Of a stretch of 64,000 nucleotides of DNA, positions 1 to 64,000 are shown in pieces. The stretch covers positions 6,333 through 70,332 of the forward strand of contig CAYYWX010000001.1 of the NCBI GenBank assembly GCA_964475405.1, in the 5' to 3' direction. The DNA is from an uncultured Verrucomicrobiota bacterium (GTDB taxonomy: Bacteria; Verrucomicrobiota; Kiritimatiellia; JAAZAB01). The notes beneath the pieces were generated by a model. It was not told where the DNA came from, did not search any database, and was given only the letters and a program-made list of their open reading frames with translations. Within the stretch, counting starts at the first letter, position 1; every line of letters begins with the position of its first letter. Both the position numbers and the translations under genes were made by a program.

Positions 1-1662
1 ATCACCAAGCGCGGCATTTATAACCCGGACGACCTGGAATCGGACCGCATGGCGCTCCTCGCGCTTTACCAGAACCGCGGTTACCTGGACGCGCGCATCG
101 GCAACCCCGAGACGAGCCTTTACGCCCCGCGCAAGCTGGCGGTCAACTTTCCGATCAGCGAGGGCAGCCAATACCGGGTCGGCGGCCTGGCCATCCGCGG
201 CGCGACCCTGTTTGCCGAGTCAAACCTCTGGAAAATTGTCACCATTAAAAGCGGCGACGTTGCCGCGATGGACGCCATCAACCGCGCCGCCGAAACACTG
301 CGCGATTATTACCAAAGCCGCGGCTACATCCGCACCTCGGTCATGCCCCAGATCAATCCCCGTTTAAACGAGGCGGTTGTCGACATCCAGTTCAATATTT
401 CCGAAAGCAGCCTGATTTATCTGCGCTATATTGACATCCGCGGCAACTCCCGGACAAAGGACGTTGTCATCCGCCGCGAATTGCAGGTCTATCCCGGCGA
501 AGTCTACAACCAGGTGCAGGTCAAGCGCGGCGAACGCATCCTCCAGAACCTGGGGTTCTTTTCGAAGGTCTCCAGCTATCCGCGCGAAACGATCGACCCC
601 ACCAAGGACGACCTGGTATACGAGGTTGAGGAGGGCCGGACCGGCCAGTTTTCGATCGGCGCCGGTTATTCCAGCATTGACGAGTTGATGGGCTTTGTTG
701 AAATGTCCCAAGGAAATTTCGACCTGTTCAACTGGCCGCATTTCACCGGCGACGGGCAGAAACTGCGCCTGCGCACCCAGTTCGGGAGGCTGAACGAGAA
801 TTACGAGCTATCCTTCGTGGAGCCCTGGTTCCTGGGCCGCAAGCTTTCGCTCGGCGTTGACGTCTACGACTCCAAGCTCAGCAACCTGAGCGATTATTAC
901 AGCCAGCAGCGCCTGGGCAGCGCGGTAACGATCGGCAAGCCGCTCAAATGGTATTTTTTCCATCGCGGTGAGTTGCGCTACAGCCTGGAGCGCATCACGA
1001 TTTTTGACGTCTCCAGCAACGCGACCGAAATGATCCAGAGCCAGGCGGGCGGCCGCAACGTCAGCACCCTCAAGCCCACGATCATCCATGACACGCGCAA
1101 TAACGTCTTCATCCCGACCCGCGGCAACAAGACCACCCTTTCCGCCCGGCTCTCCGGCGGGCCGCTCGGGTTTGACACGGACGTTTACGGATTTGACGCT
1201 GAAACCACCTCCTATTTCCCGGCGCTCTTTGACCACGTCCTGAGCATGCGGGTCTGGGCGGCAACCATCCAGGAATACGGCAACGACGACGACGTGCCCC
1301 TCTTTGACCGCCTCTTCCTCGGCGGCGCGCGGAATTTGCGCGGCTTCAAATACCGTTACGTCGGCCCCTACCAGAACGGGGACCCGATCGGCGGCAAAAC
1401 CGCCGGGCTGGCCTCGTTTGAATACACGGTTCCGGTCTACGCCAACATGATCCGCGTGGCCGGCTTTTATGATATCGGCAATGTTTGGCTTGATGCCTTC
1501 GACTTCGATGTGCTAAAGTACTGCTCGGACATCGGAATCGGGCTTCGAATTGACGTTCCCGGCTTCCCGATCCGGGTGGACTATGCCTGGCCGCTGGAAA
1601 TCAGCGGCGACGTGCAAAGGACCTCGGCGCGCTTCAACTTCTGGCTGGGTTACGGATTTTGA
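1..1662 (+). CDS. bamA: Outer membrane protein assembly factor BamA (Omp85/D15), C-terminal part; 5' end lies outside the window
   Basis: The reading frame is open from nt 1, so the track start at 49 is only the first in-frame Met. POTRA-like segment (IRGNSRTKDVVIRRELQVYPGEVYN), then a surface-antigen/Omp85 beta-barrel ending in aromatic-rich LGYGF. The conserved bamA-skp-lpxD order follows. Confidence 0.85.
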   Translation: MTKRGIYNPDDLESDRMALLALYQNRGYLDARIGNPETSLYAPRKLAVNFPISEGSQYRVGGLAIRGATLFAESNLWKIVTIKSGDVAAMDAINRAAETLRDYYQSRGYIRTSVMPQINPRLNEAVVDIQFNISESSLIYLRYIDIRGNSRTKDVVIRRELQVYPGEVYNQVQVKRGERILQNLGFFSKVSSYPRETIDPTKDDLVYEVEEGRTGQFSIGAGYSSIDELMGFVEMSQGNFDLFNWPHFTGDGQKLRLRTQFGRLNENYELSFVEPWFLGRKLSLGVDVYDSKLSNLSDYYSQQRLGSAVTIGKPLKWYFFHRGELRYSLERITIFDVSSNATEMIQSQAGGRNVSTLKPTIIHDTRNNVFIPTRGNKTTLSARLSGGPLGFDTDVYGFDAETTSYFPALFDHVLSMRVWAATIQEYGNDDDVPLFDRLFLGGARNLRGFKYRYVGPYQNGDPIGGKTAGLASFEYTVPVYANMIRVAGFYDIGNVWLDAFDFDVLKYCSDIGIGLRIDVPGFPIRVDYAWPLEISGDVQRTSARFNFWLGYGF

Positions 1663-1691
1663 GAAACAACAACGATAGGAGAGCAACAATA

Positions 1692-2291
1692 ATGAATTCA
1701 CCGATGAAATGGCCGCTTATCCTGGCCGCAATATTGACCGCCGGCGGCGTGATGGCCGCGGAACAGAAAATCGCGTTTATCAACATGGAAAGGGTGTTTG
1801 ACGAATTCCACAAAACCAAGGCGGCCAACCTCCAGTTCAAGGCGCGCGGCGAGGAAATAGACGTGAAGCGCAAGGACATCGTGTCCAAGGCCAAGGTCCT
1901 GAAGGCGGACTTTGACAAGCTGAACGCCGAATACAAGGACAAGTCGCTCAACGAAAACACGCGTGACAAGAAAAAAGAGGAAGCGGAGAAAAAACTTGAG
2001 GAGCTCAGGGAAGCCGAGACAAAACTGATGGAATTCGACAAGACTTACAAGAAGGAGATTGCCGACCAGATGCGCCAGATGCAGCAGCAGATCGTGAGCG
2101 AAATCCGCGGCGTCATCCAGACTTACGCGGTTGAAAACAAAATCGATATTGTCCTGGATAACTCCGGCAAAACCCTGAACAACGTGGAAAGCGTGATGTA
2201 TTTCGACAAGCGGATGGACATCACCGACCCGATCCTGGCGATCATGAATAAAAACGCGCCGGACACGGAAAAGAAGAGCGCCGCCAAGTGA
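1692..2291 (+). CDS. skp: Periplasmic chaperone Skp/OmpH family
   Basis: Signal peptide (MKWPLILAAILTAGGVMAAEQ), ~200 aa lysine/glutamate-rich coiled-coil typical of OmpH. AGGAGA RBS 9 nt before the ATG at 1692. The track ORF begins at an upstream alternative start, 1659. Sits between bamA and lpxD. Confidence 0.75.
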   Translation: MNSPMKWPLILAAILTAGGVMAAEQKIAFINMERVFDEFHKTKAANLQFKARGEEIDVKRKDIVSKAKVLKADFDKLNAEYKDKSLNENTRDKKKEEAEKKLEELREAETKLMEFDKTYKKEIADQMRQMQQQIVSEIRGVIQTYAVENKIDIVLDNSGKTLNNVESVMYFDKRMDITDPILAIMNKNAPDTEKKSAAK

Positions 2292-3337
2292 AAGCGCAAT
2301 TATCGGTAGCCGAAATCGCCGGCCGCCTGCAAGGGCGCGTCGAGGGCAACAAGGAAGCGATCATCACCGGCCTGGCCGGGATCCGCGAGGCCGGCGAGGG
2401 CGATCTGTCGTTCATCGCCAACGCGCGCTACGCCCCGGCGGCGGCCGTGACCAAGGCCGGGGCGGTCATTGTCGCCGAGGACTGGAACCGGTCCTGTTCG
2501 GCCACCATGATCCGCGTTAAAAACCCCGACAAGGCGTTCGCCGAAACGGCGCAATGGTTCGCGCCGCCGCCGGTGACTTTCCAGCCGGGCATCCACCCCT
2601 CCGCGATTGTCGCCAAGAGCGCGCAGATCGGCCGCGACGTGTTCATCGGCCCCTGCTGCGTCATTGAACCGGACGTCGTCATCGGCGACCGGTGCGTCAT
2701 TTACGCCGGCTGTTACATCGGCCACGGCTCGATCCTCGGCGAGGACGGCAAGCTGTATTCGCTGGTAACCATTCGCGAACACACGCGAATTGGAAAACGG
2801 ACAATTATTCATAGCGGCACGGTTGTCGGCAGCGATGGATTCGGCTATGTGCAGGAAGGCGCGGTCCGGAAAAAAATTCCGCAAATCGGGATCGTGGTGA
2901 TCGGCGACGACGTGGAGATCGGCGCAAATGTCGCGATTGACCGCGCGCGCTTCGGCCAAACCCGCATCGGCAACGGCGTCAAGATTGACAACCTGGTGAT
3001 GATCGCGCACAACGTCGTCATCGGCGACAATTGCGTCATCGTCTCCCAGGTCGGCATCTCGGGCAGCACCTCCATCGGCGCGAGGACCATCCTCGCCGGC
3101 CAGGTCGGCATCGTCGGCCACCTTGAAATCGGCGCGGACGTGATTATCGGCGCCCAGTCGGGGGTCTCCAAGAACATCCCCCCGAAAACCTATGTCACCG
3201 GCTCGCCGGCAATCAGTCACGAGAAATACCTGAAAACTAACGCCCATATCATGCGCCTGCCGGATCTCAAGGAAAAAGTCGCCTTGATGGAAGCGCGCCT
3301 CGCCAAGCTCGAAGAGCAGCTTTCCAAGAAATCATAA
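2288..3337 (+). CDS. lpxD: UDP-3-O-(3-hydroxyacyl)glucosamine N-acyltransferase LpxD
   Basis: LpxD N-terminal domain (LSVAEIAGRLQGRVEG...GDLSFIANARYAPAAA) followed by hexapeptide left-handed beta-helix repeats (IGDDVEIGANVAIDRARFG..). GTG start overlaps the skp stop (GTGA). Confidence 0.9.
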   Translation: MKAQLSVAEIAGRLQGRVEGNKEAIITGLAGIREAGEGDLSFIANARYAPAAAVTKAGAVIVAEDWNRSCSATMIRVKNPDKAFAETAQWFAPPPVTFQPGIHPSAIVAKSAQIGRDVFIGPCCVIEPDVVIGDRCVIYAGCYIGHGSILGEDGKLYSLVTIREHTRIGKRTIIHSGTVVGSDGFGYVQEGAVRKKIPQIGIVVIGDDVEIGANVAIDRARFGQTRIGNGVKIDNLVMIAHNVVIGDNCVIVSQVGISGSTSIGARTILAGQVGIVGHLEIGADVIIGAQSGVSKNIPPKTYVTGSPAISHEKYLKTNAHIMRLPDLKEKVALMEARLAKLEEQLSKKS

Positions 3338-3403
3338 GACGCCTCGCGGACTTGCGCAGCCACGGCGGGCGCCGGCCGGCCCGGCAAAAATGGATAAGTT
3401 TTC

Positions 3404-6001
3404 TTGACCAAACTTCCATTTCCGCCAATAATTGCTTCCATGTCGGTCAATCCCAACAAAAAACTTACAGGGTTGCGCCATTATCTTGCCGGAGCGCTGT
3501 CGGCGGCCTTTTTAACGGCGCTCCTCTGTTCAAGCGCTCCGGGCGCGAACCGGGATGACCTCCTCCTGGCCAACGCGGCGGCCGCGCTCGACGATGAACT
3601 GTACGAAAACGCCGAGCAGAACATCCGGCAGCACCTGAGCGGCGGCCGCGCCGACGGGCTGAAAACCGAATATGTCATCCTGCTCGCCCGGGCGCTGCAC
3701 GGCCAGAAACGCTACCCGGAAATGCTCAACCTGCTGCAACAGCGCCGCGGCGAATCGGAAAACAGCGCCCTGGCCGATGATTATTCGTTCTGGCTCGCGC
3801 TCGCCTGTTATGACAACTCCCAATTTGACGCGACGCTCAAACAAACCGATAACTTTGAAAAGCGCCATCCCGGTTCGCGGCTTATTCCCGACATCATCCG
3901 CCTGAGGGTAAAAACGCTTTTGAAACTCGGCCGGGAAGACGAGGCCATCGGGACCTTGGAGCAGCTGATCAAGGAACAAAAGGACGGCGACGAAATAGTC
4001 ATGGACCGGCTCTTGCTCGGGCAGATCCTGGCCAATGCCGGCCGGACGCAGGAAGCCTGCGCCATCCTTGAAAAGCTTCTCGTCTCCGTGCCTGACACCA
4101 GCACGGGGCAGAAGTGCCGCGTCATTCTCGGGCGGGTTTACATGGACCAGAAGCAATGGCAAAAAGCCCGGCTGGCCTTTGAGCCCCTGGTCACCCAGGG
4201 CAATGTTCCCAATAATTACCGGCGGCAGGCCATTGAATCGCTGGCGGAAATCGCGGCGGCGCAAGGCAAATTCAGCGAGGCGCTCGGCATCCTGGAAAGC
4301 GGCGCGCGCCAAATGCCAAACCCGCCGCATTCGCTTGAGCTTTCGCTGCGCAAGGGCGTTATATTGCTGGAAATGAAAAAAATTGACGAGGGAACGGCGT
4401 TGATTCACGACTATGTCAGCGCGCAAACAACCAACGCGATCGGCGCCAAGGTCCAGCTTGAGCTCGCGCAAACGCTCCTGAAAGGCGGCTATAACGAAAA
4501 AGCTCTGGTTGAATTCCAGAATTTCCTGGAAAGCTTCGCCGCGCAGGACGGTTTAACCGAGGCCTTCAAGGGAAAAGGAACGGCCCTTTTCAACCTGGAG
4601 CGCTACCATGAAGCCGCCGCCGCCTTCACCAGGGCCGACGAGGCCGCTAAAAACCCGGACGAAAAGGCGCAATGCCGCTATCGCACGGCGGACGCGCTCT
4701 TCGCGCTCGGCCAGTTCAAGGCCGCCGCCGAAACATACGCCCGGGCCGGCGAGATGCAACCGGATACCTGCCTGGCCATGATGGCGCTCTTTCAAACGGC
4801 GGAATGCCAGGCGCAAACCGGGAACATGCCCGGGGCGGAAAACACATTCTGGATTGTTTACGACACGGACCCAACCGACGCCCTCGCGCCGCGCGCCCTG
4901 CTGCGCCTCGCCGACCTTCTCCTGCAACAAAACAAACAGCGCGCGGCGGAAACCATTTACGCCTGGATTGACAATGATTATCCGGGCCAGTGGCGCGCGC
5001 GGTCGGTTTACGGGCGCGGCATGATCGCCTACCGTTCCGGCCGGTTCGCCGAGGCCCTGCAATGCTTTGAAGACACCCTGCGCCTGGCCGCCAAACCGGC
5101 CGCGGTCGGCGGGGACGATGAAGTCGCCGCGGAGGCGACTTACATGACGGGCTGGTCGTGCCTGATGCTCAACAAATCCGCCGAGGCCCGCGACCGCTTT
5201 GCCAAAGTGATCAGTTCCTATCCCCGCTCATCCAAGGCGCCCGAGGCGCTTTTCAGGATCGGCGAGGATGACTATAACAACAAGCGTTATAATTCCGCCG
5301 AAATTATATTCAGCCGCCTGGCGCATGATTATCCCGCCGCGCCGCTCGCCGCCGACGCCCTTTTCCGGGCGGGAAGATCCGCCCTGCAGCAAAACGAATT
5401 CAAGCGCGGCCGAGATTATTTTTCCGCCCTGATCAAAAATTATCCCGCCAGCCCGAAACGGCCCGAGGCCAGGTATTTCCAGGGGCTCGCGCTCTGCGAA
5501 TTGGGCCAGTTTGACGCCGCCATTCTCATTTTTAATGAAATAATCAAGCAATACCCGGACCACGACCTGGCGGAACCGGCCGCCATCAAGCGCGCCGACA
5601 GCCAGTTCGTTCTCGGCTCGGACGAGCCCAAGCGCTACGAGGAGGCGGTCGCCTCCTATCAGCTTGTCCTGGACCGGCCCGGTTGTTCCGCCGCAACGCG
5701 CCTGCAGGTGAAATATAAAATCGGGCGCTGCCTTGAAAAACTCGGCAAGACGAACGAGGCCTTTAACCAGTACTTGCAGGTCGTTTATTCATACCTGCAG
5801 AACCAGGAGCAAACGCCGGTTGGGGACCTTTGGTTCACCCGCGCGGCTTTCAACGCGGCCGGGATCCTGGAAGAACAGCAAAAATGGCGCCAGGCCGCCA
5901 ATATCTATGAAAGAGTGATCGAGGCCGATATCCCGGCCAGCCGCGATGCCGAGGAGCGCGTTGAAAAAATGCGCGCCGAGCACTGGTTGTCCTTTTATTA
6001 A
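3404..6001 (+). CDS. Large secreted tetratricopeptide (TPR) repeat protein
   Basis: N-terminal signal peptide (LAGALSAAFLTALLCSSAPGA), then ~800 aa of degenerate TPR-like helical repeats (recurrent A..Y/F...G....A). The true start may be the internal Met near 3440. Confidence 0.7.
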   Translation: MTKLPFPPIIASMSVNPNKKLTGLRHYLAGALSAAFLTALLCSSAPGANRDDLLLANAAAALDDELYENAEQNIRQHLSGGRADGLKTEYVILLARALHGQKRYPEMLNLLQQRRGESENSALADDYSFWLALACYDNSQFDATLKQTDNFEKRHPGSRLIPDIIRLRVKTLLKLGREDEAIGTLEQLIKEQKDGDEIVMDRLLLGQILANAGRTQEACAILEKLLVSVPDTSTGQKCRVILGRVYMDQKQWQKARLAFEPLVTQGNVPNNYRRQAIESLAEIAAAQGKFSEALGILESGARQMPNPPHSLELSLRKGVILLEMKKIDEGTALIHDYVSAQTTNAIGAKVQLELAQTLLKGGYNEKALVEFQNFLESFAAQDGLTEAFKGKGTALFNLERYHEAAAAFTRADEAAKNPDEKAQCRYRTADALFALGQFKAAAETYARAGEMQPDTCLAMMALFQTAECQAQTGNMPGAENTFWIVYDTDPTDALAPRALLRLADLLLQQNKQRAAETIYAWIDNDYPGQWRARSVYGRGMIAYRSGRFAEALQCFEDTLRLAAKPAAVGGDDEVAAEATYMTGWSCLMLNKSAEARDRFAKVISSYPRSSKAPEALFRIGEDDYNNKRYNSAEIIFSRLAHDYPAAPLAADALFRAGRSALQQNEFKRGRDYFSALIKNYPASPKRPEARYFQGLALCELGQFDAAILIFNEIIKQYPDHDLAEPAAIKRADSQFVLGSDEPKRYEEAVASYQLVLDRPGCSAATRLQVKYKIGRCLEKLGKTNEAFNQYLQVVYSYLQNQEQTPVGDLWFTRAAFNAAGILEEQQKWRQAANIYERVIEADIPASRDAEERVEKMRAEHWLSFY

Positions 6002-6059
6002 GGAATAAAAGAGAATAGAGTATGAGTCAGCCGAGTAAGGCCGCAGCCATCCGTGAATA

Positions 6060-6160
6060 AGAGGGAATTCGGTTCCCGTAGGGGCTGCGCCTTGTCCACC
6101 ATAGCTCCTTGAGCGACGGTGGATTGCGCAGCCCGTTCCGATTGGACGGTCTTCGGCAGG
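6060..6160. other. Structured intergenic element (extended stem-loop) between the TPR gene and exbB
   Basis: Perfect 9-bp arms gggctgcgc/gcgcagccc enclose an inner imperfect IR (ccaccat/acggtgg). Contains the 15-mer cttgtccaccatagc, whose reverse complement recurs at ~26805. Confidence 0.35.
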
Positions 6161-6200
6161 GTGAAGCCACTACTTGGCCGATTTTGGGAGGAAATGTAAA

Positions 6201-6848
6201 ATGACGACAGTATTAATTCAGGGCGGACCGTTATTGTGGTTTATCATGGCCGGCGGGGTGGCGGCGCTGGTAATTTTCCTGGAACGCTGGTTCCACATCC
6301 ACCGCGCCAAGATAAAAACCGATGATTTTTTAAACGGCATATTCAACATCCTCGGCCGCCATAATGTCACCGAAGCCCTGACGATCTGCAAGGAAACGCC
6401 CGGGCCGGTGGCGCATATCGTCCGGACGGCGGTGATGCATTCCAGCCAGCCGCCGATGATGATTGAACGCGCGATCGACGCGGTGGCCCTGAATGAAATT
6501 TCGCGCCTGGAGAGGCATTTTGCCACCCTGGCCACCATCGCCCAGACCGCGCCGGTCATCGGCCTGCTCGGCACAGTCATCGGCATGATCCAGGCCTTTA
6601 TCGCAATGCAGCAAAAAGCGCCGCTCGCGCCGGCGGCCGACCTGGCCGGCGGCATCTGGACCGCCCTGATCACAACCGCCGCCGGCCTGATCGTGGCCGT
6701 CTTTTCCTATTTCACCTACAACCTGCTGGTTGTCAAGACATCGTCCATTGTGCTGGACATGGAAAGGGCCGCCAATGAAATAACCGGCTTTTTGATCGGA
6801 CAAGGCGCCGGACAGAAGTCAGGAGACAAAAGTCAGGAGGCAGAATGA
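6201..6848 (+). CDS. exbB: MotA/TolQ/ExbB proton-channel family protein
   Basis: Three TM helices and the conserved TolQ/ExbB core (IAQTAPVIGLLGTVIGMIQAFIAM). GGGAGG RBS precedes the ATG at 6201. Confidence 0.8.
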   Translation: MTTVLIQGGPLLWFIMAGGVAALVIFLERWFHIHRAKIKTDDFLNGIFNILGRHNVTEALTICKETPGPVAHIVRTAVMHSSQPPMMIERAIDAVALNEISRLERHFATLATIAQTAPVIGLLGTVIGMIQAFIAMQQKAPLAPAADLAGGIWTALITTAAGLIVAVFSYFTYNLLVVKTSSIVLDMERAANEITGFLIGQGAGQKSGDKSQEAE

Positions 6849-6960
6849 AAAAATACGGAATACAAATCGTTCAGATAGTTTGTTTCTTGCCTGTCACTTT
6901 GTGCCTGCTGCCTTCCCTGGCCGAGCTCGGGCAGGCTGCCTTTGTGCCTATCATATAAAC

Positions 6961-7419
6961 ATGGAAACCAATATTCATCCGATCGGACAACGCTGGCGGC
7001 GGTTCCAGATGAACGCGCGAGTGTTCGACAAGCCGTTCGCGTTCATCCCGTTGCTGAACATATTCGTCCTGATATTTTTCTTCATCGTTTTCAACTCCGC
7101 CTTTGTCCTGAAGCCGGGCATTAACGTCCAGCTGCCCGCCGGCGCCTTCCAGCAAGGGGCGTTATACAGTTCCATGGCGGTCATCCTGACCCAGGAAGGC
7201 CTTGTCTTTTACAACGACGAGCGGGTGCCGCTGGACGCGCTTGCGGACGCCCTGCGCTCGTCGGTCGGCAAGAATAAATCCTTGCAGCTCACGGTGGAGG
7301 CCGACCTGCGCGTGCCCTACGACCGGGTTATCCGGGTCCTGAACATGGCCACCGCGGCCGGGGTGAGCAATATTTTTCTCTCAGTCCGGCCGACGTTCGG
7401 CGAGGAATTGATGCCATGA
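6961..7419 (+). CDS. exbD: Biopolymer transport protein ExbD/TolR
   Basis: Single N-terminal TM (IPLLNIFVLIFFFIVF) and ExbD periplasmic domain (LQLTVEADLRVPYDRVIRVLNMATAAGVSNIFL). Start is ambiguous between 6961 and 7009. Confidence 0.75.
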   Translation: METNIHPIGQRWRRFQMNARVFDKPFAFIPLLNIFVLIFFFIVFNSAFVLKPGINVQLPAGAFQQGALYSSMAVILTQEGLVFYNDERVPLDALADALRSSVGKNKSLQLTVEADLRVPYDRVIRVLNMATAAGVSNIFLSVRPTFGEELMP

Positions 7420-8165
7420 AAAAGTTTGATCGGCTGGCTTTCTACGGGTGGCCGGCGCTGGCGGTCATAATCCTCTTCGCGTTATTTGCGGGGTTATTGC
7501 TGTTGCCCGGCCGGGAAAAAGCACCCGACCGGCCCATGCCCAAAGCCGCGTCGGTCCGGTACGCGGTCACGGATAACCGCGAACCGCTCTCTCCCGCAGA
7601 AAAGGCGGAAGTCCGCGCCCTCTATGCCTCCGACCTGTTCGCCTCGTCGCGGGAAAGCCGGTTCCCGGCGCTGAACGCCGCTGTGAACCGTCTGGATCAG
7701 ACCAACATAACGCCGTCGGTGACGCCGTTGTTCTATTCCTTCCCGCCGTCGGCAAACCCGGTTTACGCGCGCCTCTCGGCCATAAACGTGCTTGGCGCCG
7801 ACAATGCCGTTGACGACCTGCCGCTTTCCGTCCACCCGCCCCGGCAATCAAGACAAAAAACTCCAAAATTATGCGTTGAAATAAAAGGCGCACTGAAACA
7901 AGGCGTGCTTGAACCCGATATATTCAACGGCAAGGCCTTCCCCCTGCCCGCGGACCGGAAACCCAGATCATTCCAGGCGCAAATCCGCGTCAACAACGAA
8001 GGGCGCGTGGAGCATGTGTTTGCCGAATCGGCGGACCGCGATGAGCCGGTTTATGCGGATATCATCAGCAGGCTTTATCAATGCCGTTTCAGCGGAATCA
8101 CCCAGGCCTGCGAAGGCACGATTATAATCGGCTACCCGGCCTATTCCGCGGACCCGGGGAAATGA
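7416..8165 (+). CDS. Membrane-anchored protein in the TonB position; TonB-like energy transducer candidate
   Basis: ATGA overlap with exbD. N-terminal TM anchor (WPALAVIILFALFAGLLLL), proline-containing linker, and a ~90-aa C-terminal domain (IRVNNEGRVEHVFAE...) of the size and position expected for a TonB C-terminal domain. Sequence similarity to TonB is not established. Confidence 0.45.
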   Translation: MKKFDRLAFYGWPALAVIILFALFAGLLLLPGREKAPDRPMPKAASVRYAVTDNREPLSPAEKAEVRALYASDLFASSRESRFPALNAAVNRLDQTNITPSVTPLFYSFPPSANPVYARLSAINVLGADNAVDDLPLSVHPPRQSRQKTPKLCVEIKGALKQGVLEPDIFNGKAFPLPADRKPRSFQAQIRVNNEGRVEHVFAESADRDEPVYADIISRLYQCRFSGITQACEGTIIIGYPAYSADPGK

Positions 8166-8212
8166 TGCAGGGGAAAAAATAATCAGGCTCGCTTGTGCTG
8201 AGCTTTGTCAAA

Positions 8213-8310
8213 GTGTCCGCCGAAGGCGGCAACTGCCCCCAGGTAGGGCGGGACAGCCTTGTCCCGCCGCGCTTCTGCCGTTCGGACGTCCGGACTGGCA
8301 GTCCGGACCT
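8213..8310 (+). terminator. Cluster of three consecutive GC-rich hairpins downstream of the tonB-like gene
   Basis: tccgccgaaggcgga, gcgggacagccttgtcccgc and gtccggactggcagtccggac are each perfect inverted repeats. The last is followed by cctaccTTTTgaa. Confidence 0.4.
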
Positions 8311-8407
8311 ACCTTTTGAAATTCCTATGCATGAACAAGATACCCTTCCGTCACCTTATTCCCTGAATTACTTTGCCTTTTAATTAAATTGAAAATTTAG
8401 ACTCCAA

Positions 8408-9277
8408 TTATTTATTTTTTGCGGATTTCTTGGCCTTGAAATCTTGAATCATTCTTTTTAATGATTCTCGGAATTTTTGATTCTTTGTCTCGGCCATTAC
8501 CTTCTCCATGTAAGGAATTGACGATTCATCCATACAATGAGTAATCCCGTATGCGGCTTTCACGCTTTGGACCGATTTTACAATTAACGCCGTATCCCAA
8601 AAAGTCATCAATGCAGGGACGCTCCTGGGATCCCCGAACTCCCCCAAAGTAACTGCCGCATAGCCCCTCACTTCATTTATGGCAACTTCTGGCCGCGTTC
8701 TTGATTTGGCAATCTCCGGCCTGTTCACAAAATATACGTCATTTGACACCACGTTCTCCAGAATCGGGCGCGCATCCCTGATTCCTAACTTGCTAATTGC
8801 ACAGGTAACAGCCGCGCATCCGCTCCCTTCCCCTAATGGATAATTATTCAATTCATTATTCTTCCATATCTTCTCCACCAGCAGCATGGGCACATCCTTC
8901 CCCTTGGAAGTCATATCGTCTCCAACACCAATTATTTTCATATCCCAAGCCCTCGTATCGGGATAATCCATTGCCGTTTCCACAAACTTGGCAATGGCTT
9001 TCGCCTTGGTAACCCGCTCCCTGACGATTTCACCCATAATTTTGACGCGCCAATCATCCGTTGTTTTGATTACATCGTTAAATTCCTTCGTCCTGGCGCG
9101 GTATGTCGCCTCCAAGGCCTTCCTTCCCTCCAAATATGGACCGCCTTCTTTTCCCGCCACGGCCAGGATCTGTGTTGTTAGATCGCCGTTATCATCGGCG
9201 ATGAGACCTGCGCTCGGCAACAATGCCACGGACATAACCAGGACGATCAAGAGGAACTTTTTATTAATATTTCTCAT
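8408..9277 (-). CDS. Secreted HEAT/PBS-lyase-like repeat protein; AT-richer than flanks
   Basis: Signal peptide (KKFLLIVLVMSVALLPSAG), HEAT-like repeat signature (LGEFGDPRSVPAL), and visibly lower GC than the surrounding genes. Confidence 0.55.
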   Translation of the reverse strand: MRNINKKFLLIVLVMSVALLPSAGLIADDNGDLTTQILAVAGKEGGPYLEGRKALEATYRARTKEFNDVIKTTDDWRVKIMGEIVRERVTKAKAIAKFVETAMDYPDTRAWDMKIIGVGDDMTSKGKDVPMLLVEKIWKNNELNNYPLGEGSGCAAVTCAISKLGIRDARPILENVVSNDVYFVNRPEIAKSRTRPEVAINEVRGYAAVTLGEFGDPRSVPALMTFWDTALIVKSVQSVKAAYGITHCMDESSIPYMEKVMAETKNQKFRESLKRMIQDFKAKKSAKNK

Positions 9278-9332
9278 ATAATAAGCCTGTGATGGACATC
9301 AGGAACGCGTCTCAACAAATAACATTTAGCCG

Positions 9333-9500
9333 TTATGATATCAATTCGCCTTTAAGCTTTGCACCGATCCGCACTGCATCTGTTGAATACTTCTTTCCGT
9401 CCGCGGCTTCAAGTTTCAGTCGGTGACAATTTGTAACCGACTGACTACCCTCCTTTTTGAGCCTTTCCTTCAACTTATTCAAAAAACTCCGGATCGCCAT
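9333..9500 (-). CDS. Small ORF (55 aa; MAIRSFLNKLKERLKKEGSQSVTNCHRLKLEAADGKKYSTDAVRIGAKLKGELIS) in the low-GC patch; possible gene remnant
   Basis: Below the ORF-track size cut-off and found by manual translation. Lies in the AT-rich segment between the HEAT-repeat gene and the 838-aa gene. Function unknown. Confidence 0.2.
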   Translation of the reverse strand: MAIRSFLNKLKERLKKEGSQSVTNCHRLKLEAADGKKYSTDAVRIGAKLKGELIS

Positions 9501-9678
9501 CCCGGCCGTCGCGTTATCTATTCCATCCCTCCCGCTCGCCGATCTGCCCCGGCATCATCACGGTCGGGCGGTATATGAGGCATAATATCAGATCGCGCAC
9601 CCAATCGGCAACCGTTTTCAGGTTGACAACCGGGTTAGGCGTCGTTAACGTTTTATTTTCAAACCAAGGAGGTTTTGG

Positions 9679-12195
9679 ATGCATCACACGGGGGAAATCC
9701 ACGTGTCCGAGTTGCCCTCGGGTTTCAAATATGTCATAGGTATTTCGGCCCTCTTCATCGCGGGCTGCTCGGCTTTCTTCTCGGTCTGCGGGCTGGGGTT
9801 CCTCTTCGCCGGGTCGGCCGCGGCGGTGATGATCATGGCCAGCAGCCTGGAAATCGGCAAGCTCGTCGCGGCCTCGTTCCTCTACCGCTACTGGCATTAC
9901 CTCAACCGCCTGCTCAAGCTTTACCTCCTGGTCGCGGTGCTGGTCCTGATCGGAATCACGTCGCTCGGCAACTACGGCTACCTCGCCCGGGCCTACGAGC
10001 GGACCCACACGCGCGTCACCCTTTTTGAAGGACAGATCGCGGCGCTCGAGAAGGAGATCGTCGACACCCAGCGCCAAATAGACAATTCGCGCAGCCAGCT
10101 CGGCAAAACCACCGATAACAGCCGCGAGGACATCGCGAAAATCCAGCAGCGCATACCGGAGGCCAACACCCTCATGGAGCAGTCGTTGACCCGCCTCCAG
10201 GAACGGCGCAAGACCGCGCAGGAACGGCGCGACCGCGATATCCAGGCGCTGACCCAGCAGCTCGCCGACAAGGCGGAAGTGCTGAAAAAAGCCATCGGCT
10301 CCGAAGAAAGCGCCATCACGGACTGCAACGTAAGCCTGGCCGTGCTGGACCGCGCGGTGGACGCCTATACCAAGGAGGGCGGCGCCGCCATCCTTAAACC
10401 AGACAGCGTCAAGAAAGGACAGGAACTCCGCGACAAGCAGCGCCCGGAACGCGACGCGCTCTTCGCCCAGATCGTCAGCCACCGCCTGCGCCAGGAACAG
10501 CAACGCTCCGACCTGGCGAAGGCGACCGAGGCCACCGACAAGGAGCTCGCCGCGATCCGCGCCAGGTCCGCAAGCGAAATGGCGCAGTTTGACTCCGATG
10601 AACAGGACCTGCGCGAGGCCCGCAACACGGCCGTCGCGCAAGCCGAGCAGCAACTGGCCGCGCTGCGATCGCAAGGCAAGACCATCGCCGCCGGCGGCGA
10701 CACGCAGATTGAAGCATTGTACCAGCGCATCCGCGCGCGCAATGAAGATATCCGCCTCCTGCGCGAACAGATTTCCTCGACCGACATCGGCTCCTACCGC
10801 TTCGTGGCCCGCGCGTTTGACACCCAGTCGGACAGCGTCGTCAAGTGGCTGACGCTCGTGCTGGTGCTGGTGTTTGACCCGCTCGCGGTCTCGTTGGCCG
10901 TCGGTTTCAACGTCGCGATCCTGACCGACCGGCGGAGCCGGATGCCGGTCGGCGGCGGATTATTTCCCTCCGAGGCGGTGAAAGAAAAAGAAACGCCGGT
11001 CGTTGCGAAGCGCCGCAATCGCTGGCTGTTCTTCGGCACCAGCCTGCTGTTGGTGATATTTATCATCGGCACGATCGCCGCCGCCACGAACTGGGGCATC
11101 CGGACCTGGCGGCACCAGTCGCTGGCCTCCCACGCCGCGTTCATCCCGGGTGACAGCTTTGCCGTGGTCGCCCTGCACCCCGCCGCCTTGCCACGGTTCG
11201 CCCAGCGCATGAATTTACTGGCCGTGCTTGGCGCGGACGCAAGCACCAATATCACGGAATTACTGACGCAGTTACGCAACAACGGCGTTGATCCGAGCGC
11301 CGACGTGTATGCCTTCGCCAAATTCCCGACGCTCCGCAAGGAAGATCGTGGTGACCGGCCGGTTATGCTGGTCGGCCTCGTGATGCAACTGGACGATGCC
11401 AAGGTGGCGGAAAGGGCATTCTCGCAGATAGCCGACCGGTTCGGTAACATCATGAGCACGAACGCCGTCGCATTTCCGTTGCTGACCAGAAACCGGGTGA
11501 TGGTGCGCTGCGGCCAGGGACGCTATATCGATCCCGAGGGCGGTTTTTTCACCTTCGGCCTCACGGACCGCGTCGCAGTGTTCCTGCTGGAATTTGAAGG
11601 CACCCAAAATGCATCCAACGTGGAAAACGAAATGCGGATATGCCTCGCGCCCGGCGAATCCCTCTCCGGGTCCACAAGCGTGCGCGCCAAGCTGCCGGAG
11701 CGGGCCTTGAGCCGCGACGGTGCGATCGCCGTATGGTTTGACGCAAACCGTTTTTTCAACGACCTGCCGAAGAATCCGGCCGCGCAAACGCGCTACGAGC
11801 AGCTTCAACAGTATCTCGGATTTGACCTCTTGTTGAAGGCACAGCCGGAAAACGCCGATCAGTTGCAAATAACAGCCGACTATGTCTACCAAGCGGAACG
11901 GTTCAAGAACGGCCAACAGTCGACCGCAATACAACAACTTGCCGGCCTCGGCCCGGTTGACCAGGCCGGAATCGCCGGACGGTTCATGGACCGTTGTGTT
12001 GACACGCTGGACTATGACTCGCTGATTGAAAAGTTCCGCGTTGCGCTCGGGAATGCGAAACAAAAAGGCGTACGGGATTTGGTTGTTGAAAAATCGTTCA
12101 TTTCGTCGCGTAACGCGCGGTTCGTGTTGACCGTCATCTGCGACCCGCAGGCCGGGCCTCCGATGCGAGCCGTGTTAAGCGCGCTCTGGCAATGA
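9679..12195 (+). CDS. Large polytopic membrane protein: N-terminal TM bundle, ~330-aa coiled-coil, TM hairpin, ~370-aa C-terminal domain; function unknown
   Basis: AAGGAGG RBS 5 nt before the ATG. Three to four N-terminal hydrophobic helices (GISALFIAGCSAFFSVCGLGFLFAG; AAVMIMASSLEIGKLVAASFL; LYLLVAVLVLIGITSLG). A long heptad-rich Q/R/E/A-rich region (residues ~110-440). Two further TM segments (WLTLVLVLVFDPLAVSLAVGFNVAIL; WLFFGTSLLLVIFIIGTIAAA). A C-terminal globular region with no motif I recognise. Confidence 0.75.
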   Translation: MHHTGEIHVSELPSGFKYVIGISALFIAGCSAFFSVCGLGFLFAGSAAAVMIMASSLEIGKLVAASFLYRYWHYLNRLLKLYLLVAVLVLIGITSLGNYGYLARAYERTHTRVTLFEGQIAALEKEIVDTQRQIDNSRSQLGKTTDNSREDIAKIQQRIPEANTLMEQSLTRLQERRKTAQERRDRDIQALTQQLADKAEVLKKAIGSEESAITDCNVSLAVLDRAVDAYTKEGGAAILKPDSVKKGQELRDKQRPERDALFAQIVSHRLRQEQQRSDLAKATEATDKELAAIRARSASEMAQFDSDEQDLREARNTAVAQAEQQLAALRSQGKTIAAGGDTQIEALYQRIRARNEDIRLLREQISSTDIGSYRFVARAFDTQSDSVVKWLTLVLVLVFDPLAVSLAVGFNVAILTDRRSRMPVGGGLFPSEAVKEKETPVVAKRRNRWLFFGTSLLLVIFIIGTIAAATNWGIRTWRHQSLASHAAFIPGDSFAVVALHPAALPRFAQRMNLLAVLGADASTNITELLTQLRNNGVDPSADVYAFAKFPTLRKEDRGDRPVMLVGLVMQLDDAKVAERAFSQIADRFGNIMSTNAVAFPLLTRNRVMVRCGQGRYIDPEGGFFTFGLTDRVAVFLLEFEGTQNASNVENEMRICLAPGESLSGSTSVRAKLPERALSRDGAIAVWFDANRFFNDLPKNPAAQTRYEQLQQYLGFDLLLKAQPENADQLQITADYVYQAERFKNGQQSTAIQQLAGLGPVDQAGIAGRFMDRCVDTLDYDSLIEKFRVALGNAKQKGVRDLVVEKSFISSRNARFVLTVICDPQAGPPMRAVLSALWQ

Positions 12196-13046
12196 AGAAA
12201 AAATCACTTATGCGCCGGGCGCGGTCATCGCTGATCCTTGCCTTCTGCCTCTCCCTCATCCTTGCCGTGACAGGTTGCCGGACAACCGGAAAAAAAACGG
12301 GCGGGCACGCCGGGTCATCATCGCCGGCCAAATCCGATTCTTCCCCGGCAGTGCCTGATCCTGACCTCAAAAAGAGCGAACAGCCCGCTCCCCCGGCCGA
12401 AGAAAAACCGGCAACTCCTCCATCTTTGCCCATAGCCGAAACGCCTTCAAACACAGTGGCTCTGCCGCCGCCGGCCGCGCCGACTAACAAGCCGGCGGCA
12501 ACTGGCGGCAATACAAATTTGGACAATTCGGTAAAATTGCCCCAACCACCGCCGGGTAAACCGCAAACCGCCGCTGATGCGTCCGCCGTCAGGTTGCAAA
12601 TTCCGGACCGCGGCCAAAATGCTTCCGGCGCCAAAACCAACCTGTTTTACCGGCCGACTCTGGGCGGCACCTCGCGCGCAACCGGCGCCACTAATGATAA
12701 TATCCCGGCAAGGCCGCTTCCCATCGGTCTTTGGCAATCGCTGACATCTTCCTCCAAACACGCAGGAAGCACCGCGCCGTTGATGACCCCCGGCGCCGGG
12801 CAGACGCCAAGCAACCATTCCGCGAACGGGGTTACCCTGCCGGTGAAGGGAGACGCTCATCCTGCGTCATCCGACAATGAAACCCCGGCGGCGGTCCTGC
12901 CGGTGGAGCCGTTGCTGGAGAACGGCGAGACCGAGGCGCAGCGGCGCGAACGGGAGGCGGCCCGGCAGGAATCCGAGCGCAAGGCGCGGGAGGCCGGGCG
13001 CGATAACCTCAATCGCGCCTTCTATAGGTTTTTGCTGGGACAATGA
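12192..13046 (+). CDS. Proline/alanine-rich lipoprotein, operon partner of the 838-aa protein
   Basis: ATGA start/stop overlap with the upstream gene. Lipobox (LILAVTGC). Long low-complexity P/A/T/S-rich region and a charged C-terminal helix (ETEAQRREREAARQESERKAREAGRD). Confidence 0.65.
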   Translation: MKKKSLMRRARSSLILAFCLSLILAVTGCRTTGKKTGGHAGSSSPAKSDSSPAVPDPDLKKSEQPAPPAEEKPATPPSLPIAETPSNTVALPPPAAPTNKPAATGGNTNLDNSVKLPQPPPGKPQTAADASAVRLQIPDRGQNASGAKTNLFYRPTLGGTSRATGATNDNIPARPLPIGLWQSLTSSSKHAGSTAPLMTPGAGQTPSNHSANGVTLPVKGDAHPASSDNETPAAVLPVEPLLENGETEAQRREREAARQESERKAREAGRDNLNRAFYRFLLGQ

Positions 13047-13109
13047 TTTTGCGCGAACATCGGCGTTCCAGCCGCTATCAAATTTCAACTGATTTACATC
13101 GAAAAACGG

Positions 13110-13790
13110 TTATGAGATTTGCTTAATCAGTGTTTCTAAATGTTCTCTACGCAAGGTGGCGAGAATACATTTTCCCCAGGTGGGCGGACACCTGGCCAAC
13201 AGGTCGCGCACAATTTGCATCTCCCTCTTCTTGTTGAGAAGATCAAGAATGAGAGCGGCAGCGTCAATATCCTTCCGCTTTTTCTCCACGTTCCTACGGC
13301 GAGGCGCGACGAGTAGCTTGTGCAAAGCAAACGCCGCCGGATGCGGCGCGTTTACCGGCACGTTCCCAAAATTAAGTCGAACGGTCATCATAAGGGCAAT
13401 CCCCATGAATCGAAGCGCCTGGGCATTCAGCTTGAGCTTTGGCAAATCCTGCAGGCCCTCGCTTCCGCGTCCCCGTTCAGGAACAAGGAACTCAATCATC
13501 AATTCTGGATGCTCCAGCATCATCACGCCTTGTGTGCCTCGAAATCCCGTGATGAACCCAAGGCCTTTCAGGAGCTCCGGGACATCCACCGTTTTGCGGA
13601 TTGCCGCCACGGATGGCACCAGGAAATCCATGTCGCGCGTACGCACGGCAGGAACAGCGCCGACATCCCGGAAATAGTCGCGGTATAGAACAAGACACCA
13701 GCTTCCGACCAGGACTAGATTTTGAAGCACCCCGGCTGCCTCCAGCTTGCTGAGCACATTCAGGCATAACTCATACTGCTTGTTTTGCAC
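13110..13790 (-). CDS. Nucleotidyltransferase-fold protein (pol-beta-like GS...D.D motif); candidate toxin/defence effector
   Basis: VLVGSWCLVLYRDYF...RTRDMDFLVP matches the hG[GS] ... [DE]h[DE]h minimal NTase pattern with a longer spacer than usual. AT-richer than the genome. Its start overlaps the upstream small gene by 20 nt. Confidence 0.55.
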   Translation of the reverse strand: MQNKQYELCLNVLSKLEAAGVLQNLVLVGSWCLVLYRDYFRDVGAVPAVRTRDMDFLVPSVAAIRKTVDVPELLKGLGFITGFRGTQGVMMLEHPELMIEFLVPERGRGSEGLQDLPKLKLNAQALRFMGIALMMTVRLNFGNVPVNAPHPAAFALHKLLVAPRRRNVEKKRKDIDAAALILDLLNKKREMQIVRDLLARCPPTWGKCILATLRREHLETLIKQIS

Positions 13791-14088
13791 GGAGCGCCTT
13801 CCTCATAAAAACAATTTGTTTTCGCACATCAGAGAGGAGCTTGCGGTACTGCACGCGAAACTGCCTGGCGTTCCGATACTTGGCTATCTCCCGCTCCTCC
13901 ATATTGCGGCCTTTATATAGAAACCTTACGCGGTTCTTTTCACGGTACGCAAGATAGTAGTAAGCCCGTCCGCGGATGATCTTTTTGACCACGCATCCGC
14001 GAGGCAGTTTGCCCAATGCGCGCCGGTAATCCCGCTCCATGCGGAGCGAGTTGCCCAGCTCTTCTTTTAGTAATTCCTTGATCGCCAT
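13771..14088 (-). CDS. Small basic protein (105 aa, K/R-rich) translationally overlapped with the NTase-fold gene; candidate antitoxin/regulatory partner
   Basis: Its ORF overlaps the start of the downstream gene. Highly basic (RGRAYYYLAYREKNRVRFLYKGRNMEEREIAKYRNARQFRVQYRKLL). Same AT-rich island. Confidence 0.5.
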   Translation of the reverse strand: MAIKELLKEELGNSLRMERDYRRALGKLPRGCVVKKIIRGRAYYYLAYREKNRVRFLYKGRNMEEREIAKYRNARQFRVQYRKLLSDVRKQIVFMRKALRAKQAV

Positions 14089-14523
14089 AAAGACCTCTTA
14101 ACTAACATCCTTGGCAATAAACATACCCAGCCTGGCAATTGATGTCAAGTTACCAAACATAGTGTCCATTTATCGCCATGTGTTTGGTAACGTCACGAAC
14201 CGCGGCAATTAAGGCAGGGAGTCCGGGGATTACGCTCATTTCCAGACGCATGCCACCAAACCCTGTTATTTCGTCGGACTACTTATTCTGACCTGGATTC
14301 CCTGGCCGAGCTCGGGCAGGCCCGTTTTCACGGGAATGACATTATAGCGCCGGTCAAAAACGGATGATTTTGGCCGGGTTAAAAATGGATTAACAATACA
14401 TTATAGTTACATCTTTGTCGGCAACTGTTCTACAGGTGGGGCGAACCCTCAGGGTGAGCCGATCTCAGAACGGCTCGGCAGGGACGCCTCGCCCTACCAT
14501 TTTTAAAATTCTACACATCAGAA

Positions 14524-15327
14524 TTAAAACTGGTAGGAAACGCCGATGCTGAGCACCGGGTAGAACCGGAATTTGTCGGCCTGGTTTTGCGCGTCGTCCT
14601 CTTCCTCCTGGAGGTCCGCGAGGAAAGTCGCGTCTTGCGACTTGGTGCCGTCCGCGCTCAGACTGACGCTGGGCGTGCCCTGGAACACGACGCCCAGGTC
14701 AAAGACAAAATTCCAGGCGGTATCCGGGCCGCCGACGGCGTTGCCGAACCCGATGCCGACATAAGGCCCGAAATTATTGAATTTTACCGAGCCGCTCAAA
14801 GTGCCGACTTCCTCGGGCGTGTAAAAATGCTCGCCGATCTTCTGGACGGCGTTCAGCGTGGCGTCCAGATCGCCGCGGTTGCGATTATAAAGCACGCCGC
14901 CGCTGACCCGGAAATTGTTGCCGAACGGATGCCAGTCCAGCATCAGCGGCACGGAAGCCCATTTGACATCCACCTTGTATTCCAGGTCATGGATGGTAGT
15001 GGTGAACCGCAGCGGCAGGTAATTGCCACCCACGCGCAGGTTGAGATATGATTCGACCACCCCGACCGTTACTTCCACTCCCGGGCCAAGCGTGCCGATC
15101 TTGATCGCCGCCCCGATCCAGGGCGGATAATATTCCGTTTCTTCCATTTCAAGGTCGCCGGTCTTGATCGTGGTCGTGGTGGTGGTGATGACCGTTGTTT
15201 TTTTCGCGGCGGAAGAATTGCCATCCGGGACCTCGCGCCCGGCTGCCGCGGCGTTTTGCACCAGAAGCCCGCCCGGGGCGATTAATCCGGCAAGAACAAG
15301 AGCGAGACAAGCGCGATTATATTGCAT
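14524..15327 (-). CDS. Outer-membrane beta-barrel protein (OmpA-like/opacity-family 8-strand barrel)
   Basis: Signal peptide (ACLALVLAGLIAPGGLLVQNAAAA), alternating amphipathic beta strands with aromatic girdle residues, and a C-terminal ...VSYQF ending in Phe. Confidence 0.7.
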   Translation of the reverse strand: MQYNRACLALVLAGLIAPGGLLVQNAAAAGREVPDGNSSAAKKTTVITTTTTTIKTGDLEMEETEYYPPWIGAAIKIGTLGPGVEVTVGVVESYLNLRVGGNYLPLRFTTTIHDLEYKVDVKWASVPLMLDWHPFGNNFRVSGGVLYNRNRGDLDATLNAVQKIGEHFYTPEEVGTLSGSVKFNNFGPYVGIGFGNAVGGPDTAWNFVFDLGVVFQGTPSVSLSADGTKSQDATFLADLQEEEDDAQNQADKFRFYPVLSIGVSYQF

Positions 15328-15351
15328 GAGTTCCTTTTTGGTTAATATTCA

Positions 15352-18300
15352 CTACTTGATTTCAATCTTCATGATCCTGGTCTCATACGGCGCGAGGGTC
15401 ATGGTCGGGCTATCTTCCTTCGCGGCGGCGTTGTAATTCCAGATCGCCTTGATCGGGGTGGCTGCCGGGGCGGTCAACTTAACCTCCACACTCTTGCCGG
15501 TGGTGTTGGCCAGGTAGGTCAGGAGCGCGCCCTCCGCGGACACGGTGCGCGATTCAACGCCCGGCGGGTAGCCGCCGTCCGGCGTGAAGGCCCGGACCGG
15601 ACGCTGGAAACGCAAGTCATCCATCAACCGGTCCAGGAGCGCCCGGCGGCTGTCCACCGTGAGCTGGGCCGCAAGGTATATGACGCGCCCCCTGCCGACC
15701 GGGCGCGAGAGGATTGCCGGCTCCCCGCTTCCCGCGTAGGTTGCCATGACCTGCCAATCCGCGGAGGCCTTCACGCTCTGGATGACGCCCGCCGCGTCAA
15801 GGTTCTCCGGCGCGGCGGCCAGGAATCCGCTCTTCTTGACGGCAACCGTGCGCTTGGGTTCCTTTGAGACGATCGTCTTGGCGACCGGTCCCTGGATGAA
15901 ATCCAGCTCGCCGGTCTGCGCGATGCCCGGCTTGGCTTCCCCGGCCTTGATCTCGGGCAGTTCCTCGGCAAGCAGTTCCAGGCCGAGGTTCCCCAGGTAA
16001 TCGCGCTTGCGGTTGTATTCGTCGGCCACGAGCGAGGTCGGCGTAATGAGCAATGTGCCGCCGCCGGCGACCCATTCCTTAAGCCTGACAAAGACATCCT
16101 CTTCCACGTAGCGGCAGCCGGGGATGACGACCAGCTTGAAGTTGGCCGGGATATTCTCGCGGACGCGGCGCGAGGAAACGAAACCGACCGGCGCGTCAAG
16201 CCGCACCGCGGCCTGGTAGGTCTTCTCCATCTCCAGCGCATAGGGCGTCTTGTGTCCCTGGGTCCGGGGATCGAGCTGGATCAGGGTGGCGCGTGGATAT
16301 AAAAGGGCTATTTCGGCCGGGGCATCCGGGAACGGCGCGATCTGTTTCGCGAGGCGGCGGACATCCAGGGCCGTGCGCATGACCGTGCCCACTTCCTCCA
16401 GTGAGATTGTCGCGGAATGCCGCAAGGCGCTGTTGTCAAACTCCCCTTCACCCGGCGGCCACCACCAGTAATCCATCATTCCGCAGCCGTGGAGGAACAT
16501 GAGGAAGCAGGTGTTCGGCAAGGCATGATATTCCGGGTCAAGGATGGGGACCGGACGGGAGACGAGGTGCCGCTGCAAATCCATCACGCTCGTTACGCCC
16601 AGCGCCCGGCTGCCGGTTTCCGACAGGAATATGTCGTTGACCCCGTCGCGGATCAGGCCCTCCTCGTCAATGCCCTGCCGCCAGAATCCGCTCCCGAACG
16701 GTTCGCCGCCGCCGGTCGTCAGCGGGAGGCCCGGCGCGGCCTTGTTGACTTCACTCTTGGCCCATTTCATGTAATCCGTGAAGCGCCAGAGGTTGAAATC
16801 GCCGAAGTCGTAATACTTGGCCGGGTTGGGTTCCGTCTTGTCCGGCGCATACTCCGACAGGTTAATCTCCTTGAAATCCTTGAAGGCCGTCTTCCAGACG
16901 GCATTGAGTTTTTCCACGCTCCCATACTTGCGCCCGAGCCACTGGCGGAAGAGGTCGGCGGAATAAACGTCGTAATTCACGTAAGAATATTCAAAACCGA
17001 CGTTCACGTAAAGGTTGCCGGGCTTGACGCCCTGGCGCTGGCCGTAGCGGGCAATGGATTTGGCGATGGCCTCGCGCATCTTCGGGCTATCAAGGTTAAT
17101 GACGCAACGCTCCCTGCTGCCGCCCGCGGAGTACTGGTCGCAGATGATGTGTCCGCACCAGCCGCCGTCATAGACGCGGTGGGTCTCGGGATATTTCTGG
17201 TAGGCCTCCCAGACCGGCGTGCTCTGCACGTCGTAGCGGCTCGCGCCGACGGCCGAAATGCTGTAATGATGCGTCCGCGGGGAAAACCAACGTATCAGCT
17301 CGCCGGAGTTATGATACTGCATTGAGAAAAGTATTTTCGGCTCGTCGCCCTCGCAGAAGTAGCGTCCCTTCAATTTTAGTTTCGTGAAGTCCGGGTGGGG
17401 CGGCACCTTGATGTCCGGCGCCTTGCCGGCCATGATGTCCTTCAGGCGCCGGGCGGCCACTTGGCTGGATTGAAGAATGTAGGCCGCGTTCGTCCCGCGC
17501 TGTCCGAGATGGTTTGGCAAATCCCAGCGCACATTAAAGGCAAGAGCGCTTAAAACAATTGGAATCTCGTCGTAAAGAGTTTCAACGCCCCTGGTCTTGG
17601 CCTCCGCCACGACGGTTTTCAACTCCGCCAGGGCCTGCTCCGCCTCGGCGCGGCGCGCGCCCTGCTCCGGCGTTTCCGTCACCAGCGGCGGATCAGCCTT
17701 CATTTCCCGCCCGGTCTCGGCCAGCGTTACGCCGCACTTGGCGTCAAGGTCCATTCCCGTAAGGCTCACATCGTCCACCCAGACACGGCCCCGGCCCTTG
17801 CCGGACAACTGGATGAAGACTTTCACGGCGGGGCACTTGTCGGGCACGTCAAACACCAGCTCCGCCCTCGTCCAGGCGTAGGTGCCCGGCAAGGTCATGA
17901 CCGCGTCGGGAAGGGGTCGCTCGCCGGAATCCGTCACCAATATGCTGGGCACGCCCTGGCCCTGGCTCTGCACGTAGGCGGTCAGTTTCAGGCGGGTGGG
18001 ATATTGCACCGGGATGAGCGGCGAGAAAAATCCGATTTTGCACGGGCCCCTGGCGTCAAGCATCGCCGAGGCGCTGCCGGAATAAACGGCCTTCTCTCCC
18101 TTCCCCAGGAAACTCCGCCCTTCCCAGCGCCGGGCGTTCCACCATTTGAACGGATTGCCCAGGGCATCGGGCGTTTGCAGATCCTCAAACGATCCGTTGA
18201 CCAGGAGTTCCTTGTAGGGCATTTTTACCATGGCGGCCTTAGGAATCACGGGAGGGTTCTCGGAAAGGTACATGTTGTCAATATAGACCATGATCTCTTG

Positions 18301-18813
18301 CGGGCAATTCTTGTAGAGGCAGATGAACGCCACGTTGCCGCGGTCCAATTCAACCCGGTTCTTGAGATCATCCAGGTCAATGGTGAGCGTATTGACCCCC
18401 GGGCCGAGGATGAACGATGATTCGGCCTTATGGAACGCCTTGTCGCGGATCCAGATTCCGAACTCGGCCGGCAGCTGGCCATCAAGGAAGACGTCAACGT
18501 TCAGATACCTGAACCCGGTCCAGTCGGAAGGCATCTTGTCCGTCAGGATATTGGACCACTCGGGCTTGTTGGTGTAATAAACCTTCAGCGACTTTTTGCC
18601 CTGTGTGACGTGCCTGGCAGAAACTTCAAACGGCGAATGATTTTCGCTTTTCCAGATGGAAGCATCCTCAAAATCAACGATGCTTTTTACGCGGCCCACG
18701 CCGGACGGCGGGGCATCCGCCCCGGACGCGCAAATTGCCCCAATTCCCAGGACAGTGATCATGGCCAGTATTCTCCCCCGCAGTTGCATATGATTATTCC
18801 TTTCAAAGGACAC
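15352..18813 (-). CDS. Large secreted glycoside hydrolase, GH42-like beta-galactosidase architecture with N-terminal beta-sandwich (CBM-like) extension
   Basis: Signal peptide. The segment FRQWLGRKYGSVEKLNAVWKTAF resembles the conserved GH42 motif (F..WL..KYG....LN.AW). A C-terminal glutamine-amidotransferase-like trimerisation-type segment (VRLKEWVAGGGTLLITPTS). Assignment to GH42 is by motif recall only. Confidence 0.6.
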   Translation of the reverse strand: MSFERNNHMQLRGRILAMITVLGIGAICASGADAPPSGVGRVKSIVDFEDASIWKSENHSPFEVSARHVTQGKKSLKVYYTNKPEWSNILTDKMPSDWTGFRYLNVDVFLDGQLPAEFGIWIRDKAFHKAESSFILGPGVNTLTIDLDDLKNRVELDRGNVAFICLYKNCPQEIMVYIDNMYLSENPPVIPKAAMVKMPYKELLVNGSFEDLQTPDALGNPFKWWNARRWEGRSFLGKGEKAVYSGSASAMLDARGPCKIGFFSPLIPVQYPTRLKLTAYVQSQGQGVPSILVTDSGERPLPDAVMTLPGTYAWTRAELVFDVPDKCPAVKVFIQLSGKGRGRVWVDDVSLTGMDLDAKCGVTLAETGREMKADPPLVTETPEQGARRAEAEQALAELKTVVAEAKTRGVETLYDEIPIVLSALAFNVRWDLPNHLGQRGTNAAYILQSSQVAARRLKDIMAGKAPDIKVPPHPDFTKLKLKGRYFCEGDEPKILFSMQYHNSGELIRWFSPRTHHYSISAVGASRYDVQSTPVWEAYQKYPETHRVYDGGWCGHIICDQYSAGGSRERCVINLDSPKMREAIAKSIARYGQRQGVKPGNLYVNVGFEYSYVNYDVYSADLFRQWLGRKYGSVEKLNAVWKTAFKDFKEINLSEYAPDKTEPNPAKYYDFGDFNLWRFTDYMKWAKSEVNKAAPGLPLTTGGGEPFGSGFWRQGIDEEGLIRDGVNDIFLSETGSRALGVTSVMDLQRHLVSRPVPILDPEYHALPNTCFLMFLHGCGMMDYWWWPPGEGEFDNSALRHSATISLEEVGTVMRTALDVRRLAKQIAPFPDAPAEIALLYPRATLIQLDPRTQGHKTPYALEMEKTYQAAVRLDAPVGFVSSRRVRENIPANFKLVVIPGCRYVEEDVFVRLKEWVAGGGTLLITPTSLVADEYNRKRDYLGNLGLELLAEELPEIKAGEAKPGIAQTGELDFIQGPVAKTIVSKEPKRTVAVKKSGFLAAAPENLDAAGVIQSVKASADWQVMATYAGSGEPAILSRPVGRGRVIYLAAQLTVDSRRALLDRLMDDLRFQRPVRAFTPDGGYPPGVESRTVSAEGALLTYLANTTGKSVEVKLTAPAATPIKAIWNYNAAAKEDSPTMTLAPYETRIMKIEIK

Positions 18814-18840
18814 CTTACCAGTTTATGGCCGGGAAGCGAA

Positions 18841-20472
18841 TTATTTTCCCGGGCCGCCGATGCAATACAGATACCTCTGCGCCCGGTAGAAGATATTGTT
18901 GCCGTCAAAGAACGGGGTGCTCACCGTCCCCTCAAGCGTATTGTTCCCATAGTAGTAATTGATGCGCTGGTCGATGGTATTGCGTCCGACTTCCTTGTAT
19001 TCCCGGCCCGGCTCAAGGATCAAGGTCGTCCCGAAGTTGCCGACCAGGAATATTTTCCCCCCGGCCAGGGCCGGCGAGGCGGCCATCCCGCAGCCATAGG
19101 GCCGGTCATTGCGCAACGGCTCATTGCCGAAGTCGAGATTTTTGCTGTAAACGACCTTTTCCGTCAGGACATCGCAGACGAATAACAACATTTGGGGACC
19201 CAGCGCCGGTTTACCTTTGCTAGGCATGATCGGATTGTTGCCGCAGACATAAAGCAACCCGTCGTGATAAAGCACCGAGGGCACCACGTGGCGTCCGCCG
19301 TCGGGCGGGACCAAGGCTGTTCCCTTGATTACCGGCTTGAACGGCGCGTCGGCCTTTTCGGGCAATTGATAATAACGCACCGGGCTGCCGTTGTTCGCTG
19401 TGCTGACGCCGCCCATGCCCTCCATCCAGAAAACAAATCCGCCGCCGAACACCGGCGATCCCTTGCCGGTATGTATGAGGGCGCCCTTGGAAAAACAGAC
19501 ACCGTCCGAGGCGCGGATCAGGCTGCCGTCGCCGGCGGCGAACACCTTTTCACCCCCAATGACCGAGCTGACATGGGAGGCAAACCACCAGGCACCGCCC
19601 TTGAGGTCCGTTCTCCAGGCGTCCTTGCCGGTTTTCTTGTCAAAGGCCAGGTATTGCCGGCCGACATAAGTGATCACCAGGTCGCCGACCAGCAGGGGTG
19701 AACCGTAATGGCCGTGTTCCTGCGGCACAAGCTTGTCATAACGGATCCATTGGCGGTTGCCGTCAAGGTCAAAGCAGGCCGTCACGCCCCAGCCGTTCCA
19801 GGCAAAAACAAATTTTCCGTCGGAGACCGGGGTGGCGGCCATGAATCCGCCCTCACCCCCTATTCCGCTCTTATAGTTCTTGTCCAAGTTGCCGGCGGCG
19901 ACGAGGAGTTTGATCACCTCGCCATTCATCACCCCGTCAATCTTGGATATTTCCCCGCCCAATTGGAAAACTCCATTCGTTCCGGGATCGGTTATTTTCG
20001 CAAGGAGCGCATCGCGCTGTTGCGCCTGCTGGTCCAGCTTGTCAAAGACCTCCTTGTTCGCTTCGCGTTCTTCCTTCGTCGCGGCGTCATAGGGACTGAC
20101 CGGCTTGACCCACAGGATTTTACCCGTGAGTTTATCCGCGCAGATCAATTCATAGTTGTTGCCGGTGGCAAAGAGTTTGTCGCCGACCGCGATCACGGAG
20201 CTGGGAGAGTCAAATGGCATAATGGTCCGCCAGGCGATATTAGTCCCCTTGCCGTCCTTCAGGCTCCAGTTCATGGGCGGGGTGGCGCCGGAAAATTTTC
20301 CCGTGCCGTCCCCGCGCCAGCCGACCGGCTGTTCGGGCGACGGGCGGAAGTCCGGCGAACCCAGCAGCGCGTCCTTGGCCGCGACCGTTGTTGAAACGCC
20401 GAAGATTAAAACCGCGAAAGCCAGGCCGGCGGCCTGGATCGTTCTTCTCGTCTTGTTCGGGTCAATTTTCAT
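18841..20472 (-). CDS. Secreted PQQ-like beta-propeller repeat protein, paralog 1 (BamB/PQQ-repeat superfamily)
   Basis: GGGAGA RBS. Signal peptide, then the family N-motif LGSPDFRPSPEQPVGWRGDGTGKFSGATPPMNW. PQQ-like repeats (A.DK.TGKILW). Its C-terminal ~65 aa are near-identical to paralog 2. Confidence 0.8.
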   Translation of the reverse strand: MKIDPNKTRRTIQAAGLAFAVLIFGVSTTVAAKDALLGSPDFRPSPEQPVGWRGDGTGKFSGATPPMNWSLKDGKGTNIAWRTIMPFDSPSSVIAVGDKLFATGNNYELICADKLTGKILWVKPVSPYDAATKEEREANKEVFDKLDQQAQQRDALLAKITDPGTNGVFQLGGEISKIDGVMNGEVIKLLVAAGNLDKNYKSGIGGEGGFMAATPVSDGKFVFAWNGWGVTACFDLDGNRQWIRYDKLVPQEHGHYGSPLLVGDLVITYVGRQYLAFDKKTGKDAWRTDLKGGAWWFASHVSSVIGGEKVFAAGDGSLIRASDGVCFSKGALIHTGKGSPVFGGGFVFWMEGMGGVSTANNGSPVRYYQLPEKADAPFKPVIKGTALVPPDGGRHVVPSVLYHDGLLYVCGNNPIMPSKGKPALGPQMLLFVCDVLTEKVVYSKNLDFGNEPLRNDRPYGCGMAASPALAGGKIFLVGNFGTTLILEPGREYKEVGRNTIDQRINYYYGNNTLEGTVSTPFFDGNNIFYRAQRYLYCIGGPGK

Positions 20473-20567
20473 AATTATTCATCTCCCTTTCATGTTGTTC
20501 ATTTCTTCACACCGCTCGGAAACGGATTTACTTGTTTTTTAGAACTCCTCAGTTAATGTGGGCTAAT

Positions 20568-20636
20568 TGTCATTCCCGACTTGATCGGGAATCCTGAAAA
20601 AGCAATACTGGATTCCCGCTTTCGCGGGAATGACAG
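20568..20636. repeat. Nested inverted-repeat (MITE/REP-like) element between the GH20 gene and paralog 1
   Basis: The element gtcattcccga-cttga-tcgggaat ... ggattcccgc-tttc-gcgggaatgacag contains two inner hairpins (attcccga/tcgggaat and attcccgc/gcgggaat) bracketed by outer arms gtcattccc/gggaatgac. A half-copy (cgggaatgacattat) occurs at ~14337. Confidence 0.5.
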
Positions 20637-20658
20637 TATTGAAGTTCACAACCTGCCC

Positions 20659-22743
20659 TCATAACTGAGGAGTTATGTTTTTCCGGTACGCGGCGATATA
20701 ACGTTTCAGCCGCGAGCGGTATCCCTCCAAATCGAGCAACTGCTCATCCAGGATCAGGTAAGTCATGTCCGCGGTGCGGTTGGCAAAGTGCCGCGCCCGG
20801 TCGCGGGCGTGCAAATATCTCCGGCCGGGCAAGGACAGTCCCTTGGGCAAACGGGTCCGTTCCCAGAGACGGACAAGGCCGGAGAAGACCCGCTCGCGGT
20901 CGGCGAGGTGATCGCCGATCATCCGCGCGGCCCGGCGCAGATGCCCCAGCGCCGCGCGCCGGTCGGAAAAATGTTCCCCGGACGCCAGGCAAACGGCGTG
21001 TTCCAGTTCCCCGAGCATCAGGATCAGCCCGGCATTGTGGCGCATCAGTTCCGCGACGGACCGCATCAACTCAAGGTCGTGGCGATTCCGCGCGCCGCGC
21101 GAGAGGTTGTCGGCAATGATCGCCTCCGCCCGGAGAAGGGCGTGCTGTTCCTGGAGCGCGCGTTGGGTCAGCGCCCGGTAACGGTTTCGCCAGAAATTGC
21201 TGATCTCAAGGCCGGCGCGCGGGAAATCCGGAAGGTGGATCTTGCCCACGTCGCCGTGATGCCACACGTTGCGCTGGAAAGTGTCGTAATAAAATTCCGC
21301 CGAGTTTTGCAGAAGCGCATAAAGTTCCGGCAGGTCGCGGCCCTCCGGGCCAAAATAGCGCAGGAAAAACCGGCGCGTCCAGCCGGCAATATCGCGTTCT
21401 CGGGCATTCCAGGAGAATTCCGCCCCGCAGACGAAACGCCCCATCCACATCCGGGTGTGAAGGCCCGAGTCGTCCCACGATGTAATGATCGCGCCCTCCA
21501 CGGCCCCGGTCCGCGCCGCGGCGGCGATTGAGGCCGTCTCTTTGAACGTCCCCTGCCGCTCGCATCCCGGCTCGTTCTGCCACATGGACCGCTGCACCCA
21601 GGGAAAATGCGGCAGGAAAAGCGGGGTGATGCCGGGGTTCGGCGCGTAAGTCCAGAGCGCGCGCCCGGCGGCGCGCGCCGCCGCCAAGCTTTCATTATCG
21701 CCGAAAGCCACGCTGACCATGGACTCCGAGGCCGGGTGTTTTGCTCCGGCCTGCCACTGGCCGCCCCACGAGATTGCTTTCCGTCCGCGCTTTTCCACGT
21801 GCGCGACGCAGCGGCTGAGAAAGTCCTGCATCAGCTCGTCCTTCCCCGCCACCCCGGCCCGCGCCTGGCATCCGCACTCCGCGCCCTGGCCCAGTTCGTA
21901 AGTCTCGTCGCAGCCGATGTGAATAAACTCGCTGCCCGGGGTGGCGGCGATGGCCTCGTCCCAGAGATCAAAGAGAAGGCGTAACGAGCCATCCTTCAGC
22001 GGGCAAAATTCCCAGTTGGAATCGGAAATCTCCCGCAGATGCCGGTGCCGGGGATGCTTGAGGATGAACGACACGTGCCCGAGTCCCTGGACGAGCGGCA
22101 CCAGCTGGACGTGATGCTTGAGCGCCAGGCGGGCAAAGGCGCGCACCTGGCCCGGCGTGAAGGCGCCGGGAGCGCCGATTTCCGGGTGACGGCGGTAGGC
22201 GAACTTGTCCTCCCATTCCCAGACCAGCACGTTTATTTTCCAGGACGCGAGTTGGAGGATGAGGTCCCGAACATAGGCAGCGGTGGGCTGGTGGTGCTTG
22301 GTGTCGTAATGAATGGCGCGATATTTCAGGTCGGGCCAATCGTTGATTTCCAGGCACGGGGCCATGACGGCGTCGCCTTCCCGGCGCAAGCACTGTCGCA
22401 GGGTCTGCATGGCATAATAGACGCCGGCGGCATCGCCGCCCTCCAGGACGATTTGTCGCGGTTGAATGGTCAAGCCATAGCCCTGCGGCGGGCGTCCACT
22501 GCCGCGCTTGATGATGAGCTTCACGCGTCCCGGACCGGACCGGCCTTTCGCCACACGCGCCTCCAGCCCGCACTCGGAGCGCAGGCAGCGGCCCAGGTAC
22601 CCGGCCGAGAACCGGTCTTCAGCCGGGGCATCGGGAGCGAGCACGATTGAGATTCCCCGGGAGAGGCGGCAAAAACCTCCGGCCGCCCGGACTTCCTGCG
22701 GCTCGGGAATCAGCGCCAACTCTGGCATTTCGCCGCGTTTCAT
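20659..22743 (-). CDS. Glycoside hydrolase family 20-like beta-N-acetylhexosaminidase
   Basis: GH20 catalytic (beta/alpha)8 signature H-x-G-x-D-E present as HIGCDETYELGQG, with the upstream GH20b-like N-domain. Its ATG overlaps the stop of paralog 2 (ATGA), so the two are translationally coupled. Confidence 0.7.
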   Translation of the reverse strand: MKRGEMPELALIPEPQEVRAAGGFCRLSRGISIVLAPDAPAEDRFSAGYLGRCLRSECGLEARVAKGRSGPGRVKLIIKRGSGRPPQGYGLTIQPRQIVLEGGDAAGVYYAMQTLRQCLRREGDAVMAPCLEINDWPDLKYRAIHYDTKHHQPTAAYVRDLILQLASWKINVLVWEWEDKFAYRRHPEIGAPGAFTPGQVRAFARLALKHHVQLVPLVQGLGHVSFILKHPRHRHLREISDSNWEFCPLKDGSLRLLFDLWDEAIAATPGSEFIHIGCDETYELGQGAECGCQARAGVAGKDELMQDFLSRCVAHVEKRGRKAISWGGQWQAGAKHPASESMVSVAFGDNESLAAARAAGRALWTYAPNPGITPLFLPHFPWVQRSMWQNEPGCERQGTFKETASIAAAARTGAVEGAIITSWDDSGLHTRMWMGRFVCGAEFSWNARERDIAGWTRRFFLRYFGPEGRDLPELYALLQNSAEFYYDTFQRNVWHHGDVGKIHLPDFPRAGLEISNFWRNRYRALTQRALQEQHALLRAEAIIADNLSRGARNRHDLELMRSVAELMRHNAGLILMLGELEHAVCLASGEHFSDRRAALGHLRRAARMIGDHLADRERVFSGLVRLWERTRLPKGLSLPGRRYLHARDRARHFANRTADMTYLILDEQLLDLEGYRSRLKRYIAAYRKNITPQL

Positions 22744-24413
22744 TTTTCGCTGGTCCCTTCCGGCTCGCCAATGCAGTAAAGATGCCTCTGCGCCCGGTAG
22801 AAAATCTTGTTGCCGTCAAAAAACAGGTTACCTACCGTCCCCTCCATCCTGTCTTCCTTATAGTAGTAACTGATGCGCTGGTCGATGGTATTGCGTCCGA
22901 CTTCCTTGTATTCCCGGCCCGGCTCAAGGATCAAGGTCGTCCCGAAGTTGCCGACCAGGAATATTTTCCCTCCGGCAATGGCCGGCGAGGCGGCCATCCC
23001 GCAGCCATAGGGCCGGTCATTGCGCAAGGGCTCATTGCCGAAGTCGAGATTTTTGCTGTAAACGACCTTTTCCGTCAAGACATCGCAGACGAACAATATC
23101 ATGTTCTCTTCCACTCCCCGCTTGCCGCCGCCGCGGGTGATGGTCGTACTGTTGCCGCAGACATAAATCAAACCGTCGTGATAAAGCGGCGAAGGCACCA
23201 CGTGGCGCGCGGTTTCGGGCACTTCCAGGGCCGCGCCCTTGATGGCCGGCTTGAACGGCGCGTCGGCTTTTTCGGGCAGTTTATAGTAACGCAACGGACT
23301 GGTTAATGACCCATATCCATCCAGCCAGCAGACATACCCGCCACCGGCCACGGGCGATCCCACGCTGGGATGCCAGCAGGCGCCCTTGGCAAAACGGCCG
23401 CCGTCGGCAATGGTCATCAGGCTGCCGTCGCCGCCCACCATCACTTTTTTACCATCAATGACTGTGCCGACCGGCGAGGCAAACCACCAGCCGCCCTCGC
23501 CCGGACCCGCCTTATGATCCGTTCTCCAGATTTCCTTGCCGGTTTTCTTGTCCAGCGCCAGGTATTGCCGGCCGACATAAATGATCACCAGGTCCCCGGA
23601 AAGAAGGGGCGAGCTGTAATGGCCGTGCTCCTGCCAGGCGAGCTTGTCAAAGCGGATCCACTTGCGGTTGCCTTCAAGGTCAAAGCAGGCCGTAACGCCC
23701 CACCCGTTCCAGGCGTAGACCAAAGCGCCGTCCGAAGCCGGCGTGGTGCCCATGAACCCGCCTTCGCCCGATATCCCGGGGCCCTTGTATTTTACCTTGT
23801 CGGACGCGGCAAGGAGTTTCATCATCTCGCTGTCGTTCTTGGTTATTTCACCGCCCAGCTTGAAAATTTCGTTGGAGACCGCCGCGGCGGCGACGGCCGG
23901 CATCTTCGCGAGGAGCTCATCGCGCTTTTGCGCCATTTTATCCAGGTTGTCAAAGAGCTCCTTGTTGGCCTCCCGGTCTTCCTTCGTCGCAGCGTCATAG
24001 GGGCTGACCGGCTTGACCCACAGGATTTTGCCCGTGCGCTTCTCCACGCAAATTAGCTCGAAGTCGTTGCCGGTGGTGAAGAGTTTGTCGCCGACCGCGA
24101 TCACGGAGCTGGGAGAGTCAAGGGGCATCCGGACCTGCCAGGCGATATTGGTCCCCTTGCCGTCCTTCAGGCTCCAGGTCATGGGCGGCGTGGCGCCGGG
24201 AAAATGCCCCGTGCCGTCCCCGCGCCAGCCGACCGGCTGTTCCGGCGAAGGGCGGAAGTCCTTTGAACCCAGCGGCGCGTCCTTGGCCGCGGCCGAAGTT
24301 GAAATGCCGCACATTAAGACCGCGAAGGCCAGGCCGGCTGCCGGGATTATCGTCCTCGCAAAATTCAGGTCAATCTTCATTATCTGTTTTCCTTTCAGGG
24401 AACTCATGGTCAC
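22740..24413 (-). CDS. Secreted PQQ-like beta-propeller repeat protein, paralog 2
   Basis: Signal peptide plus N-motif LGSKDFRPSPEQPVGWRGDGTGHFPGATPPMTW. PQQ repeats (CVEKRTGKILWVKPVS). The 3'-terminal ~200 nt are essentially identical to paralog 1. Confidence 0.8.
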   Translation of the reverse strand: MTMSSLKGKQIMKIDLNFARTIIPAAGLAFAVLMCGISTSAAAKDAPLGSKDFRPSPEQPVGWRGDGTGHFPGATPPMTWSLKDGKGTNIAWQVRMPLDSPSSVIAVGDKLFTTGNDFELICVEKRTGKILWVKPVSPYDAATKEDREANKELFDNLDKMAQKRDELLAKMPAVAAAAVSNEIFKLGGEITKNDSEMMKLLAASDKVKYKGPGISGEGGFMGTTPASDGALVYAWNGWGVTACFDLEGNRKWIRFDKLAWQEHGHYSSPLLSGDLVIIYVGRQYLALDKKTGKEIWRTDHKAGPGEGGWWFASPVGTVIDGKKVMVGGDGSLMTIADGGRFAKGACWHPSVGSPVAGGGYVCWLDGYGSLTSPLRYYKLPEKADAPFKPAIKGAALEVPETARHVVPSPLYHDGLIYVCGNSTTITRGGGKRGVEENMILFVCDVLTEKVVYSKNLDFGNEPLRNDRPYGCGMAASPAIAGGKIFLVGNFGTTLILEPGREYKEVGRNTIDQRISYYYKEDRMEGTVGNLFFDGNKIFYRAQRHLYCIGEPEGTSEK

Positions 24414-24445
24414 CTCCGTTAGCTTTTGATTGTTAAATTGAAAGT

Positions 24446-26623
24446 TTACTGTTTCTTCCCCTGTTCCTCAATGCAATACAAATTTTCCTCCCCGCGAAAG
24501 TACATGCGATTGCCGTCAAAGACAGGCGTGCTGGTCATGGTATTGTCCTGGTACTCGGGACAGTACTTCCTGTTGCACCAATATCCATAGTTGCCGAGCG
24601 CCCGGCCGCTTCTGGCAAGGTATTGAATCCGGTTGCGGGCGACTTCTTCATACGTGCGCCCCGGCTTGATGACTATCGTCACGCCGGTCGCTCCCATCAG
24701 GTAGATGTGCCCGCCGGCAAGAGCCAGGCTCGCGCCGAAATAACTGCGTTGATGCGCGGCCGCAAAAAGATCAATCGGCAATTCCTTCTGATACACGCCT
24801 TCCATGGTCACCACGTCGAAAACCTTCAACACTCCATCGCCGCTCACGGTATACCCCAGGCCATCATAAATTAACGGGGACGTCACAAGACTTTTGCCCT
24901 GGTAGAAGTTCAATCCCAACGGCAACTGCTCCGGCAATTTCACGCTTTGCCCTGGTTGTTTGATCGCCAGGCCGTTGTTGGTGGTTGCCTCGACCGTATA
25001 TTTAAGGACACCATCCGGAGAGTTTTGCCATGCCGCATCCCCCTCAAAGATCGGCGTGGAAACCCAGTTGCCCCAGCCTTGCGAGCCGAAGACCTGTCCA
25101 TCCCGGGCGCGCACGAGAATATTGCCGCCGGGACACAGGACGTATTCAGTATCTTTGAACACCGCCCGGCTGAGCGAACCGCCCCAATTCCGCCAGCCCT
25201 TGGTTTTACTCGCGTTTTCAAGACCCACGCTCCACTTCGCCGAGCCGTCGGAGAGGTCAAAGGCCGTGATGGTGCCGTCCATAATGACAAACTTCCTGTC
25301 GGCAATGACCGGCGCGCTGTAGTAGCCATGATGCTGGTACTTCGGCCTTTCGTAGCGTATCCAGCGGCGTTTGCCGTCCAGGCCGTAACAGGCTCTTGTT
25401 CCCCGTGTCAGCCATACAAAAACGCCGCTGCCTTCGGAGGCCGGCGTCGGAATCGTCCACCAGTCCGGCTCGCCCTGCTCGTCGGGCCGCTTGTACTTCA
25501 CGCGGTCCACCTCAAGCATAATTTTGTCCAGCTCGTTTTCAAGCTTAGATTCTTCTTTCACCGCGGCCTCGTCGGGCTGTTTTCCAAGCAAATAGTCTTG
25601 ATAGAAAAGCTCGCGCTTGGCCGCCAGCGGATCCAGCTTGGCGAAAACTTCCGGCTTGGCCTTGCGTTCCTCGGGCGTGGCGGCATCGTAGGGACTGTTC
25701 TGCCGGATCCAAACGATCTTGCCCGTCTTCTTGTCAACGCAGACCAGGTTGTAGGGATGGGCCATGGTGAACAGGAAATCGCCCGCGATGATCGGGTTGG
25801 CCTGGGTCAGCCCCGGCATTCGAACTATCCAGGAAATATTCGTGGAAGCATAGTCGCGCGGTTCTTCCGACGGCCAGAACCGGCAGCGCACAAAACACGT
25901 TTTCGGAAAATCAAAATTGCCCATGCCCATACGGGGCGTCAACTTGAACAGGAAACGGTTCCAGCCCGCCTGAAGCTGCAATTCCAGGGTGGGCCCCATG
26001 TCGCCGCCTCCGTTATTGACGGGGGTGTCGGGATTGGTGTATTCCCTCGCGCCGTTCAGCCACAACACCAATCCCCTGGCATGGTTCAGATGGAACCAGA
26101 TCTTGGCCGGCTTCTCAACATACAGGCACGCCTGCGCATACGCCGCCTGATCATTGGTCATAATTCCCAAGGGGCGAAAAAGGTCTATAAAGGAGTCTTC
26201 CACCTTGACCATCTGCCAAATTGCGTTGCCAAGTTTGTCGCCTTCCCGCGGTGCGAACGACGCTTCCCCGGGCATCACTTCCTGCGCGATCGCGTTGGTC
26301 AGACCGGCGCACGAAAACGGGCCGGCCACAAGCCACTCCGTGAAAAATCCCGTCGTGGCCGGGGTTGCGCCGGCGGATGAATTGTCCTTCGGCGCGGCGG
26401 CCGCGCATTTCAAGTCGCCAAGTTGCTTCAGGCTGCGCCCCCAATGCACGGGAGGATTGGCGCCAGGATATTTTCCCGTGCCGTCCCCGCGCCAGCCGAC
26501 CGGCTGCTCGGCGGATACTCGGAAATCGGGCGAACCCAGAACCGCATCTTTGGCCATGATTGTTGAGATGTTGAATGTTAAAAGTGCCAACGCCAAACTG
26601 GCCGTCATAATAATCTTTTTCAT
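24446..26623 (-). CDS. Secreted PQQ-like beta-propeller repeat protein, paralog 3, with inserted beta-sandwich (galactose-binding-like/CBM-like) module
   Basis: Probable true start at MKKIIMTASLALALL (track ORF extends to 26737). N-motif LGSPDFRVSAEQPVGWRGDGTGKYPGANPPVHW. A ~200-aa insert (FFTEWLVAGPFSC...WFHLNHARGLVLWLNGAREY) lies before the propeller repeats (VCVDKKTGKIVWIRQNS). Confidence 0.75.
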   Translation of the reverse strand: MKKIIMTASLALALLTFNISTIMAKDAVLGSPDFRVSAEQPVGWRGDGTGKYPGANPPVHWGRSLKQLGDLKCAAAAPKDNSSAGATPATTGFFTEWLVAGPFSCAGLTNAIAQEVMPGEASFAPREGDKLGNAIWQMVKVEDSFIDLFRPLGIMTNDQAAYAQACLYVEKPAKIWFHLNHARGLVLWLNGAREYTNPDTPVNNGGGDMGPTLELQLQAGWNRFLFKLTPRMGMGNFDFPKTCFVRCRFWPSEEPRDYASTNISWIVRMPGLTQANPIIAGDFLFTMAHPYNLVCVDKKTGKIVWIRQNSPYDAATPEERKAKPEVFAKLDPLAAKRELFYQDYLLGKQPDEAAVKEESKLENELDKIMLEVDRVKYKRPDEQGEPDWWTIPTPASEGSGVFVWLTRGTRACYGLDGKRRWIRYERPKYQHHGYYSAPVIADRKFVIMDGTITAFDLSDGSAKWSVGLENASKTKGWRNWGGSLSRAVFKDTEYVLCPGGNILVRARDGQVFGSQGWGNWVSTPIFEGDAAWQNSPDGVLKYTVEATTNNGLAIKQPGQSVKLPEQLPLGLNFYQGKSLVTSPLIYDGLGYTVSGDGVLKVFDVVTMEGVYQKELPIDLFAAAHQRSYFGASLALAGGHIYLMGATGVTIVIKPGRTYEEVARNRIQYLARSGRALGNYGYWCNRKYCPEYQDNTMTSTPVFDGNRMYFRGEENLYCIEEQGKKQ

Positions 26624-26667
26624 TTTTTCCTTTCTATCCAAGGTGGCATATAGCCGCGACCGAATTT

Positions 26668-26705
26668 TCAGATTCCCCGCACACTGTGCGGGGCTACAGT
26701 TGTTT
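26668..26705. repeat. Double-hairpin module (copy 1): ccccgcaca-ctg-tgcgggg followed by gctaca-N10-tgtagc
   Basis: Perfect IRs seen in sequence. A second copy of the same two-hairpin arrangement is at ~29862-29900. Confidence 0.4.
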
Positions 26706-26913
26706 ATTTGTAGCGCGTCACCAGGCTCCGCCGCCATGTCCCGCCGGAGCGGCTTCGCGTAGGGGGAAGCGCTTCCGCCGTCGCCCTGTAGTTAAGCGAA
26801 GCGTATACTACAGGGCTATGGTGGACAAGTCGCCCAGGCGAGCAATGTGACACGTTGTTTTCTTCTTCTACAAAAGCGCCATATGTTTAAATGGAACTAT
26901 GTGTCTTTCTTAT

Positions 26914-28356
26914 TCATCGCACTCCATAAATTGTGCCCGCCCGGATGTTTTCATAGGCGCCCATGTCAACGGTGCCGTAGCGGATGCGCGCGCGGCCGTC
27001 CAGATCCCTGCTCGTGACGCTTCCATCCCTCATCCAGGAAAGATTCGTCCCGGCGTTGACGCACGGCGAGCGCCCTGAAAGGCGGTAATTACCGGCAACA
27101 TGGTTCGTCCCGTAGTCGCTGCCCTTATCCAGCAACATCGGATCATCGGTGATATTCCCGGCCCCGGCCGCGGCGGGCGCCGTGCAGCTATTTACGAAAG
27201 TGCATCCGGTCCAGTTTGAGATGCTGGCGCCGCCGGAATTGAAATATACGATGCAATTAGACAGAGTGCCGCCATACACTCCGCCGCCGCCGGTGCCGCC
27301 GGTCGCCTTGTTACCGACCAGTGTGCAATTATACAGCTTGCTTGCGGCTGATGATCCGGCGCCGCCGCCATAACCGGCATGGTTGCCAGTCAATAAACAG
27401 TTATACAAAGTGCTGTCATACGCCCCGCCGCCGGCCATGCTGTCTGACGCCCTGTTGCCGGTCAACGTGCAGTTATACAAAATGCAAGAGTGAACGCCAC
27501 CGCCATAGTTTTCAGTCGCCTGATTGCTAATCACCGAGCAGTTATACAGGGTGCCACCATATGCCCCGCCACCAGCGCGCGCCGTATTGGCCGTAAGCGT
27601 GCAATTAGACAAAACGCAGCCGCGGCCACCGCCGCCGTACTTTCCAAGGTTGCCGGTCAACGTGCAGTTAACCATGATGCTGTACGCCGCGCCGCCGCCA
27701 TGGGTGGCATTAAGAGCAGGCGCGCCATATGTCATATTGCCGATCAGCGAGCAGTTATGCAACGTGCCATACCATACTCCACCACCTCCATAGTTGCCGG
27801 CCAATCCGCCGTAGGCCGAGTTGCCGGTTATGATGCAATTGGATATCACCGGGGTCGTGATGGCGGGACAATACACGCCGCCGCCGCAGCCGGACAGGCT
27901 CTCCACGCTCAACGTGGCGCCATTGGTGATTGTAAAACCGATCAAGGAAGAATTGGCGGCCATATAAACGCAACGAACAGCATTCGGGCCGTTGGTATTG
28001 CCGTCCGAGGCCCAGGCGCCCCTGATGATCGTATTTGTCGGATTGTTGTCCTTGCTCCTGACAGTGATCGCCTTGGTGATCGCAATCCGGTTGGTCAGGA
28101 TCGAGCCGGCGGGGTAATTCGTGACACCGCCGGAGGCATATATCCCATTGCTGACCCAGATCGTGTCGCTCGCCGCGGATTTGTCTATTGCGCCCTGGAG
28201 ATTGTTGGTGGCGTTCGCCCAGCCATTTGTCCCCAGGCCGGTCCCATTCGTCGCCACATACCAATCAACCGCCGGCGTTGTCCTGAGCAAACTAATCAAT
28301 AAAAACGCCGCCAGGCATACTTTCCACCGCATGCTACTTTTCGTTTTCATTATCAT
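26914..28356 (-). CDS. Secreted right-handed parallel beta-helix repeat protein (pectate-lyase-fold, glycine-rich LYNC(T/S)L(T/I)GN repeats)
   Basis: Signal peptide. About ten tandem ~22-aa repeats (GGGAY..TLYNCTLTGN...). C-terminal ...GTVDMGAYEN ending characteristic of this family. Confidence 0.7.
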   Translation of the reverse strand: MIMKTKSSMRWKVCLAAFLLISLLRTTPAVDWYVATNGTGLGTNGWANATNNLQGAIDKSAASDTIWVSNGIYASGGVTNYPAGSILTNRIAITKAITVRSKDNNPTNTIIRGAWASDGNTNGPNAVRCVYMAANSSLIGFTITNGATLSVESLSGCGGGVYCPAITTPVISNCIITGNSAYGGLAGNYGGGGVWYGTLHNCSLIGNMTYGAPALNATHGGGAAYSIMVNCTLTGNLGKYGGGGRGCVLSNCTLTANTARAGGGAYGGTLYNCSVISNQATENYGGGVHSCILYNCTLTGNRASDSMAGGGAYDSTLYNCLLTGNHAGYGGGAGSSAASKLYNCTLVGNKATGGTGGGGVYGGTLSNCIVYFNSGGASISNWTGCTFVNSCTAPAAAGAGNITDDPMLLDKGSDYGTNHVAGNYRLSGRSPCVNAGTNLSWMRDGSVTSRDLDGRARIRYGTVDMGAYENIRAGTIYGVR

Positions 28357-28359
28357 TAA

Positions 28360-28925
28360 CCAACAATTTCTTTTGTTAGACTATATTATCAAAACAGTTA
28401 CAAATCAATCAACACACATGTTGCCTTTTTGTCATAGTATTGCTTATATTTGTCATTTAGATCGTTCCGTTAAAACCCTGGCCACGCATTTTACGTGGTA
28501 AACCTGTGACTTGCCAAGTTACCAAGTCGCGGGTAAGGCCAAAGGCATGGCTGGGCAGGCATGACACACTTTTGCGGAGAAGTTGGAACGTATGACAAAA
28601 AGAATTCTTGTCCCGCTCAATCCCGATATCAAATCGGGATTGGGCGGCAGACTCGCAGGGCGAATTTCGCTTCCGCCAGTGCGGATTGGGAAAAACAAGG
28701 CAAGACCGGTTTAGATGCCGGTGCGCCGCGTGAAGCATCAGACTCGATTCTATGCGAACGCGGCAAGCCGGCAGATAAGCCGGTATCGCCGACTTGTCCT
28801 CCGTAGTCCGCTGTAGCGAGACGAAGGAGGACGTATTTTCCCAACGAAATTCGCACTGCTATGAACAACGAACGGCGATAAATAAATTTGGTTGCGGCTA
28901 TATGCCGCCTTAAGGAGGAATCACA
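28360..28925. promoter_or_regulatory. Long AT-rich divergent control region between the beta-helix gene and the AraC gene, with direct tttgtcat repeats and several small hairpins
   Basis: Direct repeat tttgtcat-N23-tttgtcat around 28425-28465. Perfect hairpin caatcccgat-atcaa-atcgggattg at ~28618-28642. Strong RBS (taaggaggaatcacaATG) before the AraC gene. Confidence 0.4.
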
Positions 28926-29789
28926 ATGGCAGGCAGAGCGCTTGAACAGGACGACTGGCTCAGGCTCAACAGCCGGTTGCTGTGGATATATGACGAGGCT
29001 GTCCCTGAAACAGGCAGCAGGAAGTTCAGCTCGCCGAATTATTCGGCCTGGCTTGTCAGGCGCGGGCACGTGAAAGTTTCATGGCCCGGACATGAACCAA
29101 TCGTAATCGGCGGCGGGTCCTGGGTGATTCCTCCGCTCAACGTGGAAAGATCGCAGTTATTTTCGCGCGATGCGGCCATTCTTTCCATGTGCTTCCAGCT
29201 TGAATGGCCGAATTACAGCCCGCTTTTTCCGCTGAAAAAACTGGTTTCCTTCCGGTCGTCATCCGCGCCGGAACTTGAGAAACATGCGCTGGATCTTTTG
29301 AATGTTTCCGGCGGACGCCTGACGTTCCCCTGGTGGCGCGAGGACGGATTCATGGACTTCGGGAAACATTCCGCTTCGCAGGCAAAATTCTGGCAATGGC
29401 TCGCCCGCTGGTCCTCCGTCATGATCAAGAACGGCGTGGAGCCGTTTATTCCCGATAAAATGGACAGCCGGGTGGCGGGTGCCATCAAGATGATTGACGG
29501 CCTCTCCTTCACGGGTAAAATTCCTTACGGCAACCTGGAAAAAATCGCCGGGCTGGGAAAAGTTCAAATTGACCGGCTTTTCCTCAAAAACATCGGGATG
29601 ACGCCCCGCAAATATCTTGAAAGAAGGGTCTTGGAATCCGCCAGGGAACTGCTCCAGACAACCGGAATGTCGGTCAAGGAAATAGGCTTCAAGCTGGGCT
29701 TCGCCTCCGCCTCGCATTTCTGTTTTTGGTTCAGGAAGCGCGCCGGTATCTATCCGCTGGATTTCAAGCTCAAGGGATGGCCGTTTTAA
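28926..29789 (+). CDS. AraC/XylS-family transcriptional regulator
   Basis: C-terminal double HTH (LFLKNIGMTPRKYLERRVLESARELLQTTGMSVKEIGFKLGFASASHFCFWFRKRAGIYP) and an N-terminal ligand-binding-like domain. Divergently oriented to the hydrolase/PQQ gene array. Confidence 0.8.
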   Translation: MAGRALEQDDWLRLNSRLLWIYDEAVPETGSRKFSSPNYSAWLVRRGHVKVSWPGHEPIVIGGGSWVIPPLNVERSQLFSRDAAILSMCFQLEWPNYSPLFPLKKLVSFRSSSAPELEKHALDLLNVSGGRLTFPWWREDGFMDFGKHSASQAKFWQWLARWSSVMIKNGVEPFIPDKMDSRVAGAIKMIDGLSFTGKIPYGNLEKIAGLGKVQIDRLFLKNIGMTPRKYLERRVLESARELLQTTGMSVKEIGFKLGFASASHFCFWFRKRAGIYPLDFKLKGWPF

Positions 29790-29861
29790 GGCTCCGGCCG
29801 ATTGCCGGCAATCGCTCGCGCGGGTTTATTCCTGAAACAGGCTATGCCCGCAACCCAAGTT

Positions 29862-29900
29862 CGCCGCACACCGTGCGGCGCTACAATTGTAGTTCGTCAA
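29862..29900. terminator. Double-hairpin module (copy 2) between convergent AraC and paralog 4 genes; likely bidirectional terminator
   Basis: cgccgcac-acc-gtgcggcg followed by the palindromic gctacaattgtagt. The same architecture as the element at ~26668. Confidence 0.4.
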
Positions 29901-29910
29901 GAAATGAAAA

Positions 29911-32133
29911 CTACCGCTCTTCAATGCAGTACAGGTTTTCCTGTCCGCGGTAATACATGCGTTTCCCCTCGAAAACCGGCGCGCTGGCGATGGTGGATTC
30001 CTGCTGCTCGACAATGTAAGGCAATTTATAGGAGGTGTTGCCGTAGATGTTGATACAATAAGAGCCGAGCGCCCTGCCGCCTTTCACCATCCTGGTGTCC
30101 TGCGATTCATCTCCCCTGACGATATGTTCCACCTTGTTGCGCGCGACCTCCTCATACTGCCGGCCGGTCTTGAAGACGATCGTGATGCCGGTGGGGCTCA
30201 TGACATAGATGTAAGGGCCGGCCAGGGTCGGGCTTCCACCCCACCAATTGCACCACGGATTACGGGAGAAACTGTTGATGTCGCCGGCCAGTTCCTTCTG
30301 GTAGACCGCGGCCATCTGCTCGATGTCAAACACGGTCAGCACGCCGTCGTCGCTGACCTGGTAACCAAGTCCTTCGTGTATAACCTGGGAGCCGCAAACG
30401 CTCCTGAACATGTCCTGGTATCCCGGGGGCTTGATCGGCTTTTCGGCCAGGGGCTTCATTGTGCCGCGCGAGACGGCTGAAACTCCGGAACTGCCGGCCT
30501 TGATGTCGAAGACCCGGGACCCGGACATGACGCGGTCCTTGTCTATCACCGGGGTTATCATGAATCCGCCGGAAAATTTATTGGAGTTCACCTGCCCGTC
30601 CGTGCCCCGGATGAAAACATTCCCGCCGCCCCCGCACAGGTAATCGGTCGAATTGAACCGGTAGTTGACGAACGACCCGAACTGACCCGGGCCGCGAAAA
30701 TAGCCGATCGCGCTTCCGGCGATCTGCCAGGCCTGGAGACCGTCGGCCTGGTTGAAGGCCGTCATGTTGCCGTCATAGATCACCATTTTTCCGTCGGCTA
30801 TGTTCGGCGAGTTGAACCAGTTGTGGTGCTGGGGGAGCGGAGTGCTGTAGCGGGTCCAGCGTCGTTTGCCCGCCATGTCAAAGCAGGCGCGCACGCCGAA
30901 AGTGTTCCAGACATAAATGTTTTGGCCGTCCGAGACCGGCGTCGCCACGGACCATTGTTCCCCGTCCGTGGGTTCCTGGAGTTTCTTGTATGTTTCGTTC
31001 CACGTCTCCAGGATTAATTTGTCCATCTCCTTTTCCAGGGCCATCTGTTCCTTGACCGCCTGCTCGCCCGGCTGGGTGCCTTCCACGTAACTGCGGTAAT
31101 AAGCATCGCGTTTCTCAGCCATGCCGTCCAGCTTGGCGGCCGCCTCTGGATTTTCCTTGCGCTCCTCCGGCGTGAGGGCGTCGTAAATGCTGTTTGGACG
31201 CACCCAGAGGACTTTTCCCGTTTTCTTCTCCACGCAGACCAGGCTGCAAGGATAGGCCGTGGTGAAAATTTTGTCGCCGACAATGATCGGCATTGACAGG
31301 CTGATTCCGGGCATCGTCGTTATCCAGGCGATATTTTTCTCCTGGTATTCATGCGGCTCCCCGGCGCTCCAAAAACGGCAGCGCAGGTAGCATTGCGGCT
31401 TCCAGCCTTCCGCCTTGGTCTCCGAAATTTTGAACAGGAAACGGTTCCAGCCGGCCTTCAACTCCAGGGGGATCACCGGGCCATGGGCAAAATGCCACCA
31501 GGATTGCATGTCCTTGTTGGCGTACATCTGTTTGCCGTTAAACCAGAAGGCCGCGCCCTGGACGTGTTTCAGGTGCGCATAAACCTTGACCGGATTCTCA
31601 ACGTAGAGGCACGATTGCGCGTAGGCCAGCTGGTTACTGGTCATCGGGCCGACCGCTTTCCATAAGTCCACGTATGAGTCGTCAACCTTGACAAGCTTCC
31701 AGGTTGTGTCGCCGATTTTATCCCCCGCCACCGGCGCGAAATCAGCCTCCCCCGGCAGCAATTGGCCGGTGATCGCCTTCACGGCGTCCGTGTCGGAACA
31801 ACTGATCGGCCCGGCCACGAGCCACTCGCTGAAAAATCCGACCGAGACAGGCGTCGCGTCCTTGCCCGACTGGTCCTTCGGCACGGCGGCCAAGCACTTG
31901 ATCCCCAGCATTTTCTTGTCAACCCGTCCCCAATGCACGGGCGGATTGGCGGCCGGGTATTTTCCAGTGCCGTCCATACGCCAGCCGACCGGCTGTTCCG
32001 GGGAAGGACGGAAATCAGGCGATCCGAGCGGCGCCTGTCCCGCGACAGCGCCGCGAACGCCGCAGGTTAGAAAAATGAGCGCCAGGACGGGTGCCGGGAT
32101 CATTGTCTTCATGAGGTTGGAATTGATTTTCAT
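29911..32133 (-). CDS. Secreted PQQ-like beta-propeller repeat protein, paralog 4, with inserted beta-sandwich module
   Basis: Signal peptide. N-motif LGSPDFRPSPEQPVGWRMDGTGKYPAANPPVHW. Insert homologous to that of paralog 3 (FFSEWLVAGPISC...YAHLKHVQGAAFWFNGKQMY). PQQ repeats (VCVEKKTGKVLWVRPNS). Confidence 0.75.
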   Translation of the reverse strand: MKINSNLMKTMIPAPVLALIFLTCGVRGAVAGQAPLGSPDFRPSPEQPVGWRMDGTGKYPAANPPVHWGRVDKKMLGIKCLAAVPKDQSGKDATPVSVGFFSEWLVAGPISCSDTDAVKAITGQLLPGEADFAPVAGDKIGDTTWKLVKVDDSYVDLWKAVGPMTSNQLAYAQSCLYVENPVKVYAHLKHVQGAAFWFNGKQMYANKDMQSWWHFAHGPVIPLELKAGWNRFLFKISETKAEGWKPQCYLRCRFWSAGEPHEYQEKNIAWITTMPGISLSMPIIVGDKIFTTAYPCSLVCVEKKTGKVLWVRPNSIYDALTPEERKENPEAAAKLDGMAEKRDAYYRSYVEGTQPGEQAVKEQMALEKEMDKLILETWNETYKKLQEPTDGEQWSVATPVSDGQNIYVWNTFGVRACFDMAGKRRWTRYSTPLPQHHNWFNSPNIADGKMVIYDGNMTAFNQADGLQAWQIAGSAIGYFRGPGQFGSFVNYRFNSTDYLCGGGGNVFIRGTDGQVNSNKFSGGFMITPVIDKDRVMSGSRVFDIKAGSSGVSAVSRGTMKPLAEKPIKPPGYQDMFRSVCGSQVIHEGLGYQVSDDGVLTVFDIEQMAAVYQKELAGDINSFSRNPWCNWWGGSPTLAGPYIYVMSPTGITIVFKTGRQYEEVARNKVEHIVRGDESQDTRMVKGGRALGSYCINIYGNTSYKLPYIVEQQESTIASAPVFEGKRMYYRGQENLYCIEER

Positions 32134-32395
32134 TGTCGATCCTTCCGTTATTCCGCGTGGTTTATTCCCAAGCCTACTCTGTGAAATAATTTTCAGATGC
32201 TACCCCCTCCGCCAAGCGTGTCAATGTTATTCTTCACCCCGCGGACTGAATATGATTGACGGGGAGATGCAGAAAGAATAGTTTTCAAAAAAATTTGGAC
32301 GTCCGCCGGCGCATCCGGGTAAGGACACTTATGAAAACATCCGTCGTGGCGTCATCCGCGGTTTCCGCTGAAAAATAACAGGGGGATTATTTACT

Positions 32396-34495
32396 ATGAT
32401 CATTTGGAACATGACCAAAACAATGACTTTGGCAACCGGCCTGGCGTTTGTTCTCCTAATCCACGCTGTCCGAGGTGTTGCGGCAGGAGAGGCGCAATTG
32501 GGTTCCCCGGATTTCCGCCCTTCGCCGGACCGACCGATCGGCTGGCGCGGGGATGGTTCCGGGAAATATCCGGCGGCCGAGCCGCCGCTTCACTGGGGAC
32601 GCGTGGCGAAATCGGTGAAGGAATTATGCGCCCAGTCCGCCAAGCCAAAGGAGGGCGACAAGGGGAAACCGATACCCGACGGCGTCATCCGCGAATGGAT
32701 GGTTCTGGGACCGCTGCCGGCGCCGGAGGGCAGGAATTTCACGAATGAACTCATCAGCGGGGAAGCCGATCTCAATCCGGCCGAGAACGACAAAATCGGG
32801 GAAAACGCCTGGAAAAAGGTTTTGCTGGAAACATCCTGCCTTGACCTTGCGACCTTGTTTGACCTTGCCGGTAAAACAAACCCGGTCGTCGCCTACGCCT
32901 GCGCGAACTTATGCTCCCCCGGCGGCCAGCCGCTCATCCTGAATTACATGCACGGGGGGATGACTCAAATCTGGCTCAACGGCAAAATGATCTACAACTG
33001 GAACCCCGCCGCCAATTCCACCGTGCGCTTGCAGCTCAACCCGGTAAAAGGCTGGAACCGGCTGGTCATCAAGATCAGCGCCAAGGGCTACATGCGCCCG
33101 GTGATCTTCGGCGCCCTTCCCGGCGAGTACGAGAGCAAGAATATCGCCTGGACCGCCGTCTTTCCGGCCGCGGGCCACAGTTCGCCGCTGATTGTCGGGG
33201 ACAAGATTTTTGCCATCGCCGAGGGCGGCCGCCTGTGCTGCCTGAACAAGGCGGACGGCAGGATCCTCTGGGTCCGTTCCAGCACTTACTTTGACGCGGC
33301 GACGGAGGAGGAGAAGAAGGCCAACCCGGACCTTTTCAAGGAACTGGAACCGCTCGCGGCAAAACTCAGGGAACTGGATGACGCCTGGGTGGCATCGCCG
33401 CTGCCGGATACGCTGAAAGAGCGCGGGAATATAGAGACCCTACTCTACAAGGGCGTTGTCAAAGTGAACAAGGAAAAATACCGCATGGCCGACGGCAGCG
33501 AGGCCGGCTACAGCGCCCCCTCCCCGGTCAGCGACGGACAGCGCGTCTACGCGGCTTTCGGCTCAGGCCTGGTTGTCTGCTATGATTTTGAAGGCAACCG
33601 CAAGTGGCTCACGCTCGAAAGCCACCCGACCGTGGAACACGGTTACACCTCTTCACCGCTGCTGGTGGACGGCAAATTGATCGTCTATTTCGGCAACCTG
33701 CGCGCGCTGGACGCGAAGACCGGCGCGGTGGCCTGGCAGCGGCCGCGCTACCTGCTCACGGGCGACAGCCTGACATATTGCGTGTTTCGCGGGACCGGTT
33801 GCGTGCTGCCGGCCGGCAATGACAAGGTGGCCTATTTCCTGAACGGCGATTTCGCGCGGGTGAGCGACGGCAAGATGCTCTGTGCGGACTTCTGGAAATT
33901 CGGCGACAACCGGATCGCAAGTCCTGTTGTCGATCGCGGTGTGATATATAAAATCGCCTCCAATAGTGGCGGCGTCACGGCCATCAAGCTTCCGGAACCG
34001 GCCGGGGATAAAATACTGCCGGAGATTGTCAAAAAGATTGCCTTCGACACCGGGAAGTTTCCCGTCAAGTTCTTTAATACCTACTACAATGCCTCGCCCT
34101 TGCTCAATGAAGGCCTTATGTACTGCGTGGACCAGGACGGCGTCCTAACGGTCGTGGATGTGGAAAAAGGAGAAGTGCTCTACCAGAAGACGCTTGATCT
34201 GGACCTGTACATGCACCACAACTTCGGTCCCGGCCGGGGCGGCGCCTCGTCCAGCCCGACGCTCGCCGGCAAGTATATCTACATCTTCGGCAACCAGGGA
34301 ACCTGCCTTGTCATCGAGTCGGGCCGCACGTACAAGCAGGTCGCGAAGAACCGTGTGGAATTCATTTACGGCGCGCGGGAATGGTGGGCGCGCCAGGAAA
34401 TCACGATGTCGTGCCCGGTCTTTGAGGGCCGGCGGATGTACTTCAGGGCGGACGCGAACCTGTACTGCATTGAAGAAAAAGGAACTGACAAATGA
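32396..34495 (+). CDS. Secreted PQQ-like beta-propeller repeat protein, paralog 5 (plus strand), with inserted beta-sandwich module
   Basis: AGGGGGA RBS. Signal peptide. N-motif LGSPDFRPSPDRPIGWRGDGSGKYPAAEPPLHW. Insert (IREWMVLGPLPAPEG...IWLNGKMIYNW). PQQ repeats (CCLNKADGRILWVRSST). The stop overlaps the next gene's start (ATGA). Confidence 0.75.
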   Translation: MIIWNMTKTMTLATGLAFVLLIHAVRGVAAGEAQLGSPDFRPSPDRPIGWRGDGSGKYPAAEPPLHWGRVAKSVKELCAQSAKPKEGDKGKPIPDGVIREWMVLGPLPAPEGRNFTNELISGEADLNPAENDKIGENAWKKVLLETSCLDLATLFDLAGKTNPVVAYACANLCSPGGQPLILNYMHGGMTQIWLNGKMIYNWNPAANSTVRLQLNPVKGWNRLVIKISAKGYMRPVIFGALPGEYESKNIAWTAVFPAAGHSSPLIVGDKIFAIAEGGRLCCLNKADGRILWVRSSTYFDAATEEEKKANPDLFKELEPLAAKLRELDDAWVASPLPDTLKERGNIETLLYKGVVKVNKEKYRMADGSEAGYSAPSPVSDGQRVYAAFGSGLVVCYDFEGNRKWLTLESHPTVEHGYTSSPLLVDGKLIVYFGNLRALDAKTGAVAWQRPRYLLTGDSLTYCVFRGTGCVLPAGNDKVAYFLNGDFARVSDGKMLCADFWKFGDNRIASPVVDRGVIYKIASNSGGVTAIKLPEPAGDKILPEIVKKIAFDTGKFPVKFFNTYYNASPLLNEGLMYCVDQDGVLTVVDVEKGEVLYQKTLDLDLYMHHNFGPGRGGASSSPTLAGKYIYIFGNQGTCLVIESGRTYKQVAKNRVEFIYGAREWWARQEITMSCPVFEGRRMYFRADANLYCIEEKGTDK

Positions 34496-36567
34496 ACCTG
34501 ACGCTGGTCGGCGACCATAGCAATGATTTGTGTTCCGTTCTGCGGCAAAACAAGGTGGATTTCGAGCATTGCGCTTCCGCGCGGGAAGCAATCGCGAAGG
34601 CCGGCAAGGGCGCGGGGATTATCATATTGGCCGACGGCTATCCGGAGAAGACCACGGAGCTGGACACAACCCTCCTGGAAAATGCCGCCGCGAAAGGCGC
34701 GCGACTTTACGTTGAATTCCCCGCGCGGTTACCCGGCACGGGAATGACGAAAGCCGGTGAAACGCGAAAATCCGGATGGGAGCGCGCGGTTGTGTCCTCG
34801 GACACCTTTGGCCCGGAACTGAAAAAATTGCGGATACTGATGATCCACGGCTGCCGTTTTGTTGACGTCAAGGCGGATAACCCGCACATCGCGCTGGCGC
34901 GCGTTGCCGGATTTGACACTGCCGTTTTCGGCCTGCCCGGCAATGCCGCCCCTATCCTCTTTGAACATCCAAGCGGCAATCTCCTGGTGGCAACCACCAA
35001 GCTAAGCCAATTTATGACAGGCCGATACGCTCCGCCGGATGCATGGGCAAGGGTCTGGCAGTGGATTCTCGGCTGGCTTCTCCCGGGGCGGACACTCCCG
35101 CAACTGCGCTGGACGCCGACAGTTCGTCCATCCTATCCGGCCGATACGACCCTTCCGCGCGATGTCGAGGAAGAGGCCTTCCGGCGCGGGGTCCGGTGGT
35201 TCGGCAAGGCCAGGCTGTTCATCCACCCCGACTGGCAGGACGAGGCCCAACAACGCCTGGAAAAATTTCACGATGGAACCGGACCGGGACCGGAAAAAAC
35301 CCGGCCGGTCGGCGACGGCTCTTGCGGCATGATTGAGGGCGCCAGTTCAAAGATTTACCCGGACGGCACCCAGGACTGGCGCTATCATGTGCGCAACGAC
35401 TGCATGGGCGAGACTTCGATGGCGATGGCTTTCGCCGGGACGCTGGCGGATGATAAAGGCGCATCCAAATTGGCCGGGAATCTAAATAACTTCATCTATT
35501 TCAACTCCATCTTCGCCAAGGGACCGCGGGCGAACCCGGAAAGCCCGTCCTACGGCCTGATACCCTGGATGTCGCAGCCGCCCGCAAGCGGCGTCTATTA
35601 CGGCGATGACAACGCGCGCTCCATGCTCGGCACGATGGCCGCCTCGGCCCTGCTGCATACCGACCGCTGGGACAAACCGCTCCTGAAATGCCTGCTTGCG
35701 AATTTGCGCACAACCGGCCCGCTCGGGTTTCGGAACAACTCGCTCGACGAGCGCGACCTCCAGGAAAAGGGCTGGCGATATTTCTGGGAAACGGAGCGCG
35801 CTAATTACGCCCCGCACTACGAAAGCTGGCTGTGGGCGACTTTCCTCTGGGCCTATCGCCATACCGGCTTCAAGCCTTTCCTTGACAGGGCCGTCACCGC
35901 GATCCGCCTGACCATGGAAGCCTACCCGGACGAATGGCGCTGGGCGAACGGGATCCAGCAGGAACGGGCGCGCATGTTGTTTCCGCTGGCCTGGCTGGTG
36001 CGCGTGGACGACAACGACCTGCACCGCCGCTGGCTGCGCGTCATGACCGGGGAACTGCTGGCGCGGCAGGATGCCTGCGGCGCCATCGCCGAGGAGGTGG
36101 GTTCCGCCGGCCATGGCGCCTACGGTCCGCCCCGGACAAACGAGGCATACGGCACGAGCGAAGCCCCGCTCATCCAGCAGAACGGCGACGCGCTTTGCGA
36201 CCTGCTCTACACTTCCAATTTTGCTTTCGCCGGACTGCACGAGGCCGCCTCCGCCACCGGCGATTCATTCTACTCCGGGGCGACCGACAGATTGGCAAAG
36301 TTCCTTTGCCGGATCCAGGTCCGCTCAGAAACCCAACCGGAATTGGATGGCGGGTGGTTCCGGGCATTTGACTTCAAACGCTGGGATTATTGGGCCAGCA
36401 ACGCGGACCTCGGCTGGGGCGCCTGGAGCATCGAGTCCGGCTGGACGCAGGGCTGGATCACGGCCACGCTGGCGATGCGGCAGATGAAGACTTCCTTGTG
36501 GGACCTGACCGCCGGCACCGGGATAAAGAGTCATCTGGACGAGCTGCTTCCGGTGATGCTGCCTTGA
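34492..36567 (+). CDS. Hypothetical protein, probable (alpha/alpha)6-toroid glycosidase-like fold; translationally coupled to paralog 5
   Basis: ATGA overlap with the upstream gene. No signal peptide. The Trp/aromatic-rich C-terminal half (WLWATFLWAYRHTGF...WASNADLGWGAWSIESGWTQGWI) is reminiscent of six-hairpin glycosidases, but no family could be assigned. Confidence 0.6.
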   Translation: MNLTLVGDHSNDLCSVLRQNKVDFEHCASAREAIAKAGKGAGIIILADGYPEKTTELDTTLLENAAAKGARLYVEFPARLPGTGMTKAGETRKSGWERAVVSSDTFGPELKKLRILMIHGCRFVDVKADNPHIALARVAGFDTAVFGLPGNAAPILFEHPSGNLLVATTKLSQFMTGRYAPPDAWARVWQWILGWLLPGRTLPQLRWTPTVRPSYPADTTLPRDVEEEAFRRGVRWFGKARLFIHPDWQDEAQQRLEKFHDGTGPGPEKTRPVGDGSCGMIEGASSKIYPDGTQDWRYHVRNDCMGETSMAMAFAGTLADDKGASKLAGNLNNFIYFNSIFAKGPRANPESPSYGLIPWMSQPPASGVYYGDDNARSMLGTMAASALLHTDRWDKPLLKCLLANLRTTGPLGFRNNSLDERDLQEKGWRYFWETERANYAPHYESWLWATFLWAYRHTGFKPFLDRAVTAIRLTMEAYPDEWRWANGIQQERARMLFPLAWLVRVDDNDLHRRWLRVMTGELLARQDACGAIAEEVGSAGHGAYGPPRTNEAYGTSEAPLIQQNGDALCDLLYTSNFAFAGLHEAASATGDSFYSGATDRLAKFLCRIQVRSETQPELDGGWFRAFDFKRWDYWASNADLGWGAWSIESGWTQGWITATLAMRQMKTSLWDLTAGTGIKSHLDELLPVMLP

Positions 36568-36830
36568 TGTAAAACCGTGTTCGTAATAGGTGTAAATTCT
36601 TTGATCCATCCCAACAATCACCCACCCCGCCCGTCCCGGCTCCGTCCGCCGACGGCGCGACTCCGCCGAGGCGAGCACCCCTCCCAAGGAGGGGAACCGA
36701 AGAAGTTCGGGAACAAGAGTTTCGATCCCCTCCTGCGGAGGGGTGCCCAACTGGCGGGGTGGGTCGGATTTTGACAGTAATTTTTGTTCGACATCAGAAA
36801 AATTGTCTTACACTGCCTTTGTGATAGCAA

Positions 36831-36888
36831 CTTTATCCATCCTTGACTTTCAATCCGGCGATAATCTAAGATTTCCTGAAAAATTTAC
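36831..36888 (+). repeat. Direct repeat copy A (~58 nt) upstream of the tauE-like gene; candidate shared promoter/operator
   Basis: ttatccatccTTGACTttcaatccggcgataatctaagatttcctgaaaaattta. Contains a TTGACT -35-like hexamer. A near-identical copy lies at ~37813-37872. Confidence 0.5.
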
Positions 36889-36976
36889 CAGGCGGCACGG
36901 CAAAGATAAAGAGCAGCCCGGCCAGGAATCGCAAACAACCCGTTAATCCGCGCGGGCCGGCTCACGGCATAAATCA

Positions 36977-37801
36977 ATGGAACATTACTTGTGTTTTATC
37001 GCGCTGGGATTGGCGGTGGGCGCTCTCGGAACCCTGATCGGGGCCGGCGGCGGGTTTGTGCTCGTGCCCGTTCTGCTCCTGCTCGATCCCCGCGCAACCC
37101 CGGAAACCATCACCGCCATCTCGCTCGCGGTCGTGTTCTTCAACGCCCTTTCCGGCTCATGGGCCTATGCGCGCATGAGGCGCATTGATTACCGCTCCGG
37201 GCTCCTCTTTGCCGCCGCGACAATACCCGGGGCGATTATCGGCGCATTGACAACGGACTACATTCCCCGCCGGCTGTTTGACGGCGTCTTCGGACTGTTG
37301 ATGGTAACGGCGGCAACCTATCTTTTTTTTCACCGGGACGGCGAAAAGATACCCGGCGCGGAAATAAACAAGCGGCATGTAACCAGGAAGGTTGTCGAGA
37401 CGAACGGCACGGCGCATGTCTTTTCATATGACCTGAAAATCGGGATGTGGTTGAGTCTGTTTGTCGGGTATGTTTCCAGCCTGCTCGGCATCGGCGGCGG
37501 CATTGTCCATGTGCCGGTCCTCGTCCGTCTCCTGAATTTTCCGGTCCACATCGCCACGGCGACTTCCCATTTCATCCTGGTGATCATGGCCCTGACCGGG
37601 ACCCTGGTCCACGTTGCGGCCGGGTCGTTTTCGCCTGACAGCGTCCGCCTGACGCTCTTCCTTGCCATCGGCGTCATGATCGGAGCGCAGGCGGGGGCGT
37701 GGCTTTCCGTCCGCGTGCACGGTCGGTGGATCATCCGCGGCCTGGCGGTCGCGCTGATCTTCGTTGGCGTCCGGATCCTCGTCATGGCATTGCGTCCATG
37801 A
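36977..37801 (+). CDS. TauE/SafE-family (DUF81) sulfite/anion exporter
   Basis: Eight predicted TM helices and a duplicated 4-TM architecture with two G-rich motifs (GTLIGAGGGFVLVPVLL and LLGIGGGIVHVPVLV) typical of TauE/SafE. Confidence 0.75.
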   Translation: MEHYLCFIALGLAVGALGTLIGAGGGFVLVPVLLLLDPRATPETITAISLAVVFFNALSGSWAYARMRRIDYRSGLLFAAATIPGAIIGALTTDYIPRRLFDGVFGLLMVTAATYLFFHRDGEKIPGAEINKRHVTRKVVETNGTAHVFSYDLKIGMWLSLFVGYVSSLLGIGGGIVHVPVLVRLLNFPVHIATATSHFILVIMALTGTLVHVAAGSFSPDSVRLTLFLAIGVMIGAQAGAWLSVRVHGRWIIRGLAVALIFVGVRILVMALRP

Positions 37802-37812
37802 GTCTGTTGGGC

Positions 37813-37872
37813 GATTTTATCCATACTTGACTTTCAATCCGGCGATATTTTAAGATTTCTCAAAAATTAAAC
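37813..37872 (+). repeat. Direct repeat copy B (~58 nt) immediately upstream of the GH127-like gene
   Basis: ttatccatacTTGACTttcaatccggcgatattttaagatttctcaaaaattaaa, about 90% identical to copy A in the same orientation. Confidence 0.5.
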
Positions 37873-37932
37873 AGGTTTTTGATTATTTTACGATTTGAGT
37901 TGGTTGAGATAAATATTGTCTGGCAAGAAAAT

Positions 37933-39819
37933 ATGAAGATAGAAAGTCCGTCACTTCATCCATTTCCGCTCGGGGCGATTTCGCCCCGAGGCTGGTTGAA
38001 GCAACAACTCCGCATCCAGGCTGACGGCCTCAGCGGCAACCTGGACACTTTCTGGCCGGATATCAAGGACAGCGCCTGGATCGGCGGACAGGCCGAGGGT
38101 TGGGAGCGGATGCCCTACTGGCTCGACGGCGTGATACCGCTCGCCTGGCTCATGGATGACCAACCGCTGAAGAAAAGAATCAGCGGATATCTGGACTTCA
38201 TCATCGCCCATCAGCAGGAGGACGGCTGGCTCGGACCGCGCGCGGAAGAAAAGCAGGAGGCAAGGGATCTCTGGTCGCAGGCCCTCGCGCTGAAAATGCT
38301 GGTCGGCTACCACGATGCAGCCGGCGATGAGCGCATTCCCGGCGTGGTTGAAAAGGCCTTGCGCATGCTGGACCGTTATATTGACGCCCATTCGCTCTCG
38401 CAATGGGGCTTGTTCCGGTGGTTTGAATTCCTGATCGCCATCTGGTGGCTTTACGAAAGGAAACCTGAAAAATGGCTCCTTGACCTCACCGTCAAACTCC
38501 ACGCGCAGGGTTTTAACTGGCGTGAATTTTTCCGGGAATGGCCGTTGAAAGAACCCAATGAGAAAGGCCGCTGGAATTTTTATGCTCACGTGGTGAACAA
38601 CGCCATGGCGCTGAAAGAAGGCGCGCTCTGGTGGCGGCTTACGGGCGATGACGCCGATAAGAATTCAGCCTACGCCATGATCGAAGCCCTGGACAAATAC
38701 CACGGCATGCCCACCGGTGTGTTCACCGGGGATGAATGCCTGGCCGGGACCGGTGCGACCCAGGGCACGGAACTTTGCGCGGTGGCCGAATACATGTATT
38801 CGCTGGAGTGGCTGGTCGGCCTGCTCGGTGATCCGGCGTTCGCGGACCGCCTGGAAATGATCGCCTTCAATGCCCTCCCGGCGACCTTCTCGCCGGACAT
38901 GTGGGCACACCAGTATGACCAGCAGCTCAACCAGATTGAATGCAGTGTCCGGAAGGACCGGACATGGAATTCAAACGGTCCGGACGCCAATATCTTCGGC
39001 CTGGAGCCGAATTTTGGCTGTTGCACCGCCAACCTCAGCCAGGCCTGGCCGAAGTTCGCCGCCCACCTCTGGATGCGCACGCGGACCGGCGGTATCGCGG
39101 CCACTGCTTATGCGCCGTCGCGCTTGGAAATCGAGATCAACGGGATACCGGTGAATGTTGAATTGCAGACCGAGTATCCCTTCCGGTCAAGCCTGCGGTT
39201 CAACGTCAGCGTTAAACAACTGGTCGCCTTTCCATTACTGCTCCGCATACCCGCCTGGGCAAAAGGGGCGACGGTGGAGATCAAGGGTGAGCGGCATGAC
39301 GTTCCCGAGCTTTCGGCATTCCATACAATTGAGCGAACATGGCAGGGTGACACCGTGATCACGCTTTCTTTGCCGATGACGCCCACCATCATCCCCCGCC
39401 CCAACAATGCCGTGTCAATCCGCCGCGGTCCTTTGCTTTTCGCCCTCAAAATCGGGGAAGACTGGCGGCAGATCAACAAGGATAAACCCTTCCGCGAATT
39501 ACCCCATGCCGACTGGGATGTATATCCCACTACCCCATGGAACTACGCCCTCGAAACAAATGAGCGAACGCTGGCAAACGACATTCACTTCCAGGAGCAT
39601 CCCGTCGGGAACGTTGTTTTTTCACCGGAGCACGCGCCGGTCTCGGCAACGATTAAGGGCAGGCGCGTGCCTGGCTGGACCGCGGAAAACGGCTCGGCCG
39701 GACAAACCCCGCCAAGCCCGGTCCGGACGGATGAGCCGGCCGAAGACCTGCTCCTCATTCCCTACGGCTGCACCAACCTGCGCATCGCCGAGTTCCCGGT
39801 TGCGGAATCTTTGCGGTGA
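37933..39819 (+). CDS. GH127-like (DUF1680) beta-L-arabinofuranosidase-family glycoside hydrolase
   Basis: Overall DUF1680 organisation: N-terminal (alpha/alpha)6 region, a Cys-rich segment (LEPNFGCCTANLSQAW) as expected for the Cys/Glu-Zn catalytic centre of GH127/GH146, and a C-terminal beta-sandwich. The track start (TTG at 37879) was replaced by the in-frame ATG at 37933. Confidence 0.55.
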   Translation: MKIESPSLHPFPLGAISPRGWLKQQLRIQADGLSGNLDTFWPDIKDSAWIGGQAEGWERMPYWLDGVIPLAWLMDDQPLKKRISGYLDFIIAHQQEDGWLGPRAEEKQEARDLWSQALALKMLVGYHDAAGDERIPGVVEKALRMLDRYIDAHSLSQWGLFRWFEFLIAIWWLYERKPEKWLLDLTVKLHAQGFNWREFFREWPLKEPNEKGRWNFYAHVVNNAMALKEGALWWRLTGDDADKNSAYAMIEALDKYHGMPTGVFTGDECLAGTGATQGTELCAVAEYMYSLEWLVGLLGDPAFADRLEMIAFNALPATFSPDMWAHQYDQQLNQIECSVRKDRTWNSNGPDANIFGLEPNFGCCTANLSQAWPKFAAHLWMRTRTGGIAATAYAPSRLEIEINGIPVNVELQTEYPFRSSLRFNVSVKQLVAFPLLLRIPAWAKGATVEIKGERHDVPELSAFHTIERTWQGDTVITLSLPMTPTIIPRPNNAVSIRRGPLLFALKIGEDWRQINKDKPFRELPHADWDVYPTTPWNYALETNERTLANDIHFQEHPVGNVVFSPEHAPVSATIKGRRVPGWTAENGSAGQTPPSPVRTDEPAEDLLLIPYGCTNLRIAEFPVAESLR

Positions 39820-39822
39820 AAT

Positions 39823-39870
39823 TTTTTGTGATTGTCATTGACAATGTGTTGCAGATGTGACACATTGCGG
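39823..39870 (+). promoter_or_regulatory. Palindromic operator-like sequences upstream of the dinJ-like gene
   Basis: ttgtcattgacaa (perfect palindrome) and atgtgacacat (perfect palindrome) within 50 nt of the antitoxin start, a typical arrangement for TA autoregulation. Confidence 0.4.
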
Positions 39871-39872
39871 CC

Positions 39873-40133
39873 ATGAATAAATCAGCCGTCATCCACGCCA
39901 GAATAGAGCCCGAAACCAAGAACGCGGCCGAGCGCGTCCTGCTCAAACTCGGATTAAGCCCCACAAATGCCATCCGCATTTTCTATCGCCAAATATCGTT
40001 GAGGCAGGGACTGCCTTTTTCGGTGGAAATGCCGAACGAATTGACGCGCGCCACTCTCAAAAAGAGCCGGAACGGAAAAGACATCGAGCGCTATGACACC
40101 CTGGATGATATGTTCGCGAGCTGGAAGAAATGA
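39873..40133 (+). CDS. dinJ: Type II antitoxin, RelB/DinJ family
   Basis: Ribbon-helix-helix N-terminus (AVIHARIEPETKNAAERVLLKLGLSPTNAIRIFYRQI). ATGA overlap with the downstream YafQ-like toxin gene. Confidence 0.8.
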   Translation: MNKSAVIHARIEPETKNAAERVLLKLGLSPTNAIRIFYRQISLRQGLPFSVEMPNELTRATLKKSRNGKDIERYDTLDDMFASWKK

Positions 40134-40399
40134 AACAACTCTTCCAGACAACGCAATTCTCCAAGGATGTCAAACGGATGCAGAAGCGGAACAAAGACCT
40201 GGAGAAACTTGAAATCATTGTCCGGAAACTGGCTAACGATGAACCCCTTGATCCGCGCCACAGGGACCATCCTCTTTCCGGTGAATGGAAGCCCTGCCGG
40301 GATTGCCATGTTGAACCGGACTGGATATTGATTTACACAAAGACAGACGAATACCTCCGGCTGGAGCGCACCGGCACGCATAGCGATCTTTTTGAATGA
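40130..40399 (+). CDS. yafQ: Type II toxin, YafQ/RelE family mRNA interferase
   Basis: QTTQFSKDVKRMQKRNKDLEKL...DPRHRDHPLSGEWKPCRDCHVEPDWILIY matches the YafQ family signature, including the catalytic His/Asp-rich C-terminus. Confidence 0.8.
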   Translation: MKQLFQTTQFSKDVKRMQKRNKDLEKLEIIVRKLANDEPLDPRHRDHPLSGEWKPCRDCHVEPDWILIYTKTDEYLRLERTGTHSDLFE

Positions 40400-40544
40400 A
40401 ATATTTGTTTGAACGCGAAAAGGCTGCAAAAAGCTCAAAAACTATTATGCTTGTTTCGGAACCAGTCCCATTGGACCCTCAACGCTTGACAGCCATCCAT
40501 CCGATTGGCTAGGCTTGCCAAAAAAACACGGGGAGAACCAAGTT

Positions 40545-40874
40545 ATGCCCTGGCTTTATCTTTCTATCGCCATTGTCTCGGAAGTCATTGCCACCTCCGC
40601 CCTCAAGGCGACCGACGGATTCACGCGCTGGTTCCCGTCGCTGCTGGTCGTCGCCGGATACTCATCGTCCTTCTTTTTCCTTTCACTGACCTTGCGCACC
40701 ATCCCGCTCGGCGTGAGCTACGCCATCTGGTGCGGCCTGGGAGTAATACTCGTCTCCGTCGCCGGCTGGATTATTTACCATCAGGCGCTGGACAGAGCGG
40801 CCCTGGCGGGGATTGCGCTCATCATCGCCGGCGTGGCCGTCATAAATCTTTTTTCAAAGACCGCCGCGCATTAA
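40545..40874 (+). CDS. SMR-family small multidrug efflux protein (EmrE/QacE-like)
   Basis: 110 aa, 4 TM. Conserved membrane-embedded Glu in TM1 (AIVSEVIATSALK). GGGGAG RBS before the ATG at 40545. Confidence 0.8.
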   Translation: MPWLYLSIAIVSEVIATSALKATDGFTRWFPSLLVVAGYSSSFFFLSLTLRTIPLGVSYAIWCGLGVILVSVAGWIIYHQALDRAALAGIALIIAGVAVINLFSKTAAH

Positions 40875-40949
40875 GCGACCTTTGGACCGGCCGTCGCCGG
40901 TTGATTGCTCGTGAAATGATTTGACGGCAAAATGGCGGCAAACTCTAAC

Positions 40950-41180
40950 CCGCATTTCTCACACCTTGTGCGAGAAATGCGCCTAAAAGGCTTCGACGCG
41001 CCCCGAAACCGGGGCTTGCTCAGGGTTTGCCTTTCGTCGCGTCGAAGGGCCTGTCCTGAGCAAAGTCGAAGGGTTATCTTGAGCAATCCGCCAGTGGCGG
41101 AGGCCGAAACTTTTGCCGCAAAGGATTGCGGCAAAAGCGCATGTCTCGCAGGCGGTTTTCGCCCGTGAGATATGCGGGCT
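40950..41180 (+). repeat. Multi-hairpin structured repeat cluster A (upstream of the GH99/WbsX-like gene)
   Basis: Consecutive inverted repeats: gcatttctcaca..tgtgcgagaaatgc; cttcgacgcg..cgcgtcgaag; ccccgaaaccgggg; cttgctcagg..cctgagcaag; tccgccagtggcgga; ttttgccgcaaaggattgcggcaaaa. Ends with gagatatgcgggctaaaag. Modules are shared with cluster B. Confidence 0.5.
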
Positions 41181-41208
41181 AAAAGATCAAAAAAAGGAGA
41201 TCAACGAC

Positions 41209-42252
41209 ATGATAGGAGCGTATTATTTTGAAGGATGGGCGGGGCGCAACAAATTTGCCGATGATCCGGAACAGCCATGGGCGCGGAACGCGCCGACCCA
41301 CCTGACCCGGCGCATGATCAGTGAATTCCCGGAGCGGGAGCCAATCTGGGGCTGGCGGGACGATTCCCTGGCAATCATGGAACGGCAGATTGACCTCGCG
41401 GCGGACAACGGACTCGCCTTCTTCGCTTTCTGCTGGTACTGGCGCGATGACGGCCGGGCGATCAACAAAAAGGCGATCAAGGACGATCCGCTGCATACCT
41501 GCCTGGAGTTGTACCTGAAGGCCAGGAACAACCACCGCCTGAAATTCTGCCTGCTGGTGGCCAATCACCGGGGGGCCGAGATCAAGGGGACGGAAAACTG
41601 GAAGCAGGCCGCCGAGTTCTGGATGCCGTATCTGAAGCACCCGCAATATGTGACCGTAGGCAAAAAGCCGCTGGTCATTGTCTTCAGTCACGTGGGCGGA
41701 GACGCAGAAGGCTTCGCCTGCATGCAGAAAGCGGTAAAAAAAGCAGGGTTGACGGAAGGCCTGGCGATCGCCGGCTGCGGTGGCGGAGACCAGAAAACCC
41801 TGGAATCGGGCTACACGCACCGGACGCATTACAATGTCATTTCCGGATACGAGGCTAAATCCGAGCCGCACAAATTCGCGGAGCTCGCGGCATCCAACCG
41901 GGAAGCGTGGGGCGGCAGCCGCGAACAGCCGTATATGCCGATCGTGACGGCCGGATGGGATAAACGGCCGTGGGAAGGGCCGACCGGACTTAAGCAGGCG
42001 GAAAATTATTATTACCCGGACCGCACGCCGGAGCAATTCGCAAGTTATTTGCGCGACGCGCTCAAGTGGATGGACGAACACCCCGACCAAACCACCGCCG
42101 AACGGATTGTCCTGATCTATGCCTGGAACGAGTTCGGCGAAGGCGGTTATATCGCGCCAACCAAGGGCGACCAGGACGGCAAGTATTTGAAGGCGCTCCG
42201 CTCGGTTGCGATACCGGGAGTTCCGGCGGCTGAAAACAAACCACGCCGCTAA
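41209..42252 (+). CDS. Glycoside hydrolase/glycosyl-transferase-like TIM-barrel protein of the GH99/WbsX-like group
   Basis: AAGGAG RBS. No signal peptide. C-terminal motif IYAWNEFGEGGYIAPT resembles the (A)WNEW.EG motif of GH99/WbsX-like families. Assignment is tentative. Confidence 0.5.
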   Translation: MIGAYYFEGWAGRNKFADDPEQPWARNAPTHLTRRMISEFPEREPIWGWRDDSLAIMERQIDLAADNGLAFFAFCWYWRDDGRAINKKAIKDDPLHTCLELYLKARNNHRLKFCLLVANHRGAEIKGTENWKQAAEFWMPYLKHPQYVTVGKKPLVIVFSHVGGDAEGFACMQKAVKKAGLTEGLAIAGCGGGDQKTLESGYTHRTHYNVISGYEAKSEPHKFAELAASNREAWGGSREQPYMPIVTAGWDKRPWEGPTGLKQAENYYYPDRTPEQFASYLRDALKWMDEHPDQTTAERIVLIYAWNEFGEGGYIAPTKGDQDGKYLKALRSVAIPGVPAAENKPRR

Positions 42253-42478
42253 CCCGGATTTCTCACAGGGAAAATCCGCCGGCGAGAAATCCGCTTGTGC
42301 CGCAAAAGATTGCGGCACAAGTTTCGACGCGGTGCTGTCGCACCTTGCTCAAGGTTGCCCCGCGTCATGCCGAAAGGTGAACCCTGAGCAAGCCCTGTTT
42401 TCAGGGCACGCCGAAGCCCTTGGGGCGCATTTCTCACACGCCGGGTGTGAGAAATGCGGGCTAAAGGGTGACATTCGT
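42253..42478 (+). repeat. Multi-hairpin structured repeat cluster B (downstream of the GH99/WbsX-like gene, upstream of the RHH antitoxin)
   Basis: Inverted repeats: ggatttctc..gagaaatcc; cttgtgccgcaaaagattgcggcacaag (12-bp arms); cttgctcaaggtt..aaccctgagcaag; ccctgttttcaggg; gcatttctcacacgccgggtgtgagaaatgc (13-bp arms). Ends with gagaaatgcgggctaaaggg. Confidence 0.5.
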
Positions 42479-42528
42479 TTTCAGATGGATGATTGACAAT
42501 CCGCCGGTAATGTTATACATTGTATTAC

Positions 42529-42750
42529 ATGAAAACGGCAACACTCAGCATTCGTTTGGACAAGGATTTGGATCGTCTCCTGGACAAGGCCAGCAGCCTG
42601 GCCGGCAGGAGCCGGAGCGAAGTGGCCCGCGACGCGCTGCGGCGTCAACTCCGTCTTACCCAATTTGAGGCCATCCGCCGCCGCATGATGCCCTTTGCCG
42701 AGGCGCGGGGATTCCTTACCGACGAGGATGTTTTCGCCCAGGTGTCATGA
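42529..42750 (+). CDS. Ribbon-helix-helix (CopG/VapB-like) antitoxin
   Basis: MKTATLSIRLDKDLDRLLDKASSLAGRSRSEVARDALRRQL is a canonical RHH. ATGA overlap with the downstream PIN gene. Confidence 0.7.
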   Translation: MKTATLSIRLDKDLDRLLDKASSLAGRSRSEVARDALRRQLRLTQFEAIRRRMMPFAEARGFLTDEDVFAQVS

Positions 42751-43190
42751 GGGTGTTCCTGGACACGAACGTGATCGCCAGCGCCATCGCGACTCGCGGG
42801 TTATGCGCGGACGTGTTTCGCACGGCCGTTGAATTCCACGAGCTGGTGGTTTCGGAACATCTCCTGGCCGAACTCCGGCGGATTTTGAAAGACAAATTCG
42901 GATCATCACCGGACCTCATTGACGACGTCACCCGGCTTCTTCGCCAGGACACTTTCATGGCAAAATCGCAACCGCCCGCCAATGTGTCGCTGAAGGACAC
43001 CGCCGACATTGCCATCGTCACCTCGGCCATCAATGGAGACGCGGAACTGCTCGTCACGGGCGACAAGGAGATACTGGCATTGAAACGCGTGGGCCCGCTC
43101 AACATCATCACCCCGCGCCAATTCTGGGAAAGAGAAAGAGGCCGGGAACGGGATACAGACTATCGCCCGGCTGCGACGGATGAATATTGA
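42747..43190 (+). CDS. PIN-domain toxin (VapC-like ribonuclease)
   Basis: MRVFLDTNVIASA provides the first acidic residue of the PIN motif, with further conserved acidic positions (ADIAIVTSA...ELLVTGD). Confidence 0.7.
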   Translation: MRVFLDTNVIASAIATRGLCADVFRTAVEFHELVVSEHLLAELRRILKDKFGSSPDLIDDVTRLLRQDTFMAKSQPPANVSLKDTADIAIVTSAINGDAELLVTGDKEILALKRVGPLNIITPRQFWERERGRERDTDYRPAATDEY

Positions 43191-43193
43191 TCC

Positions 43194-44291
43194 ATGATGC
43201 TCATGAACCCGATCACAAGCACGTATGACGCGCAACGGATACTGACCGCCTTGAAGGTTGAGCGCGTAATGATCTGGAAGCCCGGCCGGGAGTGGACCTA
43301 TTCCCACCACGCGCACATCGTTTTCTTCAAGGAAATGTTTTACGCGATCTGGTCCAATGGAAGGAAAGATGAGGACGCTCCCGGCCAGAGGATCATGATC
43401 AGCAGTTCCAGGGATTTTATCTCGTGGTCAATTCCCAAGCCGCTGGTTGATTCATTACCCGGCAAGGGGAGCACGGAGTTTGTCCTGACCGCGGCCGGCT
43501 TCCATCAATACGCCGGGACGCTGGCGGCTTATTTCGGGCAATACGAGGAAGACAAATCCGAAACCTGCCTTCGGGCCGTGACGACAACCGACGGCGCGGC
43601 CTGGAGCCCGATCCGGGAAATGAATATTCCCGTGAACCCTAATCACGGTCCGCAGCCGACCCGGACCGGGCGGCTGATCATCGCCGGCAATATTTCCTTC
43701 CCCTGCACGGACGATCCGGCCGGATTAAATGGCTGGAAAATGAGCGGGGTTTTTCCCCCGCAAATGGCGGGGATGAGCGACAACCCCGCGAGTTTCTGGG
43801 AGGTCAAGCAAAAGATGAACTGGCCCGTGGCCCTGTGTGAAGGGGCGTTCTATCAAACCGACGACGGCATAATCCATATGCTCCTCCGCGCCACCGGCCC
43901 GGGTTATCGCGGCCGGCTCTGGGTGACGGAAAGCCGTGACGACGGGACGACCTGGGGCGCCCCGCTGGAAACGCAGTTCGGGGATGCGGATACGAAATTC
44001 CATTTCGGGCGTTTGCCCGACAAGCGTTTTTATTACGTCGGATGTCCTGATCCCAATAGCGCCGGGAAACGCTCGCCGCTCATCCTTTCCATTTCGGAAG
44101 ACGGACACATTTTTGACCGGCATTTCCGGATAGCGGACGAGCCTTATGTGATGCGTTTTCCGGGACGATGGAAGGGCGGAGAATACGGTTATCCGCATAC
44201 GATGGTCCGGAACGGACATCTGTATGTGATTGTCTCACGCCAGAAGGAAGCCGTGGAAGTCATCCGCCTCTCGCTTGACCAGGTTATCTGA
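43194..44291 (+). CDS. BNR/Asp-box beta-propeller protein, exo-alpha-sialidase (GH33)-like
   Basis: Two Asp-box motifs S/T-x-D-x-G-x-x-W (TTTDGAAWSP and SRDDGTTWGAP) in a ~360-aa beta-rich protein. Sialidase activity is not provable from sequence. Confidence 0.55.
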   Translation: MMLMNPITSTYDAQRILTALKVERVMIWKPGREWTYSHHAHIVFFKEMFYAIWSNGRKDEDAPGQRIMISSSRDFISWSIPKPLVDSLPGKGSTEFVLTAAGFHQYAGTLAAYFGQYEEDKSETCLRAVTTTDGAAWSPIREMNIPVNPNHGPQPTRTGRLIIAGNISFPCTDDPAGLNGWKMSGVFPPQMAGMSDNPASFWEVKQKMNWPVALCEGAFYQTDDGIIHMLLRATGPGYRGRLWVTESRDDGTTWGAPLETQFGDADTKFHFGRLPDKRFYYVGCPDPNSAGKRSPLILSISEDGHIFDRHFRIADEPYVMRFPGRWKGGEYGYPHTMVRNGHLYVIVSRQKEAVEVIRLSLDQVI

Positions 44292-44443
44292 CCAGGATAT
44301 ATCTCACCGCGGAGGCGCTGAGGTCGCAGAGAATAACATTTTTGGAAGTCGTAATAAAAACTCTCTTCAAACTCTGCGTTCGCCTCGGCAAGGTCCGTGG
44401 CAGAACTGGGTGAGTATCGCGCCCGGGGGGTTGCGGGGCATTC

Positions 44444-45682
44444 TTATTCTGCCTTCAACTCATAAGGGGAAACTGAACTACGGGCGGCAATCACCACCAA
44501 CGCGGCGGGGATGAGCCAGATCTGGGCTACCTGAACAATATTGTCGGGATAATCGCCCAGGCCATAGATGTGGATGAACAAAAGCATAAGGGCAATCGTG
44601 CCCGGCAAAAGACGTTCGTCCAATGTCCGCCCGGCCCATATCCTGCGCAAGAGCCCAATTGCCAGCAAGAGCCAGGCAAGGGCATAAAGGCAGAAACCCG
44701 TCAATCCATATTCAAAAAGCAACTTGAGCCAATACTGGTGACAATGCGGGAAATGAAAACTGGCCCGCGGCGGTTGGGAGGCGTAATAGTTCATTTCAAA
44801 ATTGCCCTTGCCGTAGCCGTAACCGAACCATTTTTTCTCCTTAACAAGCTCCCAGGTATGCTTCCAGACCTTGTCCCGCTCGCTGAATCCGCTCATGGTT
44901 TTCTTTTCCGCGAAGCGCGGGTTGATGCGGTGGAAGTTGATCAAAAGGACGGCGCCCAGGACGATAATCGCCGCCACCCAGGCAAACTTGAGTTTCCATC
45001 CGGGTAAAAGCAAGCCGCTGAAGGCAAATGCCAGCGCGAACGCTATTTGCGGACCGCGCGAAGCGGCGATCACCAGATACGCCAGGCAGACAAGGCCACC
45101 CGCCAGGCAACCCAGGGCCGGCCACAAAGATTTGCGGTTTTCCCAAATAAAATACAGGAAAACAAAAAACGAAAGGCCTGCCATCATGCTGGCGACATTG
45201 GAATGATTGAGGATGAAAGGCCTGAATGAATGCGCCTTGGCGAATATGGCGGGGCCGAGATAATAAGTCATCCGGACCAGATCGTATCCCAGGACCAGCG
45301 CAATACCGACCGCGCTGTAAAAAAGAGCCCGGGCGATTTTTTTATCGGTGTTGAAAATGACCGGGATGGCAAACGCGCCCGCCAATATCTCGATCATGCC
45401 CTCGGTGTCATGGATGGACATCTCCGGCGAAATGGAAAAAGGGAGCGTGAATAAATGATAAACGAGGAGAATGACGAACGCCACCCCGGCCGGCTGTCGC
45501 CAGGCCGCCTTCCCGCGATAAGCGAAAAAGAGCGCGCCCAAGGACGCGCCGAAAACAATCACATCCTGGACGGCAGTGGCCGAGAATTTCCAGATGATGA
45601 CGCCCATGGCCGCGCCGGCGATAAAACGGACCCAGCTCCTTGCAGAAAGAGCGGCGCTAATCTGTTTTACTTTTTCAAACAT
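44444..45682 (-). CDS. O-antigen ligase/polymerase-like (Wzy_C) polytopic membrane protein; AT-richer than flanks
   Basis: About 10-12 TM helices with a large loop, as in O-antigen ligase-like proteins. GC is lower than in neighbouring genes. Confidence 0.5.
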   Translation of the reverse strand: MFEKVKQISAALSARSWVRFIAGAAMGVIIWKFSATAVQDVIVFGASLGALFFAYRGKAAWRQPAGVAFVILLVYHLFTLPFSISPEMSIHDTEGMIEILAGAFAIPVIFNTDKKIARALFYSAVGIALVLGYDLVRMTYYLGPAIFAKAHSFRPFILNHSNVASMMAGLSFFVFLYFIWENRKSLWPALGCLAGGLVCLAYLVIAASRGPQIAFALAFAFSGLLLPGWKLKFAWVAAIIVLGAVLLINFHRINPRFAEKKTMSGFSERDKVWKHTWELVKEKKWFGYGYGKGNFEMNYYASQPPRASFHFPHCHQYWLKLLFEYGLTGFCLYALAWLLLAIGLLRRIWAGRTLDERLLPGTIALMLLFIHIYGLGDYPDNIVQVAQIWLIPAALVVIAARSSVSPYELKAE

Positions 45683-45766
45683 ACATATTTTTATTCATAT
45701 TTGGAGGGCCACGTTTCATCGTGGCCGTTCTTGACTTTAAATCATTAGTCCATATAAATGCCGTTC

Positions 45767-46693
45767 TTATCTTTCCCTGGCAATAATATATTCCACAATC
45801 TCCTTCAGCGGCTCAATATTTCCATTCAAGGGCGCCAGAGATTCAACCGCCTCCCCGGCCAGGCGGCGCGTCATCTTCCGCGCCTTTTCCAGGCCATAAA
45901 CCGCCACGTAAGTCATCTTGCCGCGCGCCCGGTCGCTGCCGGCGGCCTTGCCGAGCGCCTTCGGCGTTGAGGTCTCATTAAGGATATCATCGGCGATTTG
46001 AAACGCCAGGCCCGCCCTTTCGCCGTAGTCGCCCAGCGCCGCCAATTCCTTTTTGCCGGCCCCGGCGCAGATGCCGCCAATGCGCGCGGCGGCCTTTATA
46101 AGACAGGCTGTTTTATGCAGGTGAATATATTTCACCACGGCCGCGTTCGGTTTTTTTCCTTCGCAGGAAAGATCCTCAACCTGGCCCGCGACCACGCCCA
46201 GGCTTCCGGCGGCGCGCGCCAGTTCCAGGATCAGGTCGGTTGTCTTGTGCGGCGGGAGCGGCGTTGCCGCCGCCATCCATTCAAAGGCGAGCGTCAGGAG
46301 GGCATCGCCGGCAAGGACGGCGTTCGCCTCGCCGAAAGCAACGTGACAGGTCGGCTTGCCCCGGCGCAGGTCGTCATCATCCATGCAGGGCAGGTCGTCA
46401 TGGATAAGCGTGTAAGTATGCAGAACTTCCATGGCCAGGGCGGGAACAAGGGCGTATTTTTCCTTCCCCGGTCCTCCAACCGCCCCGGCGGCGGCCAAGC
46501 AAAGAATTGGCCGGAGGCGCTTCCCGCCGGCCATGACGCTGTAACGCATGGCGCGGTGCAGGATGGCCGGCCGGCTGTTTGCCGCCGGCAAAGAACGCTC
46601 CAAAGCTGCGTTGACCAGCCTGGTTTTTGCTTTTAAATATTGCTGGAGATCGAACATGGGGTCCAAAATGGTCTTATCCACTAATAAAATCAA
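45767..46693 (-). CDS. ispA: Polyprenyl diphosphate synthase (farnesyl/geranylgeranyl diphosphate synthase, IspA-like)
   Basis: First aspartate-rich motif LIHDDLPCMDDDDLRRG and second motif FQIADDILN, with the KT/chain-length-determination region upstream of motif 1. Confidence 0.85.
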   Translation of the reverse strand: MILLVDKTILDPMFDLQQYLKAKTRLVNAALERSLPAANSRPAILHRAMRYSVMAGGKRLRPILCLAAAGAVGGPGKEKYALVPALAMEVLHTYTLIHDDLPCMDDDDLRRGKPTCHVAFGEANAVLAGDALLTLAFEWMAAATPLPPHKTTDLILELARAAGSLGVVAGQVEDLSCEGKKPNAAVVKYIHLHKTACLIKAAARIGGICAGAGKKELAALGDYGERAGLAFQIADDILNETSTPKALGKAAGSDRARGKMTYVAVYGLEKARKMTRRLAGEAVESLAPLNGNIEPLKEIVEYIIARER

Positions 46694-46919
46694 CCACGGA
46701 TTACACTGATTTCACGGATACACTCAACCTTCCGTTTTCCTGAAAAAACCTTGCATGCATGTTATGCAGTTTTGTTTATCATTCAGCAAGATAGTCATCA
46801 ATATATATCATGCCGGGTAATTATCAAGGTTTGACATTCTTTTTGTCTCCGCTTAATATACTGATAAATTTGTAACAATCTTCATCTGGTTTTCCAGTTT
46901 GAGTTTGTTCCAATAAACT

Positions 46920-47318
46920 ATGTTCTGCATTGAAATGAAGATTAGAAAAAAACTGTTCTTGGTCATGGTGGTTGGTATCCTTCTCTGTTCAGTGGCGATG
47001 AACGTTTGGCAATACATCCGCATGAAACCATTGCGAGAATCAGTTACGCACGATCTTATCATTCTGCGTTCATCGCCTATGCTTGAAATTCTGAGTGAGA
47101 CGAATGGGGTATCTTTTTCAGAGCAGAAAATTAATGCCCTCCGGTCTGGTGTGTGGGCAATCTTCAAATTCAGCGCAAAAGAAAGAGAAACTTATCGCTT
47201 TCTCGGACTTGTTAAGGACAACGAGAACGAGAATGAGATCGACAGACTGGTGAGAGAAACAAGAGAGAAGCACAACCGGCTTCAACCTACGCCACTACAC
47301 GGCGCGCCTGAGCCGTGA
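46920..47318 (+). CDS. Hypothetical small membrane-anchored protein in an AT-rich island
   Basis: One N-terminal TM (KKLFLVMVVGILLCSVAM) and a charged C-terminus. Markedly lower GC than the genome. Confidence 0.35.
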   Translation: MFCIEMKIRKKLFLVMVVGILLCSVAMNVWQYIRMKPLRESVTHDLIILRSSPMLEILSETNGVSFSEQKINALRSGVWAIFKFSAKERETYRFLGLVKDNENENEIDRLVRETREKHNRLQPTPLHGAPEP

Positions 47319-47331
47319 CGTGGACCATGAT

Positions 47332-47847
47332 ATGAAGAGACTACACATAGTCTTGGCGCTTATTGTTATTTCCACAACATCGTGTGACAGGCGCTATCTG
47401 AATATAGATTTTTTCGTCCCAACACTCGATTCTGTTCGGCGTGAATATCCGGAACTTCTCATTTCAACAAATGGATTTACGGGAATATCCGGGGATTATG
47501 ATATCAATTATGAGATGTTCAGCTATCGAGCCGACCAAAACATAGACAACATTCTGGATTATTACGTTGGTATTACTAACTGGGCTCTAGTTGAGCGCAC
47601 AACGAATGTCATCGTGCTCGCTAACATCTCGCCAAATAGCCGGGGGATAACCCAAGCATGGATCGGATCAGCAATAAATCGCCGCATTGTCATAGCTTTA
47701 CTCTCGCGATCTATCCCAAAAGGTACAAAACGACTGGAGGACACCAAGTGGAAGCCGCTAGCAGATCGTATAAAGTCCGAATTTCTTGCCGAAATGAATA
47801 AGGAGATGGTCCAACAAAGCGCCGCACCACTACCTCGTGCCCCGTAA
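47332..47847 (+). CDS. Hypothetical lipoprotein in an AT-rich island
   Basis: Signal peptide with lipobox-like LIVISTTSC. The track start (GTG at 47320) was moved to the in-frame ATG. Low GC. Confidence 0.4.
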   Translation: MKRLHIVLALIVISTTSCDRRYLNIDFFVPTLDSVRREYPELLISTNGFTGISGDYDINYEMFSYRADQNIDNILDYYVGITNWALVERTTNVIVLANISPNSRGITQAWIGSAINRRIVIALLSRSIPKGTKRLEDTKWKPLADRIKSEFLAEMNKEMVQQSAAPLPRAP

Positions 47848-47947
47848 CGGGTCACTCGGGGGTGAGCGCTAACGTTGGCCATAACAAAAAAAGAATTGAC
47901 GGTATGTACAGACTTCCGTACGCTCTTGTACAGAATGGAGCTGTAAT

Positions 47948-48187
47948 ATGACAACCGTAACCTTGACCGAATTCAGGAGCCATGCATCCGGCATGCTGAA
48001 CCGAGTAGAAAATGGAGAGACACTGCTGGTCCTTCGACATGGACGACCTATCGCGGAGGTGACGCCCGTTGCAAATCAAAATAACGGGCAACCTTCGTGG
48101 AAAAAGCCAGGCCTGCGCCTTTCGACCAAAGGCATTAGCCTTTCTGCGGCCATCTTGGCGGAGCGAGACCATGAAAGCATATCTTGA
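47948..48187 (+). CDS. Type II antitoxin, Phd/YefM family
   Basis: MTTVTLTEFRSHASGMLNRVENGETLLVLRHGRPIAEVTPV is the canonical Phd/YefM N-terminus. It overlaps the downstream PIN gene start by 17 nt. Confidence 0.75.
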   Translation: MTTVTLTEFRSHASGMLNRVENGETLLVLRHGRPIAEVTPVANQNNGQPSWKKPGLRLSTKGISLSAAILAERDHESIS

Positions 48188-48584
48188 TTCATCCGCCTTT
48201 GCAAAACGCTTCATAGAAGAGAGCGGAAGCGATGCAGTCGAATCCATCTGTGCCAAGGCCTTGGAACTTGGACTAAGCATCCTCTGCGTGCCCGAGATCA
48301 TCTCGGCACTTAGCCGTCGCCTACGCGAACATACGCTGACGCACGCCCAGTACAATGAGGCAAAACGTCGATTGCTGGATGATGTCCGGGACGCAGACAT
48401 CATAACGCTGACGCCCTCGGTAATTGGTTCAGCCATCATGATCATCGAGGCAAGCCCTGTCAGAGCGATGGACGCGCTGCACATAGCCTGTGCGCTTGAG
48501 TGGGGCGCAGAACTGTTTGCATCATCCGACAAGCAGCAACTGAGCGCAGCAAAACGAGCGGGCCTGAAAACACAGCAGACATGA
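48171..48584 (+). CDS. vapC: PIN-domain toxin VapC
   Basis: MKAYLDSSAFAKRFIEE...DALHIACALEWGAELFASSD carries the PIN acidic tetrad positions. The track ORF starts upstream at 48069, but the Met at 48171 pairs with the antitoxin stop. Confidence 0.75.
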   Translation: MKAYLDSSAFAKRFIEESGSDAVESICAKALELGLSILCVPEIISALSRRLREHTLTHAQYNEAKRRLLDDVRDADIITLTPSVIGSAIMIIEASPVRAMDALHIACALEWGAELFASSDKQQLSAAKRAGLKTQQT

Positions 48585-48619
48585 ATGACCGTTCGCAAAA
48601 GGACATAAAGAGGACAAAC

Positions 48620-49960
48620 ATGAACCTGAAAGCTGGATTCGCCGAGGTCGAGATCAACCCGCAAACATTCCCCGCCCGGACCTACTGGGGGCCAGTCGAC
48701 ACCGTCATTGACCCTCTCTTTGCCCATGCCGCCGTGTTCCACGATGGAGCGAGCACCATCGCGTTTCTGTCTCTCGATGTCGTCATTGTCGAACGTGAAT
48801 ACGTTCTGGCGATTCGGGAACAGGTCAGCCGTGCATGTCCGATTTCCCCTGAATGCATCATGATCTGTGCGACCCATAACCATGCGTGTCCCGCCGTTGT
48901 CGAACGCCCATGGTCAGAAAAGGATCGCGAGTACCTGCGGCACATGGTCGAACAGGCGGTTGCGGCGATCATCAAAGCTTTCCATGCAATGGTTCCCGTT
49001 GAGATCGGGACGGGCGCCTGTTACGAGGGGCGGGTGTCGTTCAATCGCCGATTCATCATGAAAAACGGTTCGGTGATTTCACAGCCATCTTTCAATATCG
49101 TAGATAGAGATGTGCTGTTTGGCGAAGGAACCATTGATCCGCAAGTCGGCGTACTGTGCGCAAGAGACAGCAACCGAAGAATCGTGGGGATACTCGTCAA
49201 TTTTGCCTGCCACGCCACGCACCTTATGGGCAGCCTGTCCGCCGGTTTCCCCGGAGTGTTGTCTGATCGTCTCAAGAAAACGTATGGCGAGAACTCTATT
49301 TGTGTATTCCTCAATGGCGCATGTGGCAACGTCATCCACATGAATTATGCCGACCCTGGATGCGAAGACACGAAGGACAGGATCGGTTCAGTTCTTGCCG
49401 ATGATGTCATCCGTATTGTGGAAGGCATCACGTATTCCGGGCAAGCCAGGATTGCGGCGGCCTCAACCAGCGTTGCCATCCCTTACAGAGAGATAGATGG
49501 GCTTGAGCAGAACTTGGACAACTTGACTTCCTTCAACGTCTTTAAAGGACTGATTGAAAGAGGCTGGTACCAGTGGTCGCTGGACAAGCTGAAAGCCCTG
49601 CACTCGAAGAGCGACCATGAGAATGCCGAGATCCAGGTATTGATGATTGGCGACACTGTTTTCGGTGCAGTACCAGCCGAATACTTCTCGCAACATTCCC
49701 TGCGCATCAAGGAACAGAGCCCGGTTAAAGATACCTTTGTGGTGTCATTGGCAAACGGTTGGCTGGGTTATATCCCCCACAGGGAGGCCTTTAACCGCAT
49801 CGGCGGTCACGAGAGCACTTGGTGTATCTCAAGCAAGATGGAACCCGGAGCGGGAGACCGCATGGCAGATGCCATGTTGGAAATTATCAGAAAGCTTTCG
49901 ATCGGAGACCGTGCGACACCGACCAAGCGGAATGCGAAAGCCCCTCGAGACAACGCTTGA
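48620..49960 (+). CDS. Neutral/alkaline ceramidase-like hydrolase (N-terminal ceramidase domain family)
   Basis: Family-like features include ICATHNHACP and NFACHATH histidine clusters and the EVEINPQTFPARTYWGP N-terminus, resembling bacterial neutral ceramidase-like proteins. AAAGAGGA RBS. Tentative. Confidence 0.45.
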   Translation: MNLKAGFAEVEINPQTFPARTYWGPVDTVIDPLFAHAAVFHDGASTIAFLSLDVVIVEREYVLAIREQVSRACPISPECIMICATHNHACPAVVERPWSEKDREYLRHMVEQAVAAIIKAFHAMVPVEIGTGACYEGRVSFNRRFIMKNGSVISQPSFNIVDRDVLFGEGTIDPQVGVLCARDSNRRIVGILVNFACHATHLMGSLSAGFPGVLSDRLKKTYGENSICVFLNGACGNVIHMNYADPGCEDTKDRIGSVLADDVIRIVEGITYSGQARIAAASTSVAIPYREIDGLEQNLDNLTSFNVFKGLIERGWYQWSLDKLKALHSKSDHENAEIQVLMIGDTVFGAVPAEYFSQHSLRIKEQSPVKDTFVVSLANGWLGYIPHREAFNRIGGHESTWCISSKMEPGAGDRMADAMLEIIRKLSIGDRATPTKRNAKAPRDNA

Positions 49961-49975
49961 TAGCGCGCCTCATGA

Positions 49976-51862
49976 ATGAGTTGTGCTTCATGGCGGATGC
50001 AAGATGATATGAAATCAAAATCCGGTCAAATTCCATCGCAAGCCGTGGAAGGGGCCTTCGGGCGGATTTTCACCGACAAAAAAACCTACCGTCCGCTGGA
50101 TACCGTCACGGTCCATATCCGGGGCCGCGACCGGGGGGATAAAAAGTGCACCGTTCGCGTGTGCGATCCCGGCCAACGCCAATATTTTGAGTCCGGGGCG
50201 GCATTAAATAACAACCGCGGCAGCATATCATTCCGCGCGGGATTGACGCTCGGCGCGCACTATGTTTACCTGGTCTGGCCCGGTGAAAAATGGCACAGCA
50301 GATACGTCAACTTCCGGCTGGACTGCGGGACGGGCATTGAGTCCGGGGACCCGGACTTTGACGGCATCTACCCCTTCACGCGCGAGGCGATGCTTCTCGG
50401 CCGGCGCGAATATGAAACCCCCGCCGGAAAGTTCGTTGGATACATCTCGGCCGATACGTGGCATTTTGACGGCATCTGGCTTCGGGACTGGATTTATGGC
50501 CTGAGCGCGTACCGGTATTGGGAAACGGAAATGACCTGCGGGCTTGACCGTTTCCTGGAAAAACAATCCGCAAACGGCATGGCGCCGGACGGCATAGAAC
50601 GCAATGGCCGCACCTGGCGCGTGGGGCTGGAATCCGATGTGGAATACATCATGGCGCTCGGCGTCTGGCGAACGTGGCAGGCCACCGGCGACGACCGCTG
50701 GATGGCCGCCGCCTTGCCGCGCCTTGAAAAGGCGCTGGCCTATATCCGCAACGACCCGAAACACTGGGACAAGAAACATAAACTCGTCAAGCGCCAGCAC
50801 AGTTGCGACACGTGGGATTTTGACATTGACGGCGCATCCGACCGGGGCAAGGCGCGGCATGTAATCGCCACCTGCGACCAGGGCGGATATTTCCTCGCCT
50901 TCCGGGCCATGAGCCAAATGTATGCGCGCCTCGGCAAGACAAGAGAGGCAAAACGCTGGGCGAAGGAGGCGGACGCATACCGGCGGAGAGCGAATCAATT
51001 GCTTTGGGACGGCGGCAAGTTCCTGCACCACTTTCACCTGGACAAGATCAGTCATGGCGATTTTGACGAAGGCAACCAGCTCGCCATGGGCAACACCTGG
51101 GCAATGACGCGCGGCCTGGCCGCGCCGGCCCAGGCCAAAAGCATCATTGACGAATACCGCCGCCGCCATGCCGCAACGGGCGATGCTTATCCCTGGTGGA
51201 GTCTCCAGCCGGGATACCCGGATCACCTGGGCTACTTCCACCAGGAATACTGCCGCCAGGGCGGATACGCCAATGGCGGCTTGATGCCGTGGGTCGGCGG
51301 CGAACTATGCCGGGCGGCATTCCTTTTTGGAAGGGAAGAATACGGCGTTGAGCTCCTCCGCGCCTATGCAAAGCACCTGAAACGCACCGGCGGAGCCCAA
51401 GTCTGGTACTGGCCGAACGGCAAACCCGGGTTCCGAACCACAAACGAGGTCCCCTATGCCGGATGGGGCATGGCCGAATGGGTGAACGCGACCTTGGAAG
51501 GCCTGGCCGGCATCCAGGACGATAACGGCCAATTACGCGCCGTCACCCTGTCGCCAAACTGGGCGGTGATTCCGGCGAAAGATGTCCGGGTCAGCGTCCG
51601 TTATGCCGCCTCAAGGGCTTATTTTTCCTACCGGCTGCGCCTCGACGAATGCCGAAAAGAGATTCATCTGGACTGCACCGGTTCCGGGGAGCGCGTGAAA
51701 ATCAGGATCTTGCTGCCCAAGGGATGGAAACCAAGGGCCGCGAGCGATAACGGCAGACCTTGCGACTTCCGGGTGGATGAACAGGAAACAAGCCGGCGCG
51801 TGTGTTTATCAACGCGCTTGTCTGAGGTTCATTCCATATTGATTGCCTGTAAAAGTCGTTGA
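49976..51862 (+). CDS. Six-hairpin (alpha/alpha)6 glycoside-hydrolase-like protein with N-terminal beta-sandwich
   Basis: Trp-rich helical repeats (WHFDGIWLRDWIYGLSAYRYWE; GGYANGGLMPWVGGELCRAAF) typical of GH63/GH15/GH37-type toroids. Family unassigned and start uncertain. Confidence 0.5.
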   Translation: MSCASWRMQDDMKSKSGQIPSQAVEGAFGRIFTDKKTYRPLDTVTVHIRGRDRGDKKCTVRVCDPGQRQYFESGAALNNNRGSISFRAGLTLGAHYVYLVWPGEKWHSRYVNFRLDCGTGIESGDPDFDGIYPFTREAMLLGRREYETPAGKFVGYISADTWHFDGIWLRDWIYGLSAYRYWETEMTCGLDRFLEKQSANGMAPDGIERNGRTWRVGLESDVEYIMALGVWRTWQATGDDRWMAAALPRLEKALAYIRNDPKHWDKKHKLVKRQHSCDTWDFDIDGASDRGKARHVIATCDQGGYFLAFRAMSQMYARLGKTREAKRWAKEADAYRRRANQLLWDGGKFLHHFHLDKISHGDFDEGNQLAMGNTWAMTRGLAAPAQAKSIIDEYRRRHAATGDAYPWWSLQPGYPDHLGYFHQEYCRQGGYANGGLMPWVGGELCRAAFLFGREEYGVELLRAYAKHLKRTGGAQVWYWPNGKPGFRTTNEVPYAGWGMAEWVNATLEGLAGIQDDNGQLRAVTLSPNWAVIPAKDVRVSVRYAASRAYFSYRLRLDECRKEIHLDCTGSGERVKIRILLPKGWKPRAASDNGRPCDFRVDEQETSRRVCLSTRLSEVHSILIACKSR

Positions 51863-51994
51863 TGGAGGGATGGAGAAGCGCCATTCATTTGACGCTTTAC
51901 GCCATTGCCGATTTGCATATAATTCACGTTCGTTTGTAATTTTGGCCTGGTTGATTGCTAACAATTAAAATATGCCGGCATTGAAAGGAACAAA

Positions 51995-53413
51995 ATGAAA
52001 AAAAACAGATTCGCGTTATTTTTCGGCAACCGCGCTTTTTTCCCCGCCAGCCTGATGAAGGAGGCGCGCGAGCAGCTCCCGGCGGTCTTGAAGGAAATGG
52101 GATATGAAAGCCTGATGATGGACGCCCGCACCACGCCGCACGGCGCGGTGGAAACATTCCGCGAAGGGAAAATCTTTGCCGAATTCCTGAAAAAAAACCG
52201 GGGGAAATACGACGGCATCATCATCTGCCTGCCGAATTTCGGCGATGAAAACGGCGCCCTGGCCGCGATGCGGGATGAAGACGTCCCGATCCTCGTCATG
52301 GCCTACCCGGACGAGCTTGACAAACTCGGGCCGGCCGCGCGGCGCGACGCCTTCTGCGGCAAGCTCTCGGTCATGGACGTCTTTTACCAGGCCGGGATCA
52401 AATTCACCGCCCTCGCGCCGCACACGGTCCACCCGCAATCCGGCCGGTTCGGCGAGAACATGGATTATTTCGCGCGGGTCTGCCGGGTCGTCAACGGCGT
52501 CAGGGGCATGGTGCTCGGCGCGATCGGCGCGCGGACAACGCCCTTCAAGACCGTCCGCTTTGACGAGACCTGCCTGCAGAAAAACGACATCACCGTTGAA
52601 ACGTTCGACCTTTCGATGGTGATGCGGATGATCGCCTCCACGTCGCTCGCCTCCCCCCGGGCAAAGGCCGCCGCCAAACTTCTCGCCAATTACTCGTCCT
52701 GGCAGGGCGTCCCCCGGAAAGCCTTTGATAACAGCGTGAAGCTGGCGCTCGTCCTGGATGACATGATCAAGGACTCCGAGCTGGACGCGATTGCCCTTCG
52801 GTGCTGGACCGAATTCCAGGTTGAACTCGGTATTTCGCCCTGCGTGGTCATGAGCATGCTCAACAACCGCGGCACGGTGGCCGCCTGCGAGGTGGATGTC
52901 GGCAGCGCCATCATGATGCGCGCGCTCGGCCTGGCTTCCGACGGCATTTCGGCCTGCCTGGACTGGAACAATAATTACGGGGATGAGGACGACAAGTGCA
53001 TCCTGTTCCATTGCGGCCCCATCCCGGCCGCCATGATGCAGGGCGCGGGCCGGGTGGCGGACCACGCGATCATCGCCAATTCCATCGGCAAGGGACGCAG
53101 CTTCGGCTGCAATGTCGGGCGCATCGCGCCCGGCGATTGCACCTTCGGCACCTTGCTGACCGACGGCGGCAAGATAAAATGCTGCCTGGGCGAGGGCGCT
53201 TTCACCGACGACGCCATACCGCCCGAGTTTTTCGGCTGCGCCGGCGTGGTTGAAATCGAAAACCTGCAGCAGGTCATGCTCCACCTCGGGCAAAACGGCT
53301 ACCGCCATCACGTCAGCGTCGCGCGCGGGCATGTGGCCGCCCCGGCCCGCGAGGCCCTCGGCCGCTACCTCGGATTTGAGGTTGCGCAGCCCCAAAATAT
53401 CCAGTATAAGTAA
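51995..53413 (+). CDS. L-fucose/L-arabinose isomerase family protein (short FucI-like)
   Basis: N-terminal Rossmann-like segment (RFALFFGNRAFFPASLMKEAREQL...GIIICLPNFGDE) and C-terminal substrate-binding domain architecture of the fucose isomerase family. Confidence 0.55.
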   Translation: MKKNRFALFFGNRAFFPASLMKEAREQLPAVLKEMGYESLMMDARTTPHGAVETFREGKIFAEFLKKNRGKYDGIIICLPNFGDENGALAAMRDEDVPILVMAYPDELDKLGPAARRDAFCGKLSVMDVFYQAGIKFTALAPHTVHPQSGRFGENMDYFARVCRVVNGVRGMVLGAIGARTTPFKTVRFDETCLQKNDITVETFDLSMVMRMIASTSLASPRAKAAAKLLANYSSWQGVPRKAFDNSVKLALVLDDMIKDSELDAIALRCWTEFQVELGISPCVVMSMLNNRGTVAACEVDVGSAIMMRALGLASDGISACLDWNNNYGDEDDKCILFHCGPIPAAMMQGAGRVADHAIIANSIGKGRSFGCNVGRIAPGDCTFGTLLTDGGKIKCCLGEGAFTDDAIPPEFFGCAGVVEIENLQQVMLHLGQNGYRHHVSVARGHVAAPAREALGRYLGFEVAQPQNIQYK

Positions 53414-53494
53414 CACATAATTTCGCGCCGGCCTTTGCCCGGGCGGACAAGGCCGGGGCGCGAGCCGGCTTTTTCGGGAAGGATGTAAAAAGCG

Positions 53495-53797
53495 ATGCCG
53501 ACCTACGAATATGAATGTAAAAAATGCAAGCGCACCTTTGACGTGTTTCAGAGCATAACTGCCAAGCGCCTGCAGAAATGCCCGCAGTGCAAGGGCGCCG
53601 TGCATCGGCTGATCGGGCGGGGCGCCGGCATTATTTTCAAGGGCAGCGGTTTTTACCAGACCGACTACCGCAGCGATAATTACAAAAAAGGGGCGGCCGC
53701 GGACAGGAAAAGCACGGAGCCGGCCGCCGCCGCGGAGACCAAAAAAGGCCCCGCGAAAAAAGAAAAAAGCGCAACCCATGAAAAACATGCCAAATAA
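53495..53797 (+). CDS. FmdB-family zinc-ribbon putative regulatory protein
   Basis: MPTYEYECKKCKRTFDVFQSITAKRLQKCPQCKGAVHRLI gives a CxxC...CxxC zinc ribbon at the N-terminus. Confidence 0.8.
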   Translation: MPTYEYECKKCKRTFDVFQSITAKRLQKCPQCKGAVHRLIGRGAGIIFKGSGFYQTDYRSDNYKKGAAADRKSTEPAAAAETKKGPAKKEKSATHEKHAK

Positions 53798-54518
53798 CAC
53801 GACGGTCAAATGCGCCAAGTGCGGTTTTGAAAATCCGCCCGGGCATCTTTACTGCACAAGATGCAAGGCCAAGCTGAATCTGGACCAAATTTCCAGCGAG
53901 TCTTTTTTAAAATCCGGACAACAAGCCGATTTGCGCCGGCAAATATTGCAGTCAATCCTCCTGGTAATCATCGTCTGCTTCGCCCTGGCTTTCTGGCCGG
54001 TTCAAATCGACACCGTGGCAATGTCCGGGACCGAATTCGCCAAGGCGCGGAACAAATTGACGCAACTGCAGCAGGGGGTGGCGGTGGGCGCGGTCGAGTT
54101 TTCCGAAAAGGAAGTAAACATGCTTTTCAACCACCTGCTCCAGGAAAACCGCCGCCGGCCGGACTACGCCGCGGGCAACTTCTCGGTCTACGCCAGCCAG
54201 GTGATCATCAACCCGAACACATTGACCATTTACCTTAATTACCAGGTCGGCCCCTGGGTGCTGGACCCGATCACCATCGGCCCGTTCTGGCTGTCGTACA
54301 AAGTAACCGGGCGCCCTGAAAAAAGTCCGGACGGCCTGCGCTTCGCCGCGCTCAGCGGCGCCCTGGGCCACCTGCCCCTGCCGCTCCTCGGCGGCAACAT
54401 CGGGGCAACGCGCCTGAAAAGGCTTTTTGGCCCCTTTAAAAACGCGCGCGAACTGCTCGGGCGGCTCGAGGTGACGGAAATGAAAAAAGAGGGCATCACG
54501 GTCTCCAACGCCAAATAA
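53778..54518 (+). CDS. Zinc-ribbon-containing single-pass membrane protein, function unknown
   Basis: N-terminal CxxC-x13-CxxC (VKCAKCGFENPPGHLYCTRCKAKL), one TM (ILLVIIVCFALAFWPV), then a ~170-aa extracytoplasmic domain. Overlaps the FmdB-like gene end; the start may be 53787. Confidence 0.5.
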   Translation: MKNMPNNTTVKCAKCGFENPPGHLYCTRCKAKLNLDQISSESFLKSGQQADLRRQILQSILLVIIVCFALAFWPVQIDTVAMSGTEFAKARNKLTQLQQGVAVGAVEFSEKEVNMLFNHLLQENRRRPDYAAGNFSVYASQVIINPNTLTIYLNYQVGPWVLDPITIGPFWLSYKVTGRPEKSPDGLRFAALSGALGHLPLPLLGGNIGATRLKRLFGPFKNARELLGRLEVTEMKKEGITVSNAK

Positions 54519-54540
54519 CAGCACAAGGAAGGAAAACAAA

Positions 54541-55923
54541 TTGAAGCGCTCACACAAAACAACCGTGGGATTGATCAACGCCGACACGCTCGCCTTCACG
54601 GCCGGCAAGGACCCTGACCTGGACCGGCGCCTGATCGTCGCCGACTGCATCGGCTCCGCCGCGCACGCCGCGATGCTCGCCGGCCTCTCCATCAAGCCGA
54701 AGCTGATCACGCCGGCCGAAAAAAAACGCCTGGTAGCCGAACTGGTCAACATAATCCGCCGGGCCCGGAAGGGTGCTTTCAAAATAACGCTCCGGGACCA
54801 GGACGCGCACCTTGCCATTGAAAGGACCCTGACGGAAAAGCTGGGAAATATCGGCAAAAAAATCCATACCGGCCGCAGCCGCAACGACCAGGTCGCCCTG
54901 GCCCTGCGCCTCTACGGCAAGGAGCAATTGCCGGCCATGGCCGGCGAGATTTTCCGCCTGTGCGGCGCGCTCCTGCGGCTGGCCAAGCGCGAGAAAATGA
55001 CGCCGATGGTCGGCCGGACCCACCTGCAGCCGGCCATGCCGAGCAGCGTCGGGTTATGGGCCTCGGCTTATGTTGAAGGATTGCTGGAGGACGCCGAGCT
55101 GCTGAAAAACGCCCTTGTCCTGAACGACCGTTGTCCGCTCGGGTCGGCCGCCGGCTACGGGGTGCCGCTCGCGATTGACCGCCAGAAAACGTCGGACCTG
55201 CTCGGGTTCAGCCGGCCGATTCACAACGTGCTCCACGCGGGCAATACCCGCGGTAAAATGGAAAGCATCATCCTCGCCGCGGCCGGCCAGCTGATGGTCA
55301 CCCTTTCGCGCCTCGCCCAGGACCTGGTCATTTTCACCATGCCGGAATTCAACTATTTCGGCCTGCCGGCGGAAATGTGCACCGGCAGCAGCATCATGCC
55401 GCAGAAAAAAAACCCGGACATCCTTGAGCTGGTCCGCGCCAAGGCCGCGCGCGTTTGCGCCCAGGCTTCCGGCACGCTTGAAATCATACGCGCCCTGCCC
55501 TCCGGCTACAACCGCGACCTGCAGGAAACCAAGGAACCGTTCCTGGAAGGCCTGGCCACGACCCGCGAGAGCCTGCACGTCATGGCCATGCTTGTTGAAA
55601 ACATCAAGGTCAACCGGGAAGCCCTCCTGGCCGGCTTCCGGCCGGAAGTTTTCGCCGCCGATTACGCGCTGGCCCTGGCCGGCAAGGGCATGCCTTTCCG
55701 CGACGCCTACCGCTACACCAAGGACCATCTGCACGAGCTCGCAAGCATGGATCCCCGGGAGGCCATCCGCCGCAAACGGCACCTCGGGGCGACCGCCGGC
55801 CTGGATCTCAACCTGCTCGGCAAGCGCCTGGCAAAGGAACAGAAATATTTCAGGAACGAAAAAAACCGTCATGACCGCGCCGTTTCCCGCCTGCTCGGCG
55901 TTAAATATCCGGTAAAAAAATGA
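54541..55923 (+). CDS. argH: Argininosuccinate lyase
   Basis: Fumarate-lyase signature GSSIMPQKKNPD and an ArgH N-terminal region (GSAAHAAMLAGL). Apparent TTG start preceded by AAGGAAGG. Confidence 0.85.
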   Translation: MKRSHKTTVGLINADTLAFTAGKDPDLDRRLIVADCIGSAAHAAMLAGLSIKPKLITPAEKKRLVAELVNIIRRARKGAFKITLRDQDAHLAIERTLTEKLGNIGKKIHTGRSRNDQVALALRLYGKEQLPAMAGEIFRLCGALLRLAKREKMTPMVGRTHLQPAMPSSVGLWASAYVEGLLEDAELLKNALVLNDRCPLGSAAGYGVPLAIDRQKTSDLLGFSRPIHNVLHAGNTRGKMESIILAAAGQLMVTLSRLAQDLVIFTMPEFNYFGLPAEMCTGSSIMPQKKNPDILELVRAKAARVCAQASGTLEIIRALPSGYNRDLQETKEPFLEGLATTRESLHVMAMLVENIKVNREALLAGFRPEVFAADYALALAGKGMPFRDAYRYTKDHLHELASMDPREAIRRKRHLGATAGLDLNLLGKRLAKEQKYFRNEKNRHDRAVSRLLGVKYPVKK

Positions 55924-56015
55924 AGAATGCTGAATGATGAATGCAGAAAAAGAGTTCTTAAAACCTGTGTTCATTTTTTATTCTTCGTTTTTCATTCGGC
56001 ATTCTTAATTTTCCC

Positions 56016-56738
56016 ATGACAACGGCCATAGAAATACGGGACCTGACGGTTGAATTCCAGGCGCGCGGCAAAGTCGTGCCGGCTTTGCAGAAACTTAATT
56101 TAAGCGTGGCGCAGGGCGAAGTGTATGGATTTATCGGGCCGAACGGCGCCGGCAAAACCACGACCATGCATGTCCTGCTCGGCTTCATTGAAGCCACCGC
56201 GGGCACGGCGGCGATCTTCGGCGAGGATGTCCGCCGCTCAATCGCCCGCCAGCGGATCGGTTACATGCCGGAGAACCCGCAAATGTACCGCTTCCTGACC
56301 GGGCGCGAACTGCTGGTCATGGCCGGGCAGCTCTTCGGGATGCGCGGCCGCCCCCTCGCCGACAAGGCCGCGGAACTCATCGACCGGATCGGACTTTCCG
56401 GCGCGGCCGACCGTAAAATCGCCGGGTATTCGCGGGGCATGATGCAGCGCATCGCGCTGGCGCAGGCCCTGGTTAACGACCCGGACCTGGTCATCCTGGA
56501 CGAGCCGACGGGCGGGTTTGACCCGATCGGCCGGATTGAGATCCGCAAAATAATCTCCGGCCTGCGCGCCGCCGGCAAAACCGTTTTCTTTTCCTCCCAT
56601 GAGCTTTCGGAAGTTGAACGGGTTTGCGACCGCGTGGGGATCATCGCCCGGGGCCGCCTCATTGCCGACGGCCATGTTTCCCAACTGGCCGGGGCGGGTG
56701 AGACCCTCGAGCAATACTTCGTGAGGATATTGTCATGA
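56016..56738 (+). CDS. ABC transporter ATP-binding protein
   Basis: Walker A GPNGAGKTT, ABC signature YSRGMMQRIALA, and Walker B LVILDEPTGGFD. Confidence 0.85.
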   Translation: MTTAIEIRDLTVEFQARGKVVPALQKLNLSVAQGEVYGFIGPNGAGKTTTMHVLLGFIEATAGTAAIFGEDVRRSIARQRIGYMPENPQMYRFLTGRELLVMAGQLFGMRGRPLADKAAELIDRIGLSGAADRKIAGYSRGMMQRIALAQALVNDPDLVILDEPTGGFDPIGRIEIRKIISGLRAAGKTVFFSSHELSEVERVCDRVGIIARGRLIADGHVSQLAGAGETLEQYFVRILS

Positions 56739-57520
56739 GACGCATTTTTATCATCGCCCGCGCGGTCTGGATTGAAACCATCCGCCGTAAAGACCTGTAT
56801 GTCCTCGCGATCCTGCTGCTCGCCTTCCTCGCGGCGCTCATGACCCTGAACATATTCGGGATGCGGAGCCTGGTCGGCTATATCAAGGAGGCCGGGCTGC
56901 TCCTGGCCTGGGTATTTGCCTGGATCCTGGCCATCGGCGTGAGCGTGCGCCAGCTGCCGCAGGAGGAAAAAACGGGCACGATCTTCCCGCTGCTGGCTAA
57001 GCCGGTCAGGCGTTCCGAGCTGATCATCGGCAAATGGCTCGGGGCCTGGGGGATCGCGGGCGCCGCCACGATGCTTTTTTATATCCTCCTGGCCGGCATC
57101 GTGGTCGCGCGGGGCGGCAACTTCAATCCGGCGCTGACGATCCAAGCCTGGACATTGCATTTTTGCTTCATCGGGATCCTGGCGGCCATGGGGATTCTTT
57201 TCACGACCAGGTTGAACGGCGACGCGGCCGCGACCCTGGCCGGCGTCGTGAGCGTCTCCGCCTTCCTGCTCCTGCCGCAGGTGCCGCAGATGTCCGGCGA
57301 CCTGAGCGGCTGGCGGAAGGAAGGCCTTTTCGTCATTTATTACGCCCTGCCCCACCTGGAACTCTTTGACCTGCGCCTGCGCCTGGTGCATGACTGGGAA
57401 ACCATGCGCCTTGAACCGTTCCTGATGATTATTTGCTACGGCCTGCTGACGATGGCCGTTCTCCTGCTGCTGGGCTGGCTGGCTTACCGCACAAAACGGT
57501 TCAACCGTGACGCGCTTTGA
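56735..57520 (+). CDS. ABC-2 type transporter permease
   Basis: Six TM helices. ATGA-type overlap with the ATPase gene. Confidence 0.7.
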   Translation: MRRIFIIARAVWIETIRRKDLYVLAILLLAFLAALMTLNIFGMRSLVGYIKEAGLLLAWVFAWILAIGVSVRQLPQEEKTGTIFPLLAKPVRRSELIIGKWLGAWGIAGAATMLFYILLAGIVVARGGNFNPALTIQAWTLHFCFIGILAAMGILFTTRLNGDAAATLAGVVSVSAFLLLPQVPQMSGDLSGWRKEGLFVIYYALPHLELFDLRLRLVHDWETMRLEPFLMIICYGLLTMAVLLLLGWLAYRTKRFNRDAL

Positions 57521-58421
57521 TAAAATGCGGAATGAAGAATGTAGAATGCAAAATATGGCAAAGCCCTTATCATCCGGCTTTACAACCTTGCGCGCGGTGC
57601 TGAACATTTTCGCGCTCTGGGGATTTGCCTTCGCGCTCGCCTGCCGCCTCCTGAGCATGCCGGACGACCAGAATAACAACAACGCCGGCCTCGCCGCCAA
57701 AATGCTCGGCGGCATCCGTTACGAAATCAGCGGTGATTTTTTTGAACGGGCCGACCTGGTTTTTCACAAGGGGGTCGGCCATGCCCCGCCCCGGGAAACC
57801 AACCCGGACTGGTTCGCCCGGATGCGCGGGCAGTTGGCGCCTTACGGCCACTATCACCTGCACCAGGAGGGCATCATGGAAATCATGCCCTGGCTTTATT
57901 TCGCGACCCGCGCCGATGCCGGCAATGTCACCGCCTACACGGTGGCCGCCTACTGGCTGGCCGGCGAAGCGAACCGGCCCGACCTGGCGGAACAGGTGTT
58001 GAACGAGGCCTTGCGAAATAATCCGGCCGATTACCGCGTTTACATGGAAAAGGGGCGCCTCGCGATGAAGGAAGGCAAATATAACAAGGCGGCGCGTTAC
58101 CTGGACGCGGCCTACGCCCGCCTGCCGGACACGAGCCGGATTGACAAGGATCATCCGCCGGCGGCCGGCGATAAGGATCAGATACTCTTTGATCGCGCCG
58201 AAATACTTCTCCATCGCGGGCTGATCCATGAAATCCAGGGCAGCCCGGAAAGCGCCCTGCGCTGTTACCGGGAAACGACACAATTATTTCCCGGACGCTT
58301 GAATCTCAAGGAAAGAATGCTAGACTTGGAGAAAAGCGGGCGATCGCGCATTCCGCCGGAACAGATGGCCGCGACCCTGCTCTTTCAACGCCGCTTCGTG
58401 TGCGCGGAAGATGAAGATTGA
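57507..58421 (+). CDS. Hypothetical membrane-anchored TPR-like protein
   Basis: One N-terminal TM (LNIFALWGFAFALACRLL), then TPR-like helices (ALRNNPADYRVYMEKGRLAMKEGKYNKAARYLDAAYARLP). Start ambiguous between several in-frame Met. Confidence 0.5.
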   Translation: MTRFDKMRNEECRMQNMAKPLSSGFTTLRAVLNIFALWGFAFALACRLLSMPDDQNNNNAGLAAKMLGGIRYEISGDFFERADLVFHKGVGHAPPRETNPDWFARMRGQLAPYGHYHLHQEGIMEIMPWLYFATRADAGNVTAYTVAAYWLAGEANRPDLAEQVLNEALRNNPADYRVYMEKGRLAMKEGKYNKAARYLDAAYARLPDTSRIDKDHPPAAGDKDQILFDRAEILLHRGLIHEIQGSPESALRCYRETTQLFPGRLNLKERMLDLEKSGRSRIPPEQMAATLLFQRRFVCAEDED

Positions 58422-58454
58422 TGCTGGTTAACAAAGGGCTACGGGAAAACAGAA

Positions 58455-59264
58455 ATGTATCTTGAATATTACGGACTGAAAGAGGCGCCTTTCAACCTGA
58501 CGCCGGACCCCAGGTTCCTGTTCTTCACCCATAACCACCGCGAGGCGTTTGACCACATGGTTTACGGCATAGAAAACCGGAAAGGGTTCGTGGAATTGAC
58601 CGGCGAAGTCGGGGCGGGCAAGACCACCATCTGCCGCGCGGTCCTGGCCGCCTTGAAGCGCAGCATAAAGACTTCGCTGATTTTCAACCCGTTCCTGACC
58701 GAGAACCAGCTCCTGCGCTCAATCCTGAAGGATTTCGGCATCACGATCAAGGGCCGCGACCGCCTGGCGCACATTGAAACCCTGAACGCTTTTTTGCTGG
58801 ACAATTTAAATTCCGGCAATAATGTTGCCTTGATCATTGATGAGGCCCAGAATTTGAGCCCGGCCGTGCTGGAGCAGGTGCGATTGCTTTCCAACCTGGA
58901 GACGGACCAGCATAAGCTGCTGCAAATCGTTCTCTGCGGCCAGCCGGAACTGAGACAACGGCTGGCGGCGCCCGATTTGCGCCAGCTGCGCCAGCGGATA
59001 AGCGTCCGGTATCATCTTTTGCCCTTGAACGAGAAGGAAACGGCGCAGTATATTGAACACCGCCTGAAAATGGCGGGATGGGAAAACGGTCAATTGTTCG
59101 CGGCCGACGCCATACGCCGGATTCATCATTACGCGCGCGGCATACCGCGCCTGATAAATTCGGTTTGTGATATTTCCCTGCTTGCCGGCTACGTGGCAAG
59201 CGCCGCGATTGTTAACGCCGATTGTGTCAACAAAGCCATCAAGCAACTGGAAGGTCAGCCATGA
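58455..59264 (+). CDS. ExeA/GspA-like AAA ATPase (secretion/pilus accessory ATPase)
   Basis: MYLEYYGLKEAPFNLTPDPRFLFFTHNHREAF is the characteristic ExeA N-terminus. Walker A GEVGAGKTT and Walker B ALIIDEAQNL. Confidence 0.75.
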   Translation: MYLEYYGLKEAPFNLTPDPRFLFFTHNHREAFDHMVYGIENRKGFVELTGEVGAGKTTICRAVLAALKRSIKTSLIFNPFLTENQLLRSILKDFGITIKGRDRLAHIETLNAFLLDNLNSGNNVALIIDEAQNLSPAVLEQVRLLSNLETDQHKLLQIVLCGQPELRQRLAAPDLRQLRQRISVRYHLLPLNEKETAQYIEHRLKMAGWENGQLFAADAIRRIHHYARGIPRLINSVCDISLLAGYVASAAIVNADCVNKAIKQLEGQP

Positions 59265-60028
59265 GCCTGCTGCAGGAAGCCCTGAAGAGAAAAGAAGAGG
59301 ATAATTCCCAATCCAGGCCGGAGGCGGGGAGCGCGGAAACTATGTCCCCACCCGTTGCCGGACAACAGGCGGATGCGCTCCAAAACTCCGGCGCCGCGCC
59401 GGATGCTCCCCCGCAATCAATGCCGGTTGCGGAACAAACCCCGGCCGCACCGGGGCATGGAATGCGCAAATCACCGACACTCTGGATCATCGTGGCGGTA
59501 ATTGCCGTTTCCGCGATGGCAATCACGGCGGGAATAGCATTCCGATTTTCGCGCGTTTCTCCGTCGGCCAAGGCAAAAGCAGCCCAGCAGGCCGGGCCGG
59601 CCAAGGCCGCCGCCGTTGCCGCCCCCGGCACCAACCTGCCGGCCGGCCAGCCTTTGCCGGTCACCGCCCCCGGGACCAAACCGGAATCGGCCGGCGCCGC
59701 GCCCGCACCGGCGCAAAACGCGGAAACAAACGCCGTCCGGCCGCAGCCGGCCGCAACCGCCGAAAGCAAACCTGCGACGGCCAAGCCGGCCTTCTCCAGA
59801 TCCAAGGCGCCGGCAGCATCCCAGGCCGCCAGATGGCCGACGTTGAAACTGACCGGCATCCTGCGCGGCACCGGGAAAACGGAAAGCTCGGCTTTCATCA
59901 ACGGCAAACTGGTCAGCGCGGGGCAAACCATCGCGGAGGTGACCGTCGTCGAAATCCAGGCGGACGGCATTATCCTGAAATACGGGAATGAGAGCAGGTT
60001 TTTGAGGGTTGGCGCGACCTCTTACTGA
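59261..60028 (+). CDS. Proline/alanine-rich single-TM protein, GspB/ExeB-like partner of ExeA
   Basis: Start overlaps the ExeA-like stop (ATGA). One TM (LWIIVAVIAVSAMAITAGIAF), a long P/A-rich linker, and a C-terminal ~60-aa domain (PTLKLTGILRG...IAEVTVVEIQADGIILKYGNESRFLRV) of GspB-like type. Confidence 0.5.
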   Translation: MSLLQEALKRKEEDNSQSRPEAGSAETMSPPVAGQQADALQNSGAAPDAPPQSMPVAEQTPAAPGHGMRKSPTLWIIVAVIAVSAMAITAGIAFRFSRVSPSAKAKAAQQAGPAKAAAVAAPGTNLPAGQPLPVTAPGTKPESAGAAPAPAQNAETNAVRPQPAATAESKPATAKPAFSRSKAPAASQAARWPTLKLTGILRGTGKTESSAFINGKLVSAGQTIAEVTVVEIQADGIILKYGNESRFLRVGATSY

Positions 60029-60874
60029 TCAGGCCTTGGCCGGCGCTTCTTCGGTCAGCAGTTTTTTCGCCTTGATAAGCGCAGTGTCAAAATCATCCGG
60101 CGCCACAAGAAAATAGTGGCAGTCCCGGCCGGTCAGTCCGGTCACATCCATCTTCAACTGGTCGTCATACGGATTAAGCAGCGCCACGAGCACGTCGTTC
60201 CCGATTGTGTCAAATATAAGCACGCCGCGGTTTACCATATATTCCATGGAAAGCAGGGCAACGATGTTTTTCTGGAGTTCAAAGCTGGCCAGGCAGATCA
60301 TGGGCGCATTGCAGGCGGTCGACACGAAACCCATAATATCGCTCATGCCCGGGAAATGGCGGTCATGCAAGGCATGCAGGGTTGAGACGGGAACTTCGCT
60401 GGCCCGGCCGGAATTTTCGGACAAGTCGCGCACGATCAACGAGTAATCCTCCTGGGTGAGTTTCTTGGCCTGGAGAAGATTCCAGGCGAAGGAAATTTCG
60501 GCGGCTATATGCCCCTGGCGGCTGGCGATGGTTTCCCCGCTGTCAATGACGACCGCCATCACTTTTTTGGACTGCAGATTTTCCAGGCGGGCGATCGCGT
60601 CCTTGACATTCTGGCCGGGATTGGCGGCCTCCCGCAGCTTGGACAAGATCACCTCGGCCGCATCCTCGTCGCCTTCATCCGCCACCACCCCGGCCAGGCG
60701 CAGTAAATAATCATTGGCGCGGGTGTGGTCGCCGATTTTTTCGTAGGCATCGGCCAGGGTTTCGAGCGAAAACCGGTCGCCAGGCATCACTTCAAGAATT
60801 TTTTCAAACTGCCCGATTGCGTTCCAGATTTCCGATTCCGTCTGGCTTAATTCCCCGGATGGTTTTTTGCTCAT
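60029..60874 (-). CDS. Protein with type II secretion E N-terminal-like (GspE_N/T2SE_Nter) domains only; no ATPase domain
   Basis: The C-terminal segment (VLVALLNPYDDQLKMDVTGLTGRDCHYFLVAPDDFDTALIKA) matches the GspE N-domain consensus pattern. The track start (TTG at 60895) was replaced by the ATG at 60874. Encoded opposite to the flanking secretion genes. Confidence 0.5.
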   Translation of the reverse strand: MSKKPSGELSQTESEIWNAIGQFEKILEVMPGDRFSLETLADAYEKIGDHTRANDYLLRLAGVVADEGDEDAAEVILSKLREAANPGQNVKDAIARLENLQSKKVMAVVIDSGETIASRQGHIAAEISFAWNLLQAKKLTQEDYSLIVRDLSENSGRASEVPVSTLHALHDRHFPGMSDIMGFVSTACNAPMICLASFELQKNIVALLSMEYMVNRGVLIFDTIGNDVLVALLNPYDDQLKMDVTGLTGRDCHYFLVAPDDFDTALIKAKKLLTEEAPAKA

Positions 60875-61037
60875 GCAGCGCCCTTGGTCATGCAAAAAAA
60901 ATGTTGTTATTTAATATTTATTAAACTATGATAATATTGTTTTAAAAATTAGCAACACCTAAAAAACTAAATAGTGCGTTATTATCCGGCGGGATGATTC
61001 CGGCGGGCGGAGTCCTTGCCGGCAACAGGGGCTAGAC

Positions 61038-62753
61038 ATGGATCATGACTCATTCAGCGGGCAAATCGGCGCCATCCTGACGCGCCGGAAACTGATTGAC
61101 CAGGATCGGCTGCAGGAGATCTTTGATTCCTCCAAGGCGGACGGCAAAAGACTGGAAGAGTACCTGGTCGAGAAAAAACTGATATCGGAGACCGACCTGA
61201 CGCTTGTCATCGCGGAATACCTGGGCATGGCGCCGATCAGCCTGGCGCATTTTACCCCTGACGCGCATTTGCTCGAACTGATCCCGCCGGAAAAAATGAG
61301 AAACACCGTGGCTCTTCCCGTGGCCCGCATCGGTAAAACCCTGACGGTCGCTTTCGGCGATCCCTTTAACACGGCCAATATCGACGCGATCCAGACCATG
61401 ACCGGCTTGAAAATTGAACCCTTGGCCGCCGCCGAGCGCGAGGTCAAGGAAATCCTGCAGAAGTTCCTGGAGCAGTTTTCCCCCGATTTGGGAGACATGT
61501 TCAAAACCATGGAGGAAAGCGACGAGATCGAGGTCGGCCATGACAAGAAGGAGGAAGTAAGCCTGGACGAGATGCTGGAGAGCGCCGAGGGCGCGCCGGT
61601 CATCCGGATCGTGAATTCCATTCTGGTTGAGGCCTTGCGCCGCCGCGCCAGCGATATTCATATCGAGCCGCTCGAAAAGACCCTGCGCCTGCGTTACCGG
61701 GTGGACGGCGATTTATACGAAGTGCCCAGCCCGCCGAAAAACCTGCAATCGGCCATCATCTCCCGCATAAAAATAATGTCGGACATGAACATCGCCGAAA
61801 GGCGGATCCCGCAGGACGGCCGCTTCAAAGTGCGCGCGCTGAACAAGGAGGTGGACGTGCGTGTCAACCTGCTGCCGATTGTTCACGGCGAAAAAATCGT
61901 CATGCGTATCCTTGATAAATCCAGCCTGGCCCCCAATCTCGCCGCGCTGGGGCTTGATAAAAAGGCTTACGAATCGCTGCTTTACGCCATCGGCCAGCCG
62001 CACGGCATCATCCTCGTCACCGGTCCGACCGGAAGCGGCAAGACAACCACCCTTTATTCCTGCCTGCAGGATTTGAACAAGGTTGACGTCAACATCGTCA
62101 CCACCGAGGACCCGGTCGAGTATCAGCTGGTGGGCATCAACCAGGTCCAGATCAACGAGGAAGTCGGGTTGACATTTGCCGGCGCCCTGCGCGCCATCCT
62201 CCGCCAGGACCCGGATATCGTCATGATCGGGGAAATCCGCGACCAGGAAACGGCCTCGATCGCCGTCAAGGCCGCCCTGACCGGCCACTTGGTCCTGAGC
62301 ACCCTGCACACCAATGACGCCGCCGGCGCGATAACCCGCATGCGCGACATGGGGCTGGAAGCGTTCCTGCTTTCATCATCGATCATCATGGCCCAGGCCC
62401 AGCGGCTTTATAAAAAACTATGCCCGGCCTGTAAAAAACCGGGCAAGATCCCGGAGGAATACCTGCGCATAAATAATATTGACCCCAAGATTTTCGGCGA
62501 CGCCCCTCTTTACCAGCCGGTCGGATGCCCGAAATGCTTGAAGACCGGTTTCAAGGGACGCGGATCGCTGATGGAAATCCTGATGGTTGACGACAATATC
62601 CGCCAATTGATCCTGCAGAACGTCAACTCCAAGGCCATGGCGGACAAGGCCATTGAAAAGGGCATGATGACCTTGCGCATGGTCGGCCTTGAAAAAATCA
62701 AGGAAGGCATTTCGAGCCTGGAGGAAGTCCTGAGCGTGACCGGAGGAGAATAA
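61038..62753 (+). CDS. Type II secretion/type IV pilus assembly ATPase GspE/PilB
   Basis: Two N-terminal GspE_N domains, Walker A GPTGSGKTT, Asp box, Walker B IVMIGEIRD, His box STLHTND, and the tetracysteine motif CPAC...CPKC. Confidence 0.9.
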   Translation: MDHDSFSGQIGAILTRRKLIDQDRLQEIFDSSKADGKRLEEYLVEKKLISETDLTLVIAEYLGMAPISLAHFTPDAHLLELIPPEKMRNTVALPVARIGKTLTVAFGDPFNTANIDAIQTMTGLKIEPLAAAEREVKEILQKFLEQFSPDLGDMFKTMEESDEIEVGHDKKEEVSLDEMLESAEGAPVIRIVNSILVEALRRRASDIHIEPLEKTLRLRYRVDGDLYEVPSPPKNLQSAIISRIKIMSDMNIAERRIPQDGRFKVRALNKEVDVRVNLLPIVHGEKIVMRILDKSSLAPNLAALGLDKKAYESLLYAIGQPHGIILVTGPTGSGKTTTLYSCLQDLNKVDVNIVTTEDPVEYQLVGINQVQINEEVGLTFAGALRAILRQDPDIVMIGEIRDQETASIAVKAALTGHLVLSTLHTNDAAGAITRMRDMGLEAFLLSSSIIMAQAQRLYKKLCPACKKPGKIPEEYLRINNIDPKIFGDAPLYQPVGCPKCLKTGFKGRGSLMEILMVDDNIRQLILQNVNSKAMADKAIEKGMMTLRMVGLEKIKEGISSLEEVLSVTGGE

Positions 62754-62825
62754 ATCTTGTGGAATTTGCTTTTATTCCGGATAGGGATAACCGATCATTA
62801 TCGTTTAGCTTAATGGAACAAAATC

Positions 62826-64000
62826 ATGGCTGTATTTAAATCAACCGCCCAGCCGCAGTCCCAAGCCGCGCCGGCCCGCCCGGCCGCGCCGCGTCCGCCG
62901 GACAAGAAGCCGCCTTCTTTCAAACCCGAGGCCGAGAAGCCGGCCCGGGAACAAAAGGCCGTCTCTTCCGACCGGGTAGTCGGCGCGAAAAAAATCAAGC
63001 AGAAGGAATTGCCGGCTTTCTCGCGCCAGCTTTCGGCCATGTTGCTGGCCGGCATGCCGCTCATCCAGACGCTGGACGCCCTGCAGGACCAGACCAGCGA
63101 CAAAAACTTCCAGGCGGTCATCCTCGGGCTGAAAAATTACCTGCAGGCGGGGGCTTCTTTTTCAGAGTCGCTGCAGCATTACCAGGTTATCTTTGATCCG
63201 CTTTACATCAACATGATCAGGGCGGGGGAAACCGGCGGCCAGCTGGGGGAAACCGCGGGGCGACTGGCCACTTTCCTGGAAAGCTCCGCGCGCCTGAACC
63301 GCAAGGTCAAATCGGCCATGAGCTACCCGGTCGCCGTTCTTTGCATCGCGATCTCCATCGCGATCGCCATGATTCTTTTCATCGTGCCGGTCTTTTCCAG
63401 CATGTTTGCCGATTTCGGCGCCAAGCTGCCGGGGCCCACCCAGTTCCTGGTTGACCTGAGCGGCATCCTCAGGCGCTACGGCATCTTCGTGCTGGCCCTG
63501 CTGGTCATCGCCTTTGTCATGTTCAATAAATGGAAAAAGACCCCGGCCGGCGCCTATCAATTCGCATCGGCCCTGCTTAAATTCCCGGTGATCGGCGAAC
63601 TTAACCGGAAAGTGGCGACCAGCCGGTTCGCCCGCACTTTTGCCCAGCTGTTGAAAAGCGGCGTGCCGATCCTGCAGGCAATGGAGATTGTCTCGCGCGC
63701 CACGGGCAACAAGGTATTTGAAATGGTGATCATGCACGCGCGCGGCACGGTGGAACAGGGCGAACCGCTCTCCACCGCCCTCGTCAGGCAACCGTGCTTC
63801 CCGAAACTGCTGGTGCACATGATGGCCGCCGGGGAAAAGACCGGCAAAATCGACGAGATGATGCAGAATATCGCCGATTTTTATGACGAGGAAGTGGAAG
63901 CCATGCTGGACGGCCTGACGGCGCTGATGGAGCCGCTCCTCATGATTTTCCTGGGCGTCATCATCGGCGGCATCGTGGTCTCAATGTTCCTGCCCATATT
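62826..64000 (+). CDS. Type II secretion system F / type IV pilus PilC-family inner-membrane platform protein; 3' end outside the window
   Basis: Manual translation, since the ORF is absent from the track because it runs off the window. Two GspF repeats with TM segments and the conserved LLKSGVPILQAMEIV and GEKTGKIDEMM motifs. The start coordinate is approximate to about 1 nt. Confidence 0.8.
   Translation, partial: MAVFKSTAQPQSQAAPARPAAPRPPDKKPPSFKPEAEKPAREQKAVSSDRVVGAKKIKQKELPAFSRQLSAMLLAGMPLIQTLDALQDQTSDKNFQAVILGLKNYLQAGASFSESLQHYQVIFDPLYINMIRAGETGGQLGETAGRLATFLESSARLNRKVKSAMSYPVAVLCIAISIAIAMILFIVPVFSSMFADFGAKLPGPTQFLVDLSGILRRYGIFVLALLVIAFVMFNKWKKTPAGAYQFASALLKFPVIGELNRKVATSRFARTFAQLLKSGVPILQAMEIVSRATGNKVFEMVIMHARGTVEQGEPLSTALVRQPCFPKLLVHMMAAGEKTGKIDEMMQNIADFYDEEVEAMLDGLTALMEPLLMIFLGVIIGGIVVSMFLPI

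Follow-up and report, generated by a model that had tools for sequence, protein, structure and literature searches.

The enzyme sets known to degrade host glycans, such as the mucin and HMO enzymes of Akkermansia and Bifidobacterium and the glycosphingolipid enzymes of Paenibacillus sp. TS12, comprise secreted or surface enzymes, GH33 sialidases, GH29/GH95 fucosidases, GH2/GH35 members and sugar-specific transport and catabolic genes. The stretch of DNA analysed here (64,000 nucleotides, referred to as the window) has GH20, GH42-type and sialidase-fold enzymes together as these sets do, but none of their other features was seen. In BT1020 of Bacteroides thetaiotaomicron, which belongs to an RG-II PUL, a GH143 propeller is fused to a GH142 beta-L-arabinofuranosidase, and this N-terminal propeller has Dha-hydrolase function (PMC6811678). 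The GH167 enzymes carry an extra N-terminal region and show remote (<20%) similarity to GH42, and the GH42-like enzyme of the window is alike in this respect (PMC6923384). The neutral ceramidases (PaCD, 2zws; human ASAH2, 4wgk) are proteins of about 650-700 residues.

The DNA originated from a groundwater metagenome, and its host is best read as an uncultured PVC-type Gram-negative groundwater bacterium. The open reading frames of the preliminary description were all found in place (Table 1). The region between 15.3 and 53.4 kb had been regarded as a cluster of glycan genes. It was indeed enriched in glycan-processing genes, with 6 GH-like members of ~28 genes against 0 of ~22 in the window flanks, but since the boundaries were set post hoc and the hypergeometric p was about 0.024, the enrichment is modest. 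Judged from gene order, strands and gaps, the GH-like genes are divided among at least five transcription units, with both strands involved, and are interrupted by unrelated genes: three toxin-antitoxin pairs, an SMR pump, TauE, Wzy_C and a polyprenyl synthase. Both flanks are of housekeeping nature (BamA, Skp, LpxD and ExbBD upstream, ABC and T2SS genes downstream). Signal-peptide-like N-termini were found only on the propellers, the GH42-like enzyme and the beta-helix protein, while the GH20, sialidase-like, ceramidase-like, GH127, WbsX, six-hairpin and isomerase proteins lacked them and looked cytoplasmic.

Table 1. Features of the region, in nucleotide positions of the window
Feature	Position	Strand	Basis
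Secreted clan GH-A enzyme, GH42/GH167-like, 1153 aa, N-terminal extension ~480 aa	15352..18813	-	Pfam, PDB matches
Secreted PQQ_2-type beta-propeller paralogue, 543 aa	18841..20472	-	Pfam PQQ_2, signal peptide, shared N-terminal motif
GH20 beta-N-acetylhexosaminidase-type enzyme, no signal peptide	20659..22743	-	Pfam GH20b and GH20
Secreted PQQ_2 propellers, two further paralogues of 557 and 763 aa, same orientation as GH20	22740..26737	-	
Secreted beta-helix-like protein, 480 aa	26914..28356	-	Weak NCBIfam matches, signal peptide
AraC-family regulator	28926..29789	+	Pfam HTH_18
PQQ_2 propellers in divergent orientation, 740 aa (-) and 699 aa (+)	part of 29911..36567	-/+	Pfam
TauE/SafE-type anion exporter, no relation to glycan cleavage	36977..37801	+	Pfam TauE, 170 bits
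GH127-like enzyme, cytoplasmic	37933..39819	+	Pfam GH127 catalytic and middle domains
RelB/YafQ toxin-antitoxin pair	39873..40399	+	
SMR small multidrug-resistance pump	40515..40874	+	
PF14307 (WbsX) TIM-barrel-type protein, previously called GH99-like	41206..42252	+	Pfam
RHH/PIN toxin-antitoxin pair	42520..43190	+	
Sialidase-fold beta-propeller, BNR_2 with BT_1020-like N-terminus, GH143/GH33-like, no signal peptide	43194..44291	+	
Wzy_C (O-antigen-ligase-like) and polyprenyl synthase, envelope and housekeeping	44444..46693	-	
Phd/PIN toxin-antitoxin pair	47948..48584	+	
Cytoplasmic neutral-ceramidase-like zinc hydrolase, 446 aa, N-terminal catalytic domain only	48620..49960	+	Family profile
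Cytoplasmic (alpha/alpha)6 six-hairpin glycosidase, beta-sandwiches at N- and C-terminus	49976..51862	+	
Short FucI/AraA-superfamily aldose-ketose isomerase, 472 aa	51995..53413	+	Pfam Fucose_iso_C

Among the enzyme genes named in the preliminary description, only the GH20 and the GH42-like genes are co-operonic. There is a 4-nt overlap between the start of the GH20 gene and the stop of the propeller gene preceding it, and 27 nt separate the 543-aa propeller gene from the downstream GH42-like gene. The assignment of a GH20-like beta-hexosaminidase was borne out by the Pfam scores (GH20b 75 bits, GH20 47 bits) and by the catalytic Asp-Glu pair in HIGCDE, which aligned to HLGGDE of 4pys. Its N-terminus, MKRGEMPELALIPEP, contains no signal peptide, and the closest GH20 relatives likewise lack a hydrophobic N-terminus. 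The GH42-like enzyme, described earlier as a beta-galactosidase, exceeded the Pfam cut-offs for GH42 (54 bits) and GH42M (60 bits), and has the clan GH-A TIM barrel and the GH42-type trimerisation-like domain in common with GH42 and GH167, while its length and long N-terminal extension distinguish it from both. Its best PDB match was 6ptm (BovGH167, E 1.1e-15), with the GH42 structure 4oif at 1.5e-13, and it is equally close to the two families. Since the GH167 exo-beta-carrageenase has no activity on pNP-beta-Gal, the galactosidase label should not be assumed. The N-terminus is signal-peptide-like, and E608 and E751 are candidate catalytic glutamates, by position only. Upstream, the 480-aa protein matched the choice-of-anchor Q and parallel beta-helix repeat models of NCBIfam, both weakly, and a translationally coupled 691-aa protein within 29911..36567 had no family match.

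The GH127-like call was upheld by both Pfam domains. Its best NCBIfam match was aceric acid hydrolase (61 bits, cut-off 950), and an E-x-C ... C-C motif is present (ELC at residue 298, CC at 381), the spacing of which is like that of the Glu/Cys zinc site of HypBA1 with its Cys nucleophile. In the case of the gene at 41206..42252, a GH99 identity was rejected, as no GH99 match was obtained at E<=0.01; the protein belongs to PF14307 (WbsX, 68 bits) with a weak GH71 match, and no PDB relative was found.

The protein which had been called a BNR/Asp-box sialidase does have the sialidase-type beta-propeller fold and the Asp-boxes. The residues E216, R232, R293, Y333 and D61 are invariant in its family with sialidase-like spacing, but at R24, the position resembling that of the RIP motif, only 22 of 37 members have Arg. 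However, GH33 had to be rejected as its closest family, since the profile comparison with sialidases gave an E of about 2e-5, in the Asp-box region only, against 5.9e-16 for the GH143 domain of BT1020. The top Foldseek match was likewise the N-terminal propeller of BT1020, and PF24067 was reached with 29 bits (cut-off 27). By profile, then, the nearest sequence family is the GH143 pectin Dha-hydrolase rather than GH33. The protein differs from BT1020 in being a stand-alone propeller of 365 residues with no GH142 module and no signal peptide, identity is about 20% (21% or less), and no PUL or pectin genes are nearby; neither a GH142 partner nor other RG-II enzymes were found in the window. Unlike the GH33 sialidases compared (Micromonospora viridifaciens 1eur, human NEU1/NEU2, NanA), it is cytoplasmic and no sialic-acid catabolic genes (nanA/K/E) accompany it in the window. 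The BNR_2 family was found in soil and freshwater taxa, and its occurrences include Mucilaginibacter, Chitinophagaceae, Verrucomicrobia and Armatimonadota.

The neutral-ceramidase-like gene starts at 48620 and not at 48500. Its product scored below the Pfam gathering score (25.7 vs 32.1 bits), but the family profile reached the human neutral ceramidase (E 2.3e-7) and that of Pseudomonas (E 1.1e-6). The residues H97, H99, H204, E411 and Y448 of PaCD, its zinc ligands and catalytic His, aligned to the family-invariant H86, H88, H198, E354 and Y384. By the family profile the homology to neutral ceramidase is real despite the sub-cut-off score, and it concerns the N-terminal catalytic domain. [quoted passage not shown] A hydrophobic N-terminus was present in just 5 of 120 family members, that is, the family is cytoplasmic throughout, and ceramide is an unlikely substrate for such an enzyme. 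Its members occur widely among Lentisphaerae, Verrucomicrobia and Planctomycetes. The gene lies in a block (46.9-49.96 kb) with a GC3 of 0.45-0.63, against 0.70-0.83 around it; its own GC3 is lower than that of its neighbours, and the block is missing from the sister genome.

The six-hairpin call holds at the superfamily level. The (alpha/alpha)6 fold was closest to GH100 (invertase), and also resembled GH94, GH63 and GH37, but identity to the GH100 invertase InvB (5z73) and to GH63/GH37/GH15-type glycosidases was 10-16%, the terminal beta-sandwich domains are extra to those enzymes, and no Pfam GH family was reached convincingly. The protein described as an L-fucose isomerase matched Pfam only through its C-terminal domain, Fucose_iso_C, and the three-domain FucI architecture was not found by Pfam. 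Its best NCBIfam match, full-length but weak, was the sulfoquinovose isomerase SftI (75 bits, cut-off 700), and neither a solved FucI nor any other PDB entry matched at E<=0.1. FucI orthology was rejected on these grounds, and the window contains neither a GH29/GH95 fucosidase nor fucK, fucA or fucP.

Conserved linkage was then sought in relatives. In 80 genomes, a second window gene lay within 10 kb of the sialidase-like relative in three cases for GH20 and in one for the FucI-like gene; the GH127, WbsX, ceramidase-like, six-hairpin and GH42-like genes were found there in none of the 80. Genes for a DHDPS/NanA-like aldolase, GH3 and GH29-like proteins recurred near BNR_2 relatives (7-8 of 80 loci). 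The ceramidase-like orthologues (82, 81, 72 and 51% identity) occupied four mutually unrelated contexts, with aminotransferases, ABC transporters or acyl-CoA dehydrogenase as neighbours, and three GH20 relatives (71, 65 and 58% identity), their surroundings likewise unrelated, had no propeller or GH42-like neighbour. After the 65%-identical one come genes for HAD and ROK-kinase proteins, an arrangement like that of amino-sugar salvage, and the 71%-identical one has GH123-type genes on its flanks. The GH123 family includes glycosphingolipid beta-GalNAc-ases. In the sister contig L109, whose six-hairpin protein is 87% identical, the order Wzy-polyprenyl-six-hairpin-FucI-like-Lyase_1 is kept, but CbiMQO stands in place of the ceramidase-like, BNR_2, PIN, WbsX and GH127 genes. 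The co-localisation across genomes that marks a conserved PUL-like glycan-utilisation locus was thus absent, apart from the six-hairpin to FucI-like order, which was kept only in the three closest relatives.

Most of the motif-based calls fell in the right superfamilies, thus the sialidase-like and the ceramidase-like proteins did not turn out to belong to unrelated families. The preliminary description had combined these calls into a stepwise dismantling of host-type glycosphingolipids or mucin O-glycans by sialidase, beta-galactosidase, hexosaminidase and ceramidase, with the fucose isomerase acting on the released fucose. The four superfamilies are all present with apparently intact active-site residues (the GH20 pair, the sialidase-fold invariants, the ceramidase zinc ligands, the GH42 domains), two of the genes share an operon, and GH123-type genes flank a GH20 relative. 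However, every test of the coherence of this pathway was negative: the genes are split among transcription units, the sialidase-like, ceramidase-like and GH20 proteins have no signal peptide, and the linkage is not conserved. The GH143 affinity of the propeller, the truncated, sub-cut-off ceramidase-like protein with its changing contexts, the isomerase that is no FucI orthologue, the missing GH29/GH95, nanAKE and fucKA genes, the groundwater source and the soil or freshwater spread of the sialidase-like family also speak against it. Moreover, the closest characterised relatives (GH143 Dha-hydrolase, aceric acid hydrolase of GH127, GH167 carrageenase, GH100 invertase) act on plant/algal glycans or small glucosides. 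Nothing ties the genes specifically to animal gangliosides or mucin, and we consider the pathway very improbable.

Another reading is the scavenging of a plant or algal acidic heteropolysaccharide, RG-II-like pectin or similar, in which the GH127-like enzyme would take off beta-L-arabinofuranose or aceric acid, the GH143-like propeller would release Dha or Kdo-type ulosonic acids, and the GH42/GH167-like enzyme and the beta-helix protein would work extracellularly. The RG-II enzymes among the best characterised relatives, the carrageenan GH167 as best PDB match, the occurrence of BNR_2 proteins in typical plant-polymer degraders and the recurrent aldolase, GH3 and GH29-like neighbours are in favour of this. 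It is nevertheless unlikely, as the matches are all remote, GH127-like and BNR_2 genes were linked in none of the 80 loci, the enzymes are cytoplasmic, and pectate lyase, GH28, GH78, GH95, GH138-GH142 and SusC/D-like genes are absent from the window. The cytoplasmic location of GH20, BNR_2 (as an ulosonidase-like propeller) and WbsX would suit a role in which the cell turns over or remodels glycans of its own envelope (peptidoglycan, the Kdo-containing LPS core, O-antigen-like polymers); the adjacent genes for Wzy_C and polyprenyl synthase, the occurrence of BamA-Skp-LpxD in the window and the salvage-type neighbours of a GH20 relative agree with it. But the Wzy/polyprenyl synthase adjacency is kept for the six-hairpin gene and not for BNR_2 or WbsX, no nagA/B, anmK or ampG-like recycling genes were seen, and an operon for secreted propellers and the GH42-like enzyme speaks for a substrate outside the cell, which makes this role quite improbable.

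The region is probably an accessory-genome mosaic of general glycan-scavenging genes with no dedicated pathway. This reading starts from the observed family and fold assignments, missing signal peptides, gene order and missing conserved linkage, and the substrates and the division of labour are what we infer from them. Against it, GH-like genes are denser here than a uniform scatter would give, therefore the locus may to some extent have been under a common selection for glycan use, and the GH123-type genes flanking the 71%-identical GH20 relative also count against it. Three kinds of glycan-related units would stand side by side for lineage-specific reasons. The minus-strand operon from 26.7 to 15.3 kb, with its secreted PQQ_2-type propellers, cytoplasmic GH20 and secreted GH42/GH167-like enzyme, and with the AraC regulator and further propeller paralogues adjoining, would probably be directed at an extracellular polymer containing beta-Gal/beta-HexNAc. 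The GH127-like, PF14307/WbsX and ulosonic-acid-hydrolase-like proteins would be single, separately transcribed cytoplasmic exo-enzymes, with a toxin-antitoxin pair or some unrelated gene between each gene and the next, and would probably trim imported oligosaccharides. The third unit would consist of the six-hairpin glycosidase followed by the short FucI-like isomerase. As the glycosidase resembles in fold invertase and the GH63/GH37-type enzymes, which hydrolyse small glucosides, more than any others, a small glycoside may be split in the cytoplasm and the product then undergo aldose-ketose isomerisation. Just upstream of this pair lies the ceramidase-like zinc amidohydrolase gene, in the lower-GC3 block. 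In one other lineage a distant ceramidase-like paralogue adjoins a six-hairpin relative (L096/L097) or lies 5 kb from it (the related L098), and this pairing, which may be more than pure chance, also counts against the mosaic.

The open reading frames named in the preliminary description were all present in the window (58% GC), and at superfamily level seven of its eight family calls are borne out, all but the GH99-like one. The coherent pathway for host glycosphingolipids or mucin that had been built on these calls is not supported, superfamily names being its sole basis. The enrichment of GH-like genes in the 15.3-53.4 kb region is modest (6 of approx. 28 genes inside and 0 of approx. 22 outside; hypergeometric estimate approx. 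0.024, with region boundaries set post hoc). In the best-supported reading, which we consider fairly probable, the region is an accessory-region mosaic.

Coordinates and domain matches of the features discussed
Feature	Position	Strand	Domain matches or content
ORFs of 691, 838, 284 and 267 aa	34492-36567, 9679-13046, 14524-15327		no Pfam match
GH42-like protein, 1153 aa	15352-18813	-	Pfam GH42 54 bits, GH42M 60 bits
PQQ_2-type propellers	18841-34495		five secreted paralogues
GH20 protein	20659-22743	-	GH20b and GH20 domains; catalytic D-E pair
TauE/SafE	36977-37801	+	sulfite-exporter type
GH127-like protein	37933-39819	+	Pfam GH127 catalytic and middle domains
RelB/YafQ	39873-40399	+	type II toxin-antitoxin pair
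PF14307 WbsX protein	41206-42252	+	Pfam 68 bits, GH71 weakly
RHH/PIN	42520-43190	+	type II toxin-antitoxin pair
BNR_2 protein	43194-44291	+	BNR_2 77 bits, Beta-prop_BT_1020 29 bits
Low-GC3 block	46920-49960		two small unknown ORFs, Phd/PIN, ceramidase-like
Phd/PIN	47948-48584	+	type II toxin-antitoxin pair
Ceramidase-like gene	48620-49960 (earlier 48500)	+	Ceramidase_alk 25.7 bits, cut-off 32.1
Six-hairpin protein	49976-51862	+	weak Pfam six-hairpin matches
FucI-like isomerase	51995-53413	+	Pfam Fucose_iso_C only

A true operon lies on the minus strand, in the order PQQ_2 propeller (763 aa), propeller (557 aa), GH20, propeller (543 aa), GH42-like and 267-aa unknown. The GH20 start overlaps the stop of the preceding propeller gene by 4 nt, and the GH42-like gene is separated by 27 nt from the 543-aa propeller and by 24 nt from the 267-aa ORF. 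The adjoining unit consists of divergent propeller genes with an AraC regulator. The five propeller paralogues are 39-73% identical and have the N-terminal motif LGSPDFRPSPEQPVGWRGDGTGK in common; three lie in the operon of GH20 and the GH42-like gene. The 691-aa ORF had no NCBIfam match either and is translationally coupled to a propeller gene. In the GH20 protein both the domains and the catalytic pair were found, HIGCDE being aligned with HLGGDE of 4pys. Both GH42 domains were likewise present in the GH42-like protein, and the closest PDB structures were BovGH167 (6ptm, E 1.1e-15) and a Geobacillus GH42 (4oif, 1.5e-13). The former is a "GH42-like" exo-beta-carrageenase, the founder of GH167, without activity on pNP-beta-Gal (PMC6923384).

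In the plus-strand run something unrelated stands between each GH-like gene and its successor. First come TauE, GH127-like, RelB/YafQ, SMR, WbsX, RHH/PIN and BNR_2, then, on the opposite strand, Wzy_C and polyprenyl synthase, and finally two small unknowns, Phd/PIN, and the ceramidase-like, six-hairpin and FucI-like genes. The interleaved toxin-antitoxin pairs suggest a plastic accessory region. Housekeeping genes make up both flanks, with BamA, Skp, LpxD, a TPR protein and ExbB/ExbD upstream and ABC transporter and type II secretion genes downstream. Signal-peptide-like N-termini were found only in the propellers, the GH42-like enzyme and a beta-helix protein; the GH20, GH127-like, WbsX, BNR_2, ceramidase-like, six-hairpin and isomerase proteins had none, and the closest GH20 relatives are likewise cytoplasmic by N-terminus. 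A promoter and terminator scan gave results no better than shuffled sequence.

The BNR_2 protein, described before as sialidase-like, truly belongs to the sialidase superfamily, with a confident AlphaFold model (pLDDT 93), but a GH33 sialidase could not be demonstrated. A family profile built from 37 homologues matched the N-terminal propeller of BT1020 at E 5.9e-16, while true sialidases were reached at approx. 2e-5 at best, via the Asp-box region only. This BT1020 module is assigned to GH143 (PMC6811678). E216, R232, R293, Y333 and E60/D61 are invariant in the 37 members, and the RIP-motif position is Arg in only 22 of them. The protein is probably an ulosonic-acid hydrolase, as judged from these residues and profiles. 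Its start codon lies 3 nt past the PIN stop (43190-43194) and the signal-peptide-like N-terminus is missing. A hydrophobic signal-like N-terminus occurs in 46 of 120 relatives, the closest ones among them (P0122, P0123, P0126, P0127), and insertion of the toxin-antitoxin pair may have removed the export signal.

The ceramidase-like protein belongs to the expected superfamily, although it stays below the Pfam cut-off. The true start of its gene is 48620 (MNLKAGFAEVEINP), and the region 5' of it overlaps the Phd/PIN pair. A profile of 38 homologues matched the human (E 2.3e-7) and Pseudomonas (E 1.1e-6) neutral ceramidases, and residues H97, H99, H204, E411 and Y448 of the P. aeruginosa enzyme were aligned with the invariant H86, H88, H198, E354 and Y384 of the family. 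The protein, of approx. 430 aa, has no signal peptide and, unlike neutral ceramidase, no C-terminal domain. Since only 5 of 120 N-termini are hydrophobic, the family is predicted to be cytoplasmic throughout. By alignment it is a ceramidase-superfamily zinc amidohydrolase. The literature search on bacterial neutral-ceramidase homologues was uninformative. Both the sialidase-like and the ceramidase-like protein lie within their expected superfamilies and neither in an unrelated family; the preliminary description had named unrelated families as the outcome that would tell against its reading. A 343-aa ORF on the minus strand (47852-48883) is probably spurious: it matches no family and overlaps Phd/PIN and the ceramidase-like gene on the opposite strand.

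The GH127-like call is borne out by both domains. The top NCBIfam model was aceric acid hydrolase, with a score far under the cut-off, and the E-x-C ... C-C pattern at residues 298 and 381 fits the HypBA1 zinc/cysteine site. The supposed GH99-like protein turned out to be PF14307 WbsX, with no GH99 match; a single-sequence PDB search gave no solved relative, and a literature search on WbsX/PF14307 only unrelated filarial antigen papers. The six-hairpin family comprises 704 clusters (50% identity) at E<=1e-3 among 1.84 billion representatives and reaches no CAZy or Pfam family convincingly, its members' Pfam matches being scattered over MGH1-like_GH, GH94, GH78, trehalase and GH116. A single-sequence PDB search found nothing, and the family profile found only an exo-beta-D-arabinofuranosidase (E 8.5e-4) and an invertase (0.014). 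In the model (pLDDT 92) an (alpha/alpha)6 barrel stands between two beta-sandwiches. A GH116 glucosylceramidase, which would have revived the glycosphingolipid reading, was considered, but these results do not point to a glycolipid enzyme. They point to a putative cytoplasmic enzyme that hydrolyses a small substrate of glucoside type, with an aldose-ketose isomerase as the next step. For the latter, the fucose-isomerase-like call stands at superfamily level by Fucose_iso_C alone, with no solved relative at E<=0.1 in the PDB. Its top NCBIfam model was the sulfoquinovose isomerase SftI, which it matched from end to end but at 75 bits vs the cut-off of 700. A sulfoquinovose pathway, considered for this isomerase together with the TauE-type gene of the window, was rejected on account of this low score and the lack of sulfoquinovosidase, transketolase and sulfolyase genes in the window; the co-occurrence is probably a coincidence. 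The literature search on SftI was uninformative.

Linkage among relatives was poor. The scan of BNR_2 relatives used one genome per species, and the best 80 of 315 were examined with 10 kb on each side. These 80, all from soil, freshwater or groundwater taxa (Verrucomicrobia, Planctomycetota, Lentisphaerae, Armatimonadota, Chloroflexi, Mucilaginibacter, Chitinophagaceae), had no GH127, WbsX, ceramidase-like, six-hairpin or GH42-like relative within 10 kb; GH20 was found in 3 and a FucI-like gene in 1. The sole recurrent neighbours, a DHDPS/NanA-type aldolase (8), an FAD oxidoreductase (8), GH3 (8) and a GH29-like gene (7), are compatible with a sugar-acid substrate and not with the gene set of the window. 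Ceramidase-like orthologues (82, 81, 72 and 51% identity) stand in four unrelated neighbourhoods (FtsX/ABC, aminotransferase and group II intron; LacI and unknowns; PIN with acyl-CoA dehydrogenase, P5CR and Topo VI; ABC transporter, AraC, DegT aminotransferase, a second ceramidase-like gene and AP_endonuc_2), and tblastn with all window proteins found no other window gene there. No propeller or GH42-like gene was near the GH20 relatives (71, 65 and 58% identity), one of which is followed by HAD and ROK-kinase genes. The order six-hairpin, FucI-like, Lyase_1 is kept in the closest three (87, 77 and 70% identity) of 29 metagenomic six-hairpin relatives. The 87% sister contig also keeps Wzy and polyprenyl synthase upstream, and carries CbiMQO in place of ceramidase-like, BNR_2, PIN, WbsX and GH127 genes. 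The 46.9-49.96 kb block is absent from its polyprenyl synthase-six-hairpin interval, and since GC3 in this block is 0.45-0.63 vs 0.70-0.83 around it, the difference from the sister genome looks like an indel. A mobile cassette of toxin-antitoxin pair, 175-aa ORF and ceramidase-like gene common with L002, the contig of the 72% orthologue, was rejected, similarity being found in the ceramidase-like gene only.

As to degradation of host glycans, the enzymes are mostly cytoplasmic, their genes are neither co-transcribed nor co-conserved, and the closest characterised relatives work on plant or algal glycans or on small glucosides. The companion catabolic genes are also absent: no GH29/GH95 fucosidase, GH33, GH2/GH35, nanA/K/E, fucK/fucA or sugar-specific transporter was found in the 64 kb. 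The habitat is groundwater, contigs from groundwater metagenomes carrying identical genes; homologue labels, by which the taxon was placed, point to the PVC group (Lentisphaerae, Planctomycetota/Phycisphaerae, Kiritimatiellae, Verrucomicrobia). The mosaic would instead consist of a real operon of secreted propellers, GH20 and the GH42-like enzyme; of independent genes for several cytoplasmic exo-enzymes, with toxin-antitoxin modules between them; and of the six-hairpin/isomerase pair, directly preceded by a ceramidase-like amidohydrolase gene that was acquired separately. The substrates of these enzymes we infer.

One counter-observation to the absence of linkage concerns the ceramidase-like and six-hairpin families. 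A distant ceramidase-like paralogue (25-29% identity, 38.6 bits for Ceramidase_alk) lies divergently beside a six-hairpin relative in L096 and L097, contigs of the same organism (99.96% nucleotide identity), and in the related L098 another paralogue is 5 kb from a six-hairpin relative. The two families adjoin in the window and in this one further lineage. They could make up an undescribed cytoplasmic route for N-acylated glycosides, where the glycosidase would free the sugar, the cytoplasmic, C-terminally truncated ceramidase-like hydrolase of PVC bacteria would take off the acyl group, and the short FucI-like isomerase would lead to glycolysis. We regard such a route as very improbable. The locus itself raises no new question and matters mostly as a caution: co-occurrence alone does not show a host-glycan lifestyle, since free-living members of the PVC group, Chloroflexi and Bacteroidota commonly carry genes of the sialidase-fold, ceramidase-like and fucose-isomerase-like kinds. 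The stand-alone GH143/GH33-like propeller, the short cytoplasmic ceramidase-like hydrolase, the six-hairpin family and PF14307 are reasonable targets for enzyme discovery.

Some minor observations were made at the relatives' loci. The identity of the BNR_2 protein to the listed relatives, from several phyla, is 52-73%. In the best 80 of 315 loci the stand-alone BNR_2/BT1020-like propeller is 52-65% identical to that of the window, the hosts including Verrucomicrobia, Planctomycetota, Chloroflexi, Armatimonadota, Bacteroidota and one Competibacteraceae MAG, which suggests strong constraint and/or horizontal transfer; in approx. 7 of the 80 the matching ORF comes from a cluster of roughly 1500-aa ORFs, which may be fusions to a much larger protein. 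A PQQ_2 propeller also adjoins the six-hairpin relative in L098. L002 carries topoisomerase VI A and B subunits (13380-16198), unusual in bacteria. The 71%-identical GH20 relative (L093:1058-15222) is flanked by two GH123-type genes, with a GFO/IDH/MocA oxidoreductase and a C25 peptidase, and its neighbourhood looks more HexNAc-focused than that of the window.

Follow-up and report, generated by a model that had tools for sequence, protein, structure and literature searches.

Two neighboring propeller genes in the window (the whole 64,000-nucleotide stretch that was analyzed) share a nearly identical segment close to their 3' ends, across an intervening glycoside hydrolase gene. Does this identity date a recent duplication, or have old tandem paralogs exchanged sequence in place? 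The initial annotation, which was made from the sequence alone, named both possibilities. Our analysis indicates that the shared segment is very probably the product of interlocus gene conversion between old tandem paralogs.

Organization of the p1-GH20-p2 locus

All three genes lie on the minus strand. From its open reading frame (ORF), Pfam, AlphaFold and Foldseek, paralog 1 (p1; 18841..20472) is predicted to encode a 543-aa secreted PQQ_2/BamB-like 8-bladed beta-propeller, and paralog 2 (p2; 22740..24407) is predicted to encode a 555-aa propeller (ORF and Pfam). Between them lies a gene for a GH20 family glycoside hydrolase (20659..22743), which exceeds the Pfam cut-off for both Glyco_hydro_20b (75.4 bits) and Glyco_hydro_20 (47.1 bits). 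The likely start of p2 is the ATG at 24407, which is preceded by GGAGG, in an ORF that stays open up to a GTG at 24413. Both p1 and p2 are full-length, each with a start codon and a ribosome-binding site, and identical proteins exist in the public collection (P0001 and P0002, respectively). The two genes form direct repeats with a start-to-start distance of 3911 nt, and the first 4 nt of the GH20 gene are also the last 4 nt of p2. Since the genes share a strand and the gaps at the locus range from -4 to 186 nt, a single operon for p1, GH20 and p2 is plausible. A scan for internal promoters and terminators returned weak consensus matches only, and terminator-like sites were not more common than in shuffled sequences.

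The two propeller genes are set among glycoside hydrolase genes. When synteny was compared in the closest relatives (L002-L006), GH20 or GH42-like genes stood beside the propeller in none of the five.

Both proteins match Pfam PF13360 (PQQ_2), with 42.2 bits for p1 and 43.9 bits for p2 against a cut-off of 27.6. The AlphaFold model of p1 (pLDDT 81, pTM 0.85) is an 8-bladed propeller, for which the nearest folds in Foldseek are BamB and tetrathionate hydrolase. Structures of 8-bladed BamB/PQQ_2 propellers (PDB 3prw and 3q7m; tetrathionate hydrolase, 6l8a) have the same fold, with a Foldseek probability of 1.0 and a target-normalized TM of 0.6-0.73, but their sequence identity to the propellers here is only 10-13%. 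Beyond the BamB/PQQ_2 fold, the propellers here have a helical hairpin (residues 127-192) and an N-terminal family motif, LGSPDFRPSPEQPVGWRGDG(S/T)G, and, unlike BamB/PQQ_2 proteins, they are encoded among glycoside hydrolases. Two more specific identities were rejected. For BamB itself, TIGR03300 gives 23 bits where 285 are required, and the proteins here are 150-200 aa longer and lie in CAZyme clusters; for PQQ-dependent dehydrogenases, TIGR03075 gives 21 bits against 480, and PF01011 gives 15-19 bits against 26.7. On sequence and model, p1 and p2 are thus best described as predicted secreted BamB/PQQ_2-like 8-bladed propellers of unassigned function. The window holds five propeller paralogs in all (p1-p5), and their signal peptides are similar.

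A 234-nt patch is nearly identical in p1 and p2

Over their full length, p1 and p2 are 78.7% identical in nucleotides and ~70% identical in amino acids. Homology does not extend past the ORFs into the flanks, as expected from an old duplication. Within the genes, the p1 copy of the patch (18949..19182, minus strand, codons ~431-508) and the p2 copy (22860..23093, minus strand) agree at 228 of 234 nt (97.4%), the six mismatches falling at 18959, 19060, 19066, 19068, 19117 and 19167, while identity elsewhere in the two genes is ~62-91%. The near-identical 3' segments described in the initial annotation are thus confirmed, as is its view of the pair as a mosaic rather than uniformly diverged. The shared run that it quoted, a 99-nt string, is exact and occurs exactly twice (18961 and 22872). 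The longest exact run in the patch is 100 nt; a run of this length is expected by chance given six differences (P = 0.24), and a nested, newer event within the patch was therefore rejected.

The edges of the patch are sharp: identity falls to 77% over the 100 nt that follow on the 3' side and to ~69-74%, gaps allowed, in the 5' flank. By zone, nucleotide identity is 84-91% in the 5' part, 62-84% in the center and ~74-79% in the last ~35 codons. Consequently, the earlier statement that the N-terminal and central parts are very different applies to the center, but not to the N-terminal part, which is the second most similar zone. A further claim, that the segment encodes an identical C-terminal blade, needs a similar adjustment: the patch peptide (LFVCDV...YYY) is the same in p1 and p2 except for one L/I and one N/S difference, but the patch, at p1 residues ~432-510, is modeled by AlphaFold as ~1.5-2 blades immediately before the last blade.

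The patch is reproduced in a second assembly

Short-read metagenome assemblies such as these are known to suffer errors at paralogous repeats, and reads of the two paralogs could have been mixed over a conserved stretch, so that nearly the same sequence was written twice. We regard such an artefact as extremely improbable. A second assembly made with another assembler (ENA ERZ909578; L001, a k127 contig of 8.25 kb from run SRR2177954 of a groundwater project) reproduces both patch copies base for base, such that two different pipelines agree at every position, and this one contig spans both copies. Since the longest shared run is shorter than the k of 127, the assembly graph is unbranched at the patch. 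Moreover, the six fixed differences between the copies would not be preserved under collapse, and the reading frames of p1 and p2 are both intact.

The two assemblies sample one population. They differ by 0.11% overall and by zero within the patch, which already carries six differences between p1 and p2 (a silent-site divergence, dS, of 0.087). Conversion that still continues in this population, as the initial annotation had it, is accordingly a conjecture. In the GH20 gene, the assemblies are distinguished by a 115-bp cluster of nine mostly silent substitutions. An exact 41-nt search of metagenome contigs gave no match; the population sample thus consists of L001 only.

The drop in silent-site divergence is specific to p1 and p2

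Could selection have kept the two copies alike with no recombination at all? Strong purifying selection on the protein, combined with nucleotide-level selection on an embedded RNA, a promoter or an antisense element, would have to account for the patch. Protein conservation in the family is indeed highest in the patch and in a zone at the 5' end, and the many invariant residues of the patch include R454, D456-G460, S466 and P467. In addition, a weak sigma-70-like match lies within the p2 copy (23078-23049), and antisense ORFs overlap both copies.

The silent sites, however, largely refute this explanation. Between p1 and p2, dS (Nei-Gojobori; patch and rest compared by Fisher test) is 0.087 in the patch vs 0.519 in the rest (P = 5e-6) and 0.56 in the center (P = 1.8e-6). 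For comparison we used P0003 and P0004, the two closest homologues, which come from another metagenome (nearest homologues are 67-71% identical). At the same patch codons, the other five pairings with these proteins have a dS of 0.42-0.63, which is 0.5-0.8 times their own background, with a dN/dS of ~0.2-0.26. The patch region is therefore not intrinsically slow at silent sites, and the six-fold drop in dS is specific to the p1-p2 pair. Nor do the other candidates fare better: Rfam found nothing on either strand of 18000-25000 at E values up to 1, the -35 hexamer of the promoter-like match itself includes the mismatch at 19167, and the edges of the identity profile are step-like rather than a gradient. 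Protein conservation alone, judged from these comparisons, does not account for the patch, and we consider selection without recombination very unlikely.

A GENECONV-style permutation over polymorphic sites identified a p1-p2 fragment at codon columns 466-543 with a score of 37, which was reached in 0 of 10,000 shuffles; no pair other than p1-p2 was significant. Because the center is strongly diverged between the two paralogs (dN 0.21, dN/dS 0.38), p1 and p2 are probably functionally distinct.

An older homogenized zone at the 5' end

The second zone of reduced divergence runs from the signal peptide through the first blade. It lies at 20209..20439 (minus strand) in p1, as delimited by dS and fragment permutation, and at 24117..24347 (minus strand) in p2, as delimited by dS and by the repeat families D2 and D4 at 86-88%. 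Here, the p1-p2 dS is 0.24, vs 0.56 in the center (P = 0.006), and all other pairs have a dS of 1.0-1.5. The permutation P value of the 5' fragment, with the main patch masked, is 0.00085. Zones that differ in age (dS 0.24 vs 0.09) suggest recurrent conversion. We also considered conversion involving p3-p5, whose 5' similarity amounts to 71-81% in nucleotides across 78-178 nt; since this similarity is mostly the family-wide motif LGSPDFRPSPEQPVGWRGDG, it was not counted as evidence.

Segment trees place patch and center differently

Neighbor-joining bootstraps with 14 outgroup homologues unite p1 and p2 as sisters in 99% of replicates in the patch and in 0% in the center (residues 151-431). 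The center tree instead joins p2 with P0004 (89.5%), while p1 and P0003 are joined in only 35.5% over the whole center; in a clade-specific insertion region, the same groupings reach 93% and 83%, respectively. Segment trees of this partly moderate support suggest that p1 and P0003, and likewise p2 and P0004, are orthologues. Relatives were also sought by genome scan: p1 alone as the query found none, and alignment A1 found 202, mostly in Planctomycetota MAGs, the best being 52% identical.

Recent duplication, the other possibility named in the initial annotation, does not survive these results, given a dS of ~0.5 outside the patch and a center in which neither paralog is closer to its neighbor than to a homologue found in a different metagenome. 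A rival version reverses the mosaic, with p1 and p2 as young duplicates whose true age is that of the patch, and with the divergent center and tail acquired later by one copy, through homologous recombination, from related organisms. The grouping of the p2 center with the foreign P0004 rather than with p1 is compatible with this, and the cluster of nine substitutions in GH20 shows that short imports do occur in the putative operon. However, at least three separate imports would be needed (one for the center, one for the tail, and one for the part that separates center and 5' zone), sparing exactly the most conserved segments, from donors ~25% diverged, which is well past the usual limits of homologous recombination. 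Furthermore, the homology ends at the ORF borders without shared flanks, and low-dS zones of different ages (0.24 and 0.09) fit successive conversions better than a single date of duplication. We therefore judge the reversed mosaic improbable.

Altogether, the pair-specific six-fold drop in dS, the significant GENECONV-type fragment and the conflicting segment trees favor gene conversion between tandem paralogs, as the initial annotation had proposed. The picture of an old duplication followed by two patches is blurred by one observation: center dS is lower within genomes (0.56 for p1-p2; 0.55 for P0003-P0004, if these two come from one genome) than between genomes (0.73-0.84), which could reflect shared codon bias or an older homogenization of the whole gene.

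Proposed course of conversion

For the main patch, we infer one event, in which ~234 bp in one copy, the codons of about two blades near the C-terminus, would have been replaced by those of the other copy. One or more earlier events would have homogenized ~230 bp at the 5' end. RecA-type strand invasion may have involved two misaligned sister chromosomes or a single chromosome, with pairing starting where purifying selection on the protein had kept both DNAs similar enough. The heteroduplex would then have been resolved or repaired without crossover, halting where divergence became too high. The coincidence of the converted zones with the most conserved protein regions fits such homology-dependent initiation.

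As for the direction of transfer, the shared patch agrees with P0004 at 23 sites and with P0003 at 13, a nonsignificant difference that points weakly to p2 as the donor. A third-party donor was rejected: among the listed homologues, the best other match to the patch has 81% aa identity.

The initial annotation also regarded the repeats as a substrate for deletion of the GH20 gene. Given their direct orientation and the 100 nt over which they match exactly, deletion by crossover between them would be mechanistically reasonable. At 90% identity, P0001 and P0002 each form a cluster of one; this minimal sample contains no chimeric p2::p1 protein.

Relation to known systems

In the pilE/pilS system of Neisseria and the vlsE system of Borrelia, silent, truncated donor cassettes convert variable regions that are framed by conserved ones. 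The likeness to the present locus would be non-reciprocal transfer between nearby homologous sequences. A programmed antigenic-variation cassette was nevertheless rejected here, given that both copies are complete, apparently expressed genes and that conversion has affected the conserved segments, which is the opposite pattern.

Other counterparts are found among concertedly evolving bacterial duplicates, which include tuf (tufA/tufB), tandem fla and others (PMC6053082). In these, paralogs of one genome are kept more alike than orthologues through recurrent non-reciprocal recombination, as may also be the case here, and they too are detected by gene trees that contradict the species tree. In those duplicates, however, the whole gene is homogenized and the copies are functionally equivalent, whereas here homogenization is limited to two ~230-bp segments of ~1.65-kb genes.

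Short conversion patches between members of a large paralog family, yielding mosaic genes, are also reported for antigen and virulence-associated loci of M. tuberculosis, where short-read assemblies tend to under-detect such patches (PMC13061034, PMC12046097). Compared with these loci, the organism and the protein family differ, and the patch here lies in the most conserved part and homogenizes rather than diversifies.

Implications for the propeller family

The event is of an ordinary, well-known kind in bacterial genomes, and the locus provides a new instance of it, with no new mechanism. The conversion finding itself says nothing on what the propellers do. One speculative reading, which we consider doubtful, is that the homogenized segments are more than a neutral by-product: the 5' end and the near-C-terminal blades would be a shared module for closing or docking the propeller, which conversion together with selection keeps uniform across paralogs. 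In such an arrangement, the signal peptide and the first "velcro" strand at the 5' end, together with the blades near the C-terminus, may let all copies fit one shared partner (the neighboring glycoside hydrolases, for instance, or the machinery for export or anchoring), and the central blades may be free to diversify for different glycans. This would fit the similar signal peptides of the five paralogs in the window and the consistent pairing of propeller and CAZyme genes. If true, it would point to a modular family of glycan-recognition propellers in Planctomycetota, each with a constant frame and a variable face.

Apart from that reading, within-genome recombination acts at the p2-GH20-p1 locus, and the 234-bp direct repeat, with its 100 nt of unbroken identity, is a plausible hotspot at which GH20 could be lost and assemblies could break. 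For the family at large, trees and orthology calls mislead unless converted segments are masked. The locus offers a clean, statistically solid case in which segments of genes evolve in concert; the secreted propellers concerned belong to a large, uncharacterized family of uncultured bacteria that degrade glycans.

A near-identical patch in two tandem propeller genes

The genes p1 (18841-20472, minus strand) and p2 (22740-24407, minus strand) are tandem propeller-family paralogs that flank a glycoside hydrolase gene, GH20 (20659-22743, minus strand). They are mutual closest relatives (78.7% nucleotide and ~70% amino acid identity over their full length), and the other propeller-family paralogs of the window, p3 (24446-26737, minus), p4 (29911-32133, minus), and p5 (32396-34495, plus), are ~32% identical to p1. 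On the minus strand, p3 is followed by p2, GH20, p1, and a second glycoside hydrolase gene, GH42-like (15352-18813, minus), with successive gaps of 38 nt, -4 nt, 186 nt, and ~27 nt, an arrangement that appears operon-like from sequence.

The initial annotation had reported a near-identical 3′ segment in p1 and p2, and we found that this segment is real. The 99-nt string quoted there matches exactly at 18961 and 22872, and the full patch (18949-19182 in p1; 22860-23093 in p2) covers 234 nt with 6 mismatches (97.4% identity) and a longest exact run of 100 nt. Its borders are step-like, with identity dropping to 77% over the 100 nt adjoining the 3′ edge and to ~70% beyond the 5′ edge. The same annotation had described the N-terminal part as substantially different, which is wrong, since this part, at 84-91% nucleotide identity, is the second most similar zone.

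An assembly from another pipeline (ENA ERZ909578; k127 contig of groundwater metagenome run SRR2177954, 8,253 bp) spans window positions 17954-26206 and matches both patch copies at every base. With k = 127, longer than any exact stretch that the two copies share (at most 100 nt), the assembler should neither have collapsed the repeats nor have switched paths between them. Given this margin, the concordance of the two assemblies, and the six differences retained between the copies, it is extremely improbable that the patch identity was produced by an assembly artefact.

Across 8.25 kb, this contig differs from the window at nine positions, all inside 115 bp of GH20 (22225-22339, codons 135-173). 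Eight of the nine are synonymous and one is A155V. The cluster is a haplotype patch at strain level, of the kind that short-tract homologous recombination typically leaves, and the window contains no paralogous donor for it.

Only one intergenic gap of the run is sizeable, the 186 nt separating GH20 from p1, and it holds an element (20565-20635, minus; TGTCATTCCCGCGAAAGCGGGAATCCAG...GGATTCCCGATCAAGTCGGGAATGACA) that occurs once in the window. Two ATTCCCG...CGGGAAT hairpins lie between its 11-nt inverted ends, and its predicted RNA fold has an energy of -37.3 kcal/mol (z = -6.1). It has the appearance of a REP- or MITE-like palindrome and might serve as an intra-operon terminator or RNA stabiliser.

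Silent sites, permutation, and segment trees

In an alignment of 18 homologues, no part of the protein is more conserved than the one encoded by the patch. Amino acid identity is therefore no evidence by itself, and the question has to be settled with silent sites and trees. Nei-Gojobori dS between p1 and p2 drops from 0.519 across the remainder of the mature protein to 0.087 within the patch (Fisher P = 5e-6); the central region by itself has a dS of 0.56 (P = 1.8e-6 against the patch). As controls, we used P0003 and P0004, the closest homologues from another metagenome (sample ERZ27256924), which are 67-69% identical to p1 and lie at other loci. In the patch codons, all five other pairings with these two sequences have dS values of 0.42-0.63 (0.5-0.8 of their own background), so the patch region is not intrinsically slow at silent sites. 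Together with the lack of an Rfam match and the abrupt borders of the patch, these control values make nucleotide-level constraint a very unlikely source of the identity.

In a GENECONV-type permutation (10,000 shuffles of the 621 sites polymorphic in the four-sequence codon alignment), the p1-p2 fragment spanning codon columns 466-543 scored 37; none of the shuffles reached this value, and no pair other than p1-p2 was significant. In segment trees (NJ bootstraps, 14 further homologues as outgroups), p1 and p2 are sisters in 99% of bootstraps for the patch and in 0% for the central residues 151-431, where p2 groups with P0004 in 89.5%. Within the insertion region specific to the p1/p2/P0003/P0004 clade (residues 395-431), p1 groups with P0003 (83%) and p2 with P0004 (93%). 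Pairwise values in the 5′ flank of the patch (p1-P0003, 0.78; p2-P0004, 0.82; p1-p2, 0.74) agree with the segment trees. Altogether, the dS drop, the permutation result, and the tree conflict add up to the pattern by which interlocus gene conversion is normally recognised, and this reading is well supported. The proposal of conversion between the tandem paralogs is thus upheld, and the check for uniform divergence along both genes found divergence to be non-uniform.

A second zone and the age of the duplication

Sliding dS delineates an older zone of low p1-p2 dS at the 5′ end (p1, 20209-20439; p2, 24117-24347; both minus), spanning the signal peptide through the first blade. Here, p1-p2 dS falls to 0.24 from the 0.56 of the centre (P = 0.006), all other pairs range from 1.0 to 1.5, and fragment permutation with the main patch masked gives P = 0.00085. 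The two low-dS zones suggest that the pair was homogenised at least twice, at different times.

DNA homology between p1 and p2 stops at the ORF borders. In the centre, they are the most divergent of the six pairs at the protein level (dN 0.214), with a dN/dS of 0.38 versus 0.21-0.29 in the other pairs. The restriction of homology to the ORFs, the central dS of ~0.56, and the central protein divergence indicate that the duplication is old, and recent duplication is therefore rejected as the primary explanation. A young duplication whose divergent parts were imported later from relatives would need several imports from donors ~25% diverged, and these would have to spare exactly the conserved segments, which makes it distinctly unlikely.

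We favor gene conversion within an old pair. Conversion may still be ongoing, as the initial annotation proposed, but the patch copies already differ at six positions, among which a 100-nt perfect run is compatible with random placement (P = 0.24), and no polymorphism within the patch was found between the two assemblies. The shared patch agrees with P0004 at 23 sites and with P0003 at 13, a non-significant difference; there is a weak hint that p2 may have been the donor. Near-identity to the patch was seen in none of the other listed homologues.

Signal peptides are alike in all five window paralogs (MKI.xN...T.IPA.GLA..L..G...), at ~20370-20472 (p1), 24280-24383 (p2), 26530-26629 (p3), 32030-32133 (p4), and 32396-32500 (p5). 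A p4 orthologue at a related locus elsewhere (L003), 76-78% identical, has an unrelated and longer signal region. The likeness could reflect within-genome 5′ homogenisation or a common export constraint.

Possible mechanism and GH20 deletion

Homologous recombination requires a minimal uninterrupted identity, roughly 20-30 bp in E. coli. Where genes have diverged by ~25%, sufficient identical stretches would persist only under the strongest protein constraint. Both homogenised zones are the family's most conserved parts, and in the P0003-P0004 pair, an unconverted proxy, the patch region is among the most nucleotide-similar stretches (0.84-0.88). Strand invasion between the direct repeats would start the exchange, and non-crossover resolution or heteroduplex mismatch repair would then copy ~234 bp from one gene into the other; every conversion would lift local identity and make the next one likelier. 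A crossover within the same repeats would yield an in-frame p2/p1 fusion, with the loss of 3,911 bp including GH20. Such a deletion, also raised in the initial annotation, is a plausible candidate event. No p2/p1 chimera was found in the public protein clusters of p1 or p2 (one member per cluster), and an exact-match scan of metagenome contigs returned no further copies of the locus.

Protein family and meaning of the patch

Both p1 and p2 carry a signal peptide, and both score above cut-off against Pfam PQQ_2. An AlphaFold model (pLDDT 81, pTM 0.85) predicts a propeller of about eight blades in which residues 127-192 form a helical hairpin; by Foldseek, the model is nearest to BamB, tetrathionate hydrolase, and PQQ dehydrogenases (10-13% identity). 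The fold is shared, but BamB and PQQ-dehydrogenase equivalog/subfamily models score ~21-23 bits against cut-offs of 285-480, which places p1 and p2 in neither family. Planctomycetota MAGs contain abundant, multi-copy relatives, and some others occur in Firestonebacteria and Verrucomicrobiota; the best match among species-representative genomes is 52%. In four proteins from other metagenomes (P0032, P0086, P0106, and P0119), the propeller is fused to ECF sigma-factor domains (PF04542, PF08281, PF04545), which hints that it is usable as a sensory or ligand-binding module.

Within 14.5-39.8 kb of the window, propeller genes lie amid the CAZyme genes GH42-like, GH20, and GH127; a BNR/sialidase-like gene lies further along. 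Propeller relatives also adjoin CAZyme genes at two loci elsewhere, with DUF4874/DUF4832 and PcRGLX-like genes as neighbours at one (L002) and GH4 at the other (L003). The setting looks like a polysaccharide-utilisation-type locus that includes an unusual family of accessory proteins, and it is reasonable to guess that p1 and p2 have a role in capturing or processing glycans. The final gene of the run (14524-15327, minus) weakly matches a CarO-type outer-membrane porin model (55.6 bits against a cut-off of 300), and a 480-aa gene upstream of p3 (26914-28356, minus) ends in a choice-of-anchor Q domain; these two genes may contribute surface or export components to the cluster.

Bacterial duplicates are well known to undergo gene conversion and concerted evolution, as in tuf, rRNA operons, and tandem fla (PMC6053082), and two reports describe segmental conversion in multigene families of M. 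tuberculosis (PMC13061034, PMC12046097). In contrast to the tuf type, conversion between p1 and p2 is segmental and acts between copies that are probably diverging in function; unlike programmed cassette systems, which convert variable parts, it hits conserved ones. The patch is thus a well-supported new example of a known process, in a protein family that is still uncharacterised. While not surprising to specialists, the case is a caution for phylogeny and assembly, and the patch repeats are a candidate deletion hotspot.

Follow-up and report, generated by a model that had tools for sequence, protein, structure and literature searches.

Three of the five propeller paralogs (p1 to p5) encoded in the window, the 64,000-nucleotide stretch of DNA analysed here from an uncultured Verrucomicrobiota bacterium, carry an insert which, judging from its predicted structure, is a jelly-roll beta-sandwich of 150-170 residues. 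It belongs to the galactose-binding-domain-like superfamily and sits at a fixed point between a conserved N-terminal motif (N-motif) and the propeller. We propose, with a probability of roughly 0.55, that in p3, p4 and p5 a secreted jelly-roll and propeller make up a non-catalytic recognition unit, probably for glycan, and that p1 and p2 have lost the jelly-roll.

The short forms p1 (543 aa, 18841-20472) and p2 (557 aa, 22740-24413) are on the minus strand. The long forms are p3 (24446-26608, minus strand), p4 (740 aa, 29911-32133, minus strand, identical to P0001) and p5 (699 aa, 32396-34495, plus strand, identical to P0027). The p3 ORF extends to 26737, and its probable start is M44 at 26608, as in homologue P0006; the product is laid out as signal peptide, N-motif, jelly-roll and propeller. 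The N-motif, LGSPDFRPSPEQPVGWRGDGTGKYPxAxPPxxW, is common to all five proteins. In p4 it reads LGSPDFRPSPEQPVGWRMDGTGKYPAANPPVHW (31930-32028, minus strand), is conserved and immediately precedes the insertion point; its equivalents lie at 26441-26539 in p3, 20266-20364 in p1 and 24174-24272 in p2, all on the minus strand, and at 32498-32596 on the plus strand in p5. The same contig carries at least one further paralog (P0018). The nearest relatives in species genomes, 40-46% identical, come from Phycisphaerales, an unclassified Planctomycetota MAG and Firestonebacteria MAGs.

Measured from PPxxW at the end of the N-motif to NIAW in the first propeller strand, the spacing is 200 residues in p3, 198 in p4 and 181 in p5, versus 8 residues (SLKDGKGT) in p1 and p2, where a linker takes the place of the jelly-roll (20242-20265 and 24150-24173, respectively, minus strand). 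This confirmed the preliminary description, which reported an insert of about 200 aa in p3-p5 that was absent from p1 and p2, and all the sequence strings it quoted were found in the p3-p5 translations. The p3 insert (25841-26440, minus strand) begins with a linker of about 30 aa, its jelly-roll core starting from FFTEWLV (26347), with the motifs WLNG at 26051-26062 and GWNR at 25955-25966. The p4 insert (31336-31929, minus strand; core 31336-31836), which was the segment used for modelling and fold search, has WFNG at 31534-31545 and GWNR at 31441-31452. The p5 insert (32597-33139, plus strand; core 32687-33139) has WLNG at 32972-32983 and GWNR at 33050-33061. The other two inserts are 49% and 31% identical to that of p4, and the three are homologous.

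The p4 insert was modelled as an all-beta domain with pLDDT 92.4 and pTM 0.90, which ruled out extra propeller blades or disorder. Foldseek returned as top matches PA14-bearing GH3 (KmBglI) and GH31 enzymes, together with GH2 enzymes; the beta-sandwich could be superimposed on solved PA14 domains (PF07691) and was similar to GH2 domain 1 (PF02837). The model and these matches support the earlier proposal of a beta-sandwich of galactose-binding-like type. The nearest domain by fold is the GH2 N-terminal domain, and the nearest by sequence, through relatives, is PA14. As a rule, a GH2_N-type domain is built into an enzyme and is not an independent binding module. In LacZ and CsxA, domain 1 is partnered with a TIM barrel, and in GH2 enzymes it is followed by an Ig-like domain and the barrel, whereas the partner in p3-p5 is a PQQ_2 beta-propeller, with no catalytic domain identified. 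Like the PA14 domains of GH3 and GH31 enzymes, the p3-p5 jelly-roll is inserted within the chain of another domain.

By sequence, no Pfam, CBM or PA14 model matched the inserts above threshold. The sub-threshold Pfam matches of the inserts and their relatives all fell in one clan (BetaGal_ABD2, PA14, Glyco_hydro_2_N, CBM_35 and RhaB_D2), including a weak BetaGal_ABD2 match of the p5 insert (E 0.11). PA14 (PF07691) was matched by 2 of 26 inserts, below the gathering threshold of 24 bits and with a best E of 0.066, and by the tandem free-standing relatives at 20-24 bits (20.6-23.6). The profile of these tandem relatives aligned to the PA14 dyad of RsgI3 at E 0.0075, with GsDDGvKvWlNG placed on the strand of the Asp-cis-Asp (DcisD) pair. 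A PF02837 search of the inserts gave no match at E<=1, and the GH2 N-terminal domain found by profile in the PDB reached only E 0.16, which is not significant. When the p4 insert was searched directly against the sequences in the PDB, nothing came up at E<=10; only profiles gave weak, consistent matches.

The propeller-borne branch has lost the Asp-cis-Asp calcium/sugar site of PA14. With the DcisD position set by alignment to RsgI3 and by the published description (PMC6852018), the Asp-Asp pair was found in 0/92 propeller-type inserts and 0/103 single-copy representatives, and in 36/60 free-standing relatives; the equivalent residues are A-R in p3, V-Q in p4 and G-G in p5. The acidic P-D-x-D loop occurred in none of the 92 propeller-type inserts, versus at least 18 of the 60 free-standing copies. 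Because both elements are absent, the calcium-dependent sugar site that defines PA14 is missing from this branch. In lectin-type PA14 domains, known from adhesins (Flo5, Epa and MpPA14), the DcisD motif stands on the strand ahead of the xDG/xNG turn and further calcium ligands come from loop CBL2. A PA14 copy without DcisD in C. thermocellum RsgI3 binds neither calcium nor pectin alone (PMC6852018). The residues conserved in the inserts (W104, G108-P109, E129, P134, W145, Y171, N199-G200 and G228-W229-N230) are largely common to the free-standing copies and lie mostly within strands; they look structural and not like a family-specific binding site.

The domain downstream of the inserts is a Pfam PQQ_2 (PF13360) propeller. 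In the full-length p4 model (pLDDT 89.6, pTM 0.92) it has eight blades, the BamB fold, and resembles YxaL, BamB and Rv3035; the prediction joins jelly-roll and propeller in one rigid body. The proteins p3-p5 differ from those three propellers by the jelly-roll after the N-motif and by a family-specific helical hairpin of about 55 residues, seen between blades 1 and 2 in the full-length model. Solved structures aligned over at most 356 of 708 residues; within the part of the PDB that was searched, nothing therefore matches the two-domain architecture. No description of this architecture was found in literature searches. A PQQ dehydrogenase identity was rejected, as the TIGR03075 subfamily cut-off (480 bits) was not reached.

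Pfam describes PQQ_2 as the BamB family, and a BamA gene lies within the same window (49-1662), which would fit genuine BamB orthologues, that is, lipoprotein subunits of the outer-membrane beta-barrel assembly machine in which the insertion is decorative. We consider this very improbable. The BamB equivalog models (TIGR03300/NF008351) gave p1, p4 and p5 only 15-44 bits against cut-offs of 285 and 423, and true BamB identity was rejected on these scores. The signal peptides, by eye, appear to be of signal-peptidase-I type without a lipobox; five paralogs stand at one locus with another on the contig, the hairpin is specific to the family, and the genes lie inside glycosidase operons. The scores, the five paralogs in these operons and the separate BamA gene bear out the view of the preliminary description that these are not BamB-like chaperones.

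Beyond this locus, the insert profile matched 11,742 clusters (50% identity) at E <= 1e-3 and 3,822 at E <= 1e-10, and there is no Pfam or NCBIfam model for the jelly-roll family. Free-standing copies occur in tandem, in FN3-rich proteins alongside arrays of FN3, and also in an RHS protein. Against an independent set of such copies the inserts gave an hhalign probability of 100% and E 4.5e-41, a homology far beyond chance, so that propeller inserts and tandem copies form one family. Neither Pfam nor NCBIfam detects the jelly-roll, and thousands of proteins from planctomycetes therefore bear no label beyond "BamB" or "PQQ-like". With a family model these annotations would be put right, and a tandem branch that keeps the calcium site, in large surface and RHS proteins, would be told apart from a degenerate propeller-locked branch. 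Relatives of p3 bear C-terminal PKD/Big domains.

Fusions to ECF sigma-70 factors (r2+r4) were found in 8 of 9 tested relatives of about 970 aa, and 7 of the 8 have a single hydrophobic helix about 50 residues ahead of the N-motif. The joining of jelly-roll and propeller to ECF sigma factors across one membrane helix points to ligand recognition. The logic is the same as in RsgI anti-sigma factors with PA14 polysaccharide sensors, in which the domain is coupled to a sigma pathway (PMC6852018).

In this window the paralog genes are co-transcribed with GH20- and GH42-like enzyme genes, the minus-strand order being p3, p2, GH20, p1 and GH42-like. The p2 stop overlaps the start of the GH20-family hexosaminidase-like gene (20659-22743, minus strand; ATGA at 22740-22743), and the two are translationally coupled. 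The GH42-like gene of beta-galactosidase type (1153 aa, 15352-18813, minus strand) begins 27 nt downstream of p1. A GH127 gene and an AraC-family regulator are also near the paralog genes, the latter between p3 and p4 (28926-29789, plus strand). An ATGA overlap likewise links the p5 stop to the start codon of the following gene, an orphan encoding 691 aa without Pfam, NCBIfam or PDB match. Across 79 related loci (936 ORFs, clustered by all-against-all BLAST) we found no conserved partner gene or recurrent glycosidase, and none of this window's glycosidases recurred; the setting among glycosidases is peculiar to this genome. The recurrent neighbours, each in at most 10 of the 79 loci, were response regulators/GGDEF, kinase- or FGE-sulfatase-type proteins, ABC ATPases, 3-keto-disaccharide hydrolase, PSCyt-type proteins and GFO_IDH_MocA, which we take to be high-copy families in the phylum.

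Carbohydrate capture by the insert is plausible rather than demonstrated, because the insert is without the usual calcium- and sugar-binding residues of PA14/GH2-related modules. In the proposed mechanism p3, p4 and p5 would be secreted two-domain proteins, whose jelly-roll and propeller would together recognize a ligand, most probably a glycan, outside the cytoplasm and without catalysis. Binding may take place through a non-canonical surface or a cleft shared with the propeller and not through the lectin calcium site. The soluble copies would act beside the exo-glycosidases (GH20, GH42-like and GH127) with which they are co-transcribed, for instance to hold substrate or present it; in other genomes the same unit would be the sensor on the outer side for ECF sigma factors tethered to the membrane.

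The closest folds to the insert are accessory domains of glycosidases and not free CBMs, the two-domain body is predicted to be rigid (pTM 0.92), the genes are co-transcribed with glycosidases, and PA14 domains inserted in GH31 enzymes extend the substrate-binding pocket (PMC4967831). We may therefore ask whether these are a new carbohydrate-active enzyme family, the propeller holding the active site and the jelly-roll walling or extending the substrate pocket, as do the GH2 N-terminal jelly-roll and the inserted PA14 of GH3 and GH31. We regard this as unlikely. The propeller is matched best by YxaL and BamB, neither of them catalytic, with no glycoside hydrolase or lyase propeller among the 60 structural matches listed, and the conserved propeller residues are ordinary Gly/Asp/Trp/Pro positions of the repeat motif, with no evident catalytic cluster. 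Moreover, the unit forms the extracytoplasmic portion of ECF sigma fusions, a position more typical of a sensor, and the short p1 and p2 manage without the jelly-roll.

A jelly-roll without any carbohydrate role, either a degenerate PA14-like spacer or a protein-interaction surface of a scaffold that attaches to proteins of the envelope or to secreted ones, in the way that BamB does to BamA, seems doubtful to us. It would agree with the loss of the DcisD and acidic-loop motifs from every propeller-type copy, with a propeller most like BamB, YxaL and Rv3035, which work through protein contacts, with related loci that have no conserved glycosidase neighbours, and with the very large "BamB" paralog families of Planctomycetes, whose role is unknown (28 in T. 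immobilis; PMC8567305). However, the genes in this window belong to glycosidase operons, with translational coupling to GH20 in one case, carbohydrates are by far the commonest association of the fold class, and the domain is kept under selection in thousands of clusters. Should the propeller-borne unit indeed recognize glycans, the planctomycetal "BamB paralog" expansions would gain a first clue to their function, and it would become easier to understand what a class of membrane-tethered ECF sigma factors responds to.

We also put forward, tentatively, a glycan-receptor cassette specific to Planctomycetota/PVC, composed of the N-motif, the degenerate jelly-roll and the propeller, used either in soluble form or as an ECF sensor, with a new binding site between jelly-roll and propeller that would replace the lost calcium site. 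The soluble copies in glycosidase operons would then be functional analogues of SusD/SusE-type glycan-binding proteins, and the copies on single-pass membrane-tethered ECF sigma factors would be analogues of the RsgI-PA14 biomass sensors. These bacteria are expected to be without Sus systems.

The preliminary description spoke of an insertion, and as the direction of the event this is probably wrong. The long form is the usual one, seen in about 95 of the 120 homologues listed and in 54 of the 95 family members from species genomes, and 87% of bootstrap replicates place p1 and p2 inside the long-form clade; loss in p1 and p2 is therefore likelier than gain in p3-p5. This branching suggests that the short p1 and p2 may be derivatives that arose after loss of the jelly-roll.

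Five secreted beta-propeller paralogs were found in the window, p1 (18841-20472), p2 (22740-24413), p3 (24446-26737) and p4 (29911-32133) on the minus strand and p5 (32396-34495) on the plus strand. Each starts with a hydrophobic signal-peptide-like segment (judged by eye), followed by the motif LGSPDFRPSPEQPVGWRGDGTGKYPxAxPPxxW. The spacing from 'PPxxW' to the strand 'NIAW' is 8 residues in p1 and p2, but 200 in p3 (25841-26440), 198 in p4 (31336-31929) and 181 in p5 (32597-33139); this confirmed the extra segment that the preliminary description had placed in three of the five paralogs, and all sequence strings it cited were found in the ORFs. The p3 ORF contains 43 codons (26609-26737, minus strand) upstream of the likely start; its homologue P0006 starts MKKIIMTASL, and the p3 signal-peptide-like segment starts at the same point. 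By this sequence comparison p3 is probably a protein of 720 aa, against 763 aa for the ORF.

Pfam detected PQQ_2 only, on the propeller, and left the insert blank except for a weak BetaGal_ABD2 match in p5 (E 0.11). A homologue search revealed 143 proteins, and about 95 of the 120 listed had a segment of 170-265 residues at the same site. The AlphaFold2 model of p4 residues 62-272, built with a 93-sequence alignment, is an all-beta sandwich (pLDDT 92.4, pTM 0.90), which excludes both disorder and extra propeller blades. Foldseek placed GH3 and GH31 enzymes bearing PA14, together with GH2 enzymes, at the top ranks, bearing out the fold likeness to galactose-binding-like and GH2 N-terminal jelly-rolls noticed earlier. 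By fold the model stands closest to the GH2 N-terminal domain; PA14 domains come next, scoring 9.7 (GH3 KmBglI, 3abz), 8.7 (GH31, 2xvg), 8.4, 8.5 and 7.8 (adhesins 6m8m, 5a3l and Flo5) and 8.2 (RsgI3, 6qe7), and against CBM35 and CBM6 about 7. The best PDB matches of a 26-member insert profile, CsxA and GH2 beta-galactosidase, were non-significant, with the alignment lying on the WxNG...GWNxLxxK motif; Pfam scans of individual members gave sub-threshold matches only, mostly to the galactose-binding-like clan. We consider the jelly-roll assignment well supported.

When 1.84 billion representatives were screened with the insert profile, 11,742 clusters matched at E<=1e-3 and 3,822 at E<=1e-10. 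Among 143 top matches examined, 38 carried 2-7 tandem copies of a core of ~150-170 residues in quite different proteins, with partners including FN3/Pur_ac_phosph_N domains, RHS repeats, BNR_2 and DUF6701. The propeller inserts aligned with the tandem copies at 100% hhalign probability (E 4.5e-41), and GSDDG(I/V)KVWLNG was present in the latter. PA14 scores lay just below threshold in four of nine scanned tandem-type proteins (20.6-23.6 bits against 24), and the tandem-copy profile aligned with the PA14 dyad of RsgI3 at E 0.0075, placing DD over the Asp-cis-Asp calcium motif. Pectin binding by RsgI3 depends on this motif and the calcium ion it holds, and a PA14 copy with N-G in its place bound neither calcium nor pectin (PMC6852018). 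At the motif position, DD stood in 36 of 60 tandem-type copies and in none of the 92 propeller-type inserts or the 103 single-copy representatives; the acidic P-D-x-D loop was also not found in propeller-type inserts. Because both are absent, the insert is described as a PA14-like, GH2_N-like jelly-roll that is degenerate and lacks the canonical lectin site; within the PA14/galactose-binding-like superfamily it is a divergent branch, and an unmodelled one. Free-standing tandem copies occurred in the proteins P0125-P0140 and others, all outside the window, up to seven per protein (P0125, 3178 aa), alternating with FN3 domains or standing before RHS repeats; most retain GSDDGxKVWLNG, and no Pfam model reached threshold on them.

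The model of full-length mature p4 (pLDDT 89.6, pTM 0.92) implies that the jelly-roll and the propeller are held in a fixed relative position; by strand pattern the propeller has about eight blades. Between blades 1 and 2 lies a helical hairpin of ~55 residues (31003-31170, minus strand; two long helices, model residues 297-318 and 325-345) with equivalents in all five paralogs (in p1 from residue 126, SPYDAATKEEREANKE...), conserved family-wide, short forms included. We know of no equivalent hairpin in BamB or YxaL, and the combined architecture had no match among the solved structures searched. PQQ-dehydrogenase identity was rejected, the NCBIfam model scores being far below cut-offs.

In a neighbour-joining tree of 429 N-motif and propeller columns (100 bootstrap replicates), p1 and p2 were nested in the long-form clade: 87% of replicates put them among the descendants of the most recent common ancestor shared by p3, p4 and p5, and 80% joined them to p3/p4 while leaving p5 out. 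Short PQQ propellers of a distant group fell outside in 97%. The domain start is constant, about 22 residues downstream of where the GWRGDG core of the N-motif starts. The likeliest history, with moderate support, is that the domain was acquired once in the distant past and was later lost by the lineage of p1 and p2.

Eight of nine tested relatives of ~970 residues were ECF sigma-70 fusions (regions 2 and 4), and in seven of these one hydrophobic helix precedes the N-motif by about 50 residues; this would make jelly-roll plus propeller the extracytoplasmic portion of sigma factors tethered to the membrane. RsgI anti-sigma factors, which sense polysaccharides via PA14 dyads (PMC6852018), offer a parallel. 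This parallel favours ligand recognition over catalysis. Binding at a composite surface has a precedent in GH31, where the substrate pocket is extended by a PA14 insertion (PMC4967831). A sugar-binding role of the insert is plausible as an inference, though two points weaken it: the calcium site is missing, and no glycosidase neighbours are conserved elsewhere. We favour a non-catalytic unit, probably glycan-recognising (probability about 0.55); a new enzyme and a protein-interaction scaffold both seem unlikely, to the same degree. The BamB NCBIfam models score far below cut-offs, which agrees with the earlier view that the role is not BamB-like and makes a true BamB highly improbable. The sigma-fused relatives (P0062, P0092, P0160, P0178, P0188, P0204, P0241 and P0243; ~950-1020 aa, outside the window) share the order ECF sigma-70 regions 2 and 4, predicted membrane helix (7/8), N-motif, PA14-like jelly-roll and propeller, of which no description was found in the literature searched.

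The paralog genes sit within glycosidase operons, in the minus-strand order p3, p2, GH20, p1 and a GH42-like gene, with an AraC regulator and a GH127 gene nearby. The p2 stop overlaps the GH20 start by ATGA (22740-22743, minus strand, …GAAAAATGAAACGC…), which implies translational coupling of the short paralog with the hexosaminidase-like enzyme. Another ATGA overlap joins the p5 stop to an orphan gene inside the glycosidase locus (34492-36567, plus strand, 691 aa), which had no sequence match in Pfam, NCBIfam or PDB and whose N-terminus, by eye, does not resemble a signal peptide. A secreted protein of 480 aa with Gly/Asn-rich, NCTLTGN-like repeats is encoded between p3 and the AraC gene (26914-28356, minus strand); it matched the NCBIfam choice-of-anchor Q domain, with parallel beta-helix repeat below the model cut-off and no Pfam match. 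Bona fide BamA (Omp85 and POTRA, 49-1662) and LpxD (2288-3337), both on the plus strand at the left end, therefore indicate that the organism is a diderm and that it has a BAM core of its own, distinct from the propeller paralogs. Three further ORFs had no Pfam match: 838 aa (9679-12195, plus strand; weak coiled-coil-type, SMC-like NCBIfam matches only), 284 aa (12192-13046, plus strand) and 267 aa (14524-15327, minus strand).

Related loci in species genomes were almost all from Planctomycetota (Phycisphaerae, Pirellulales, Planctomycetaceae, Thermoguttaceae and Tepidisphaerales), with a few from Verrucomicrobiota and Firestonebacteria. They contained 54 members with the insert and 41 without, and two or more paralogs in 29 of 75 loci; comparison of their neighbour genes revealed no conserved family. 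Three loci, L021 (CAZOCL010000215.1), L027 (CAZCBE010000018.1) and L067 (CAZOCL010000460.1), place the planctomycete-type family in MAGs titled 'uncultured Klebsiella sp.', bins which are probably mislabelled or contaminated.
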